A DNA stretch of 64,000 bases, from contig NC_135801.1 of NCBI RefSeq assembly GCF_964213995.1, positions 38,564,001-38,628,000 of the forward strand. Direction: 5' to 3'. The DNA comes from Mustelus asterias. Lineage: Eukaryota. The stretch's first letter is position 1, and each line of letters opens with the position of its first letter. The position numbers were made by a program, and so were the translations under genes. Shown here one piece after another: positions 1-64,000 of this stretch. The notes under the pieces were generated by a model. It saw only the letters and a program-made list of their open reading frames with translations. It did no database searches and was not told the DNA's origin.

Positions 1-1706
1 TCTCAGTTCTCTTGAAACCTTGAATGGGGGACCACAAGCAGAGCTGATCTATACTTGAGCTTCACATGTTAAAACCAAGTGGCACAGACTGACCTGATCC
101 AAGCTGAGAGGTGGCACAAAGGGCAGTGAGCTTGGTGTGTGGGGCACTTCTCACAGGATAGTCCATTCCACATAAACATTTCTACAATATTCCCTGGCTC
201 TGATTTAATAAAGGAGAATATTCACAGGGTAATTGAAATTCAAGTGTGGGAGAGGCCATTCAACCCACTTGCCTGTGTTGGTGCTGGCACACTCTGCTGT
301 AACCACAGATTTTTCTACATTCCCCTTTTTCAAATAATTAACACCATCCCTTTTTAAATTGTATCTTGTGTCTATTTCTGGAACCATGTGATGAAGCATC
401 TCATTGTTTCATAGACCTCAGTTCAAAAATCATTCCTCCTTTTTGGTGGTTCCAGTGTGAATTCTCAGTCTTTATCCCTTGTTCCCCATTTTGCCATCAG
501 CAAAGATAATCTTCCTCTTCTCCTTATGCCCCTGACTCCACTTGCTCGCCTCTTTCTTTTGCTAATTATATCTTCTGCTAAACCCGTTATTTAGCAATTC
601 AGTAGAGTTGCTGTCTCTCCACCTGTGAAACATATTAGAACCATAGAACATTACAGCACAGAAACAGACCTTTTGGCCCTTCTTGGCTGTGCCGAACCAT
701 TTTTGTGCCTAGTTCCACTGACCTGCACCTGGACCATATCCCCCCACACCCCTCTCATCCATGTAACTGTCCAAGTTTTTCTTAAATGTTAAGAGTGAGC
801 CCGCATTCACCACCTCATCTGGCAGCTCATTCCAAACTCCCACCACTCTCTGTGTGAAGAAGCCCCCCCTAATATTCCCTTTAAACTTTTCCCCCTTCAC
901 CCTGAACCCATGTCCTCTAGTTATTTTCTTCCCTAGCCTCAGTGGAAAAAGCCTGCTTGCATTCACTCTATCTATACCCATCATAATTGTATACACCTCT
1001 ATCAAATCTCCCCTCATTCTTCTACGCTCCAGGGAATAAAGTTCTAACCTATTCAACCTTTCTCTGTAACTCAGTTTCTCAAGTCCTGGCAACATCCTTG
1101 TAAACCTTCTCTGCACTCTTTCAACCTTATTAATATCCTTCCTGTAAATAGGTGACCAAAACTGCACACAATACTCTAAATTCGGCCTCACCAATGTCTT
1201 ATACAACCTCACCATAACATTCCAACTTCTATACTCAATACTTTGATTTATAAAGGCCAATGTACCAAAAGCACTCTTTACGACCCTATCTACCTGTGAC
1301 GCCACTTTTAGGGAATTAGGTATCTGTATTCCCAAATCCCTCTGTTCTACTGCACTCTTCAGTGTCCTATCATTTACCTTGTATGCTCTACCTTGGTTTG
1401 TCCTTCCAAAGTGCAATACCTCACACTTGTCTGCATTGAACTCCATCTGCCATTTTTTAGCCCATTTTTCTAGCTGGTCCAAATCCCTCTGCAAGCTTTG
1501 AAAACCTTCCTCACTGTCCACTACACCTCCAATCTTTGTATCATCAGCAAACTTGCTGATCCAATTTACCACATTATCATTCAGATCATTGATATAGATG
1601 ACAAACAACAATGGACCCAGCACTGATCTCTGTGGCACACCACTAGTCACAGGCCTCCACTCAGAGAAGCAATCCTCCACTACCACTCTCTGGCTTCTTC
1701 CATTGA

Positions 1707-2404
1707 TGTGGAGATGCCGGCGTTGGACTGGGGTAAACACAAAGGTTAGGTGGATTAAAATGCCCATTAGTGTCCAGAGCCCAACATCACTGTCCCTCTT
1801 ATACCTCCCACCTCCCCGCTATCCAGACCGATTGCGGCCCCCTGCCCCCTCCCCCCCCCCCCCCCCCCCCCCACCGATCACCTGCAGAGTGGCAGCGGAC
1901 CCACACTGCCCCTGCCCCACCCACCAGAGAACGATCTGACCCACCACCCTCCTCCTCCCCCCACCAGAGGCTCTCATCTTCGGGTAAGCATTCTGCAAGG
2001 CGGCCTTCACGACAGCGCAGAGTCGCTGAGCAGAAACTGATAGCCAAGTTCCGCACACATGAGGACGGCCTAAACCGGGATGTTGGGTTTACGTCACACT
2101 ATCAGTAACCCCCACAGCTTGCCTCCTGGACTTGCTGGCTGTCCTGTCTGGAGACAATACACATTTCTTTAACCTGTGCTTAATGCTCCCTCCACTCACA
2201 TTGTCTGTATCTTTAAGACCTGGTTGGCTGTAGAGATTCGCATTCTAATCAGTGTTCTGTAACTTGATTTTGTGTCTCTGTGCCCTGTGTGAGAGCAGAT
2301 TTCCACTCCATCTGACGAAGGAGCAGCGCTCCGAAAGCTAATGGCATTTGCTACCAAATAAACCTGTTGGACTTTAACCTGGTGTTGTTAAAACTCTTGC
2401 TGTG
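1707..2404 (+). mobile_element. Penelope-like (PLE) truncated insertion with inverted terminus and captured filler
   Basis: 12-bp TSD TTCTTCCATTGA (1695-1706, 2405-2416). GIY-YIG C-terminal fragment (RRVAEQKLIAKFRTHEDGLNRD, stop at 2108), 3' region with hammerhead motif, inverted 3' terminus at 1707-1740. Confidence 0.85.
2308..2344 (+). ncRNA. Minimal type-I hammerhead ribozyme motif of the PLE
   Basis: ccat-CUGACGA-A-GGAGC(agc)GCUCC-GAAA-GC-UA-augg: catalytic core, stems I and II, and palindromic AGCU in place of stem III. Confidence 0.75.
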
Positions 2405-3557
2405 TTCTTCCATTGAGCCAATGTCTAATCCAATTTACTACCTCTCCATGTATACCTAGCGACTGAATCTCCCTGACTAACCTCCCATGCGGGAGGTTAG
2501 TCAGGAAGATGGCTTAATTTGAAAACTGAAAATGAGTAAGCAATTGGTTAACCGCCAGCATTCCACAACGAACATTTCATCCAACTGTAGATAATTGAGG
2601 TTAAAATAGGCTACCAAATCCCTGAGTTGTCGTTTTGTGATTATACCAGATGTCAAGAGACTTCTAAAGTCTGTTCAATTTCAGCGCTTCATTTCATAAT
2701 TAAAGTTTTTGTTGAAATGCCAGTTTTATATTCCAGGCTGACTTTTTTCCCCTTTTTTCCCCCCCCAAATCTGTTCCCTGTCCCTGAAATATCCTTGTTG
2801 GGATATAGTCTAAAAGGTGCCCTGAACTGACTCATCCAGATGGGCATTCCTTGAATGTGCGCTGAGACAGTGGGAACTAAATTGGATAGCCCCCAATAGC
2901 AGATATGGGAATGGTGATGCAGGATTAACCTGATGGCGATGCATGATTAACCTGTAGCTTAAACACAGGCAGCATGCCACTTCTGCTCTGCACATTAGCA
3001 TGAGTACTGCAAGCAGCCAGCACTAACCCAGTTGTTCACCGGCTGTGTATCGGGAGCCTAAAACCTTCATCACATTATATAAAGCAGCTCTGCATTGTGG
3101 CGGGGGACCGTGCTGAGTACACTTATGGACCCAATCATGATATCCCAGTTTCCATTATAGCGCTGTAGTTTTCACCAAATCTCTGACGTGCTGTACTGGA
3201 AGAAGAATCTGCGCTAAGCCAGCTTAATTTGCACAATGCAGGCTCAGACTGCAGCCATCATGCCTGCGCCTATCAGTGTTCAAAGGGGCTTGCAGAGTTC
3301 GCAGCAGTCCAGCAATCTATTCCCTCACAGACTCTCAGGATTGCTGAGGTGCTGCCCCAGTGCAGCGAGACTGTTGCCAGGGAGCACAGAACAGCTGTCC
3401 TCTCCTGGGATGACCGCTTTCATGCTCCAATCCTACCTGCTCCGCCAGTGCCCTCGGTAATGCCTTTTGGCCAGGCCAGACTGATGCTGATGACCACCAA
3501 CTCCAAAGCTCCTTCTCCACCAAGGTCATCTCTAGTCTGCTTCATTGAGAGTCAATA

Positions 3558-3775
3558 AGGGTCACAATGTCCCAAATGACCATAAGCTGCTTTCCCCTCC
3601 GAGGGAGAGGGCTGGCTGGTGATGATTTAGCCTGAGGATCATCACACCTCAGGAGAGGGGCAAGATTTAGAAGGTGGAACCTTCAAGGATAACCTCAGCT
3701 GGAATAGGAATTGAACCCACGTTGTTGGTGTTGCTCTGCATCACGAGCCAGCCGTCCAGCCAACTGAGCTAACCA
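3558..3775 (-). mobile_element. tRNA-derived SINE (family distinct from the V-SINEs)
   Basis: Minus-strand head GGTTAGCTCAGTTGGCTGG (A box) and GGTTCAATTCC (B box). Confidence 0.65.
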
Positions 3776-4691
3776 GAGAGTCAGTAACCTTCCTCCAGCC
3801 ATGCCGTGCCAATCACTCAGGTAGCATGTATAGGAGCAGTACGACAGGCAAAGACATGGAAGATGAGCACTAAGAAGCATTTTGTCTATAGAATAAGACA
3901 TTATTTTCTTCATTAATTTTGTTTGCAGTGTTTATTTATCTTTTATCTTTTAATTGTGGCCAAGAGGACGATGTATTGCTCAGTGACAGCGGAATGGTGT
4001 GCACGGGTCTGCTGGGGAAATGGGGGCTCTGGTTTCTCAGATTGCACTTGAATTGATTTATCGACAGCCTGGCAGAAGTTGGCACTTCTCCTCCTTATTC
4101 CTCTTTTCCCTTTACACCTCCAACATCACTGCCCCTCCCTCCCCCAAAACCTTCTGCCTGAGAGTCAATGGCAAGGACTGTCTCCTCCAGATGATGATGT
4201 TGTGCAGCAGACATCAGGCACCAGACCGCCAGAGATCTTCACATCTGCTCTGTTGAGTATTGCAGGACTCCTCGAGAGGAGTCCACATAGTGGAATCGTT
4301 ATTTTAACATGCCAGTGGTCTGCTCTCACGTTTCTTGTGAACAAGGCTCTCACTATATGCATGCTGTGTGTGTACGTGGGTTGTGAATTGGAGCTATATA
4401 ATCAGTGGTTAGCCCTGGTTGCCTGCTAGCCACCCACTGAGTGAGGGCATCGGCTGCTGGGTGGAGCCTCAAAATGCCATTGCTGGATTCAAAGCAGCAT
4501 TGCCAAGATCTGCCTGCTGTCCAACAGATGTTAGTTACGCCTGTGCCAACACCCTCAAAATAGGAAGTCTGTGTGATGCCTGTAGAAATATGGGCACATT
4601 CAACCAACAAGCAATGGGTGCTGCAGAGCTCAACTTTTCACCCAAGGTCTCTGGTCTAATTGCTCCCAGGAAATGTCAGTAATGCCCAACT

Positions 4692-4995
4692 GTGGTGCCA
4701 CAGTGGTTAGCATTGCTGCCTCACAGCGCCAGGGACCCGGGTTCGATTCCCAGCTTGGGTCACTGTCTGTGTAGAGTCTACACATTCTCCCCGTGTCTGC
4801 GTGGGTTTCCTCCGGGTGCACCAGGTTTCTCCCACAATCTGAAATACGTGCTGATTGGGTGCATTGGCCGCATTAAATCTTCCCTCAGTGTACCCAAACA
4901 GGCGCCGGAGTGTGGCGAGTGGGGGATTTGCGCAGTAACTTTGTTGCAGTGTTAATGTAAGCCTACTTGTGACATACATAAATAAATAAATTAAT
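4692..4995 (+). mobile_element. V-SINE (HE1-like), tail type B
   Basis: tRNA head (CAGTGGTTAGC..GGTTCGATTCC), V-domain GTGTCTGCGTGGGTTTCCTCCGGGTG, tail ending GCCTACTTGTGAC..(AATA)n. Confidence 0.9.
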
Positions 4996-6339
4996 TAAAA
5001 CATCCCCCCGGTCCAGCAATGGTCAGTTGGGAATTTCAGCTGATTTTTTTTTCCTCTCCCGATTAACCTAGGGGAGCAAAGGTCAATTTTAGCAGTATAC
5101 TGAGGTCAGTTAACTCGGGACGGATTGGGGATTGAACCTGGAACTGTCCTGTTCTGTAATACACTCCTTCCACTGCTTCAGCAAGTTGAGTCATTGAGAG
5201 AACTTTGACCTTGTTAGGACAGTATTCAATAATTTATTGAATCTCTATCCAGTTTACTTTAGCAACAGAACTGTCTGTGTGATGTGGTTATAGCAGAAAT
5301 GAGGAAGATAGTGGACTAATTGAGCAGCATGTCTTCTCAGACTGATCGGAGTTGTAGCTGGACTAAACTTATTACTGAGATGTTTTCACTTGGTGTTGCA
5401 ACAAGAGATAATGTAGCCCTAAAGACTTAGTTTATTAATATGATGTGAACATAAATGTTTTGTGTAGATTAAGAGGAAAGATATCCCATTACAGACTTAA
5501 TGAAACCCCTGCTGTACATGTACCAATTTCCATTAATCTTTTAGTCATCAAGCAGTTGCCTGGAAATTTGCCTGCAGTGTTTTGAGGAGAATTAACAGAA
5601 TTCCTATTGTTGCTTTAGTTCAGCTTTCACATCAATGCAGTCCATGTGCCAGGAAAGAAGTAACTGAGCCCAGAACGTTGGAGCTGAATCACCAAAGTTG
5701 TAACTGTTAATCACTCACTCCTTTAGTCAGAGCTAGAATTGTGGGCAGGATTCTCCAATCTTGTTTACCTCACCACCGCTACCAGCGAGAGTGATGAATT
5801 TAATGCCCAGCCTAAACTCCATTCACTGCAGTGACACCGCAGAATCCCAGCCACGGGCGAGGTCGGAGGATTCTGGTGTAAGGGACATAATGCAAGAAAG
5901 ACATTCATCAGAAAACTATTTCACAACAACATTTATCCAGCACTCTTATTATAAAAATCCCAATAATGTGTCACAGGAATGCTGTCAAATAGAAACTGGA
6001 ACCAAGCCAAAAAGGAGATATTCGAACGGTTGAATAAAACTTTATTTGAAGAGATTTTAAGGAGAAACTTGGGTAGAGCGAGAACTGTTGGTATAGGAAC
6101 AACAGGATTAGCAGGTCATAATGCCTGTTTAATGCCTCATCCAAAAGATAGCTGTGAGAATTCTAACCTGTGGATAGGAAAGCTGCCTGGTAGGGTGGCC
6201 ACAGCACCAGAGGGCCAGTCACTATTAACAGGTAATTTACCCCCTTCATTTTAGCAGCTACTCTGCAGGACTGTGGATGTTTGTAGCTGCAAGAATAGTT
6301 TCTTGGTTTGTGCTTTATATCAGGGCAACAGGATTAGGC

Positions 6340-7200
6340 CATTTAGCCAATAAAGTCTGTTGATTTTTATCTTAACTCTATTTACTCCCCTCGATGCCCT
6401 TACCTGACACAAGTCGTCGATCTGAGTTTGAAAGTTTCAGTTGACCTTGCCTCAGCAGCGTTTTGAGAGAGAGATTTCCACTATTCTTGGTGTGTAGATG
6501 TGCAATGGCCGAGCTCTAATTTTAATGTTTTGCTACCTTGCTCTAGACTCACCATTGAAGGAAATAGTTTTGTTCTTAAATATCTTATCAACTTCTTTAT
6601 TCATCTTAACCCCTGAATTCAAGCACCTCAAACTTCTATATTAAATGGAATACAAGCATTGGCTATGTAACGTATCCAAATAACTCAACCCTTTTGCCTC
6701 GGATATAGTTTTGGTGAAATTGTGCTATTCCATGGCCATGCTGAGGTGAAGTTCCCAAAATGGAATGCAGTACTCCAGATGGATTCTAACCCAGAGCATT
6801 ATACTCCTTTGTATTTCAGCCCTTATGAGATAAATACACTTTATTAACCTTTGTACCCGTCCACCTGCTTTTGGTGATTTCTGTGCTTGAACCCCCAAAT
6901 CTCACTGTTAGTCCACAGTTCCTACCATTAGAAAATACTTGGATCTATGCTCTCTAAGTCCAAAGTGGATAATCTCACTCTTTCTCACGTGGAACTCCAT
7001 CTGCCACAAGCTTTGCCCACTCGCCTAATCTATCAATGCCGCTTTGCACCCTTTTACCTCCACCTACACACCTACCATGCCTGTCTCTATTCCTTTACAT
7101 GCAAGTCATTCAGAAACACTGAAATGAAAAGCCCCAGTAACATATGTGGGACATCATTATTTACATCCAGTCAATTTGAGCCCATTACCATACAAGTGAC
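6340..7200 (-). mobile_element. Old CR1 LINE fragments
   Basis: Degenerate LEYCIPFW and WQMEFH-like motifs on the minus strand; boundaries approximate. Confidence 0.6.
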
Positions 7201-7639
7201 ATTTGCAGACAGTCCCTTATTTACTACATTAGTTATTTATTGGAAAGTTCACATCCTTTAATGCAGAATGCCAATAACAAAAGACCAACAGCCATTTTCA
7301 GCCAATATATGGTCAACTAGATCAGTGTCTTGATTACTTTTTAAAAATACATTCATGAGATATGGGTGTCACAGGCTAGGCCGGCACATATTGCCCATCC
7401 TTGTCAATTCTTGCCTTTTATATAGTGACTTTTGCAACCACAGGACTTCCCAAAGTACTTCACAACCGATGACATTTTTGAAGTTGTTGTAATGTAGGAG
7501 GCATGACAGCAAGGCCTCACAAGCAGTAGTGACAATGATGAAATGGTGTGTTTACTGGAGACCTCTTCTGCAGTTTTTCTAATAGAATCAGTGGGGTTCT
7601 TTTGCACCCACGGCAGAAGGAACTTATTTAACATGGTTT

Positions 7640-8775
7640 TGTAAAAGGGAAATCATATTTGACTAATTTATTAAGAATCTTTTAAGGACATAATGAGTAA
7701 GGTGGATAAAGGTAGAAAAAGGAATCCAAATGTCATTTTAAGGCTTATTAACAGTAGAAAGATTGCCAGAGGAGCGCTTTAGTTGATTTAAGGATTAAAA
7801 TGGAGATCTGTTGGCCTTGTCTCCTGCCTACAATAAGATATTCTGACTTTGCACTGATATTTATGCAGAATGAAGAATTTATCACTGGCAGATGTGGTGT
7901 ACTTGAATTTACAAAAGGTGTTTGATAAGGTGCCCCGTCAAAGATTACCGCACACAATAAGAGCTCATGGTGTAGGGAGTAACATGTTATGATGGATTGA
8001 GGATTGGTTAGCTAACAGGAAAGAGAGTAGGAATAAATGGGTCAGTTTTGAGTTGGAGGGCTGTAACTAGTGGGCTGCCACAAGGATCAGTGCTGGGTCC
8101 TCGACTACAATCTATACCAATGACTTGGATGAAGGAACTGAATTTATGGTTGCTAAATTTGCTGATGACACAAAAATAGGTAGGAAAGAAAGTGGGGAGG
8201 AGAAATAAAAGGTGTCCAAAAGAATTTAGATGGGTTATGCGAGTGGGCAAATAATTGGCAGATGGAGTATAATATGGGAAAATGTGAACTTGTCCATTTG
8301 GCAGGAAGAATAAAAAAAGTAGCAAATTATTTAAATAGTGTTTTCAAAACTCTGTGGTACGGAGGGATCCAGGAAATTAGAATCAAAAACTGGCAGGCAG
8401 AAATATATTGGAACAGTGGGTGACTTTTAAACATGAGGTGGTTCGTTTACAGTCCAAGTACACTGGCTAAAGGCAAAGCTCCCTCGGTGACAATGGAGTT
8501 GTGGAGTAGAATGAAACAGAAAAAAAGTGAATGATATTTGTCAGCTTGATAATACGAGGAAGAATCTGGTTGAATGTAGAAAATACAGAGAACAAAAGGG
8601 AAGTGAGAATAGATTAGTGACTAATAGAAAAAGGAATCCAAATGTCATCTTTAGGCTTATTAACAGTAAAAGGATTGCCAGAGGAATGCTGGTGTTGATT
8701 TATGGATTAAAATGGAGATTTATTGGTGTAGGCAAGAGACATGGCTAGGATACTCTGACTTTGCATTGGTATCCA
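7640..8775 (+). mobile_element. Old CR1 LINE fragments (two adjacent pieces)
   Basis: GLPQGSVLG, KFADDTKIG and WQMEYNMGKC motifs, followed by a degenerate EN-RT linker piece. Confidence 0.7.
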
Positions 8776-8898
8776 TGATGTGGAGATGCCGGCGTTGACT
8801 AGGATGGGCACAGTAAGAAGTCTCTCAACACCAGGTTAAAGTTCAACGGGTTACTTTTGGAATCACGAGCTTTCAGAGCGCTGCTCCTTCATCAGGTG
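8776..8898 (-). mobile_element. PLE 3'-terminal fragment with hammerhead motif
   Basis: TGATGTGGAGATGCCGGCGTTG terminus; minus strand reads cac-CUGAUGA-AGGAGCAGCGCUCU-GAAA-GCUC-gug. Confidence 0.85.
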
Positions 8899-9794
8899 TT
8901 CATCCAGGAAGAGGACTTTATCCCAGCAACTTTGCTTACCTTTGCTTTGCTAATGTAATGTAAAAATCGATAGAAGAGCTGCTGGAGAGGCTGGTGGTTC
9001 TTAAAAGCGGAAAAGTCCCCTGGTTCGTGTATTCTGGGAGTGGAACTAAGTGGATTGTTCTTCAGAAGAGCCGGCACAGACTTACTAAACCAAATGGTGA
9101 TTCTATGCTGCAGAAAGGATATTAAAGAACAGAAGTTGCAGTGCAGGTTCAACTGGTATGCTGTCAGGTATGAACACGCAGGATGGGAGCAGGAATAGAC
9201 TAAAGCCCGTCACACTGGTGAGTTTGTAGACAGGGGGTTTGTAAAAACTAGTGCGTGGCCTACCTATTGCCTACCCACCAATTAATGGCCACTTAGGTAC
9301 CTCATCCTGCCTCGGCACTATATTACCCATGACAAGTTAGTAGCCCGGCAGCTTTAGCTGCGCAGGATGGTTTTGGAAAAGGAGGGGAGAGGTAAATACT
9401 CCCTCAGGGATTCCCTGTGACAATTGGAGGCCCTCCCACTAAGTTCATTCTCCCCTTTAACCCTCTCTTCCACCTCAGCCTTTCAAAATTGGCCCTCCCA
9501 TGAAACCCCCTCAACCTACCCTGCCTCACTGGGTCCTGCCAGCAGAGCCTGGCCAATACCCCGTACTTAGCCCAGATTCCATTAGCTGCTCTTTCAGGGA
9601 TTGTCTGTAGTCTCAGCTGTGGCTGCCGCTCGAACCTGGCAGTGCTGGGACTACAAAATTGCCGAGTATCCAACTGGCCGGCAGTTACCCCAATGGGGGG
9701 TAGAAATCTCAGCCAATTAAAACCCAGCTGATGTTAAATGGCTGTTGGGCAGCTGGAATTGGTGAGGACGTGTTCCCTGCCAACTGTAAAGGTG

Positions 9795-9895
9795 GGGTAA
9801 GAAGTCTCACAACACCAGGTTAAAGTCCAACAGGTTTATTTGGTAGCAAATACCACAAGCTTTCGGAGCGCTGCCCCTTCGTCAGATGGAGTGGT
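9795..9895 (-). mobile_element. PLE 3'-terminal fragment with hammerhead motif
   Basis: Minus strand reads ccau-CUGACGA-AGGGGCAGCGCUCC-GAAA-GCUU-gugg; AACTGTAAAGGTG duplicated at 9782 and 9924. Confidence 0.85.
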
Positions 9896-10547
9896 TATCT
9901 GTAAAGTCTCAGCTGTAAAGGTAAACTGTAAAGGTGACAGGGTGTGAAATCCTATCTGAATATCATTGCCTAGTTATCCTAGGTATGGGAATCTGTAAAT
10001 GTGAAGGAATACATGAACATAGAAGCAGTTTCTGTTAGAATTGAGGGGATTAAAATGTGATTTGATGAGAGTTGTATTAAATTTATGAAGCAGTGGAACT
10101 GAATAGATGGAGAGAGACTGTTTCCAGTTATTGAGAGATCTGGACATAGGGGTGTAGATGTAAAACTAGGAGAATTGGAGAAACAGTTTTTATATAGAGG
10201 GTTGAAGCTGGGGAATACATGCCTGGAGTTAGTGATTGCAGCAGAGACCATGGCAACATTTAAACAAAGGAGAGATTTAAAGAAAGGGAAATAGACATGG
10301 GGAATGGAATGAATACTGTGGATTCAGCCTAATGTTCATCTGGAGGATAAACTCCAATATGGGCTGCAAGTTCAGTTTCTGTTTTATAATTTCCATATAA
10401 CTTATTTAGCTGTTTTATAGACTATGCTTTACATTTGGTGGAGTGCATTCTTATTCACCGAAACTCTGTATAGCAAACCGGTTCCACTGAGGTGAGGAAC
10501 TGTTCAACTTAAATTGCTCCGTGAGGAGGAAAGGTGGGAGAAGGTTG

Positions 10548-12185
10548 GCCTGTAAAATCGCCGGCTCCAATGCACCCCTCCCTGATGAGCTCAATGCATT
10601 CTACACCCGTTTTGAGCAAGAGGTCAGCGAGAGCTTGCCCTCCATCCTGGAAGCCCTGAATGAACCTGTATCTGAGGTCACCATTGCAGATGTCAGAGCA
10701 GATTTCTCGAAGGTCAACCCACGGAAAGCGACTGGCCCTGATGTGGTATCCTGCGTGGATCAGCTTGCGGGGGTATTCGCAGACATCTTCAACCTCTCTT
10801 TTCAACAATCTGAGGTCCCTATCTGCTTTAAGAAGACGGCCATCATCAGCCGGTGACTCTGACATCCATCATTATTGAAGTGCTTCAAAAGGTTAGTCAT
10901 GGCACGAATCAATTCCAGCCTCCCGGACTACCTGGATCCACTACAGTTTGCCAACCACTGCAACCGGTCCACAACAGACAGCACCTCCCTGGCCCTGCAC
11001 TCAACCCTGGATCACCTAGATAACAAGGACACCCATGTCAGACTCCTATTTATTGATTACAGCTCAGCCTTCAACACCATTATTCCCATGAAACTCACTC
11101 CCAAACTCTGTAGCCTGGGCCTCGGCACCTCCCTCTGCGACTGGATCCTGAACTTCCCAACTCACAGACCACAATCAGGATAGGCAACAACACCTCCTCC
11201 ACGATCATCCTCAACACCGGTGCCCCACAAGGCTGTGTTCTTTAGCCCCCTACTATACTCCTTATACACCTATGACTGTGTGGCCAAATTCCCCTCCAAT
11301 TCGATTTTCAAGTTTGCTGACGACACCGCCGTAGTGGGTCAGATCTCAAACAATGACGAGACAGAGTACAGGAATGAGATAGAGAATCTGGTGAACTGGT
11401 GCGGCAACAATAATCTCTCCCTCAATGTCAACAAAACGAAGGAGATGGTCATCGACTTCAGGAAGCGTAAAGGAGAACATGTCCATGTCTACATCAAAGG
11501 GGCAAAATAGAAAGGGTTGAGAGCTTCAAGTTTTTAGGTGTCCAGATCACCAACAACCTGTCCTGGTCCTCCCATGCCGACACTATCGTTACGAAAGCCC
11601 ACCAACTTTCTCGGAACACGAAGGAAATTTGATGAGACTTTGTAGAAATGGAATTGTTATTTTTAATTTGAGTGAGTTACTACTCTCACCAACTTTTACA
11701 GACGCACCATAGAAAGAAAGCATTCTTTCTGGTTGTATCACAGCTTGGTATGGCTCCTGCTCTACCCAAAACTGCAAGAAACTACAAAAGGTCGTGAATG
11801 TAGCCCAATCCCATCACGCAAACCAGCCTCCCAGCCATTGACTCTGTCTACACTTCGCGCTGCCTCGGCATAGCAGCCAGCATAATTAAGAACCCCACGC
11901 ACCCCGGACATTCTCTCTTCCACCTTCTTCTGTCGGGAAAAAGTTACAAAAGTCTGAAGTCAACTGACCGACTCAAGAACAGCTTTTTCCCTGCTGCCAT
12001 CAGATTTTTGAATAGACCTACCTCGCACTAAGTTGATCTTTCTCTACACCCTAGCTATGACTGTGAGACACTACATTCTGCACTCTCCTTTCCATCTCAA
12101 TGAACGGTATGCTTTGTCTGTATACCACACAAGAAACAATACTTTTCACTGTATACTAATACATGTGACAATAAATCAAATCAAA
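10548..12185 (+). mobile_element. Rex1/Babar-clade LINE, 5'-truncated, frameshifted RT
   Basis: [49 protein letters not shown]; tail TGTGACAATAAATCAAATCAAA. Confidence 0.9.
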
Positions 12186-13174
12186 AGAAATGCCTTCGTG
12201 GCAGTATGGAGCACTTCACCAAAGGGACCCCATTCTCTGCTTGAACAGAGAACATTGCACCTTTGAAGGGAAAATTAAATATTTGATGTAGATGATGATG
12301 AGCTGGGGAATATTGGAATGGTGCAATTAGTTTCCGATTGCTGCAGGAAAAATCCAGATGTGATGGACTAAATTACCTAATTCTGTGCAGTAAACTTTTA
12401 CAAGTCTGCAGGCCACAAAGTTTTAATTTGCAGGTTCAGAAAGTTGTGCAAACATAGAATGAGATTTCAGAAGGATACGTTCATCTCCACATGTATGTTA
12501 ACCATATTAAAAGACCCAAACATATCCAAGTATATCTATGTTACAAAGTGAGTACCCTCCAAATGTGCTTCATTGGTTATAAAGCATTTTGAGATGTCTG
12601 GTGGTTATTGGAAGTGTTATATAAATACAAATCTTCAAATTGCTACAAAGTTGGATGTGTAAATAAGTGCTCTTATTTCTTCCCCTTTCTTTGATCAACA
12701 TTCTTTTTGAATAACACTGTGAATCCTCTGTCGAATCTGGATTAGGAAGAATGACAAGCCCTTGACTTGAGCTGTTAACCATGAACTTGGATCTTGGTTT
12801 GAATTTAAAATATTCATCTTTTTAACATTTAATCCTTCCGAAACTGAGAATCTCAAGCAAGTCATTTTCTTTATCACTGTTACAGAAACGGAATGAGTTT
12901 CCTGTGAAATGTATAATATAAAAGGATGTAAAGCAAATCTCATTTCATATTTTGATTTGAAAATCTGCTGCTTACCAGCTTCGAACTGATCTGATATGGA
13001 AATGTCAGCTTGGTGGAGAAAGTCTCTGTGTAGCTTTGAAAAGTCAGTTACTGCTGTGCATGTGGGTTGAAGCATACTGAGGTGACACTATACACAGTGA
13101 TATGTAGTTCTGTGGTTGAAGGATTATACGCAAGTGCTCCTGAATAATCTTGGTGAAAAATTGAATTTTTGTTA

Positions 13175-14830
13175 GAGTCATACAGCGCAGAAAAGGCCCA
13201 TCGAGTCTCCACCGACAGTAACTACCACTAAAGGTGCGCTAATCCCATTTTCCTGCACTTATCCCATATCTTTTTATGGTGATATTTCAAGTACTCATCC
13301 AAATACTTTTTAAGGGTTGTCAGGTTTCTGGCCTCCACTACCTTCCAGGCAGTGCATCCAGATTCCCACCGCCCACCTGAGTGAATTTTCTTTGCTCAGA
13401 TCCCCTCTGAATCTTCTACCCCTAAAACTATGCCCCCTTGTGATTGGCCCCTCAACCAAGGGGAACAGCTGCTCCCTACTCATCCTGTCCATACCCCTCA
13501 TAATCTTATATACCTCAATCATGTCCCTCCGTTTGTTTTCTTTCCTTCTCTGCTCTAAAGAAAACAATAAGAAGTCTCACAACACCAGGTTAGAGTCCAA
13601 TAGGTTTATTTGATAGTACAAGCCACTAGCTTTCGGAGCGTTGCTCATTCATCAGGTAAATGGGAGTTCTGTTCACAAACAGGGCATATAAAGACACAAA
13701 CTGAATTTACAAAATAATGGTTGGAATGCGAGTCTTAAAGGTACAGACAATGTGAGTGGAGAGAGGGTTAAGCACAGGTTAAAGAGATGTGTATTGTCTC
13801 CAGCCAGGACAGTTAGTGAGATTTTGCAAGCCCAGGCAACTCGTGGGGGTTACAGATAGTGTGACATGAACCCAAGATCCCGGTTGAGGCTGTCCTCGTG
13901 TGTAGAACTTGGCTATCAGTTTCTGCTCAGTGACTCTGCGTTGTCATGTATCGCGAAGGCCACCTTGGAAAACGCTTACCCGAAGAACAGAGGCCGAATG
14001 CCCGTGACCGCTGAAGTGTTCCCCAACAGTAAGAGAACACTCTTGCCTGGTGATTGTCGAGCGGTGTTCATTCATCCGTTGTCGTAGCGTCTGTATGGTC
14101 TCCCCAATGTACCATGCCTCGGGACATCCTTTCCTGCAGCATATCCGGTACCACTCAACAATCACCAGGCAAGACTGTTCTCTTCCTGTTGGGGAGCACT
14201 TCAGCGGTCACGGGCATTCGGCCTCTGATCTTCGGGTAAGAGTTCTCCAAGGCGGCCTTCACGACAACGCAGAGTCGCTGAGCAGAGACTGATAGCCAAG
14301 TTTCGCACACATGAGAATGGCCTCAACCGGGATCTTGGGTTCATGTCTCACTATCTGTAACCCCCACGACTTGCCTGGACTTGCAAAATCTCACTAACTG
14401 TCTTGGCTGGAGACAATACACATCTCTTAAACCTGTGCTTAACCCTCTCTCCACTCACATTGTCTGTACCTTTAAGACTTGATTAGCTGTAAAGACTCGC
14501 ATTCCAACTATTATTTTGTAAATTGAATTTGTGTCTTTGTATGTTTGTGAACAGAACTCCCACTTACCTGATGAAGGAGCAGCGCTCCGAAAACTAGTGG
14601 CTTGTGCTACCAAATAAACCTATTGGACTTTAACCTGGTGTTCTGAGACTTCTTACTGTGTTTACCCCAGTCCAACGCCGGCATCTCCACATTAAAGAAA
14701 ACAGTCCAAGCCTATCCAGTCTCTCCTTAAAGCTCAAATGCTCCATCCCAGGCAACGTCCTGGTGAATCTCCTCTGTACTCCCTCTAGTGCCATCACATC
14801 CTTCCAATGTGTCTGACATAAAGTTGCCAC
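13175..14830 (-). mobile_element. CR1 LINE 3' fragment, split by a PLE
   Basis: ALEGVQRRFTR..LGLFSL (14700-14830) continues as FSLEQRR..DMIEVYKIMRG (13310-13566). Confidence 0.85.
13567..14692. mobile_element. PLE with 5' inversion: two ~0.55-kb oppositely oriented arms
   Basis: 11-bp TSD TAAAGAAAACA (13556, 14693). GIY-YIG fragment CPEAWYIGETIQTLRQRMNEHRS on minus 13944-14150, mirrored on plus 14145-14692. One hammerhead motif per arm (~13624-13660 minus, 14565-14600 plus). Confidence 0.92.
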
Positions 14831-14938
14831 AACAGTCTGGAGTTCACTTGGAATCCCCTGTGCAATCTGCTTGTGCTGTTCATTCCTGTGTTTGAATAAT
14901 CAGGCTTGTGTCTCAGATTTATTTTGTATCTTCCGCAG

Positions 14939-15029
14939 GGTGCTGGAACAGATGAAAAGTGCTTGATAGAAATTCTTGCTTCAAGAACCAACCAGGAACT
15001 GAGAGCAATTACTCCGGCTTATAAGCAAG
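14939..15029 (+). CDS. ANXA5: Annexin A5-like coding exon (91 nt; equivalent to human exon 6)
   Basis: ttccgcAG|..|GTatgg; GAGTDEKCLIEILASRTNQELRAITPAYKQ; canonical annexin exon size. Confidence 0.93.
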
Positions 15030-15318
15030 GTATGGCTGGAATACACGAGCTATTTGACAGCAGTGGTTGGTTAAATAGATGAGGTGCCATTTGATTGGCG
15101 ATCATGTACACCCTGGGGTTAATGGCCTATGTCTCTGGAAATTGCAGGTACCGTGATTTGTGTTGTGGTTACTTTTTGCTTGTTGAGACAGTTTTGTGTT
15201 CACTGGCTTGCATCCCATTTTCTCAGCCATTGGCTATGATCTGTAGAACAAAATTAACACATTTGGATTCCTAGGTCGTGATCTAATTGTTACATCGTTG
15301 CAGAGGTCACCCCTGTAA

Positions 15319-15606
15319 GGGCAGCACGGTGGCACAAAGTTCAGCATTGTTGCCTCACAGTGCCAGGGACCCGGGTTCAACACCGGTTTCAGGTGGCTGT
15401 CTGAGAGGAGTCTGCATGTTTTCCCCGTGTCTGCTCCGGTTTCCAGCCACACTCCAAGGATGTGCAAGTTAGATGGGTTGGCCATGCTAAAGTCCCATTA
15501 GTGTCAGTGGGATTAGTGGGCTAAATATATGGGGTTATGGTGATAGGGCCTGGATGGGCTTGATGGGCCGAATGGCCACCACCTGTACTATATGGTTTCT
15601 ATGATC
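15319..15606 (+). mobile_element. V-SINE, tail type A (CR1-like)
   Basis: tRNA head, V-domain, GGGCCGAATGGCC..TTCTATGA tail. Confidence 0.85.
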
Positions 15607-16589
15607 TAATATAAAGGAATGGGTTTCTGCAATTTCTGGGAGTTGTCCTTGGCTTCCAGGTTTCCCAACCACCCTGAACTCGGTGTACCAAAATCGATAG
15701 CTACTCTCCTGAGCATTGTCGCTCACCACTTTGGAGAAACAGTTTTTGTATGTGCGGCGCGCATGTTGACTAGAGCGTGCGCGCTGGCTGGGGCGCGCGT
15801 GCTGGCTAGGGGTGGCTGTTGTGACTCGCAGCCATACAGAGTTGTCTGAGCCCTGCTGCTCTCTCTGGTGTTTGGAAGGTACGGCTTCATTGCATTTTGG
15901 GAGGGGCTAAGAGCATCGGGTCAATGAAATTAACTAGAAACTGCACGCCTTGATGGAGAAATTTGGAGAGAAACTGAAAGGGAGATGAACACAAACTGGG
16001 AAGGAGAGAAAGCTGGAGAAGTGAAAGGGTAAGTACGCAAACTGGGAGGTTTACATAGTACGAAAACAACACTCCTAAATTAAATCCCGGTTGACTATGA
16101 CAAAGACAGACTGTGCCTCCTCTCCTATTTGACCTCTCTTAACCCTTTGACAATTTGACCATGGAATTGTGCCACACTGCTTCACTTCCATCATCCAGCT
16201 GGCTGGACTACACTTGCCTGACTCCATTCTTTCTTATCCAAACACAGCCAGAGAATTGCCTTGTTGAACAAGACCCTGCTGAGGTGGACACACAAAAAAA
16301 AAATCTACATTTAGTGCAACTCTACATTATTCAGAAGAGCTAGCTTAATCACAATTTCTGAGACTAGAGTATAGTGATGACTCAGATTCACAGCTGAGAT
16401 CTAGGTATTACCCGCACTGCTGAGGGAGCTGGCCAGGCTTTAGTCACTCAATACGGATATCTTCTTCCCTGAGCTCAGGATCCTCCTCCTATAACGGTGG
16501 TTCCTGGGTTGTAGGTTTTTGCATGCTCCGAAAGCCCTTCTCTTATACACAGTCAGTAAAGTGATCAACCACCACATGTCCTGACCTGC

Positions 16590-17630
16590 CAGTTAGGTTT
16601 CTGCTCTGGGCTCTCAAGATGTGCTTAGTTGACACTTCCCTGCTATATTTGCTTGTCCACCTGTTGCAGTCTGTTCCTGCACAGTTACCTCTGGTGTTCC
16701 CCAAGGATCTAACCTTAGCCCCCTCCCTCCTGGCTGCCCCTTGGTACAAAAGTACAGTGTTCATTTGTACATGTATGCTGACAATATTCAGCTCTACCTC
16801 ACCACTGATGTCTGTAAATTTTGACTGACATCTGATACTGGATGAGTGGAAATTTCCTCGAAATATTGGGAAGGATGAAGTGATTCTTTTCGGTCCCTGT
16901 CACAGGTTCCGTTCCCAACCTACCAACTCCATCCCTTTCCCTGGCAACTCTGAGGCTAAACCAGACATTTTGCAACCTTGGTGTTATGTTTGATCCCGGG
17001 ATGAGCTTCCGACCATATGTACGCACAATCACCAGGAATCCCTGCTTCCACCTCAGTAACATTGACCAGTTCCACTTGCCTCAGCTGAAATCATCATTCA
17101 TGTCTATGTTGTTCCGAGACTTGACTATTCCAATGCATTCCTGGCTGGCCGCTCTCATTCTACCCCCCGCACAACCCTGAGGTCATTACAAACTTGTCCT
17201 AACTTGCACCAAGTGCTACTCGCCCACTTTCTCGGGGCTCACTGACCTACAGTGGCTCGCACTTGAGCAGTGCCTCAATTTTTAAATTCTTGCCATTGTC
17301 TTCGAATCTCTCCATGACCTTTGCCCTTTGCCTTTTCTCTGCTGAGTTGCAGCTTTGCAGCCTACACTCAGATCTCCGTGATCCTCCAATTCTCTTGAGC
17401 AGTCACAATTTTAGTCAGTCCATGGTTAACAGCCATTGCCTTAAGCTCTGGAATTCCCTTGCTAAACTTCTCAGCCTCTCTATTTCTCTTTTCATTTCTA
17501 ACACTCCCTAGAATCTACTTCCTTTGACCATCTGGCTTAATATCTCTTTATGTGGCGAGTGTCAAAACTTCCTTTTATAATGTTTATAAAATGCCTTGAG
17601 ATGTTTTATGATATAGGCGCCATAGAAATG
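16590..17630 (+). mobile_element. Old L2-like LINE fragment
   Basis: Degenerate VPQGS and MYADNIQLYL motifs with an L2-type 3' end; boundaries approximate. Confidence 0.7.
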
Positions 17631-17686
17631 GAGAGGAACACATGAGAGGGAGAGAGAGTTCACATTGGTCTGTGATGTATGTTGGT

Positions 17687-17889
17687 CATGATGTGTAGTT
17701 GGACTGGGGTAAGCACAGTAAGAAGTCTCACAACACCAGGTTAAAGTCCAACAAGTTTATTTGGTAGCACAAGCTTTCGGAGTGTCGCTCCTTCTTCAGG
17801 TGAGTCTCCTAAAGAAGGAGCGACATCCGAAAGCTTGTGCTACCAAATAAACCTGTTGGACTTTAATCTGGTGTTGTGAGACTTCTTGC
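17687..17889. mobile_element. Palindromic mini-PLE (two inverted 3' termini)
   Basis: 10-bp TSD GTATGTTGGT (17677, 17890); 17720-17803 is inverted at 17806-17887. Confidence 0.88.
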
Positions 17890-19583
17890 GTATGTTGGTG
17901 TACAGGAATTGGGCAGATTTAGTGCTTCTCCCCACAGTCTAAGCCTCACCCTGCCCCACCCCTTCACTGCGGGTGTGTGTCATTGGTGCATTGGATTAGA
18001 TCAGACTTTGTGTTGTTCATTGATTTATTATAACTATTTGTAAAATATCATTATGACAAATGTCATTAGCAATGAGCTGTAGAGACAAGTCAGTGAAATG
18101 GATTTGGTGTTTCTCATTGGAGTTGATGAAGTAGAAACATTGCAGCTTTCATTGAAATGCTGTTTATCCTCAAATCTTTCTATTTTGTGTTTCTTGATTT
18201 ATAAGTTTTTTATTTCAGTGAAATAAAAAGGGAACCTGTTACTTGGGGCTTGGTATGTCTGAGACATTCAGCTGGCAATTGCAGTTGGGAAAATGCTGTT
18301 TGATTAAATGTCATGGGACTTCGCATCGCTGAGATCAAATGTCACATGATCAAATCTCCAGAAATAAGTCAAACCACACACAACGACCACAGTGACATCA
18401 CCAAAACATTTCCTGCTATTGCAATGCCAGATACAGCACACTGAGTGGGCTTTAATGCCACCCCGAAGCAGGTGAGAGGTGCATTAAAATGGTGAAGGTG
18501 CCAAGTGGGGGTCCTGCCGCTGCTTTACCTCTGTCCCAATTATGTTGGGGATTTTAAGGTGCATGGACGGGTCCCCCCCGCCCCGCCCCCCCTCCCCCCT
18601 TGCCTTTGGTCTGGATCCCTGATTGATCCTGGGCCTCTGGGGAGGAGGGAGGTGCATTACCAGCAGCTACCACTGCTCTCCTGATGGCAATGCACTGCTG
18701 CTGGCTTCTGATTGACTGACAGCTCTTGGGGACCGGGGTTTCGGCTGCCCTGGGGAATGCCCACCACTGAAGTACCCGACTTGCTGTAATACAGCAGTCC
18801 TTCCTCAGAGGGGGGTGACTCTTGGTGGTTCTCCAGCAGGCCTGCCCTCCTCGTCTAGATTAAATTCAGCCCCAAAAGTGCTTTTTATTCGGCCCGTTCT
18901 AGATGCTTATACAGCTTCATCAGAAACAGGATTCACTGGGACCTAAGCAGGTTGCTATTAGCTGCCTTTTTGGGAGCTGCTTGTATACACAACTTCCAAA
19001 CACTGCAGAGGAACTGTGAAAAGTTCTAGCTGTGTCATTTCATGATTAAACAGCAGGGCTCACAAACTGATAGTTCTGTGGCAACTTAATGACCTAACTA
19101 GTTAATCCCACAAATGTTTGCAGCCTAGTCTTGGGAGTGTGAGAGCTGCAGTTATAAACATTACAGACCCAACCCCACCCGATTCTCTGTACCAGTGGCA
19201 ACATGACTGAGGATTTCTGCATATTGACTGTATTGCTTTTATAAGAAACTCCTCATCATAAACTGACAGCATCAGCTTCCAGCTCCCCCACCCTCCTTTC
19301 CTGGCCTTAGCTGCAGCACTCTGAGGAGGTGCCTGACTTCCATTCATTGTCTAAGGGACAGGACAGCCAGTGATCGACTGTCCTTCTGGCTATCAGAGGA
19401 ACATTTATATTTGATTGCAATCAAAGTGCTGAAATAAAAACAGAGAATGCTGGAAATCTGGCAGCATCTGTGGAGCGAAAAACAGAGTTAACGTTAATGC
19501 TGGATTTTACCAGCCCTGTAGGATTGGGCTGGGCGACAGGGAAAGGCAAGGAATGGAGTGTTCATCGTTTTCCTGCCACCATG

Positions 19584-20388
19584 TGCCGTGGTTCCCCGTG
19601 GACGGCAAGAAGAGTTCGTCAATCAGAATAGAGAGTCTGAGTCATGATCTTCCAGGCAGCAAGGCTTTATTTTCTAATACAAGTCAACAATGTAGGGGTA
19701 GGGCCTGGGTGGGATTGTGGTCGGTGCAGACTCGATGGGCCGAATGGCCTCCTTCTGCACTGTAGGGTTTCTATGATTCTATGAAAGACGGGATTTCCAG
19801 ATGAATCCAAAGAACCAGCGCGCTGACAGTCATTTTTATACACATTTTAGCTTCATACCTCATCATTCTTATCTTACAGTCAAGGCTATTTTTGCAGACC
19901 CCAAGGCCACTTTTCGTTAGCCGCCATGGTTTACTAGACCTACATTATCTGCCTTCTTTCTGATTGGTCACTAATGAATGTGCTATGATATCATTGTGGT
20001 TACATCTTACCTTCTTATCTGAAGTTTATTGTCTAATCAGCCAAGGTTGTTGTTTGTTCAACCATTGTGGGGCATCCTGCTATGCCAAGTCTTTTTTTTA
20101 AAGATGTGCGTTTGTCTGACTTAAGTTTATTTAGGAAATTACTTTCAGCTTCTGTGTGTTTGCTTGACTTCTTTTAGCCTTTATGTTCATTCATGTGAGT
20201 ATCCATGTGTACTGGCCTGGTAAGGTATTGTGCACTTAAAAGGGTACAAGTGTATGCTTAATAAGATATGTGATGATATATGAGAGCTTCTTAGGTAGTG
20301 ATTATCTCTTCTATGTTAATTATTATCTCCTACTTGTCCTAATAATTATTCCTTCCAATATATGTTGTCTTAATGATTATTCCTTACA
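19584..20388 (-). mobile_element. Solo LTR (ERV1-like), antisense; contains a SINE/CR1 tail insertion at ~19691-19783
   Basis: Minus strand TGTAAGG...CACGGCA, 4-bp TSD CATG (19580-83, 20389-92), TATAAAA near 19838 and AATAAA near 19670 on minus. Confidence 0.85.
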
Positions 20389-21120
20389 CATGCTAGTGGC
20401 GGGGAAAGTGGAAGATGGCCCTTCCTGATCCAGAGGCCAATTGATCCAACCCATTAAGGGCATCATTCCACTGCACTTTGCCAGAGGGGCTTATGCCCTT
20501 TTGCCATGTGGAGAGACCACTGGGTGAATCCTGGCAGCCTCCCTGCAGGCTTGTGTGGGCCCTCCTAATTGGCACTCTATGGCCCAGAGGCACTATTCAC
20601 CTCCCCTCCCCATCCACCCAGACAGCAATGGATGCCTCCCTACCTTTAGCCTCAACTCCTTTGCTGGGGTTTGCCTCACTGGCCCCAGTGGCAAAGGGTG
20701 CACCTGTGGCATTCCCCCATCCTGGCCTTCACCAAAGTTCCCCCCACACCCCAACTACCTCCCTCGCCCAGCCCTTGCTGATTGGCCACTGGATATCCTC
20801 CTTCCATCCTGTCCTCCTTTGCTAGGTGCAGTCCTAGCATTGGCCATCTCTCTTGATGGCGCTGCTGAGAACTCTGAGATGCGGGTCCTCTGACTGGCAG
20901 CTACTTGGGATGCATGGTCATCCTTTAAAGAGACGGCAGCCCTGATGGCAACCAATTCTTTGCCTGACCCCCAGAAAGATGCGGCCATAGTCATCCCCAG
21001 CTTTCATAAACGAGACATGGTGGAGACGCTTTGGAAATTCAGGAAGTGAATCACACTGCAGAATTCCCAGTGTCTGAACTGTTCTCGTAGCTGCAGCATG
21101 TGGCTGTTCCAGTTCGTATA

Positions 21121-21432
21121 ATCACAGAATCCCTAAAGTGCAGAAGGAGGCCATTCGGCCCATCAAAGCTGCACCGATAACAATCCCACCCACATCCTAT
21201 CCCTGTAACCCCACGTGTTTACCCTGCTAATCTTTCTGACACTAAGGGCCAATTTAACATAGACAATTCACCTGACCTGCATATCTTTGGACTGTGCGAG
21301 GAAACCGGTGCATGCAGAGGAATTTGACGCAGACACGGAGAATGTGCAGACTCTGCACGGACAGTGACCCAAGGCTGGAATTGAACCTGGGTCCCTGGCA
21401 ACAGTGCTAACCACTGTGCCACCGTACTGCCC
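21121..21432 (-). mobile_element. V-SINE, tail type A
   Basis: Reverse complement of head, V-domain and CR1-like tail. Confidence 0.88.
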
Positions 21433-21699
21433 CAACTTTCTAGATAGTGGTGACCCCAGGGTGTTGATGGTAGGGACTTTGGCAATGCCATTGAATGTCA
21501 AGGTAAGATGGTTAAATTGACGCTCATTAGAGGTGGTCACTGCCAGGATTTGTGTGGTATGAATATGACTTGTCATTTATCAGGTCTGAATGTTCTTTAG
21601 GGCTTGCTGAATGCCAGCACAGAGAGAGCTTCATTATCTGAAGAGTCACGAATAGAACTGTGCAACCATCAACTAACTAGCTCATTTGATACCTTTCAG

Positions 21700-21779
21700 A
21701 ATATGGCAAAGATCTGGAAGAAAATGTTGTGAGTGACACTTCTGGCCATTTCCAAAGGATTTTGGTGATTCTTCTCCAG
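21700..21779 (+). CDS. ANXA5: Annexin A5-like coding exon (80 nt)
   Basis: tttcAG|..|GTaaaa; EYGKDLEENVVSDTSGHFQRILVILLQ; phase matches the previous exon. Confidence 0.93.
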
Positions 21780-22492
21780 GTAAAAATTTAGTTTCCATAC
21801 CAAAGCACAAAGTGCTAAACCACCATGCTAGTTGTTAAGTGTTTAGAGGTATGAGTATAGAAGTAATTTCCTCATTGTTTTAACCTGCAGACAATAGCAA
21901 TTTAATATTCAATAGCATTCTTCATGTAGTAAAGCGTCCCAAGATGCTTATCAAACAAAATCAATAGCAAGTATCGAAATGGGCGACAGGCAGCTTAACT
22001 CAAAGAAGTTGGTCTATGGAGCATCTACTAAAAGGTTGAGAGATGAGCTAATTTGGGGAGGGAGTTACAAAGAGCAGAGTCTAGGCAACTGAAGCCATGC
22101 CTGTGAATGGTGTGATGGGAGGATTGTTGGGTTGGAGGAGATTACAGAAATAGAGGGGGACAAAAACATGAAGTGATTTGAAAACCAGGGTGAGAGTTAT
22201 GAAATTAAAATCAGTGTGGGTTGGCACCCACATAAGTGATGGATAACTAGAACTTGGAGCGGGTTCGGAAATGGGTAGCAGTGTTTTAGTTGAGCTTAAG
22301 TTTACAGAGGGTTCAATGTGGATAGCTTTGTAGTAGTCTAAAAGTATCAATGGCCTGGATAAGGGTTTCAGCAGGAGATGAGCTGAGGCAGGGTTGGAAA
22401 CGGTCATTATCGTGGAGGTTGACTATCTCAGTGATAGAGAGAATACACTGGGGGCCATCAAAATTGGGAACAATCTGGTTCATTCTCACAGG

Positions 22493-22545
22493 TGTGGAGA
22501 TGCCGGCGTTGGACTGGGGTAAACACAGTAAGGTGAACACAGACG
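22493..22545 (-). mobile_element. PLE terminal stub
   Basis: TGTGGAGATGCCGGCGTTGGACTGGGGTAAACACAGTAAG with 13-bp TSD TCATTCTCACAGG (22480, 22546). Confidence 0.8.
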
Positions 22546-22580
22546 TCATTCTCACAGGGCCAGAGAGAATCATTGAATAA

Positions 22581-22884
22581 AATCATAGAATCCCTACGGT
22601 GCAAAACAAGGCCATTCAGCCCATCGAGACTGCACCGACAACAATCCCACCCAGGCCTATCCCCGTAACCCCACGTATTTACCCTGCTAATTCCCCTGAC
22701 ACTAAGGGGCAATTTAGCATGGCCATCCACCCAGTCTGCACATCTTTGGATTGTGGGAGGAAAGCGGAGCACCCGGAGGAAACCCATGCAGACACAGGGA
22801 GAACATGCAAACTCCACAGAGACAGTGGGGCTGGAATTGAACCCGGATCCCTGGTACTGTGAGGCAGCAATGCTAGACACTGTG
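22581..22884 (-). mobile_element. V-SINE, tail type A
   Basis: Reverse complement of head, V-domain and CR1-like tail. Confidence 0.9.
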
Positions 22885-23439
22885 CTGAGAGGAAAGGTGT
22901 TTATGGTTAGGAACAGCCTTTGTGTAGGGATTGAAAACAGTAAGTGTAGCCTTCTCAATACTTAATTAGAGGAAGTTCCTCCTCATTCAGTAATGGATGT
23001 TAGACAAGCTATGTGACTGATCAGAGAGAGTAAAGGGGGCGAGAGGGCTGGGTTGATGTAGAGCTGTCCTTGCTGTATATTTGGAACTTGAGGATGTGAT
23101 TTTGGACACTTGTCAAGGGCCAACATGTGGTTAAGAATTCTGAATCATACTGCAGTTGGAAAATAATCCATTGCAGGAGATTCTTTGCTGATGGCCGGAT
23201 GGATATAAATGGAGCCAGGTGACAGAGAGCCAGCTGGACAATGGGAGGGATGTATTTGAGGAGGGATAGTTTTACATTGGTCAGTCAGATAGGATTCTAC
23301 TTGTGACTGTGAGGGCTGTTTCAGTATTCTGGCAGACAGAAATCTGATGAACAAAATTGCACCAGGTTTCAACAGCCTGGTGGCTACTGAGGGAGGGAGG
23401 CAAGGGGAGGAATGAATTGCTTTTTCTGGAGTATGTCTT

Positions 23440-23640
23440 GACTCCGTGGTAACATTCTCTCCAGTGGGTTCGAAGATTGTGGTTCAAACCTCACTCCAGA
23501 GACTTGAACGCATTGCCTGGTCTGATATTTCAGTGCATTACTGAGGAAATGCTGCGGTACTGGAAATGCCATCTTTTGAGCAACATCTGTTCCTCTGGTC
23601 GATGCAAAAGATCCAGCTGATCTTTTTAAGAATTACGAAT
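23440..23640 (+). mobile_element. Old Deu-SINE-like fragment
   Basis: GGTTCAAACCTCACTCCAGAGACTTGA..CAGTGCATTACTGAGG..AAAGATCC; related pieces near 7410-7620 and 23850-23990 on minus. Family named from recall. Confidence 0.55.
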
Positions 23641-24901
23641 GTAAGGAAGAGGAACAGGATCGGGTCATTGAACCTCCTTGATTCTATTCTTCCATTCCGT
23701 GAAATCATGGCTGATCTCTAATCTCAGCCTAACATTCCCCTCTGACCCCTTTATCCCCTAAATTTTTGGACACTATCTATCTTGGTCTTGAATATACTCA
23801 ATGACTTAGCACTCACAGCGTTCTGGGGTAAAGAATGCCAAAAGTTGAGGTATAAATGTTGACCAAAACACAGGCTTATTTTGCGTCAAACTGGGAGGGC
23901 ATACGTGGATCTCGGTTTTATTTCTCATTAGAAAGCCAGAGGCTTTGACAACGCAGCACTGTCTTTGTAATGCACGGATCAACAAGTGTTGTTCGTGTCG
24001 TGTCTGCATGTAATGGATAAATGGGCACAGCAATATTAAACCGGCTGGCCAAAAGCTAAGCCAAAGAGGTGGGTTTTAAGAATAATATTGATGGAGAATG
24101 TGGTGCAGAGTTTGGTGAGGATATTCCAGGATAGTGTGCAGTTTAGGTCAAAGTCTCCAACAATAGGGTGAATGGAGGAGGCTGCACAAGAGGCCAGTGT
24201 TGGAAAAACCTATATTAGGCATGTGATTGTAAGACTAAAGGAAGTTACAGGGAGGTGGCGAGATTTGAATACAAGCTTGAGAATTTTAAATTCGATGTGT
24301 TGCGGGACTGGAAGCCAAGGTAGGTCACAAAGGAGAGGGATAATAGGTGAGCATAACCTTTCTTGTTATGAATGCGTTTCTTCACATATATACAGTGCTG
24401 TTTTATGGTGTGCGATCTGTGTGGATTATTTTTAAATAAAACCAGATTTGATCACCATGATGCTTCAGAATGTAAAACGCCACAGTAATAATGTTCTAAA
24501 TGTTTTCACAGTTATGATGGCCCTGATTTTGAAAGGGGACAGGAATAGTACACGTAATCCCCAAAGGATGCCGCACCTCAGGAATGTGGAGGCCCGGTCC
24601 TCATCTACATAAATGTTCTTAGTCCCATCTGGAACTGGCCAAATCTGGCTACCTGGCTGGTGGATGAGTGGGAATTTTGTGGCAGGAAGTTGCAGCCTGG
24701 AATCTGTGGGAATTCCCAGCTCTGTAGAGTGGGGAGGTGCAAGGATTCCTTGTGCAGCAGTGGGAGAGTGCTCCTGCTCCCAATCATGGGTTCTGACTAA
24801 TGTGGACCTCTTCCAGCCAATGGAGTCTCTTGCCCTGACTCTGCAATTATGAACCTTATTGTGCAGGATTCTGCTAGACCCCTGCTCACCAATAGAGGGA
24901 G

Positions 24902-25275
24902 TAAGAAGTTTAACAACACCAGGTTAAAGTCCAACAGGTTTATTTGGTAGCAAAAGCCACACAAGCTTTCGGAGCTCTTTCTGGAGACAATACACATCTT
25001 TTTAGCCTGCCTTGATGCTCTCTCCACTCACATTGTTTTGTTTCTTAAAGACTTGATTAGTTGTAAGTATTCGCATTCCAACCATTATTCATGTAAATTG
25101 AGTCTGTGTCTTTATATGCTCTGTTTGTGAACAGAATTCCCACTCACCTGAAGAAGGGGCTTAGAGCTCCGAAAGCGTGTGTGGCTTTTGCTACCAAATA
25201 AACCTGTTGGACTTTAACCTGGTGTAGTTAAACTTCTTACTGTGTTTACCCCAGTCCAACGCCGGCATCTCCACA
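24902..25275 (+). mobile_element. PLE with short 5' inversion
   Basis: TCACCAATAGAGGGAG duplicated (24886, 25276); inverted arm 24902-24977; hammerhead-like motif 25145-25183. Confidence 0.88.
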
Positions 25276-25659
25276 TCACCAATAGAGGGAGCCATGGCAG
25301 CCTCAAAGTCAGCAAATAAATTGCATGTTGAGAAATGGCTGGATTTGCACAACAGCTGACATTTAATTTCACTGCTACCATTCAGAGCTGGTAATTCATA
25401 CTGTTAGGGACTATTAATGATGTTCAACCTTGGAGGCCAGAAAGGGCATCTGGGGAATCTCACTGGTGATAATGAATTGGTCTAGCAATTTTTTTTAAAA
25501 AAACCTCACCATTACTTTTGAGCTGACCCAGAGTCAGGTTAGCAATAGTAGACAACAATTTCCATACAACCAATAAAGCTGTTTCAACACTCAAAGAGCA
25601 AATTCTAAAGATTTATTTGGAAAATAAACTGATGCATAATCTTTAAGGCAGACACTCTG

Positions 25660-28600
25660 TCATTTTCACCACTCTTTGGCTGAAGAAATTCCTCCTCATC
25701 TCTGTTTTAAAGGATCGTCCCTTTAGTCTGAGGTTGTGCCCTCTGGTTCTAGTTTTTCCTACTAGTGGAAACGTCCCCTCTACGTCCAGTCTATCCAGGC
25801 CTCGCAGTATCCTGTAAATTTCAATAAGATACCCCGTTATCCTTCTAAACTCCAACGAGTACAGACCCAGAGGACTCAACTGTTCCTCATACGACAAGCT
25901 CTTCATTCCAGGGATCATTCTTGTGAACCTCCTCTGGACCCTTTCCAAGGCCAGCACGTCCTTCCTTAGATATGGGGCCCAAAACTGCTCACAATATTCC
26001 AAATAGCGTCTGACCAGAGCCTTATACAGCCTCAGAAGTACATCCCTGCTCTTCGACATGAATGCTAACATTGCATTTGCCTTCCTAACTGCCGATTGAA
26101 CCTGCACATTAACCTTAAGAGAATCTTGAACAATGACTCCCAAGTCCCTTTGTGTTTCTAATTTCCTAATTATTTCCCCATTTAGAAAATAGTCTATGCC
26201 TCCATTCTGCCTTCCAAAGTGCATAACCTCACACTTTTCCACATTCCATCTGCCACTTCTTTGTCCACTCTCCTAGCCTGTCCAAGTCCTCCTGCAGCCC
26301 TCCTGCTTCCTCAATACTACCTGTCCCTCTACATATCTTTGTGTCATCTGCAAGCTTAGCAACAGTGCCTTTAGTTCCTTTTTCCAAATCGTTAATGTAT
26401 ATTGTGAAAAGTTGTGGTCCCAGCACTGACCCCTGAGGCACACCACTAGTCACCGGCTGCCATCCTGAGAAAAACCCCTTTATCTCCACTCTCTACCTCC
26501 TGCCAGTCAGCCAATCCTCTATCCATGCCCTTAACACCATGGCCTCTTAACTTATTTAACAGTTTCCTATGCGGCACCTTGTCAAAGGCCTTCTGGAAAT
26601 CTAAATAAATCACATCCACTGGTTCTCCTTTTTCTCACTTCCTTGTTACTTCCTCAAAGAACTCTAACAGATTTGTCAGACATGACCTCTCCTTGACAAA
26701 GCCGTGCTGACTCAATCCTACTTTATCATGCACTTCCAAGTACTCTGCGATCTCATTTTTAATAAGGGACTCTTAAAATCTTGCCAATGACCGAAGTCAG
26801 GCTAACCGGCCTATAACTTCCCGTCTGCTGCCTCCCTCCCTTTTTAAACAGCGGTGTTACATTAGCTACTTTCCAAAGCTCTGGGACCCTCCCTGTCTCC
26901 AGTGATTCCTGAAAGATCACCACCAATGCCTCCACAATTTCCTCAGCTATCTCTTTTAGAACCCTGGGGTGTAGTCCATCCGGTCCAGGTGATTTATTCA
27001 CCTTCAGACCTTTCAGTTTCCCCAGATCCTCCTCCTTAGTGATGGCCACTACACGCAGCTGTGCCTCCTGATTCTCCAGGAGCTCTGGCATCTCACTGGT
27101 GTCTTCCACCATGAAGATTGACGTAAAGTAACTATTCCATTCCTCTGCCATTGCTTTGTTTCCCATTATTACTTCTCCAGCCTCATTTTCCTGTGGTCCA
27201 ATGGCTATTTTTGCCTCTCTTACCTTTTTATGTATTGAAAAAAAGCTAATCCTAGCTTCTTTTGTATTATTAGCTAACTTATTTCACCACCTCCCCCCTT
27301 ATTGCTTTTTTAGTTGTCCTCTGCTTGCTTTTAAAGGCTTCCCAATCCTCTGGCTTCCCACTAATCCTTGCCGCTTTATATGCTTTTTCTTTTGCTTTTA
27401 TGCTGTCCTTGACTTCCCTCGTCAACCGTGGATGCCTCGTCCTCCCCTTAGCCTGTTTCCTCCTCCTTGGGATGAATTTCTGTTGTGCCTTCCGGATAAC
27501 CCTCCAAAACTCCTGCCATTGCTGTTCCACTGTCTTCCCTGCTAGGCTCCCTTTCCAATCAACTCTGGCCAGCTCCTCCCCCATATCTTTGTAGTTACCT
27601 TTATTTAATTGTAATAACGTTATATCTGATTCCAGCTTCCCCCTCTCAAACTGCAGGGTAAATTCTATCATCTTGTGGTCACTGCTCCCTAAGGATTCCT
27701 TCACCTTAAGTTCCCTAATCAGGTCTGCCTCATTTTTGAAGGGGTAATCAAGAAGGTAGATGAGGGCAGTGCAGTTGATGTTGTCTACATGGACTTTAAC
27801 AAGGCCTTTGACAAGGTACCGCATGGTAGATTGTTACATAAGGTTAAATCTCACGGGATCCAGGGTGAGGTATCTAAATTGATACAAAATTGGCTTCTTG
27901 ACAGAAGCCAGAGGGTGGTTGTAGAGGGTTGTTTTTCAAACTAGAGGCCTGTGACCAGCGGTGTGCCTCAGGATCCCCTGTTGTTTGTTATTTATATTAA
28001 TGATTTGGACGAGAATATAGGAGGCATGGTTAGTAAGTTTGCAGATGACACCAAGATTGGTGGCATAGTGGACAGTGAAGAAAGTTATCTTGGATTGCAA
28101 CAGCATCTTGATCAATTGGGCCAGTGGGCTGACGAATGGCAGATAGAGTTTAATTTAGACAAATGCAAGGTAGATTGGTAGATTTTGGTAGATTGAACCA
28201 GGGCAGGACTCAGTTAATGGTAGGGCGTTGGGGAGAATTACAGAACAAAGCGATCCGGGGTACATGTTCACAGCCCCTTGAAAGTGGAGGCACAGGTGGA
28301 CAGAGTGGTGAGGAAGGCATTCGGCATGCCTGGTTTCATCGATCAGAACATTGAATACAGGAGTTGGGACATCTTGTTGAAGTTGTACAAGACATTGGTA
28401 AGGCCACACTTGGAATACTGTGTGCAGTTCTGGTCACCCTATTATAGAAAGGATATTATTAAACTAGAAAGAGTGCAGAAAAGATTTACTAGGATGCTAC
28501 TGGGACTTGATGGTTTGGATTATAAGGAGAGGCTGGATAGACTGAGACTTTTTTCTCTGGAGCGTAGGAGGCTGAGGGGTGATCTTATAGAGGTCTATAA

Positions 28601-29380
28601 AATAATGAGGGGCATAGACAAGGTAGATAGTCAATATCTTTTCCCAAAAGTGGGGGAGTCTAAAACTAGAGGGCATAGGTTTAAGGGGAGAGATACAAAA
28701 GTGTCCAGAGGGGCAATTTTTTCATAGAGGGTGGCAAGTGTCTGGAACAAGCTGCCAGAGGTGGTAGTAGAGGCAGGTACAATTTTGTCTTTTAAAAAGC
28801 ATTTAGATAGTTACATGGATAAGGTGGATATAGAGGGATATGGGCCAAATGCGGGCAATTGGGGTTAGCTTAGGGATTTAAAAAAAAAAGGATGGCATGG
28901 ACAAGTTGGGCCGAAGGGTCTGTTTCCATGCTGTAAACCTCTATGACTCATGATTACACATCACCAAATCCAGAGTTGCCTGTTTCCTAGTCGGCTCTGT
29001 CACAAGCTGCTCCAAAAAACCATCTCTCAGAAATTCCACAAATTCCTTTTCTTGGGATCCACTACCTACCTGATTTCCCCAGTCCACTTGCCTATTGAAG
29101 TCCCCCCAAATAATTGTAATATTGCCTTTTCTATCTCCTGATTTATTTTCTGCCCCACATCCTGACTATTGCTAGGGAGTCTGTACATAACTCCCACCGG
29201 GGTATTTTAATCTTTGCGATTCCTCAAATCTGCCGACAGAGATTCTATGCCTTCTGATCCTATATCGTTTCTTGCTATCGATTTAATTTCATTCCTTACT
29301 AGCAATGCAACCCTGCCCCCTTTGCCCATCTGCCTGTCCTTCCGATAGGACACATATCCTTGGATATTTAGATCCTAGCC
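25660..29380 (-). mobile_element. CR1 LINE ORF2 remnant (EN to RT), split by another CR1
   Basis: EN part FLEQLVTEPTRKQATLDLVMCN (28951-29050) rejoins EADLIRELKVKESLGSSDH (27733 downward); KSPGPDGLHP and GVPQGSVLGP; frameshifted. Confidence 0.93.
27734..28950 (+). mobile_element. CR1 LINE 3' fragment nested in the older CR1
   Basis: VYMDFNKAFDKVPHG, KFADDTKIGG, LEYCVQFWSP; tail CTCTATGACTCATG. Confidence 0.93.
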
Positions 29381-29677
29381 AATGTTAATGAGACCCCAGA
29401 ATTGAGCTCAACATCTCTGTGTGATTGTCAGTTTACATTTTCACCCATTAGTCGTGCGAATACAATGCAATCTAAAGGGTGAGGTTAAAAATACACCTCA
29501 CAGCACACACCATGGGCTGTGCTATTGCAGCAATTTTTGGGCCAATGTCTTCCAGTTAGCATAAGTAGTAATGAAATAATCAGTGAGTTATAGGGAAGCA
29601 TTTCACACTTGTTCATCACCTATGAAAATAAATAAATGAAAATGAATAAAATTAACATTTCTTTCTCCTTTGCTTAG

Positions 29678-29734
29678 GCCAATAGAGATGAGAGCACAGC
29701 CTGTGATGAAGCTGCAGTTAAAAAAGATGCACAG
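29678..29734 (+). CDS. ANXA5: Annexin A5-like coding exon (57 nt, phase 0-0)
   Basis: gcttAG|..|GTcggt; ANRDESTACDEAAVKKDAQ. Confidence 0.92.
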
Positions 29735-30002
29735 GTCGGTCAAAGCATTTCAACATTTTCTCTAAGTAATGCTCCTTAATCTTGCACATTTGTAACTGGT
29801 TTTGAGGCTGTTATGCTTCTGTAGTTACTTCATTTGGTGATTGATCTGTGCTGGAGAGTAACTATTAAAACCATTTACAAATAGAATGCTGACAAGGTAA
29901 TGCATTTGAATTGCATGTTTGTAGTCAACCGAGTCTTCTTGCAAACCTTTATCAACCTTTCAACTTGCATCTTTCCTTTGCTTTAAATGAAGATAGCAGC
30001 TA

Positions 30003-30530
30003 TGGTGGCTCAGTGATTAGCACTGCTGCCTCACAGCCTCGGGGACCCCGGTTCGATTTCCAGGGATTTGGCCCATATCCCTCTATATCCATCTTATCCA
30101 TGTAACTGTCTAAATGCTTTTTAAAAGACAAAATTGTACCCGCCTCTACTGCTACCTCTGGCAGCTTGTTCCAGACACTTGTCACCCTCTATGAAAAAAT
30201 TGCCCCTCTGGACACTTTTGTATCTCTCCCCTTAAACCTATGCCCTCTAGTTTTAGACTCCCCCACTTTTGGGAAAAGATATTGACCCAAGCTGGAAATC
30301 GAACTGAGGCTTGAGGCTGCAAGTTTTCCCTGTTTACTGCGTGGGTTTCTTCCGGGTGCTCCAGTTTCCTCCCACAGTCTGAAAGGCGTGCTGGTTAGGT
30401 GCATTGGCCATGCTAAATTCTCCCTCGGTGTACTCGAACAGCCGCCGGAGTGTGGCGACTAGGGGATTTTCACAGTAACTTCATTGCAGTGTTAATGTAA
30501 GCCTACTTGTGACAGAGATAAATGAACTTT
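30003..30530 (+). mobile_element. V-SINE tail type B, disrupted by a 221-bp inverted local CR1 copy
   Basis: Head 30003-30062, insert 30066-30286, V-domain and tail resume near 30325. Confidence 0.85.
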
Positions 30531-31039
30531 AAATTTAGCTATTGAGCCAATTTTCAGAAATACGTGGACCGTGAGAGTGAGGCATTGTGACATTTTGATG
30601 GGTTACCTTTTGTATTTGGGTTCTTCTGTGGGTGTCCCAATGTGGAGGATATTTGGATTTGCACAAGTAACAATGCACTGGTGTCAGTAGTAGGAAACAG
30701 CAACCCAGTTACTACTGATGGAAAGTCCTTGAGAGTATGAAGATAGAATCGATTTGGGTAGAGTTGAGAAGTATAAAGGATATGGTCACATTAATGGGGT
30801 ATAATATACGCCACCAAATGATGAGTTAGAAGAACAAATCCTTGGGGAAATTACAGAGATAGAAAAGAATTACGGAGTGCTGATACAGGGAGACTAATTG
30901 CTCAAATAGCGATTGGGATAATGTTAGAGTAAAGGGTAAGAAGAGGGGTGGGATTTCTGAAATGTATTCGGGAGAACATTTTGCCCAATATGTCCTCCTT
31001 CCAATGAGGAAGGAGGCATTGATGGATCTGGATCTGGTG

Positions 31040-31190
31040 TATTTTTTAAATTCACTTACAGGATGTGGATGTTGCTGGCTAGGCCAGCGTTTATTGCCCA
31101 TCCATAGTTGCCCTTCAGAAGGTGGTGGTGAGCTGCCTCCTTGAAATGTTGCAGTCCCTGTGGTGTAGGTACACCCACAGTGCTGGTTTG
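31040..31190 (-). mobile_element. 3' end of the LINE family seen at 59138-61530 (inferred)
   Basis: Minus strand GCAGCTCACCACCACCTTCTGAAGGGCAACTATGGATGGGCAATAAACGCTGGCC; same tail as the 56660 short element. Confidence 0.6.
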
Positions 31191-33290
31191 CCCATTCTGC
31201 ACGTTTATTAATGTCTTCCTGTAATTTGTTGCAAGTCTCCTTAGTATTGACTATCCCCCCAAGGTGGTGCCATCTGGAAATTTAAAAATTATGCTTTTGA
31301 TTCCAAAGTCCAAATCATTATTGTAAGTTGTGAAGGGCAGTGGTCCCAGTATTGATCTGTGAAGGGCAGCGGTCCCAGTACTGATCTATGAAGGGCAGTG
31401 GTCCCAGTACTGATCTGTGAAGGGCAGTGGTCCCAGTACTGATCTGTGAAGGGCAGCGGTCCCAGTACTGATCTATGAAGGGCAGCGGTCCCAGTACTGA
31501 TCTATGAAGGGCAGCGGTCCCAGTACTGATCTATGAAGGGCAGCGGTCCCAGTACTGATCTATGAAGGGCAGCGGTCCCAGTACTGATCTGTGAAGAGCA
31601 GCGGTCCCAGTACTGATCTGTGAAGAGCAGCGGTCCCAGTACTGATCTATGAAGGGCAGCGGTCCCAGTACTGATCTATGAAGGGCAGCGGTCCCAGTAC
31701 TGATCTATGAAGGGCAGCGGTCCCAGTACTGATCTATGAAGGGCAGCGGTCCCAGTACTGATCTGTGAAGGGCAGCGGTCCCAGTACTGATCTGTGAAGG
31801 GCAGCGGTCCCAGTACTGATCTGTGAAGGGCAGCGGTCTCAGTACTGATCTATGAAGGGCAGCGGTCCCAGTACTGATCTGTGAAGAGCAGCGGTCCCAG
31901 TACTGATCTGTGAAGAGCAGCGGTCTCAGTACTGATCTATGAAGGGCAGCGGTCCCAGTACTGATCTATGAAGGGCAGCGGTCCCAGTACTGATCTATGA
32001 AGGGCAGCGGTCCCAGTACTGATCTGTGAAGAGCAGCGGTCTCAGTACTGATCTATGAAGGGCAGCGGTCCCAGTACTGATCTATGAAGGGCAGCGGTCC
32101 CAGTACTGATCTATGAAGGGCAGCGGTCCCAGTACTGATCTATGAAGGGCAGCGGTCCCAGTACTGATCTATGAAGGGCAGCGGTCCCAGTACTGATCTA
32201 TGAAGGGCAGCGGTCCCAGTACTGATCTGTGAAGGGCAGCGGTCCCAGTACTGATCTGTGAAGGGCAGCGGTCTCAGTACTGATCTATGAAGGGCAGCGG
32301 TCCCAGTACTGATCTATGAAGGGCAGCGGTCCCAGTACTGATCTATGAAGGGCAGCGGTCCCAGTACTGATCTATGAAGGGCAGCGGTCCCAGTACTGAT
32401 CTATGAAGGGCAGCGGTCCCAGTACTGATCTATGAAGGGCAGCGGTCCCAGTACTGATCTGTGAAGGGCAGCGGTCCCAGTACTGATCTGTGAAGGGCAG
32501 CGGTCTCAGTACTGATCTGTGAAGAGCAGCGGTCCCAGTACTGATCTGTGAAGAGCAGCGGTCTCAGTACTGATCTATGAAGGGCAGCGGTCCCAGTACT
32601 GATCTGTGAAGGGCAGCGGTCTCAGTACTGATCTATGAAGAGCAGCGGTCCCAGTACTGATCTGTGAAGGGCAGCGGTCCCAGTACTGATCTGTGAAGGG
32701 CAGCGGTCCCAGTACTGATCTGTGAAGAGCAGCGGTCTCAGTACTGATCTATGAAGGGCAGCGGTCCCAGTACTGATCTGTGAAGGGCAGCGGTCTCAGT
32801 ACTGATCTATGAAGAGCAGCGGTCCCCGTACTGATCTGTGAAGGGCAGCGGTCCCAGTACTGATCTGTGAAGGGCAGCGGTCCCAGTACTGATCTGTGAA
32901 GGGCAGCGGTCCCAGTACTGATCTGTGAAGAGCAGCGGTCTCAGTACTGATCTATGAAGGGCAGCGGTCCCAGTACTGATCTGTGAAGAGCAGCGGTCCC
33001 AGTACTGATCTTTGTGGAACATCGTTTTCTACCTACTGTTGCTCTGAATAAATACACTTGCTCACCTTTTCAGTCTTGGAGCCAGGTAACCACTTCTGTC
33101 ACTGCTCTCCTGGCTCCACATTATGGCACTTTTCATAATGACCATCTGAACCCATTCATTAGTCTGTTGTGGAGCACCTCATTGCAGGTCTTTTGAAAAT
33201 CCAGGTGCACCTTCTGCATTACAATTTCTGCTGTCACCTCCTCAGAAATTCACGAAGATTGTCCAAAGATTTTTCCTTTGAAATTCATGC
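31190..33290 (-). mobile_element. Old CR1 RT fragment hosting the minisatellite
   Basis: DVPQRSVLGPLLF at 33025-32985 continues after the array as FTTYNNDLDFGIKSIIFKFPDGTTLGG (31330-31250). Confidence 0.8.
31330..33011. repeat. Minisatellite, 29-bp unit, about 58 copies
   Basis: Unit RTGAAGRGCAGCGGTCYCAGTACTGATCT; span 1682 bp = 58 x 29. Confidence 0.97.
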
Positions 33291-33322
33291 TAACTTGTCA
33301 GCTAGGCTGACATGCTGGTGGC

Positions 33323-33620
33323 ATGGTGGCACAGTGGTTAGCATCGCTGCCTCACAGTGCCAAGGACCCATGTTCAATTCCCGGTTTGGGTCACTGTCTA
33401 TGCGGAATCTGCACATTCTCCCCGTGTCTGCGTGGGATTCCTCCCGGGTGCTCCAGTTTCCTCCCACAGTCAGAAAGATGTGCTGATTAGGTGCATTGGA
33501 CATGCTAAATTCTCCCTCATTGTACTCGACCAGGCGCTGGAGTGTGGCAACTAGGGGATTTTCACAGTAACTTCATTGCAGTGTTAATGTAAGCCTACTT
33601 GTGACACTAATAAATAAACT
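33323..33620 (+). mobile_element. V-SINE, tail type B
   Basis: Head, V-domain, tail GCCTACTTGTGACACTAATAAATAAA. Confidence 0.9.
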
Positions 33621-34259
33621 TTATATTTCTGATTTTCAAATGTTCTTTTACTCTCTTCTTTAGTAAGGATTCCATATTTTATTCCTAACAATGACATTCA
33701 GCTGATTGACCTATAATTCCTTGGACATGTTTTGTGCCCCTCCTTAAATACAGAAATTGCATTCACTCCCCACCAGCCTTCTGGCACTGCACCTTCTTCT
33801 AACAAATTATTGAATGTGAGCAGTGGTGCCTCTGCTGCCTCTTCCCTAGATTCTTTCAACATACGTACATAATCAGGGGTTACATCCTCTTTTTGAATTC
33901 ATTTCATTTATTCAACACATCCTCCTTTAATTTAAGTGCGTTTATCTCAATGCTCTTTTCGTCGTTAAATATCATGTCTCCCAAAATGAAATAATTCTTT
34001 CTGCTTTCTACCATCTCTCTATAGTTGTATGTGGTATTATCCTGTTTATCCTTTACTAATCCTATTCCTATCACTGTCTTTTTTGTCTGTGGATGTACGT
34101 GTAAAATATTTTATTGTTTTGTTTCTCAACATAATGTCATAGTTCCTCTTTGCCTCCCTAACCTAATCATTTTTTTGATTTCTCCCCTATTCTCTTTGTC
34201 TCCTACTGTTCCTTGCGCTCCACCCATACTCGAGGGTGGCTGTTCATATAGAGAGAGCA

Positions 34260-34860
34260 GTTAGCAAACCTTATGGGATCCTGGGCTTCAGTGTTGAATA
34301 CAAAAACAAGGAAGTTATTGCTGAACCTTTATAAAGCTTTTGTTTGGTCACAACTAGAGTACTGCATCCAGTTCTGGTCACTACACTTCAGGATGTGAAT
34401 GCCCTTGAGAGGGTGCAAAGGAGATTTACCAGAATAACTCCTGGGTTGAGAGATTTTAGCTGCACTCTTGAGGTTGGGGCAGCTGGGGTTGTTCTCCTTT
34501 GGAGCAAAGGAGATTGAGGGCAGATTGATAGAGGTGCGCAGGTTTATGACAGGTTTAGATGAGGCAGAGAAAAAAACTGTTCCCATTGGTACAAGGATCA
34601 GGGTTCACTGATTTAAAGTTTTAGGTGAGGGACGCAGTGGGACATGAGGAAGAACCGTTTTGCACAGTGAATGCTAATAACCTCTAACTCAGCCTGAGGA
34701 TGGGGCAAGTGGAGACGGTCAGTGGTTTCAAAAAGGATGTTAGATAGACTCTGGAAGGAAATAAACTTGCAGGGCTACAGGGATAGAGAAGGGGAATGGG
34801 ACTGAGTGGATTGCTGTACATGTACTTGATGGGCTGAATTACTGCTTCCTTTCTCGCAAT
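34260..34860 (+). mobile_element. Old CR1 3' fragment
   Basis: LYKAFVWSQLEYCIQFWS and ERVQRRFTR motifs. Confidence 0.75.
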
Positions 34861-35394
34861 GATGTTATACTTCTAATGACTCTGGAGAGAATACAGAAGA
34901 GGGGATTAACCAGGATGATCCTGGCAATGAGAGGATTAATTTATTTGGAGAAACTGGGGGTTCTTGTCAAAATAGCAGATTAAAGAGAAACCAATGGAAG
35001 TATTGAAAATACTGCAAGGTTTTGGTGGAACAAGAAGTAGGGAAGTACTGGTAAGTCGGTCAGTACAGCAAATGTACACTAACTGGTGAAAGAGCTAAAG
35101 AGAAATGAAACAGAATTTCTCCGTGTAGGTTCAGATTGGGAAAATGATCCCTGAAAGGGTGGTAGAAGCAGATTCCATTGGGATAGTGTAGATTGGAGGG
35201 GCTTTAGATTGGTTTCACTGGTCGGCGCAACATTGAGGGCTGAAGGGCCTGTACTGCGCTGCGATGTTCTATGTTCTAACTTTCAAAAGACAGTTGCATA
35301 GGATGAGGACTAATTAATTTACTGGAAGAATTGGGCTGTGGGATTACATTGTCTTGTTCTGTAAGATTTTAACTGCCTATCAACTTTATACTAG

Positions 35395-35488
35395 GAGCTG
35401 TTCCAAGCTGGAGAACTGAAGTGTGGCACTGACGAATCTGCATTCCTCACCATCATTGGGACTAAAAGTGCGCCTTACCTTCGGCAAG
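35395..35488 (+). CDS. ANXA5: Annexin A5-like coding exon (94 nt)
   Basis: tactAG|..|GTgagc; ELFQAGELKCGTDESAFLTIIGTKSAPYLRQ. Confidence 0.93.
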
Positions 35489-36102
35489 GTGAGCTTTCCT
35501 GGCTTCGCTTTAATTCCTGGGAACAAGTACTGACCATTTTAAATGGAATAATATTCATCATGTAATATATTAAATTACGACCCTTGAACAGAATACTTGG
35601 GGAAATTGCAAGTAATTTAACACATTGGTGCATGATGTGACTGAAGGTTAGGTGAGAATATTATTCCTGTGCATTCTCTCTCCTTGCTCCTTTTCCTTAT
35701 CCTGACTTATGAGTATCCTACATTTGATCATAATTAGGATGGGGTAAATTTAGCATCTAATCACTTGGTCTACTTGCGATGCATTTCTTTTTAATTGAGT
35801 GAAAAATCCCATTCACGTTTTATTGGGGAGGTATTAAATAAGATCAAGTTTGCATTTATAGTTGAGCGTCCCAAAATATTTATAACTTCTGAAGCAAAGC
35901 ATTTGTATGTGGGCAAATATCGAAGCAACAGCCCTGGCACAGCACCCTTAATAATAATATTATTCAGAGCAGTATTTGTCTTCATTTGTAAGACCGAGCT
36001 GAAAGTTGGCTGAAATCTCATTTTGTTTGAAGCTCGTGTGTGTGGGAGATGAGGAGAGCGTTGCGCAGCATTATCACTTCAGAACTCTTCAGCCGACCCG
36101 AT

Positions 36103-36443
36103 AGAATCATAGAGTCCCTACAGTGCAGAAGGAGGCCATTCGGCCCATTGTGTCTGCACTGACTATTTGACAGAGCATCTTACCCAGCCCCTATACCAGT
36201 AACCTTACGTATTTACCCCTCTAATGCCCCTAACCTACAAATTTTGGGACATTAAGGGACAATTTAAAATGGCCAATCCACTTAACCTGCATATCTTTGG
36301 ACTGTGGGAGGAAACTGGAGCACCCAGAGGAAACCTATGGAGACACAGAGAGAACGTGCAAACTCCACACAGTCACCCGAGACTGGATTTGAACACGGGT
36401 CCCTGGCGCCGTGAGGCTGCAGTGCTAACTACTGCGCCACCGG
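36103..36443 (-). mobile_element. V-SINE, tail type A
   Basis: Reverse complement of head, V-domain and CR1-like tail. Confidence 0.88.
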
Positions 36444-36503
36444 TGTGGGGGGGGGGTAGAGTTTTAACTTCTTAATGTGCTGGCAGGTAGGATGGGGGGG
36501 CCA

Positions 36504-36574
36504 TTACAGAGAAACCCCAACTTCCGGGTTTGCTGCTAGTAGTAGCAAACCCGGAAGTTGGGGTTTCTCTGTAA
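36504..36574. repeat. Perfect 31-bp inverted repeat with 9-nt loop
   Basis: TTACAGAGAAACCCCAACTTCCGGGTTTGCT followed by its exact reverse complement. Confidence 0.95.
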
Positions 36575-37226
36575 CGGTGTGGAGTTTTAACTGTACACAT
36601 GGGGGTAGCATGACAGACAGGTTCCCTGCCTGATAGTCAACCTGATTGAGACTGTTGGGCTGAAAACACTGGGGGGGAAAAAAGAACTGCAGGCCTGGTG
36701 TGGGGAAGTGGACCGGGGTAAGGGTTGTGGTTGATCTAGATCTTTTGGAGGAGTCGGGCAAAGAGGAGGTGGATGGAGGAAGAATATGTGGGGTGTCCTA
36801 TTGCAGGGATTTAGCAAGGTAGATGTGCTGGATTCAACAGTAGTTCTCCTCTCTGCACTTGTACCTCTTCAGGTAGTGGGGTGGGCGACTCCACATTGGG
36901 GGAAATAAACCATGCTCCAGCACTTGAACTGGTCATGGAGAGAACATATGTTATCCAGCCAATCGGTGGTTAAAATCTGTCCAATACTCCACACATTTTC
37001 TGAGAAGAAAAGAGTGAAAACAAAAAGTGGCTTTACTTGGTGAGAAATAACAATCCATATATATTAAAGAATTTCTGGTATTCTGAGGTGCTCAGGAATG
37101 TCTGTTGTATAAAAATATTTGCTTCAAATTTCAAGTTGTAAAACCCGGTACACATTTCTGTAAATAAGACGACATTGAATAATCTTTGGGAATGATTTCA
37201 TCCTTATAATATGTGTTCTTTTTCAG

Positions 37227-37322
37227 TTTTTCCTGAGTACATGAAAATCTCAGGCTATCAGATTGAAGAAAGCATTTCTTCAGAGACATCTGGGAGTCTG
37301 AGGACTGCATTACTAGCTGTTG
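37227..37322 (+). CDS. ANXA5: Annexin A5-like coding exon (96 nt)
   Basis: tttcAG|..|GTaaga; VFPEYMKISGYQIEESISSETSGSLRTALLAV; YMxISGxQIEE is characteristic of A5. Confidence 0.94.
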
Positions 37323-37360
37323 GTAAGAAACAAGAACCAATGTTCTGTTACATAATCTTG

Positions 37361-37556
37361 CATAGAACATAGAACAGTACAGCACAGAACAGGCCCTTCG
37401 GCCCACGATGTTGTGCCGAGCTTTATCTGAAACCAAGATCAAGCTATCCCACTCCCTATCAACCTGGCGTGCTCCATGTGCCTATCCAATAACCGCTTAA
37501 ATGTTCCTAAAGTGTCTGACTCCACTATCACTGCAGGCAGTCCATTCCACACCCCA
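37361..37556 (-). mobile_element. CR1 3' tail fragment
   Basis: CATAGAACATAGAACAGTACAGCACAGAACAGGCCCTTCGGCCC. Confidence 0.8.
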
Positions 37557-37740
37557 AGTACAGTACAGAAATAGGCCATTCAGCCCAACAGCAACATGCT
37601 AGCATTTATGGTCCACATGGATCTCCTCCCAGCATCCTTTTCCTAAAACATTATTTATCCTTCCATCTCCCTCATTTGTTTATTGAACTTTCCCTTAATT
37701 GCATCAGTGCTCGTCACTTCACCTTGAGGCTTATTGACTG

Positions 37741-38062
37741 TGGCACAGTGGTTAGCCCTGCTGCCTCACAGTGCCAGGGACCTGGGTTCAATTCTGGCCT
37801 TGGGTGACTGTGTGGAGTCTACACGTTCTCTTCGTGTCTGTGTGGGTTTCCTCCGGGTGCTGGTTAGGTGGATTGGTCAATGCTAAATTGCCCCTTGGTG
37901 TTCAAGGATGTGCAGGTTAGGTGGATTAGCTATAGTAAATGTGTGGGGTTAGGGGGGATGGGACCAGGGGATGGTGGGGCTGGACCTGGGTAAGAAGCTC
38001 TTTCGGAGAGTAGGTACAGACTCGATGGGCCGAATGGCTCCCTTCTGCACTATAGGGATTCT
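37741..38062 (+). mobile_element. V-SINE, tail type A
   Basis: Head, V-domain, CR1-like tail. Confidence 0.87.
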
Positions 38063-38199
38063 GTGTATCTGTGGACTTGCAAATTATCTCTAATTATTCC
38101 ATTACATTGATTGGAACAAATGGCTTGCTGAATCCTTGTGTAAACACAAACAGCCGGAGGTGATACGGACAGTTCAATGATGTTTATGTTCTATTTCAG

Positions 38200-38258
38200 T
38201 GAAGTGTATAAGAAGTGTTCCCGAGTATTTTGCAGAAACTCTTTATAATGCCATTCAG
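38200..38258 (+). CDS. ANXA5: Annexin A5-like coding exon (59 nt)
   Basis: tttcAG|..|GTacgt; VKCIRSVPEYFAETLYNAIQ. Confidence 0.94.
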
Positions 38259-39466
38259 GTACGTTGGAACTATTTGGTTAATTTCACTTATTCAAAGAAG
38301 CTGAAATTAATAATTTTTGGTAGAACAGTAAAGATAAAATGACTAACCTTTAACACTCTCATTCTTGAACTAAGTGCAGGGTCCTAATCACTAAGAATAG
38401 TGATTTTAAAAAAAATTGTGATACACAAGGCCGCGGATGTGAAATTCAGCCCTGCGTTGGGAGGCCTGGTGCTTCTTTTTGAGGTGTGCAGTGCCCCCAG
38501 TCACTTCTGGCACACACTGTTCACAGTGTCACTCGTGTGCTGAAAGGTTGTGAAGCAACACTATCCTGATAATGCACAGCCCAGCCAGTGGATGTGATGC
38601 CTGGACACCTACATGATGCTCTGGCAATGACAGCCTGCATCACTCTGCAGAATACAGGGGTGCAAGTGGGCTGTTCCTTAAAGGGTCCGGCACCTAAATT
38701 GTACTTAAGGTCACTTTTAAGAACCTTCGCTATTGCCAAGTGCCTCAACCTACTTGAGTTGTTTTTGAAGGTGCTGTGGTGAGTTCCTGGTTTCTTCGGG
38801 GAATGTTCTACCCGTTGAGAGAATGGGCAGAGGCTGAGGAGGAGGAAAACTTTATGCCTTTCACTCTGCCAACTTGGGGTTGAAGTTGTGCTCCTTGACA
38901 CTGATGGGACACTACCCGGTGGAGTGGCCCCAGTGACCCCAGGACCTAGGTAAGCACACTCACCAGCATGTTTGTATGCTGCCCCATCAAATTCCTTCTC
39001 CGAGTCCTATTTAGCAGAATTTGTCGGCTGTTTTTCCAAGCTCGGAGCTGACAAACAAAACAGTCCTTTCTCCCTGAAAATGCTGGGAATGTTCAGCAAG
39101 TCAGGTAGCATCTGTGGAGAGAGGTAAAGGTCGTGACCTTTTATTGGAACAGTTCAAAGAGAAGTGGCCATTGGGAGTCAGTCTGAAAGAAGTATGTATT
39201 TATAAGGAATAAATTGAGAACTTGCATCTTAGAAATATCTTTCCTATTGATGCAATGTTAGAAATTTACTGTCATGATGTGTTCTAGCTTGCCCTGAATT
39301 TCTTGCTTTTTTTTTACTCCTCCACTGTGGTGCTGCTTTCTAATCTGAATCGATGCAAAGTGGAAAGTTTCTAGAAGGCAGCAAGTCTAAGGAGTCTTCA
39401 ATAAAAACAGAAAATGTTCAGCCGGTCCTTCAGCATCTGCATAGAGGGGGAAAAAACAGGGTTAAT

Positions 39467-40369
39467 TGTAAGAGAAATTTTCTGAGTTTTCCCGTGGGGT
39501 GCTCTGTATTTGTTGAACCTCACTCAATCAATACATAGACTGCAAAAGACAGTATATAGTTAAAGAACGGAGAGGAATGTATTTGCTGATGCATGCGTCA
39601 GGAGAGAAACACAGTCAATGAGGGTTGACTGTCCTCTGAGCTAATATTGCAAGGTAAAATTATTATATTCTGAACATTTCAATATCCCACCCAGTCTCAT
39701 CAATCAGACTGGAGAGCCCAATCACAATATTACACATTATTACCTTAGCTAATAACATTCCATCTGTCAACAGGAATAGGAGATTATTAGCTTATTGCCC
39801 ATGTAGGTTCCTCCCCCTTTACCCAGGAAACCTAACCCACATCATTACTAGTAACCAAGGTCATAACTAACACCGGCGAAGTTTAATTGGTGAAAGGAGT
39901 CGCTCTTTCACTGGAACCGGGGCCTCCTTTATCAGCTTGAGAGACTGCTCCAGCCTCGCTGCCCATGAATGAATTTACTCCCTTAAATAGCAGGCCTATT
40001 AAACTTGACTTTCGCACATCCAAAAACAGATAACAGAAGCTGCCTTTCTGTGCTCCATTGTATTAAAAGAACTTGGTCTGTCTACCACTGTGTTTCCCAT
40101 CATGCTGCATTCAGAACAAAGTTGGCCAAGGTGCACAATACATATATATTGAAAATATAGTTTAAGCTTATAATACTTGGTTAATTTGTGGTTATACAGT
40201 TTATAATACATTTGCAGTTCATAATACCTTTGTATATTTTGTTTCAGGTACATTGTGAATTCTCACTATATATAAGGCACTTTATAATTACCTTAACTTA
40301 GCCTACTTATCATAATAAAAGTAAAATGAAGGGCCTTATACTAAGAATTCTATACTACCCCCCCCATCA
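39467..40369 (-). repeat. ERV 3' LTR (903 bp)
   Basis: Direct repeat of 46612-47510, roughly 95% identical by eye. Confidence 0.96.
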
Positions 40370-40411
40370 GTCCCTGCTTTTGGCCCTTGGCTATAGCCCA
40401 AGATAAGGCCA

Positions 40412-41600
40412 CTAAATAGAAGTGTCCCAATACTTGTTCCTGTGTCCTGAAGGATGACTGGTCTCTTTGTATCCTTGCTTGCTCAACTTAACTGTCGTCA
40501 CTGTTACCATCCCTTCTGTGGACTTGGGCAACCTTGCACAAGCACATTTAATTACATTAACAAGCATCATCAATGCCAAGATCATCATGAAGAATATTGC
40601 AATCCCTTGTAGGATTGATGTTCCCATGGACCCCAGCCAGCCTACTACCTGAGGTAAACGGTTCAGGGTCTTTGAGTTTCCCCACCTCTCTCCTGATATG
40701 ATTAACCAGATTAATTATGTTTTCTGAACTATCTGGTATGTACGTGCAACACTCTGATCCAATGCCAATCTGTGTTGAAGTACCACAGTGCGCATGGCTA
40801 CCAGCTCATCATTAACCTTAGCAAGGGCAGTTGCTGTATCATTGGTGACTTGTTCCAAAATGAAGCATAGAACCAAAATTACCGGCATCGCTTTAGTTAC
40901 TCCATATTGGGGAAACAATATGCCAAAGAACCGTTCCATTTCTGTAATAGCTCGTCAACGTCTTGGCAGGGGAGGGAGTTTAGGAGTGTGATATATGTAT
41001 GGGATTACATATCCAAGATAACACGACACCTTCCATCCGACAGGGAGCCAAGGATATGCCCTATCCCCACAAATCCTATATGTTCCATTGAGAGTTGGTA
41101 AGTGTTGCCTCCTCCATAGCAATAAGAAATATTGCAAGATTGGTCATTACTAGGTGGGCTCAGGCATAGCCGTGTGGTTCGATTTACCATGTGGTCACAT
41201 TCACTCAGTTTTCCCCTTGGCCTTCCACGTTTCTAGCACAATATATCTCTTTTGGTTTTGGTGTTGGCTATTTTAAAACTAAACTAGGAGCTGGTTTCTC
41301 TAGGTTATAGATAGGTGTATATGTGTTTATATGACCTAACTTCCCTGCACAAGACTCACTGTTATGAAATTCTTTCCTTACCTCTCTACTGATGAATCCT
41401 GGTAATGGGTGTCCAGGATACTTGGAATTCTGGGCTCTGACCATGTTAAGGGCATTGGCTTTAATGGTATTCCCCCTTCTGCATATATGAGGATGTGCGA
41501 ACATACCCAACACTTCATCTGACTGGTCAATCTGACATGTGTGTGTGCCATATTATAAGTAAGTATTAACACGTACCTCCCGAGGGGACCTCCGTTGCTG
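40412..41600 (-). pseudogene. env: ERV env remnant (gamma-type SU-TM)
   Basis: SU CWVC (CXXC) and CYLGYVIP; furin site RR*R; fusion peptide ERFFGILFPQYGV; heptad/ISD VVLQHRLALD; CCTYIP; membrane anchor ILQGIAIFFMMILALMML; multiple frameshifts. Confidence 0.92.
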
Positions 41601-41962
41601 GTCCCACCTGAGTCAAAATCTATACATTCAACACTAAAAAGATATAATCACGTGCATTAATTATAGCAATCTCTACAACTTCTGTCTTACAATCAAACAC
41701 AATTGTTGATTGATGTCAGCTAATAATACAGCTTGTTTACAAAACTTGCACAATCACCGCGCCGCACATTGTACGCGCTCGCGACTTGACTTGCTTCTGC
41801 ATTGGGAGATGTCCGGTCGATCTTGATTGTAGCTGTGGCAGATCAGAGATCTTCTGTGCACCTAATCTGTAATAGAATCCAGATGGCCTCGTGACCTTAA
41901 ATTTAGCAATTAGAATAAATTTGGTCTAATCAGATTCTTTCTACTTCTACTATTAAATTAAA

Positions 41963-43860
41963 TCATTCAGTCGCTGGGTCAGGTTCACTGTCTTGGGGCT
42001 TACCACCAGGGTACGGCTTTAACTGAGTCCAGTGTCTCCAACGTGGGCTGCACTTCTCATCAATTAGGGCACATGTCTGCCCTGTAACCACCACATCAAA
42101 AGGCCCTTCCCAGCGAGTTCCTAGCCCTTTTTTGTCTGTCATGGGTTTCACCATTACCTTATTTCTCGGTAAAGGCAACTTAGGAGTACTCTCTCCGCCA
42201 ATTTAGTCCAATCTCAGTGCTGCTGTTGCGTGAACACCTGCTTTTTGAGAAAATGTAGACGATCTATTAGATCCCTCCGTGTTCGGTTCATCCTCCCCAC
42301 CATCCCTCAACTCTGAGGGTGATATGGTATGTGAAACCTCTGCTTTATTCCCAACATACGACAGACCTCTTTCAAAACTCTCCGTGAAATGAGTTCCCTG
42401 ATCAGAATCCAGCTGAAGAGGCATTCCCCACCTGGGAATAATCTCATTTGCTAATATCACAGCTACCGTTGTAGCTGTGGCATCTTTACATGGGAATGCT
42501 TCAACCCTTCGAGTAAACTGGTTTAATATTACTAAACAGTACGTTTTCCCTGTATCCGTGATAACAGCCTTGTAAAATCCATTTATAAATTCTTCCAGAG
42601 TCTTTTGGGTCTGGGTTGACTTCCCATGTTAATCTTGTAGGGACGTCCTGGCACCACTAGGGTGCACTCTAGCCACCTCTGCCAATACTAACATTTCTTC
42701 AATAAATCAAGCATTCTGTCTCTGCTTGTGTGTGCTAGTTCGCGATAAATCTTCAGCAGCGAATGCTGTATTACTTTAGGAACTATTATTTTCCCTTCTC
42801 TCCTCCATATTCCATCATGACCTTTCCGCCCTCCATCTTTTTTCTATTGCTCCTTTTCCTCTTCTGCTTGTTCCTGCACTTGTTTTACACAATATCTGTA
42901 CTGTCTTCAACTGCTACAGCTGCTAACCCTACAGCTGAATCCACTCCCAATCCTGTTTTACTAAGGCCTTTGCTGCCTGGTCAGCAAAATGATTTCCTTG
43001 CTGGACTTTATTCTCAATTTTCCTGTGAGCTTGAACTTTTATTACTGCTGCTTCTAAAGGAACCCTGGCTGCCTGGAGGAAATTCCTGAGTATGTGGGCT
43101 ATGGAGGATTATTTTTCCCATCAAGGTGAGGGGCTCCGAAACATTGACCGCCCACGAGGCACAAGCTAGTGCTCTCACACACCAATGCATCCCTCTGGCA
43201 ACAGAGTAACTGAGTGGAGAAACACCCCATAAGTCTCAATCTGTCCCTATGCTGCTGAGCAACTACAGCTGCCTATACTCCATCATGTAATGGTTTGGTG
43301 ACCAAAGCTGGGGCTGTCACCAAAGCCTGCTCCAAATCTGAAAAAGCCTGTACTCCTGCATCTCCCACTCTCTCTTTTAGATAGATACCCTACAGTGCAG
43401 AAAGAGGCCCTTCGGCCCATCGAGTCTGCACCGACCACAATCCCACCCAGGCCCTATCCCCATATCCCACCCACTAATCCCTCTAACCTAGACATCTCAG
43501 GACTCGAAGGGGCAATTTTAGCATGGCCAATCAACCTAACCTGCACATCTTTGGACTGTGGGAGGAAACCGGAGCACCCGGAGGAAACCCACGCAGACAC
43601 GAGGAGAATGTGCAAACTCCACACAGACAGTGACCCAAGCCAGGAATCGAACCCAGGTCCCTGGAGCTGTGAAGCAGTAGCGCTAACCACTGTGCTACCG
43701 TGCCGCCCCACTTGACTAGTCCTTTCTTTATCAAGCCCTGTAAGACATTAGATTATTGGGCTTAATCTTCCACAAAATTCCTACAATTGTTAAAAATTAT
43801 TCAATACTTGTTTTATCCCTTTTCGGGTGAAAAGCCTTTGTACACAAATCCCCTCCCCCC
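41963..43860 (-). pseudogene. pol: ERV pol remnants (RT connection, tether, integrase), heavily deleted
   Basis: AFSDLEQALVTAPAL; VARGMHWCVRALA; FTRRVEAFP..ILANEIIPRWGMPLQLDSDQGTHFT; GTRWEGPFDV..WRHWTQLK. Confidence 0.88.
43378..43707 (-). mobile_element. V-SINE tail type A nested in ERV pol
   Basis: Near-consensus, CpG-rich copy; CCCACT on both flanks. Confidence 0.92.
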
Positions 43861-45149
43861 GGTCCTCTGGAAACTATCTTTTTTTCAGAATACTATAACC
43901 TCATAAATCTTTGAAACAGAAACCAAACCTTTCAATTTGACCCCAGGCCATAAATTATTTTGATTGTTCTTATCTTAAATAACATCATTTTATTAAGGTA
44001 ACTTGCTTACAACACATTTTCTTATGTCAGAATTATCCCAAACTCAGAAAACAGTGTTGCGGACTTTAAACTGCCCATTAGTGCCTATCTTATCTTTTCT
44101 TTCTTTTAAGAAAACTTTGTTCCTTTATCTATAGCTATCGCCTAAAACTACATTCTACTTCCTAGAATCCCCTTAAATGTCTGTCTTGTATCCAACGAAT
44201 CCCACTTTTGATTCTGTTTGCTATCAGTTCCTCTATAACATATCTTTTATCACCCTGTTCATTTTCCTTTCTCATTTATTCCACTGAATTATTTCCCTCA
44301 TCTCTAATTATATTATTCTGTCAATTTGGTGTTATAGGCGGCCTCTCCCTTTTAGCCCGTCTGGCATCTAATATAGTTTCAACCTTCCCATATTCAAAAT
44401 TTACAACAGGGTGTGCTTTGTGTTCAAAACTACTCCAGTTTTGTGGTTGATTTACTGCATATCCATGTCACATTTTAACTAGAATGCACTATGGCAGTAT
44501 ATTAATTCCTATCATAAAACACACACTCCCATTCTACCTTAAGCAACTCCCCTTTCAGTTAGATTTTTGATTTTATGCCTTAAAACTTCTGCAAGTCTTT
44601 AACGCAAAGATCCATCCTGTCTGGGACAGAATGGGTTAATTCTCTGCTTGTTTCAGCTGGGGCAGAGTAAATTCGCTCAGATTGACATCACTTCAAACAC
44701 TCTGGAATAATTCTTTCCATTTATCTTTTCATCGTCAGTTCTATCAAGAATACATTTTAAAAAGTAACAACAAGCCTGATCCAAATTAATCCAAAATTAA
44801 ATTTATTTTTATCATTTTTAAATAGCCCTACTAAATTAAAACTTTTACACTTATAATCTCTCCAGTTTAGCGCAAAATTTGCATGATGAATTATTTCTAT
44901 AACTTTGCCTCCGTAACCAACACAAGCAAATACAAAATCAAATCAACTGTGTGCCTAAATGGTTAACTCTCCTTGCAACTTTTCAGGCGTAACGTAACGC
45001 CATCTTGAAATTGATTTTCCTTTCCCAACATGGCAGAGCTCAAATCTCTGTCGGATTCCTATTCTTGAAAATGACCATGGATCGCACGATTACATCCTCT
45101 CTCTCTGCCATACACAGAGAGTCCTTGCCTGCTTTTAACACTTTAACAA

Positions 45150-46049
45150 ACAAAGAACAAACAAAGAACAATACAGCACAGGAACAGGCCCTTCGGCCCT
45201 CCAAGCCCGCGCCGCTCCCCGGTCCAGGATTGAATCCTGAATCCAGGATCCCCGCCCAATTTTCCAGCCTATCTACATACCAATATCCTATCCACCGAGC
45301 TGTCCCCCACAGCTACGATGCTTTGTTCATTACAACCTATTAACTCACCCCCACCCCCCCATTCCAGACCATGTGATCTCCAGGGAGAGGCGAAAACCCA
45401 GAGTGAAAAACCCCAGGGCCAATATGGGGAAAAAAAATCTGGGAAATTCCTCTCCGACCCCCTGAGGCGATCGAAACGAGTCCAGGAGATCACAATGGCC
45501 CTGATCGGAAAATGCTTCCCAACCCTAGTCATTTCCACTTCCACGAGAAACAAGGAACAATTAGCCCGCGCCGCTCCCTGGTCCAAACTAGACCACTCTT
45601 TTGTATCCCTCCATTCCCACTCCGTTCATATAGCTGTCTAGATAAGTCTTAAACGTTCCCAGTGTGTCCGCCTCCACCACCTTGCCCGGCAACACATTCC
45701 AGGCCCCCACGACCCTCTGTGTGAAATATGTCCTTCTGATATCTGTGTTAAACCTCCCCCCCTTCACCTTGAACCTATGACCCCTCGTGAACGTCACCAC
45801 CGACCCGGGGAAAAGCTTCCCACCGTTCACCCTATCTATGCCTTTCATAATTTTATACACCTCTATTAAGTCTCCCCTCATCCTCCGTCTTTCCAAGGAG
45901 AACAACCCCAGTTTCCCCAATCTCTCCTCATAACCAAGCCCCTCCATACCAGGCAACATCCTGGTAAACCTCCTCTGTACTCTCTCCAAAGCCTCCACGT
46001 CCTTCTGGTAGTGTGGCGACCAGAACTGGACGCAGTATTCCAAATGCAA
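45150..46049 (-). mobile_element. Young CR1 3' fragment with long 3'UTR nested in the ERV leader/gag region
   Basis: Intact frame HLEYCVQFWSP..GMEGYKRVV* (45588-46049); (TTCTTTG)-type tail near 45150. Confidence 0.92.
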
Positions 46050-46590
46050 TTTACTTCTCTCTTTGGTCTATGATGCTTTAGACCAACCAATTTAACCTGT
46101 CTGTCTCTCTCTCACAGGAGGCCTTTACTCCTGGGACCTCTCCCCGCTGATTCTCTCACATGGCCTTGTCCCTTCTCTACCTCTGGAACCCCTCCCTGAG
46201 AGTTCCTTGTGCCTGAGCGAGCCACCGTCTGTACACACGGTCTAGCCTCTTGACGCTTCTCTAACAACGTGGCTCTTCACTCTGCTGCATGAGTGTCGGA
46301 GAGTCTGCCCTCGGCCCTGCTATGTTTAAGCATAGCTTTTCCGCAAACGCCCCTTCTACCCACATGGCTTTTCGCTCCTCTCCATAGGAGATCCAAGAGT
46401 CCGTCTTGGCCTCTCTACGTTAAGCATGGGCTCTTTACATACACCTTTCGCACCTCTTCCCCAGTCCGAGGTACTCAAGTTACAGCTTCCGGCTGCTAGA
46501 TGCGTAGCCCCCTAACTGCTGGGTGGTATTTAAAGAATATACTCACACACCACTTGGGAACACGTCTCGCCGCTGGTCACCGGTGAGTAC

Positions 46591-46608
46591 CCTGCTGTCA
46601 CAGCACCA
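46591..46608 (-). promoter_or_regulatory. Primer-binding site, tRNA-His-like
   Basis: TGGTGCTGTGACAGCAGG 3 nt inside the 5' LTR; first 12 nt match the His PBS TGGTGCCGTGAC with one mismatch. Splice donor GTGAGT at 46546-46541. Confidence 0.7.
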
Positions 46609-46611
46609 AAT

Positions 46612-47510
46612 TGTAAGAGGAATTTTCTGAGGTTTCCCGTGGGGTGCTCTGTATTTGTTGAACCTCACTCAACCAAAACATAGACTGTGAAAGACAGTAT
46701 ATAGTTAAAGAATGAAGAGGAATGTATTTGCTGATGCATGCATCAGGAGAGAGACAGTGAGGGTTGACTGTCCTTCCTGAGCTAATATTGCAAGGTAAAA
46801 TTATTATATTATTCTGAACATTTCAATATCCCACCCAGTCTCATCAATCAGACTGGAGAGCCCAATCACAATATTACACATTATTACCTTAGCCAATAAC
46901 ATTCCACCTGTCAATAGAAATAGGTGTTTATTAGCTTATTGCCCATGTAGGTTCCTCCCCCTTTACCTAGGAAACCTAACCCACATCATTACTAGTAACC
47001 AAGGCCAAACTAACACCTGTGAAGTTTAATTGGTGAAAGGAGTCACTCTTTCACTGGAACCGGGGCCTCCTTTATCAGCTTGAGAGACTGCTCCAGCCTC
47101 GCTACCCATGAATGAATTTACTCCCTTAAATAGCAGGCCTATTAAACTTGCCTTTCGCACATCCAAAAACAGATAACAGAAGCTGCCTTTCTGTGCTCCA
47201 TTGTATTAAAAGAACTTGGTCTGTCTACATTGTGTTTCCCATCATGCTGCATTCAGAACAAAGTTGGCCAAGGTGCACAGTACATATATATTGAAAATAT
47301 AGTTTAAGCTTATAATACTTGGTTAATTTGTGGTTATACAGTTTATAATATATTTGCAGTTTATAATACCTTTGTATATTTTGTTCCAGGCACATTGTAA
47401 ATTCTCACTATATATAAGGCACTTTATAATTACCTTAACCTAGTCTACTTATTATAGTAAAAATAAAATGAAGGGCCTCATACTAAGAATTCTATTCTAC
47501 CCCCCCATCA
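46612..47510 (-). repeat. ERV 5' LTR (899 bp)
   Basis: Minus strand TGATGGGG...CTCTTACA followed by the PBS. Confidence 0.96.
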
Positions 47511-49117
47511 TTAATGTTCCAGGTTGACTCCCTTTCATCAGAGGTCTTTGGTCAGTGTGTCTTGAATCGGGAGTTGTTAGCAGTGTTCATGTGATGGTTT
47601 TGGAAGTTGGTTCACTGTCTATGCCTGTACCAGGGGGTTTGAACAAAGGTTGTAGAGAGGAAAGGACTAGAGTCTAAAGGGAAGAAATAGGTCAACATTT
47701 CTCTTTTTTTGTGACGCAGTTTTGACGATTGGAAATGTTGCATTTTGTTCTCTTTGTTTCTGAGTTTGTCATGAAGTTGACAAAATAGCTCTGCTGCTGA
47801 AACTTATGCAGCTAAGATGACATTTTGAAGAATTAGAGCAGTTTGATTTTTCTGTCTCCAAATCCAGTCATGTGTAAAGAACTTTGCAATGCTGTGTAAA
47901 AGTTAACTGCATGAGGTTTATAGCCGTTAGTTACGTTTATCCTGCACCTTTCAGCTCACAACATTTTTGTGCCATAACATGCCGAAAATGCTGATGATGA
48001 TGTGGGAAGGGCAAAGAGGCATCTCTAGTCCTTACTGGGTGGCAGGACCAATAATCTATTTTCCTAACCCAGTGAGATTTAAAGATTGTGAAGAAATAAG
48101 AAAAATGGAGTACGGTGAATTATAATGAACAAATTAGTAAAATCAGGCTCGGGAGAAGAAATAGAGAGGGGAGGAAAGTCAAAGGAACTGTAAGGAAACA
48201 ATTTGAGATTTTGAAACGCCCTCAAAGGAGGATTTGCTGCATTTGTGAATGAGAGTCCATAACTTAAATAGTTCCCTTTCTGGGCCAGAGATGTTGATTG
48301 GTATTACATTGCCAATTGTCATGTTAAGAGAGTACTCGAAGATTTAATCACCAGCCCTAACTTTGAACCAAGTGTAATGGGCAATTAATGTGCAAGTTCA
48401 GTAAGCTCCAAAAAGTAACAGGGAGGCAGAGAGCAAGATGCCATTTTTGGGAAGCAAACAATGGAGTGGCTTCAATCAACTAACATGTTCTGAGATGTAT
48501 GACTCGTGATGATTCATCTCTCTTACTCCCTGTTGGCTGATTTATGCATTACCAAGGCATGTGTTGTTAATGTGCAATTATTTTCCCCAGCAAGATTTGT
48601 CCCAATATTACTCAAGTTAATATAAACAAAAGCATTAGAATGGAATGAAACTCCTAGCAGCTATTTACCAAGCACGCATCATATTGTGAACTTGCTGATG
48701 GGGAAACTCATTTGCGATGTCGTTTGTCTTTGTTTTTGTTAAGTTACTTGTCATTACAGTTGGCAGGCACATTCCAGCAGAATAAATAGTAATTCATCAG
48801 TGATTGTGCATTTCTTAAGATGGCAAGGAAAATTATTCAAACTGGTTTATACTTGTGAGTTCTGGTTCTGTATATTTCTTTACTATCCAATATTTAAAGA
48901 AATCACTTGGTCAAGCTGAAACTTGTTCATCATTTATTGATGTCCAAGCAGTATGTAAATCTACATCTACTTTGATTGTGATAGAAAAGACATTCTTTAT
49001 TTAGAGTACTGCATGAAAACATGCAGCAACAGCATAATCATATTGTCAGATATGATGAGTGGATTGGAGTCTGTTAACAATAATGTTGTTTCACACTTTT
49101 TTCTCTTTTGAAACTAG

Positions 49118-49240
49118 GGAGCTGGTACAGATGATGACACGCTTATCAGGGTTATGATTTCAAGGAGTGAAGTCGATTTGCTTGATATCCGTGAGAAGTT
49201 CCATGCCAACTACGGAAAATCTCTTGCCAGTATGATCAAG
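49118..49240 (+). CDS. ANXA5: Annexin A5-like coding exon (123 nt)
   Basis: aactAG|..|GTatga; [41 protein letters not shown]. Confidence 0.95.
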
Positions 49241-49466
49241 GTATGACAATGAGATGGAAGATTTGTGATAAAGAGGAAAACTGGTCAGTGATCTATGTCT
49301 CAGAACTTGCAGCTGCTGATATGAAGGATAGATCAGTAGTTAAATGCCAGCTTAAAAATAAATAATGCAAAAAGGTATCCTCATTGGAATATTAAAGCCA
49401 ACTCGTGTTGTTAGCGGGAGTTTCATTCCTGCGAAATAGCGAAGGGTGAAATTACAAACAATGAAC

Positions 49467-50005
49467 TTGATTTGATTTATTATTGTCACATGTATTAACA
49501 TACAGTGAAAAGTATTGTTTCTTGCGTGCTATACAGACAAAGCATACTGTACATAGGGAAGGAAAGGAGAGCGTGCAGAATGTAATGTTACAGTCATAGA
49601 TAGGGTGTAGAGAAAGATCAACTTAATGCAAGATAGGTCCATTCAAAAGTCTGATCGCAGCAGGGAAGAAGCTGTTCTTGAGTCGTTTGGTACATGACCT
49701 CAGACTTTTGTATCTTTTTCCAGAAGGAAGAAGGTGGAAGAGAGTATGTCTGGGGTGTGTGGGATCCTAATTATGCTGGCTGCTTTGCCGAGGCAGCGGG
49801 AAGTGTAGACAGAGTCAATGGATGGGAGGCTGGTTTGCATGATGGACTGGGCTTCATTCATGACTCTGTATTGGTAAACACAGTAAGACGTCTAACAACA
49901 GGTACTGGTATACAGTGAAAAGTATTATTCCTTGCAAGCTATACAGACAAAGCATATCATTCATAAAGTACATAGGGGAGAAAGAAAGGAGAAGGTGCAG
50001 AATGA
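49467..50005 (-). mobile_element. Rex1-like 3' fragment, followed by a PLE stub (49873-49900) and a second copy of the tail
   Basis: TTGATTTGATTTATTATTGTCACATG mirrors the 12160-12185 tail; 49905-50005 repeats 49500-49582. Confidence 0.82.
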
Positions 50006-50363
50006 GGTGAATTTCAGCGTGTGCAGAGATGGGTGTATGCACAGTAAGTACTTTCTACATGAAAAAGATGTGGGAAAAGTGAGAGTTTAATATAACAATT
50101 TAATTTGTGGATGAGTGAAGTTTTGGCGCTGCAAACCGCGATTTAGTGTATGTACACATGCATGTGGAAGATGCACTGTATTCGAAAGATACTTGAGTGG
50201 AGATGTAATTGATGTCTGTAAAATTGTAATTTAAAGAATCCTGAATTATGGTTGATCCCAGAAGATAGGAGTGGATTCAATATCGGAGGTTTTAGGATGT
50301 TTGTGATATTCAAGAAAGAGACAAATGGCAGGTCAGGAGGAGACGAGTGTTTCATGTACAGGA

Positions 50364-50610
50364 TGATGCACTATCAATCAAGCAAAGACTAGTTTGTATG
50401 CTAGAACAAATAGGCTTTTATTAGCAAAAGACTTGGAGCACACCCATGCTGATGAACTGGTCCAGAGACTGAGGCAGGGGGGTGGAGAGCAGTCACCTTT
50501 ATATCTGGACCGGGGGGGAGGAGTCCCAGGCCGGGCTGGCAGGGGCATGCCCAGGCATGTCACACACACACACACACACACAGGCAATAAGCTAACAGTG
50601 GTTTACCACA
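50364..50610 (-). mobile_element. Short solo LTR (Gypsy/BEL-like), antisense
   Basis: Minus strand TGTGGTAAACC...GTGCATCA, 5-bp TSD CAGGA (50359, 50611), TATAAAGG and AATAAAA on minus, internal (TG)n. Confidence 0.85.
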
Positions 50611-51258
50611 CAGGATAAATTTGAAATGAAAACAGCTACATAATTACAGTGGCTATTCCTTAAAAGCATATAGTTGGCTATGAAGTACCTTAGGACATCC
50701 TAAGAATGTGGAAGGTGCTAAATAATTTTAAGTTTGTTCTTGTTTCCTGATGTCTTGAGCACAATAATGAAACAGTCAGGCTTCAATTGACCCTCATACA
50801 TTGATGGCGGTAAAAATGGAGGGCAAAATTGCTGGAACAGGATAAAAATAATGTGTGAAGAATGTGGAGGGACAATAGTGTGATAAGAACTTCAATCAAC
50901 TTCATATAACGTGGGTGTATTTAAATGAAAACGGCCTCGGCGTTAGTCAATGTGGTAGAAGATTGCTTTCTCTGACCCAGTGTTACAGACGTCACTAGGG
51001 ATAACACTTACCGTGACCATATCCTTGCACAGAATCAGGACAGCATTCATATTTTAAGTAGTATCGCAACCTTTAAATGCTATGAATCACATGATTCAAT
51101 TTCAGATAATCAGACAATTGCCACAGCAAAGTCATAAGGCCAAACCGTGACTTTGAAAATGCAAACTACAAAGGAATGAGGGGAATTAAGAGAGAGTGAT
51201 TGACCTGTTCTACTGTCATCTTAGTTGAGAAATGGAACGAGTTTAAACTATAATGTCA

Positions 51259-51600
51259 GGGCGGCACGGTAGCACAGTGGTTAGCACTGCTGCTTCACAG
51301 CTCCAGGGTCCCGGGTTCGATTCCCGGCTCGGGTCACTGTCTGTGTGGAGTTTGCACATTCTCCTCGTGTCTGCGTTGGGTTTCCTCCGGGTGCTCCGGT
51401 TTCCTCCCACAGTCCAAAGATGTGCGGGTTAGGTTGATTGGCCAGGTTAAAAATTGCCCCTTAGAGTTCTGAGATGCGTAGGTTAGAGGGATTAGCGGGT
51501 AAATATGTGGGGGTAGGGCCTGGGTGGGATTGTGGTCGGTGCAGACTCGATGGGCCGAATGGCCTCCTTCTGCACTGTAGGGTTTCTATGGTTTCTATGT
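51259..51600 (+). mobile_element. V-SINE, tail type A, young
   Basis: Full head, V-domain and tail; CpGs retained. Confidence 0.93.
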
Positions 51601-52430
51601 TGAATACTGTTTGTGAAGTTTAGTCGAACAAGGCTCAGAATGATGAACTGGACAACTAAAATAGAAATTATAAAAAATATACAAAGCCGTAGGGGAGAGG
51701 AGATGGTGAACTTTAGGAGGAATATTTAAACATTAAACTGAAAAGTGCCAGAAGGCAACAGAATTTGAATAAAGGCAAGTGCTGCTAGAAAGTATTCTGC
51801 ATTAAATATGTAGAATAATTTCTTAAATAGGGTAATTGGCATAGACTTTGAGAATACCCCAAGTCCACTTTTATGTTACAGTGGGCATTTTGCAACTAAC
51901 CTAGGTGCCAATATCTTTCTCCAGACACTCATTCACTTTCCTGAGTTTCTGTGCATTTCCCAAAGCCTCCGAGAAGATTATCTGCCTGCATTGCAGCTCC
52001 AAAAGATTAAAGGCATTTAGGGTTGCATTGACGGATCACCCGTTTTGCTATTTGTGATGTCTGTCACATTTTTCCATTTAAAATGTTATAGAAGAAACTG
52101 CTTTGAGGTCTTGAGATGGATCTTTCTGACAAAAGGTTTGTATGGAAAACTTCCATGTGGTCTGAGTGGAAATTTATCCTGTACAGTTCTCTGTTAGCTT
52201 GCTTTATTTAAGCTTGTCATCAAGCCATTAATGCTCTCATTCCTATTTACAAACTATTACGAGTAAGTGCTATAAATAACAAGATCTCTGGTATTGTCAA
52301 GGGGAGAGTTTATCCTCCATCAGGACTGGATGTAAGTCTAATGTTTTCTGAACGATTCAGCTTAATATCACAGAGATAAGCATATGTTTACGCTGCGGGG
52401 TTGTATTAACAAATTCCTTTTCTTCTGCAG

Positions 52431-52493
52431 AGTGATACTTCGGGTGATTACAGAAATGCCCTGCTCAGCATGTGCGGTGGTGAAGATAAATAA
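52431..52493 (+). CDS. ANXA5: Annexin A5-like last coding exon
   Basis: ttcttctgcAG|; SDTSGDYRNALLSMCGGEDK* (TAA 52491-52493). Confidence 0.95.
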   Translation, partial: SDTSGDYRNALLSMCGGEDK

Positions 52494-53327
52494 TGCTCCT
52501 TGTGAAGAAATCCATTTTACATACAGCTCTGAAGCTTTGATCTGTATGATTACTTAAACCAGATATCATTGTAACGCAGATTTTTTAATGAACTAAAGCA
52601 TGTGAAAGGATTATTTTTTTTAACACTTTTAAAGGAGGACTGTGATAAGTCCTCATTCTCTGTTTGTGATATATGTCATTAACAATTGACCACCACAGTA
52701 CAAGCATCGTCTTATGTGACGGAAGGCTGCCACAGAAGTTAACAATTCCCCTCTCGTCTCAATGGCATCCATTCTGTTGAGTTTAATAGCTTTGCAACTT
52801 AAACAAGCTTGTTTTTTCCATAATCCAGTTAATGCAGCTGCCAGCTTTAAAGCTTTTTTTAATTGTCATAACAGTCTGTCTGAAAATTTATTGGATAATT
52901 ATAAACTTGTGAAAATATTCTGAGATGAAAAATTGGACCAATATGAGATAACTAAAGCCAAACATTTGTCTTTGTCTTACTCCTGAGGGAGCCAAGAATT
53001 TTACTGATCCATCAAATGAAGGAGACTAACTAAAATCAGTATTAAAAATGTTCTCAGAAATGATTTTCTTAGTCCTGATTGCCCTTTGTTATGACTTCTG
53101 TTGCTTTGCTGCCCTTACCTTGAGTACCAAGATATTTGAGAATATTTCTATTAGGAGATTGAGATCACTACATAGATGGATATTTAGAAGACTGTGGGAA
53201 GTTGCTCTGTCTCTGTAAAATCGTCAGTAACAAGACCAATCTTAGCCATATCTGGGAGCATGAGAGCAAATTGTTGGCGTTACAGTTTCTCTACAAGTTA
53301 CATTTGAAAGCTGTTTACCCTTTAGAC

Positions 53328-53481
53328 CAGCGGTCTCCAAACTTTTCAGTACGAGGGCCACATCATATATTTTACACATTTTCGTGGGCAAAGAAAAAGA
53401 TTCGTTTTATAAATGATTGAATATTTCAAGTTGCTGCGGGCCGGATGTGACCCGCTGCGGGCCGTAGTTTGGAGACCCTTG
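53328..53481. mobile_element. hAT-Charlie-type MITE (154 bp) in the probable 3'UTR
   Basis: TIRs CAGCGGTCTCCAAACT / AGTTTGGAGACCCTTG; 8-bp TSD CTTTAGAC (53320, 53482). Confidence 0.92.
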
Positions 53482-53598
53482 CTTTAGACCATGCACTATC
53501 CCATCCACTTTGAAGTAACATGAGTTCTTGCCACAAAGATCTCTTAGTTCTTTAGCTGACATAAAAATAATACCAATAATATGCCAGCTTCCATTCTG

Positions 53599-53698
53599 TA
53601 GTAGACTGGGGTGGGCACAGTAAGAAGTCTCGCAACACCAGGTTAAAGTCCAACAGGTTTATTTGGAATCATGAGCTTTTAGAGCACTGCTTCTTCCT
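53599..53698 (-). mobile_element. PLE terminal fragment in the probable 3'UTR (degenerate hammerhead)
   Basis: 14-bp TSD CAGCTTCCATTCTG (53585, 53699). Confidence 0.85.
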
Positions 53699-53938
53699 CA
53701 GCTTCCATTCTGACACAAACGGATTACCTTGAGCCTCTCTGGTGTTTGCTGTTAAATCTCAGTTTTGTGTAACAACGAAAAACAGCTCCCAAAGACTCAA
53801 AGCCTTTCTCAAAATGTCTGAATTGCTGTATGTTAATGTAAAATAACAGAGTAAATGATTACCCATCAATTTATGGCAACGTCCACCAAGTATTTTCTGT
53901 GGCAGTAACTGCTTGTGATGCGTCATGTATAGTCTACA

Positions 53939-53944
53939 AATAAA
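53939..53944 (+). terminator. Probable ANXA5 polyadenylation signal
   Basis: AATAAA followed by a GT/T-rich tract (TGTGTGTATCCTTTTTG); implies a ~1.45-kb 3'UTR. Confidence 0.6.
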
Positions 53945-54440
53945 TCTGTGAAAAATGTGTGTATCCTTTTTGCTTCCATGTGTCTTTCAATATGTCTCAG
54001 ATACATTTTTTTCATCCTGCAAACAATTAATAAGGTGCATTGAATGTGAACATGTGAGAGAATGAGAATCAACAATTATTGTCTTGAGATTAATGTAAAA
54101 CAGTTGTCTTCCTTTAACTGCACTAAATCAGGATTAACTTTAAATTGTACATTAAATTAATATTAGGATATTTTTAAAACATGCTCGAGTCTTTCTAACA
54201 CTGGAGTTGGATCAGCAGTTTATTGAACACCAAAGGCATGGGTGGATTTACTTTACAAGGATTCAGACACTGTCTTTATAGTTGCTTTCAAGTTGAAGTT
54301 TTTCCGACTTAGGTTATGCTTTGCTCAGGATGTGACTATGGGAGAGCACTTGATAATCTGGATTGATTCAGCTGCTTGTATTCTTGCTGGAGAATTTGTG
54401 TTCTCGGTTTTAGTGTCATTCCACATTTAACCCTTTCCTA

Positions 54441-54690
54441 GGGAGAGGCAGTGATGTAATGGTATTGTCACTGGACTAGTAATCCAGACACCAGGGCAAA
54501 TTCTGGGTACCTGGGTTCAAATCCCAGATGGTGAAATTTGAATTTGTAGTCTAATAATTGTTGTTTAAAAGCTCATCTTGTTCATTCATGTCCTTTGGAG
54601 AAGAAAATCTGCCAACCTTGCATGGTTGACTCTTAAACGCTCTTTGAAATGGAGGGCAATTACAGATGGGCCATAAATGCTGGCCCAAAA
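54441..54690 (+). mobile_element. tRNA-headed bipartite SINE, degenerate
   Basis: GGTATTGTCACTGGACTAGTAATCCAG..GGTTCAAATCCC head; GGGCAATT..AAATGCTGGCCCA tail. Confidence 0.75.
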
Positions 54691-54862
54691 TTTTAAAGAA
54701 ATCCTAAAACACGGGGAGTGTAAGTAAGTTTGGAGAAATCTTGATATTGGCCTCACAACTTCAAATTGCTTAGATTACTGGAAAGTCTATTCAGTATAAA
54801 ATCAGGTCTTGGAATTGATAGTAACATAGTCATAAAACATCAAACTGGAAGATTGTGGAACG

Positions 54863-55117
54863 TAGAATCATAGAATCCCTACAGTACAGAAGAGGCTATT
54901 TGGCCCATCAAGTCTCTATGACTGCAAGTCTGCACTGACTCTGACAGAGTATTTTACCCACGTCCTCTTCCCCACCCTATCCCTGTAATCCCACACATTT
55001 ACCAAGGCTAATCCCATCTAACATACACATCTTGGGACACTAAGGGGCAATTTAGCATAGACAATCCACCTAACCTGCATATCTTTGGAGTTGGGAGGCA
55101 CCCGCAGGAAACCCACG
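54863..55117 (-). mobile_element. V-SINE tail type A, partial
   Basis: Tail plus part of the V-domain, abutting Rex1. Confidence 0.8.
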
Positions 55118-56360
55118 CCCATCCTTACTGATTGTGGTCTGTGAGTTAGGAAGTTCAGGATGCAGTCACAGAGGAAGGAGGCGAGCCCCAGGCCACAGAG
55201 TTTGGAGATGTGTTTCATAGGAATAATGGTGTTGAAAGCTGAGCTGTAGTCAATAAATAGGAGTCTTTGTTATCCAGGTGTTCCAGGGTTGAGTGTAGGG
55301 CCAGGGAGATGGCGCCTGCTGTGGACCTGTTACGGCAGTAGGTGAACTGTAGTGGATCCAAGCAATCTGGGGCGGCACAGTGGTTAGCACTGCTGCCTCA
55401 CAGTGCCAGGGTCCCAGGTTCAATTCCGGCCTTGGATCACTGTCTGTGTGGAGTTTGCACATTCTCCCCATGTCTCCGTGGGTTTCCTCTGGGTGCTCTG
55501 GTTTCCTCCCACAGTCCAAAGATGTGTGGGCTAGGTGGATTGGCCATGCTAAATTGACCCTAGTGTCAGAGGGATTAGCAGGGTAAATGCATGGGGTTGT
55601 GGGGATGGGGCCTGGGTGGGATTGTGGTCGGTACAGACTCAATGGACCGAATGGCCTCCTTCTGCACTGTAGGGATTCTATGAATCTGGGAGGCTGGAAT
55701 TGACTTGTGCCATGACTAACCTTTTGAAGGACTTCATAATGATGGATGTCAGAGCCACCGGGCGATAGTCACTAAGGCACGCTGCTTGGTGTTTCTTTGG
55801 TACATGGATGATGGTCGTTGTCTTGAAGCAGATAGGGACCTCAGATTGGTGTAAAGAGAGATGTAAAGATGTCTGCGAATACCCCTGCCAGCTGGTCCAC
55901 GCAGGATCTGAGTGCTGGTCCAGGTACTCCATTCAGGCCACTCGCTTTCTGTGGGTTGACTTTTGAGAAGACTGTTTTGACATCCACGATGGTGACCTTG
56001 GATACGGGTTTGGCCGAGGCTTCCAGGGTGGAGGGTGTGCTCTCACTCACCTCTTGCTCAAGTGAGCTTGGAATGTGTTGAGCTCATCGGGCAGGTGAGC
56101 ATTGGAGCCAGCGATTTTCCTTGCTTTCATCTTGTAGCCTGTTATTTCTTGCAGACCTTGCCATTGTCGGTGGGGTTGTGTGTGGCCAGCCAGGGATTCT
56201 GGCTTGGTCCGGCACTGTCTTTTGGCATCTTTGATGGGTCTTCGTAGATCATACCTGGATTTCTTGTATAGGTCAGGGTCGCCTGAGACCTGGACTTCAC
56301 CAAGGAGCGGATATTCCTGTTCATCCATGGTTTCTTGTTGGGAAACATGGATTTGCTTCT
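55118..56360 (-). mobile_element. Rex1-like LINE fragment with nested V-SINE
   Basis: FPNKKPWMN, LPDELNTF, DYRPVALTSIIMKSFKRLV motifs. Confidence 0.88.
55370..55682 (+). mobile_element. V-SINE tail type A nested in Rex1
   Basis: AATCTGGG duplicated at 55364 and 55683. Confidence 0.92.
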
Positions 56361-56659
56361 TCGCCACACAGAGGGAACAGGAGTTGGGGATGAGAGGAAG
56401 ACTGGGAAGCAGGGATTGAATGTAACTTGGAGAGTTTTGGATAAGCTCAAGTTTAATGATGATAGAAGATGGGAGGCTGGCCAAAAGTTCATTGGAATAG
56501 TTGAAGGTTTATCAGAGATTTTGAGAATGATGAAATGTATTGAAAAGGATAGAACAAGTAGGAAGAAACTGTTTCCTCTGATGGTTGGGTTGGTTGAATA
56601 AGTTTAAAAATTGGCATGTTTCAGTCTTTACCCTACTGAACTAAATTTTTAAATCTAAT

Positions 56660-56985
56660 TTTTTTATTCATTCATGCGATGTGGGCATCATTGGCTGGGC
56701 CAGCATTTATTGCCCATCCCTAATTGCCCTTGAACTGAGTTGGCTTCCTAGGCCATTTCAGAGGGTATTTAAAAGTCAACCACATGTGAGTTGTACGGCA
56801 GATTTCCTTCCCTAAAGTGAACCAGATGGGCTTTTTATGACAATCGACAATGGTTTCATGGTCATCATTAGACATTTATTTTGAGATTTTTATTGAATTC
56901 AAATTTTATCATTTGCTGTGGTGGGATTCAAACCCGAGTCCCCTAGATTACTAATCCAGTGACAACACCACCATGCCATCATCTC
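56660..56985 (-). mobile_element. tRNA-headed bipartite SINE
   Basis: Minus strand GGTGTTGTCACTGGATTAGTAATC..GGTTTGAATCCCACC..GTGGTTGACT..CCTAGGAAGCCAACTCAGTT|CAAGGGCAATTAGGGATGGGCAATAAATGCTGGCCC..polyA. Confidence 0.8.
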
Positions 56986-58544
56986 CCCTTCGCATTGCAT
57001 ATTGGACAAACAGTCTGACCAATCAGAGACATCGAACGGGCTAAAAGGGGGTGGTGAAATAGAGTTGATTGTGAAACTGACAAAGCTTGAATGAGATCCA
57101 CATCAATCCCTGAGTTTTCCCCCATGAGAGAGTTACAGAACATTGATTTCATTAAGATCATTCTGAATTCCATAGCCCGGGCTTGTGTGCCAGGACCTTT
57201 ATCCAACCTAATTATAAAGAGTTAAATTGTTTTCTCTTGCAATGCTTTAGATTTGGGAAATGGATCAAATTGAAGCAGGTAGATGTGACAGTACAAGCAC
57301 CATAGTGTTTGAAGAGAGATAATTGCACTTTAGTGAGGACCAACAGCTGCTAACCTGAGTGTGGTGACTGTCCCTTTAAGGGCAGAATAGCAGAAGAGGA
57401 TCACTTGGCCTGAGGGACCAATTGGGACTAAGTGGGTAATCACCCCGGGGTGGAGTCCTATCTGGGCAGAAGACAGTCTGAAGACATGTACTAGAGCAGT
57501 CGTTGAAGCTGTCAATCTCTACAGTTTTTCCTTGTTAATAAATACCCTTTGTGTTCCTGACAAAGTCTTTACACTGTGTGAAAAAGCCATTCTGTTTAAG
57601 AAAGCCTTTGTAAATTATGTCCATGGTAATAAGAAATGATTAGTGTTTTATTTGTCTGATATATGATGCTGTGTGACTTAAGCAGGTCCAGTAAAAGTGG
57701 TGGGTGCTGTACAGTCTTTCTCAAGCATGCTCTATTAGAGGGAGGAGTTTATCAAACTCAGCACTAGATGGAGCTATTGGGAAATGGTTGGAAAATGGTT
57801 CTCAGACTTGGGTTGTGTGAGTGCTCCTTCAGCAAGGCTGCAAAGCTCACTGGGGTGAGGCGATGGCTTTGTTTATAGAGAAATTTTACCTTTCCCTGCT
57901 AGATTTTTCCCTCCATCCCAATGGATAAATCTGTCAAAATAAATCTTGCTTTTGAGTTATATCTTTTCTGTATTTTTCAAATTGCAGTTTTTCAGCTGCA
58001 AGAGGTGGCTGGAAATGTGTAAAATGATAGTATGGGTGGGGTGTAGCAGGGAAGGCTGGGTCCATTCCCAGTCAGGGTGGGTCCATTCCCAGTCGGGGGG
58101 GGGGGGGGGGGGGCGGGGGGGGGTGTCCCTCTCAGCCTGAAATGTTGGCTGAGCTGCACTGGTTTCTGGTTAAACATAGTCTAGATCTGAGAGTTCTCAG
58201 TGGAGACAGTGATGTTCACCTCCTCCCTCCATCGGTCATGGTGCCTGTTCCCGTTTTTAAGGAGCAGTAGTGATCTGCGCTTGCGCAATGTCACAGCTAG
58301 AGAGTGGCAGCAGAGGATGCAATGTTAAGCTCGCTAAGTACATAATACATTCAAATTCATGCTAATTAGGTTTGTTCCCATCCTGGCCGTTGACCTGATC
58401 ACGTTATCGGAAGGAGGCCCGGGGAGATCGTGTTCTGAAATCTTGTCGGCACAAATCCTGTTTTTGGCCCCTCGCGAGATTTGGCAGCCATTACGGGATC
58501 TACGCTCCTGGCTGACGGGCCTGCTAAATTGTGGCCATAGTTTC

Positions 58545-59135
58545 TAGAAATTTCCCTATCACTGAAGTCAAACTGACTGGTCTATAGTTGCCAGCTTTAT
58601 CTTTGCACCCTGTTTGAACAAGAGTGCAACATTTGCAATTCTCTTGTCCTCTGGAACCAGCCCTGTCTAAGGAAGACTAGATAGAGGATTATCACGAGTG
58701 ATTCTGCAATTTCCATTCTCACTTCCCTCCGTACCCTTGGATACATCTCATCCAATCCTGGTACCTGATCTATTTTAAAGTATTTGTTTAATAATCCTGT
58801 TTCCACTTGCAAGTCCCTTTTTATTCTTAATCAGCCCTATTCTTTCTTTCACCACCCTTTATTATTCATGCTCTCTCCCTGCTTTTCTTATTAGTTTTTT
58901 CACTTTCCCCTCTGCTCCTTCTATATTCAGCCTGATTCTCCATTGTAATTTCTACCTACACCTGTCACTCATGCAGTTCTTCCTTTTTTATCTTCATCTG
59001 TACCTCTCTCATCATCCAGGGCACTTTGCATTTATTTGTCCTACCTTTCCCCTGCAAAGGAGTATACCTTGACATTGCCTGCAATATTTTTTCATTAAAG
59101 GTGGCCTTTTGTTCAGCCACATCTTTTCCACCAAT
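58545..59135 (-). mobile_element. Old CR1 fragment
   Basis: PGLDEMYPRV..EIAESL and KVPWMMREV motifs. Confidence 0.7.
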
Positions 59136-59137
59136 GT

Positions 59138-61530
59138 GGCACAGTGATATTGCCGCTTGGCTGATAATCCAGAAACCCAGAGTAATGTTCTGGGTGCCAT
59201 GGCACATGGTGGAATTTAAAAACTCAATAAGATATCTGGAATTAAAAGTTTAACAATGACCATGACTCCAGACCCACAGTAATGTGGTTGACTCTTAAAT
59301 GACCTAGCAAGTTATTCAGTTGTGTCCAACCGTTACAAATGGAACAAAAAGGAATGAAACTGGATGGACCATTTGGCATCGACCTAGGGACGACAATGGC
59401 AAACTCAGCACTGTTGACCCTGCAAAGTCCTCCTTTCTGAGGGCTTGTGCAAAAATTGGGAGAGGTGTCTCACAGAACAGCCAAGCAACAGCCTGATATA
59501 GTCGTACTCACGGAATAATACCTTACAGACAATGTCCCACACACCACCATCACCATTCCTGCCTGTGCCACCAGCAGGATAGACCCAGCAGAGGTGGCGG
59601 CGGTACAGTGGTATACAGTCAGGAGGGAGTTTCCCTAGGAGTCCTGAACATCGACTCAGGACCCCATGAAGTCTTATGGGCATCAGGTCAAACATGGGCA
59701 AGGAAACCTGCTGATGAATCAGTATTCCTCCATGTTGAACACCACTTGGAGGAAGCACTGAGGGTGGCAAGGGCAGAGAATGTATTCTGGCTGGGGGACT
59801 TCAATGTCCATCACAAACACTGACTCTGTAGTACCACCAGAGACCCAGCTGGCCGGGTCCTAAAGGCCATAACTGCTGGACTGGGACTATGGCAGGTAGT
59901 AAGGGAGCCAATAGAGGGGAAAGTGTACTTGACTTCATTCTCACTAACCTGCCTGCCGCAGATGCATCTGTTCATGATGGTATCAATAAGAGTGACCACC
60001 GTACAGTCCTTGTGGAGATGAAGTCCCACCTTCACATTGAGGATACCCTCCCTCGTGTTGTGTGGTATTCCCACCATGCGAAATGGGATAGACTTCGAAC
60101 AGACCTAGCAGCTCAAGACTAGGCATCCGTAAGATGCTGTGGGCCATCAGCAGCAGCAGAATTGTACCCAACTACAATCTGTAACCTGATGGCCCAGCAT
60201 ATCCTCCACTCTATCAGCAGTGTCAATCCAGTAATTAACGCTGATCCAATGGAGAGTGCTGGAGGGCCTGCCAGGAGCAACACCAGGTACACCTAAAAAC
60301 GAGGTGTTAGCCTGGTGAAGCTACAGCACAGGATTAAAAGCAGCAAGTGATAGAGCTGAGCAATCCCAGAACCAACGGATCAGATCTAAGCTCTGCAGTC
60401 CTGCCACATCCAGTCGTGAATGGTTGTGGACAATTAACCAACTCACTGGAGGAGGAAGCTCCACAAACATCCCTATCCTCAATGATGGAAGAACCCAGCA
60501 TATCTATGCAAAAGACAAAGCTGAAGCATTCGCAGAAACTTCAGCCAGAAGCGACAAATCGATGATCCATCTCATGAGGTCCCCAGCATCATAGATGCCA
60601 GTCTTCAGCCAATTCATTTCACTCCACATGATATCAAGAAACAGTTGAAGGCACTGGGTACTGCAAAGGCTGTAGGCCCTGACAACATTCTGGCTATAGT
60701 ACTGAAGACATGTGCCCCAAAACTTGCTGCTTCCCTAACCAAGCTGTTCCAGTACAGCTACAACACTGGCATCTACCTGACAATGTGGAAAATTGCCAAG
60801 ATGTCCTGTACATAAGAAACAGGACAAATCCAACCCGGCCAATTACTGCCCCATCAGTCTACTCTTGATCATCAGTAAAATGATGGAAGGTGTCATCAAC
60901 AGTGCGATCAAGCAGCACTCATTCAGCAATAACCTGCTCACGGATGTTCAATTTGGGTTCAACTAGGGTCACTCAGCTCCTGACCTCACTGCAGCTTTGG
61001 TTCAAACATGAACAAAAGAGCTGAATTCTAGAGGTGAGGTGAGAGTGACAGCCCTTGACTTAAAGGTAGCATTTGAGCAAGTATGACATCAAGGAGCCCA
61101 AGGAAAACTGGAATCAATGGGAATCAGGGGAAATCCCTCCACTGGTTGAAGTCATACCTGGCACAAGGAAGATGGTGTGTTGATTGGAGGTCAATCATCT
61201 CAGCTCCAGGACATCACTGCAGGAGTTCCTCAGGGGAGTGTTCGCAGCCCAGCCATCTTCAGCTGCTTCATCAATGACCAGCCTTCCATCATAATGTCAG
61301 AATGTGGATGTTCACAGATTACTGTACAATGTTCAGCACCATTTGTGACTCCTCATATTCAATCAGCCCATGTCCAAATGCAGCAAGACCTGGACAATAC
61401 CCGTGCTTGGGCTGACAAGTGGCAAGGAACATTCATGCCACACAAGTGGCAGAAAATGACCATCTCCATCAAGAGAGGATCTAACCATCGCCCCTTGACT
61501 TTCAATGGCAGTACCATCACTGAACCCCCA
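59138..61530 (+). mobile_element. Degenerate single-ORF EN-RT LINE with tRNA-like 5' head (clade uncertain)
   Basis: EN motifs KQQPDIVVLTE, WLGDFNVHH, LDFILTN, SDH; RT motifs KAVGPDNI, AGVPQGSVRSP, AWADKWQ. No ORF1-sized space between head and EN. Confidence 0.85.
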
Positions 61531-61567
61531 CTTGCATTCTCATCCCATCAAAGTTAACTTTATTTTT

Positions 61568-61890
61568 ATAGAATCCCTATAGTGCAGAAGGAGCCCATTC
61601 AGCTCATCGACGCTGCACTGATGACAATTCCTCCCAGGCCCTATCCCTGTAACCCCATGTATTTACTGTGTTAATCCCCCCAGGACACTAAAGGGCAATT
61701 TAACACGGCTGATCAGCCTAATCTGCACATCTTTGGACTGTGGGAGGAAACCGAAGCACCCGGAGGAAGCCCATGCAGACACGAGGAGAATGTGCAAACT
61801 CCACACAGACAGTGACCCAAGCCGGGAATTGAACCCGGATCCCTGGCACTGTGAGGCAGCAGTGTTAACCACTGTACCACCGTGCTGCCC
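61568..61890 (-). mobile_element. V-SINE, tail type A
   Basis: Reverse complement of head, V-domain and tail. Confidence 0.9.
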
Positions 61891-62487
61891 AATTAATTGT
61901 CCCTGCTCTAGATTGTTCTTTGTCCATGGCTACCCTAAACCTTATAATACAATGTGCCCTGTCGCAGGGAAACATTCAAAGAACACAGCAACATTCAAGG
62001 GTCATGACAAAGGTAATATTGGATCTTGTCAACATGCATAGGGACTGGAAAAGTCTTGAGAGTTTTGAAAATGAGGATGAGTCTTTTAAAATAAAGGCAT
62101 TGTTGGACCGAGAGCTAACGTCAGTAAACCATCAGGTGAGTGACGGATGCATACCCATTTTCTTAGGCTAACTCTTATCCTCCCTGACTAAAGGAGTGTA
62201 GATCCAGGATTGGTCTGCTGAGTGGCCTGAGAGAACACGAGCCTGACAGACATCAGCCTCATTTCGAGGGACTGGCGATGATGACGAAAATCATTAAAAT
62301 ATCCTGAACATGGAAAAAAAATCAGAAAAGCTAATGGATTGCCGGTCTTTGTATCTAGACGACTGAGATACAAGGGAGAGTAGAGGTCAACAAAGTCACA
62401 AACCACATCGAGATTGCTGTAGGCAGTTCTGAGCACCATCCCTTAGGAAAGATGTGTTGGGTGAGATTTTCCAGGCAATATTTTTCT

Positions 62488-62781
62488 CGGTGGCACAGTG
62501 GTTAGCACTGCTGCCTCACAGCACCAGGGACCCAGGTTCAATTCCCAGCTTGGGTCACTGTCTGTGTGGAGTCTGCATGTTTTCCCCGTGTCTGCGTTGG
62601 ATTTCTCCGGATGCTCCAGCTTCCTCCCACAGTCCAAAAGACATGCTGGTTAGTGCATTGGCCATGCTAAATTCTCCCTCAGTGTACCCGAACAGGCACC
62701 GGAGTGTGGTGACTAGGGGATTTTCACGGTAACTTAATTGCAGTGTTAATGTAAGCCTACTTGTGACGCTAATAAATAAAA
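62488..62781 (+). mobile_element. V-SINE, tail type B
   Basis: Head, V-domain, tail GCCTACTTGTGACGCTAATAAATAAA. Confidence 0.9.
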
Positions 62782-62985
62782 CCTTAATTGTCTCAATTTT
62801 GATTCTCATAAAACATGACACGTTTACAAGTGATGCATAATATGGAGAGCAGAGTTTATTATGAAACAAGATTTGAAGCATTTTATTCTCTGATCGAAGA
62901 AGGTAAAAGGCCAGTGTGGCTAACAGGTGAAGCTTAAAAGCCGTAAAGAAACAGGGGCAATTATTTGTATGATCTTTAGAATAAT

Positions 62986-63277
62986 CTACGGAGCATCTGA
63001 TATTGATGACAAATCTTTTGTTGTTTTAACAGGTGCCAGTGTAGGTTTTAGGTCCACTTGACCATGTACATGGGATAGATGTTGAAGAACAAGCGATCGT
63101 GAACGGTTTTGATAGTCCAGGCACGTTTTGTTGTCGTGGGCGTAACATTCATCCACAGGTGGAGGTTTGGGGTTGCACTGAGGTACTTGTGAAGATGCCT
63201 TTGGGCTGCAATTCTTACAGCTGCAACAAGATATATTATCAAAGATATAATTGTCATTGAATACATAGCCCTGATTC
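62986..63277 (-). CDS. Possible terminal coding exon of an unidentified convergent gene
   Basis: Non-repetitive; acceptor ctaatgactttcAG; open frame of 96 codons to TAG; AATAAA on minus at 62887-82 and 62860-55. No family recognised. Confidence 0.3.
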
Positions 63278-64000
63278 CTGAAAGTCATTAGATATTCAGA
63301 AAACAAATTTACATCACATGCAGTTAAATCTCTTTAGAATTAATTTCCTAATTCATTTAGCATGTTCAAAATGACTAGAAACTCTTTTACATGTAACCAA
63401 TACCCATTTGTGGTGAATTCAATAGGATAATATACAATACAGTCAAACTAATGGTACAAGGTAGGAAGTGGGTGATTAATATTTATGTCCTACTGACAGT
63501 CAATCACATTGCTGGCAGGAAGGTGGTTCCAGAGAATCTACCAATATTTTCCCAAGAAGTGGAGTTCTTCAACTAAAAAACAATATAGGTCACCGCTGGG
63601 TAAAGCCTGGCTGAAAATCCTACTCGTAGCACTTTTGACCCTAGTCAAATTCTGAATGACAAAGTTATTGGGTGAGATCTAGTGGCTCCGTTCGCCATGG
63701 GTGCATTATGGCCACTAAATCTTGTGAGAGGGTCAAAACAGGATTTGTGCCAGTGGAGTCTCAGTTTGAGATCTTTCTCTCCCCCCCCCCCCCCCCCCCC
63801 CCCCCCCCACCGTCCCCACCCCCCACCCCCTCCCCATTGGCATGAATCTCATTTTCATTAGTTTGAATAAATTTAAATATACTTAAACAGCTTTCTGTTG
63901 TAGTTCCTGCCCATGCTGGAACCTCCCCCCTTCCCCAGCAGTCTGACGTCACGCCAGTGCAAATTACTACTGATTTTCAAAAGCGTAAATCAGTTGTGCT

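Follow-up and report, generated by a model that had tools for sequence, protein, structure and literature searches.

Insertions and hammerhead motifs in the analysed window

The analysed window comprises 64,000 nt of the forward strand of Mustelus asterias contig NC_135801.1 (assembly GCF_964213995.1), positions 38,564,001 to 38,628,000. It harbors eight insertions that share a common 3' module, at exactly the sites given in the initial annotation, and a ninth, 28-bp remnant (Table 1). As had been described for most of them, the insertions are bounded by TSDs of 10 to 16 bp, exact in seven of the eight cases; the flanks of insertion 2 contain no TSD of 8 bp or more. Insertion 4 carries broken GIY-YIG sequence in both of its arms.

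Table 1 Features of the insertions within the window (positions are those of the 64,000-nt stretch)
Feature	Position	Strand	Remarks
Insertion 1	1707..2404	mixed	TSD 1695-1706 / 2405-2416
Insertion 1, inverted tail	1707-1741	-	
Insertion 1, filler	1742-1970		229 bp, non-PLE
Insertion 1, arm	1971-2404	+	GIY-YIG C-terminus and pLTR, no tail
Canonical minimal hammerhead (motif at 2312)	2308..2344	+	stem I 4 bp, CUGACGA-A, stem II 5 bp, GAAA-GC-UA; predicted cut after A2340
Insertion 2, one arm with tail	8776..8900	-	older subfamily; motif 8895-8867, G.U closing pair
Insertion 3, single arm	9795..9923	-	no tail; canonical motif 9885-9857
Insertion 3, TSD	9782-9794 / 9924-9936		additional partial copy
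Insertion 4, head-to-head pair	13567..14692	mixed	TSD 13556-13566 / 14693-14703
Insertion 4, first arm	13567-14150	-	tail absent; G10.1 missing from motif at 13655
Insertion 4, second arm	14150-14692	+	tailed; motif at 14568, palindrome broken
Insertion 5, head-to-head pair	17687..17889	mixed	TSD 17677-17686 / 17890-17899
Insertion 5, tailed arm		-	motif 17799-17771
Insertion 5, other arm		+	no tail, no CUGA
Insertion 6	22493..22545	-	only the tail and 13 further bases, hammerhead absent; TSD 22480-22492 / 22546-22558
Insertion 7	24902..25275	mixed	young subfamily; TSD 24886-24901 / 25276-25291
Insertion 7, first arm	24902-24978	-	no tail
Insertion 7, second arm	24977-25275	+	tailed; motif at 25148, U16.1 to G
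Remnant of the 3' module	49873..49901	-	28 bp; absent from the initial annotation
Insertion 8, single arm	53599..53698	-	degenerate tail, starts inside the core; TSD 53585-53598 / 53699-53712

Seven hammerhead motifs are spread over six of the insertions, with the inverted pair of insertion 4 contributing two; insertion 6 (tail only) and insertion 8 lack a full motif. All seven had been described as retaining CUGANGA-A-stem II-GAAA-GC-UH. This holds for CUGANGA-A, stem II, and GAAA, but the GC-U-H element is retained in only five, being AACU in the motif at 14568 and carrying a G at position 16.1 in that at 25148. With the missing G10.1 and the G.U closing pair also taken into account, three of the seven (2312, 9885, and 17799) are fully canonical. 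Positions N7 and H17 differ between the copies as proposed. The stem II loops are likewise variable, but the loop letters originally quoted include paired bases: stem II measures 5 to 6 bp and is closed by 3-nt loops, except for CGACA. Covariation in stem I is present as well, but within the window it is limited to one pair. An Rfam scan gave no hammerhead family match at E ≤ 5.

The autonomous host element

The proposed Penelope origin was borne out: the 3' module is the pseudo-LTR (pLTR) of a Neptune-type Penelope element, and its full-length GIY-YIG/RT partner is found in the genome as intact 893-aa frames. The autonomous unit measures 3,097 bp and contains a single RT/Zn-linker/GIY-YIG frame that starts directly after the "tail." Among 20 loci, which are preselected in that they were picked from the long open frames of the genome, 18 carry frames of 892 to 893 aa, and tandem copies recur with a period of 3,097 bp. 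Of these frames, 16 measure 893 aa, and they share at least 99.6% identity.

The frame contains an RVT_1 domain (E = 4e-10) and the motifs DKG, YIDD, and YLI..YIG; the GIY-YIG domain itself is detected at E = 0.0014, below its cut-off. A linker C-x4-C-x2-C at residues 754 to 762 fits the CX2-5CxxC pattern that precedes the endonuclease. The closest proteins come from sharks (81–94% identity), and homologues carry PF01541 with no clade names attached; a PDB sequence search with the ORF returned no matches. Judged by its linker motif rather than by a tree, the element is an EN+ PLE of the Neptune/Nematis type. The hallmarks of this group are all present, namely partial pLTR tandems, an inverted truncated copy, an optional 30- to 40-bp tail, and a TSD. 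The element is covered by contigs from four sequencing runs presumed to be RNA, and no GT..AG joint occurs among the 15 joints listed (78 more exist); such assembled contigs cannot reveal RNA ends.

The family is abundant. Exact-core motifs number at least 111,155 in the genome, compared with approximately 9,000 given for Xenopus tropicalis (PMC4209133). A hidden Markov model of the module yielded 115 matches in 864 kb of real DNA versus none on a reversed decoy, and the family occupies approximately 3.9% of the sampled DNA. The suggested density of one copy per 8 kb applies to the arms of the module, of which random stretches totalling 1.2 Mb contain 146. Insertions occur at approximately half that density, since many of them are two-armed.

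Conservation and covariation of the motif

Several subfamilies had been postulated, and five to eight subfamily consensuses were recovered. Across them, none of the 14 positions that make up the core, the palindrome, and the extra A varies, whereas roughly two-thirds of the other 55 nearby positions do (Fisher p < 5e-5 at three thresholds). The core is, thus, more conserved than its flanks. The GC of the palindrome is invariant, in agreement with a minimal type-I hammerhead with a palindromic stem III. The first pair of stem I is C-G in 68,923 motifs genome-wide and U-A in 36,047, with U.G in 2,793 and C.A in 3,392. In the consensus stems, 95.5% of the cells are paired, and four of nine pairs show two-sided, compensatory change. 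These events are few (one stem I pair and three stem II pairs with three cells each), and 91 of 500 shuffles match the observed number of two-sided pairs. Downstream of the motif, the sequence is nearly as fixed as the core, with 4 to 8 of 49 positions varying; hence, conservation alone does not prove catalysis. The monomer fold of the motif is no better than that of shuffled sequences (z −0.84), and for the young subfamily, the monomer is predicted to fold with a competing hairpin that occupies the palindrome and the 3' arm of stem I. By analogy with published relatives, the motif would cleave as a dimer.

Arms, tails, and priming

All 41 two-armed insertions with a TSD are arranged head to head and bear a tail at exactly one end (p = 5e-13); their TSD measures approximately 12 bp. 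In a set of 70 pairs, three exceptions to this rule were encountered, two of which were read as mis-calls or nested pairs. The third, locus L171, genuinely has two tails. The 3' ends of copies fall at two sites approximately 37 nt apart, and template and TSD overlap by 2.2 nt on average versus 0.38 nt in the control, which corresponds to a primer microhomology of approximately 2 nt. A hairpin that would span both start sites does not stand out significantly from shuffled sequences (z −0.09 and −1.46).

Arms from different subfamilies are enclosed by one TSD at L114, L149, and L171; a further candidate, L068, is in fact two separate insertions. Three or more subfamily differences are found in 8 of 29 arm pairs, several of which look like junction alignment noise, versus 89% of random cross pairs. 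Routine use of the RNAs of two distant subfamilies was rejected on the basis of one mixed close pair versus 2,796 same-type matches (approximately 1,400 loci), a test weakened by a possible age difference between the two subfamilies compared.

Template, predicted cleavage, and proposed mechanism

The inserts are very probably 5'-truncated copies of the autonomous Neptune-type Penelope element, whose pLTR carries a minimal type-I hammerhead that would cleave only as a pair, with the predicted cut lying 99 nt upstream of the start codon. Herein, the endonuclease would nick both strands approximately 12 nt apart, and each 3'-OH would anneal to RNA by approximately 2 nt, one at each start site. 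The two cDNAs would then extend toward the RNA 5' end, terminate prematurely in most cases, and be joined in head-to-head orientation. For the ribozyme, a pairing of two pLTR copies via AGCU is likely, probably aided by the protein of the element, and the paired ribozymes would cut tandem transcripts into unit lengths. Cut RNA primed at the start sites would give rise only to stubs beginning at the cut. Among short fold-backs, 5' ends are overrepresented at the predicted cut site; no such excess occurs in randomly sampled arms (3 of 142 arm ends within 1 nt) or in the 15 loci that were scored with a script (2 of 30 ends). CUGANGA upstream of the cut is retained in 102 of the 142 arms. Since most copies, thus, cross the cut site, the usual template is likely an uncut (or re-ligated) tandem read-through RNA.

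The rolling-circle model of PLEs, proposed in PMC4209133, would instead have the full-length 3.1-kb RNA cut and re-ligated to a circle that serves as the main template. The exact 3,097-bp tandems and the crossing of the cut site by most copies suit it. However, uncut read-through RNA accounts for the same data, a ligated junction cannot be distinguished from a tandem in DNA, and unprocessed RNA is reported as the dominant in vitro substrate of the anole element (PMC11167929), so that the circle is the less probable template.

A different role for the motif, as a non-cutting structural element that binds protein or pauses the RT, with the nearby excess of ends due to RT stalling or AAGCUU fold-back, appears improbable. 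In its favor, the hammerhead of the anole element is described as dispensable for insertion in vitro, and RNA-seq as showing no RNA ends at the cut (PMC11167929); three perfect AAGCTT-centred junctions were found among 50 loci. Against this, conservation tracks the catalytic core exactly, leaving N7 and H17 free, with H17 almost never G, and, by eye, both subfamilies listed show a pile-up of ends at the scissile bond.

The initial annotation had suggested a possibly retrozyme-like system in which many copies are reduced to non-autonomous units of 50 to 400 bp; neither dedicated units of this kind nor such a system were supported. Arm lengths are continuous from 23 to 2,139 nt, 45 of the 169 arms extend into the ORF, and no non-coding unit of fixed length emerges among the 169; truncation at the 5' side is random, and intact autonomous copies are common. 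An apparent size class at 84 nt results from BLAST alignments that break off at a deletion in a subfamily. Neither the window nor 175 module matches in 1.46 Mb contain a short array of equal period, although this sample is 0.04% of the genome and rare arrays elsewhere are possible. That short units replicate as self-cleaved circular RNAs mobilised in trans is very improbable. In favor of this reading, the majority of arms are of modest length (BLAST median of 137 nt, which understates the older subfamilies), and a preprint reports pLTR-related tandem retrozymes, including in its one sampled chondrichthyan (bioRxiv 10.64898/2026.07.22.740005), but breakpoints are scattered, ORF-reaching copies occur in older subfamilies too, only 12 of the 175 matches have a same-strand neighbor within 1 kb (the sole run of three being separate insertions where inspected), and inverted arms cannot yield a sense dimer on a single RNA.

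On the reading of truncated Penelope copies, the approximately half a million arms could, as a tentative proposal, represent a fossil record of Penelope insertion. An asymmetric dimeric RNP would prime both nicked strands by microhomology, always one on each side of the tail, and be able to use two RNAs, and stubs at the scissile bond would record hammerhead cleavage in the germ line.

Comparison with known systems

Minimal hammerheads (min-HHRs) were described in the pLTRs of metazoan PLEs, mostly as single copies from truncated elements, by Cervera and De la Pena in 2014 (PMC4209133). As motif and host class are, hence, already published, the finding as originally posed is ordinary. Its value lies in the material, a young family whose intact ORFs are nearly identical and which comprises more than 100,000 exact-core motifs. 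This constitutes a large sample for two questions, namely how inverted one-tailed PLE insertions originate and whether the weak PLE hammerheads cut in cells. A literature search covering few subscription journals returned no study of Penelope twin priming by title or abstract start and nothing on hammerhead cleavage sites in truncated copies.

The motif resembles the min-HHRs of PMC4209133 in its CUGANGAH core, the extra base before stem II, G10.1-C11.1, GAAA, and NUH, as well as in the short stem I, the palindromic 15.2-16.2 without a stable stem III, the pLTR location, and the heterogeneous, covarying families. Cleavage of the published metazoan motifs is given as weak even for dimers, and no cleavage was seen for eight of nine Xenopus dimers. 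In Fig. S3 of PMC4209133, the entry for the turtle Chrysemys has the same AGCU (G-C) palindrome and similar flanks; the terms "Shark" and "Callorhinchus" are absent from supplementary file 2 of that paper.

Type-I hammerheads, a link to PLE pLTRs, and high copy number are shared with the non-LTR retrozymes (PMC7229834; bioRxiv 10.64898/2026.07.22.740005). Those are described as tandem 150- to 450-bp units with canonical motifs and no ORF, of which none was found here.

With the EN+ PLEs Neptune and Nematis, as described in PMC8557442 and PMC3846280, the element shares the single RT-GIY-YIG ORF, the CX2-5CxxC linker, partial tandems, an inverted 5'-truncated copy, TSDs, and a 30- to 40-bp tail often at one end only. 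The strict count of one tail (41 of 41) and the primer microhomology go beyond those descriptions. Another related system is the Poseidon element PAc of anole (Frangieh et al. 2024, PMC11167929), in which both strands are cut and extended and two RT start sites bound the tail, with the hammerhead upstream of both. In PAc, however, the cut and the start sites lie inside the ORF and priming is described as non-homologous, whereas here both lie in the 5' leader and priming involves a microhomology of approximately 2 nt.

Copies in the window

A regex and HMM scan yields ten copies of the 3′ module, the pseudo-LTR part shared by a Penelope-like element (PLE) family, which belong to a remnant and all eight insertions of the initial annotation. 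Target-site duplications (TSDs), described for most insertions, are exact and 10–16 bp long around seven of them, with none of 8 bp or more found around the eighth (8776). Seven CUGANGA...GAAA motifs of one family are found; GC-U-H, attributed to all seven, is retained in five, and three are fully canonical. Rfam hammerhead models give no match to this family in the window. The module HMM gives 115 matches in 864 kb versus 0 on reversed DNA.

Features of the window and of loci elsewhere in the genome (L, local coordinates)
Position	Strand	Feature
712-1706	(-)	Open frame, broken into by insertion 1707
25646-26272	(-)	Open frame
1707		Insertion, inverted tail + body arm
1742-1970		229-bp non-PLE filler between both arms of insertion 1707, inside its TSD
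1971-2404; 13567-14692		Arms with broken GIY-YIG C-terminus
8776; 9795; 53599		Insertions
13567; 17687; 24902		Insertions, head-to-head arm pairs
22493		Insertion, tail only
25205-25263		Leader stem
31331-33011		Minisatellite, 29-bp unit, 58 copies
36501-36577		77-nt near-perfect hairpin
49873		Module remnant
L171:1397-1693; L149:4105-4727; L114:4499-6905		Different-subfamily arms within one TSD
L153:5040-5452		Leader with acceptor-like tract

Both open frames contain what we take to be LINE-type reverse transcriptase-like sequence. The filler matches a common C-rich repeat and was possibly captured through template switching. The minisatellite unit shares a 16-nt stretch (one gap, one mismatch) with the stem II region, lacks the catalytic core and forms no further array in 1.46 Mb; the likeness may be chance. 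The hairpin scores 38 bits for Rfam mir-934, where the cut-off is 80; this match reflects structure only.

The proposed density of about one copy per 8 kb agrees with 146 arms (single module copies) in 1.2 Mb of random stretches, of which unit matches span 3.9%; the arm count extrapolates to ~450,000 genome-wide, and insertions, many of which have two arms, are about half as dense. Exact patterns (full core plus the first three stem I positions) count at least 111,155 motifs, and exact tail-plus-ATG ends number 23,849.

Conservation of the hammerhead motif

Subfamily consensuses were compared after clustering 82 unselected arms without the core columns. As annotated, the core is fixed: none of the 14 positions of core, palindrome and extra A varies, whereas variation occurs at N7 and H17, in both stems and in the flank upstream of the motif (core versus surroundings, Fisher p between 9e-7 and 4e-5). 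The 49 nt downstream are almost as invariant and probably represent an RT-binding element. Stem covariation is also seen, with 95.5% of stem cells paired and two-sided changes in four of nine pairs, stemming from few independent events, among 76 distinct copies selected for an intact core, whose invariance there is by construction. Full pairing is seen in 16 of 17 stem II haplotypes (each in at least two loci). Genome-wide, C-G occupies the first position of stem I in 68,923 copies, U-A in 36,047, U.G in 2,793 and C.A in 3,392; most C.A cases listed are compatible with CpG decay.

Parent element

The 3.68-Gb genome was searched with the GIY-YIG piece of the window arms and then the N terminus. 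The ORF starts with an ATG immediately past the tail, the short terminal segment between two RT start sites, and many of the 150 matches scored lie within open frames of ~913 codons. Among 20 such loci retrieved, with frames kept by our filter, 18 hold frames of 892–893 aa, which supply the full-length GIY-YIG/RT partner sought, and in three the unit repeats in tandem every 3,097 bp. Sixteen 893-aa frames are at least 99.6% identical to each other, and three insertions have arms at 100% identity. Because of these intact, near-identical frames and tandems, the family appears autonomous and, judging from identity, recently active. The protein contains RVT_1, DKG and YIDD motifs and a C-x4-C-x2-C linker, a type that marks the Neptune and Nematis clades in the accessible text of PMC8557442 and PMC3846280. 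Its nearest relatives are from sharks (81–94%), followed by turtle (42–45%).

Insertion mechanism

In an unbiased 1.46 Mb, 80 3′ ends are tailed and 80 tail-less. All 41 TSD-flanked two-arm insertions therein combine one of each (p=5e-13), as do 67/70 in a set that also takes in targeted loci. TSD length peaks at 12–13 bp, and template–TSD overlap averages 2.2 nt versus 0.38 in the control. The data fit a mechanism with paired nicks, primers and start sites (two of each), as demonstrated in vitro for an anole element according to the accessible text of PMC11167929; each end would always use a different start site. This mechanistic record is the interesting part of the finding and is partly anticipated in print. 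Arms of one insertion are mostly of the same subfamily; the mixed arms at three loci could come from two templates or from a subsequent conversion. L171 bears a tail at both ends.

In the leader, an invariant 8–9-bp stem, also present in L153, joins the tail to a conserved upstream segment and encloses the first RT start site; it shows no significance against shuffles and no covariation. The pyrimidine tract of L153 ends in CAG ~23 nt before the ATG, and donor-like GTAA sites lie upstream. If an intron were present in this leader, it would take out the hammerhead; no spliced joint occurs among the joints listed.

Cleavage and the retrozyme reading

The predicted cut site, after H17, lies 99 nt upstream of the ATG and upstream of both start sites, so that cut RNA would yield stubs only. 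Since 102/142 randomly sampled arms keep CUGANGA, templates would be mostly continuous across it. Ends of the main group were tallied by eye at the first 50 loci of 1,510 short fold-backs, about one-fifth of the 100 arms being other subfamilies. Herein, 17 arms have their 5′ end exactly at the cut, ~13 one base short, three one base and six two bases beyond, and 1–3 per position over the following three. In the subfamily with a U-A first stem I pair, ~39/100 arms (by eye) begin within one base of the cut versus ~8 at the next two positions. The peak is absent at 15 script-scored loci (2/30) and in the random sample (3/142 arms within one base, an approximately flat rate). Hence, the fold-back excess, which a small class alone shows, is only suggestive of a cut-site footprint; stalling at the fold may produce it too.

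The proposed non-autonomous, retrozyme-like system fails two defining tests: arm lengths range unbroken from 23 to 2,139 nt, 45/169 arms entering the ORF, and no short equal-period array is seen in the 1.46 Mb sampled (0.04% of the genome), tandem short-unit arrays being the defining feature of retrozymes in the accessible text of PMC7229834. Junctions scatter over many positions in genome-wide lists.

Comparison with known systems

The accessible part of PMC4209133 reports covarying minimal hammerhead (min-HHR) families as single copies out of truncated PLEs, with dimers that cleave weakly. The shark motif matches the min-HHR consensus therein, and its AGCU palindrome recurs in the turtle row. 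By its sequence, the element appears to be a real PLE of Neptune type that carries a minimal hammerhead, a kind already published, of which this shark member is new.
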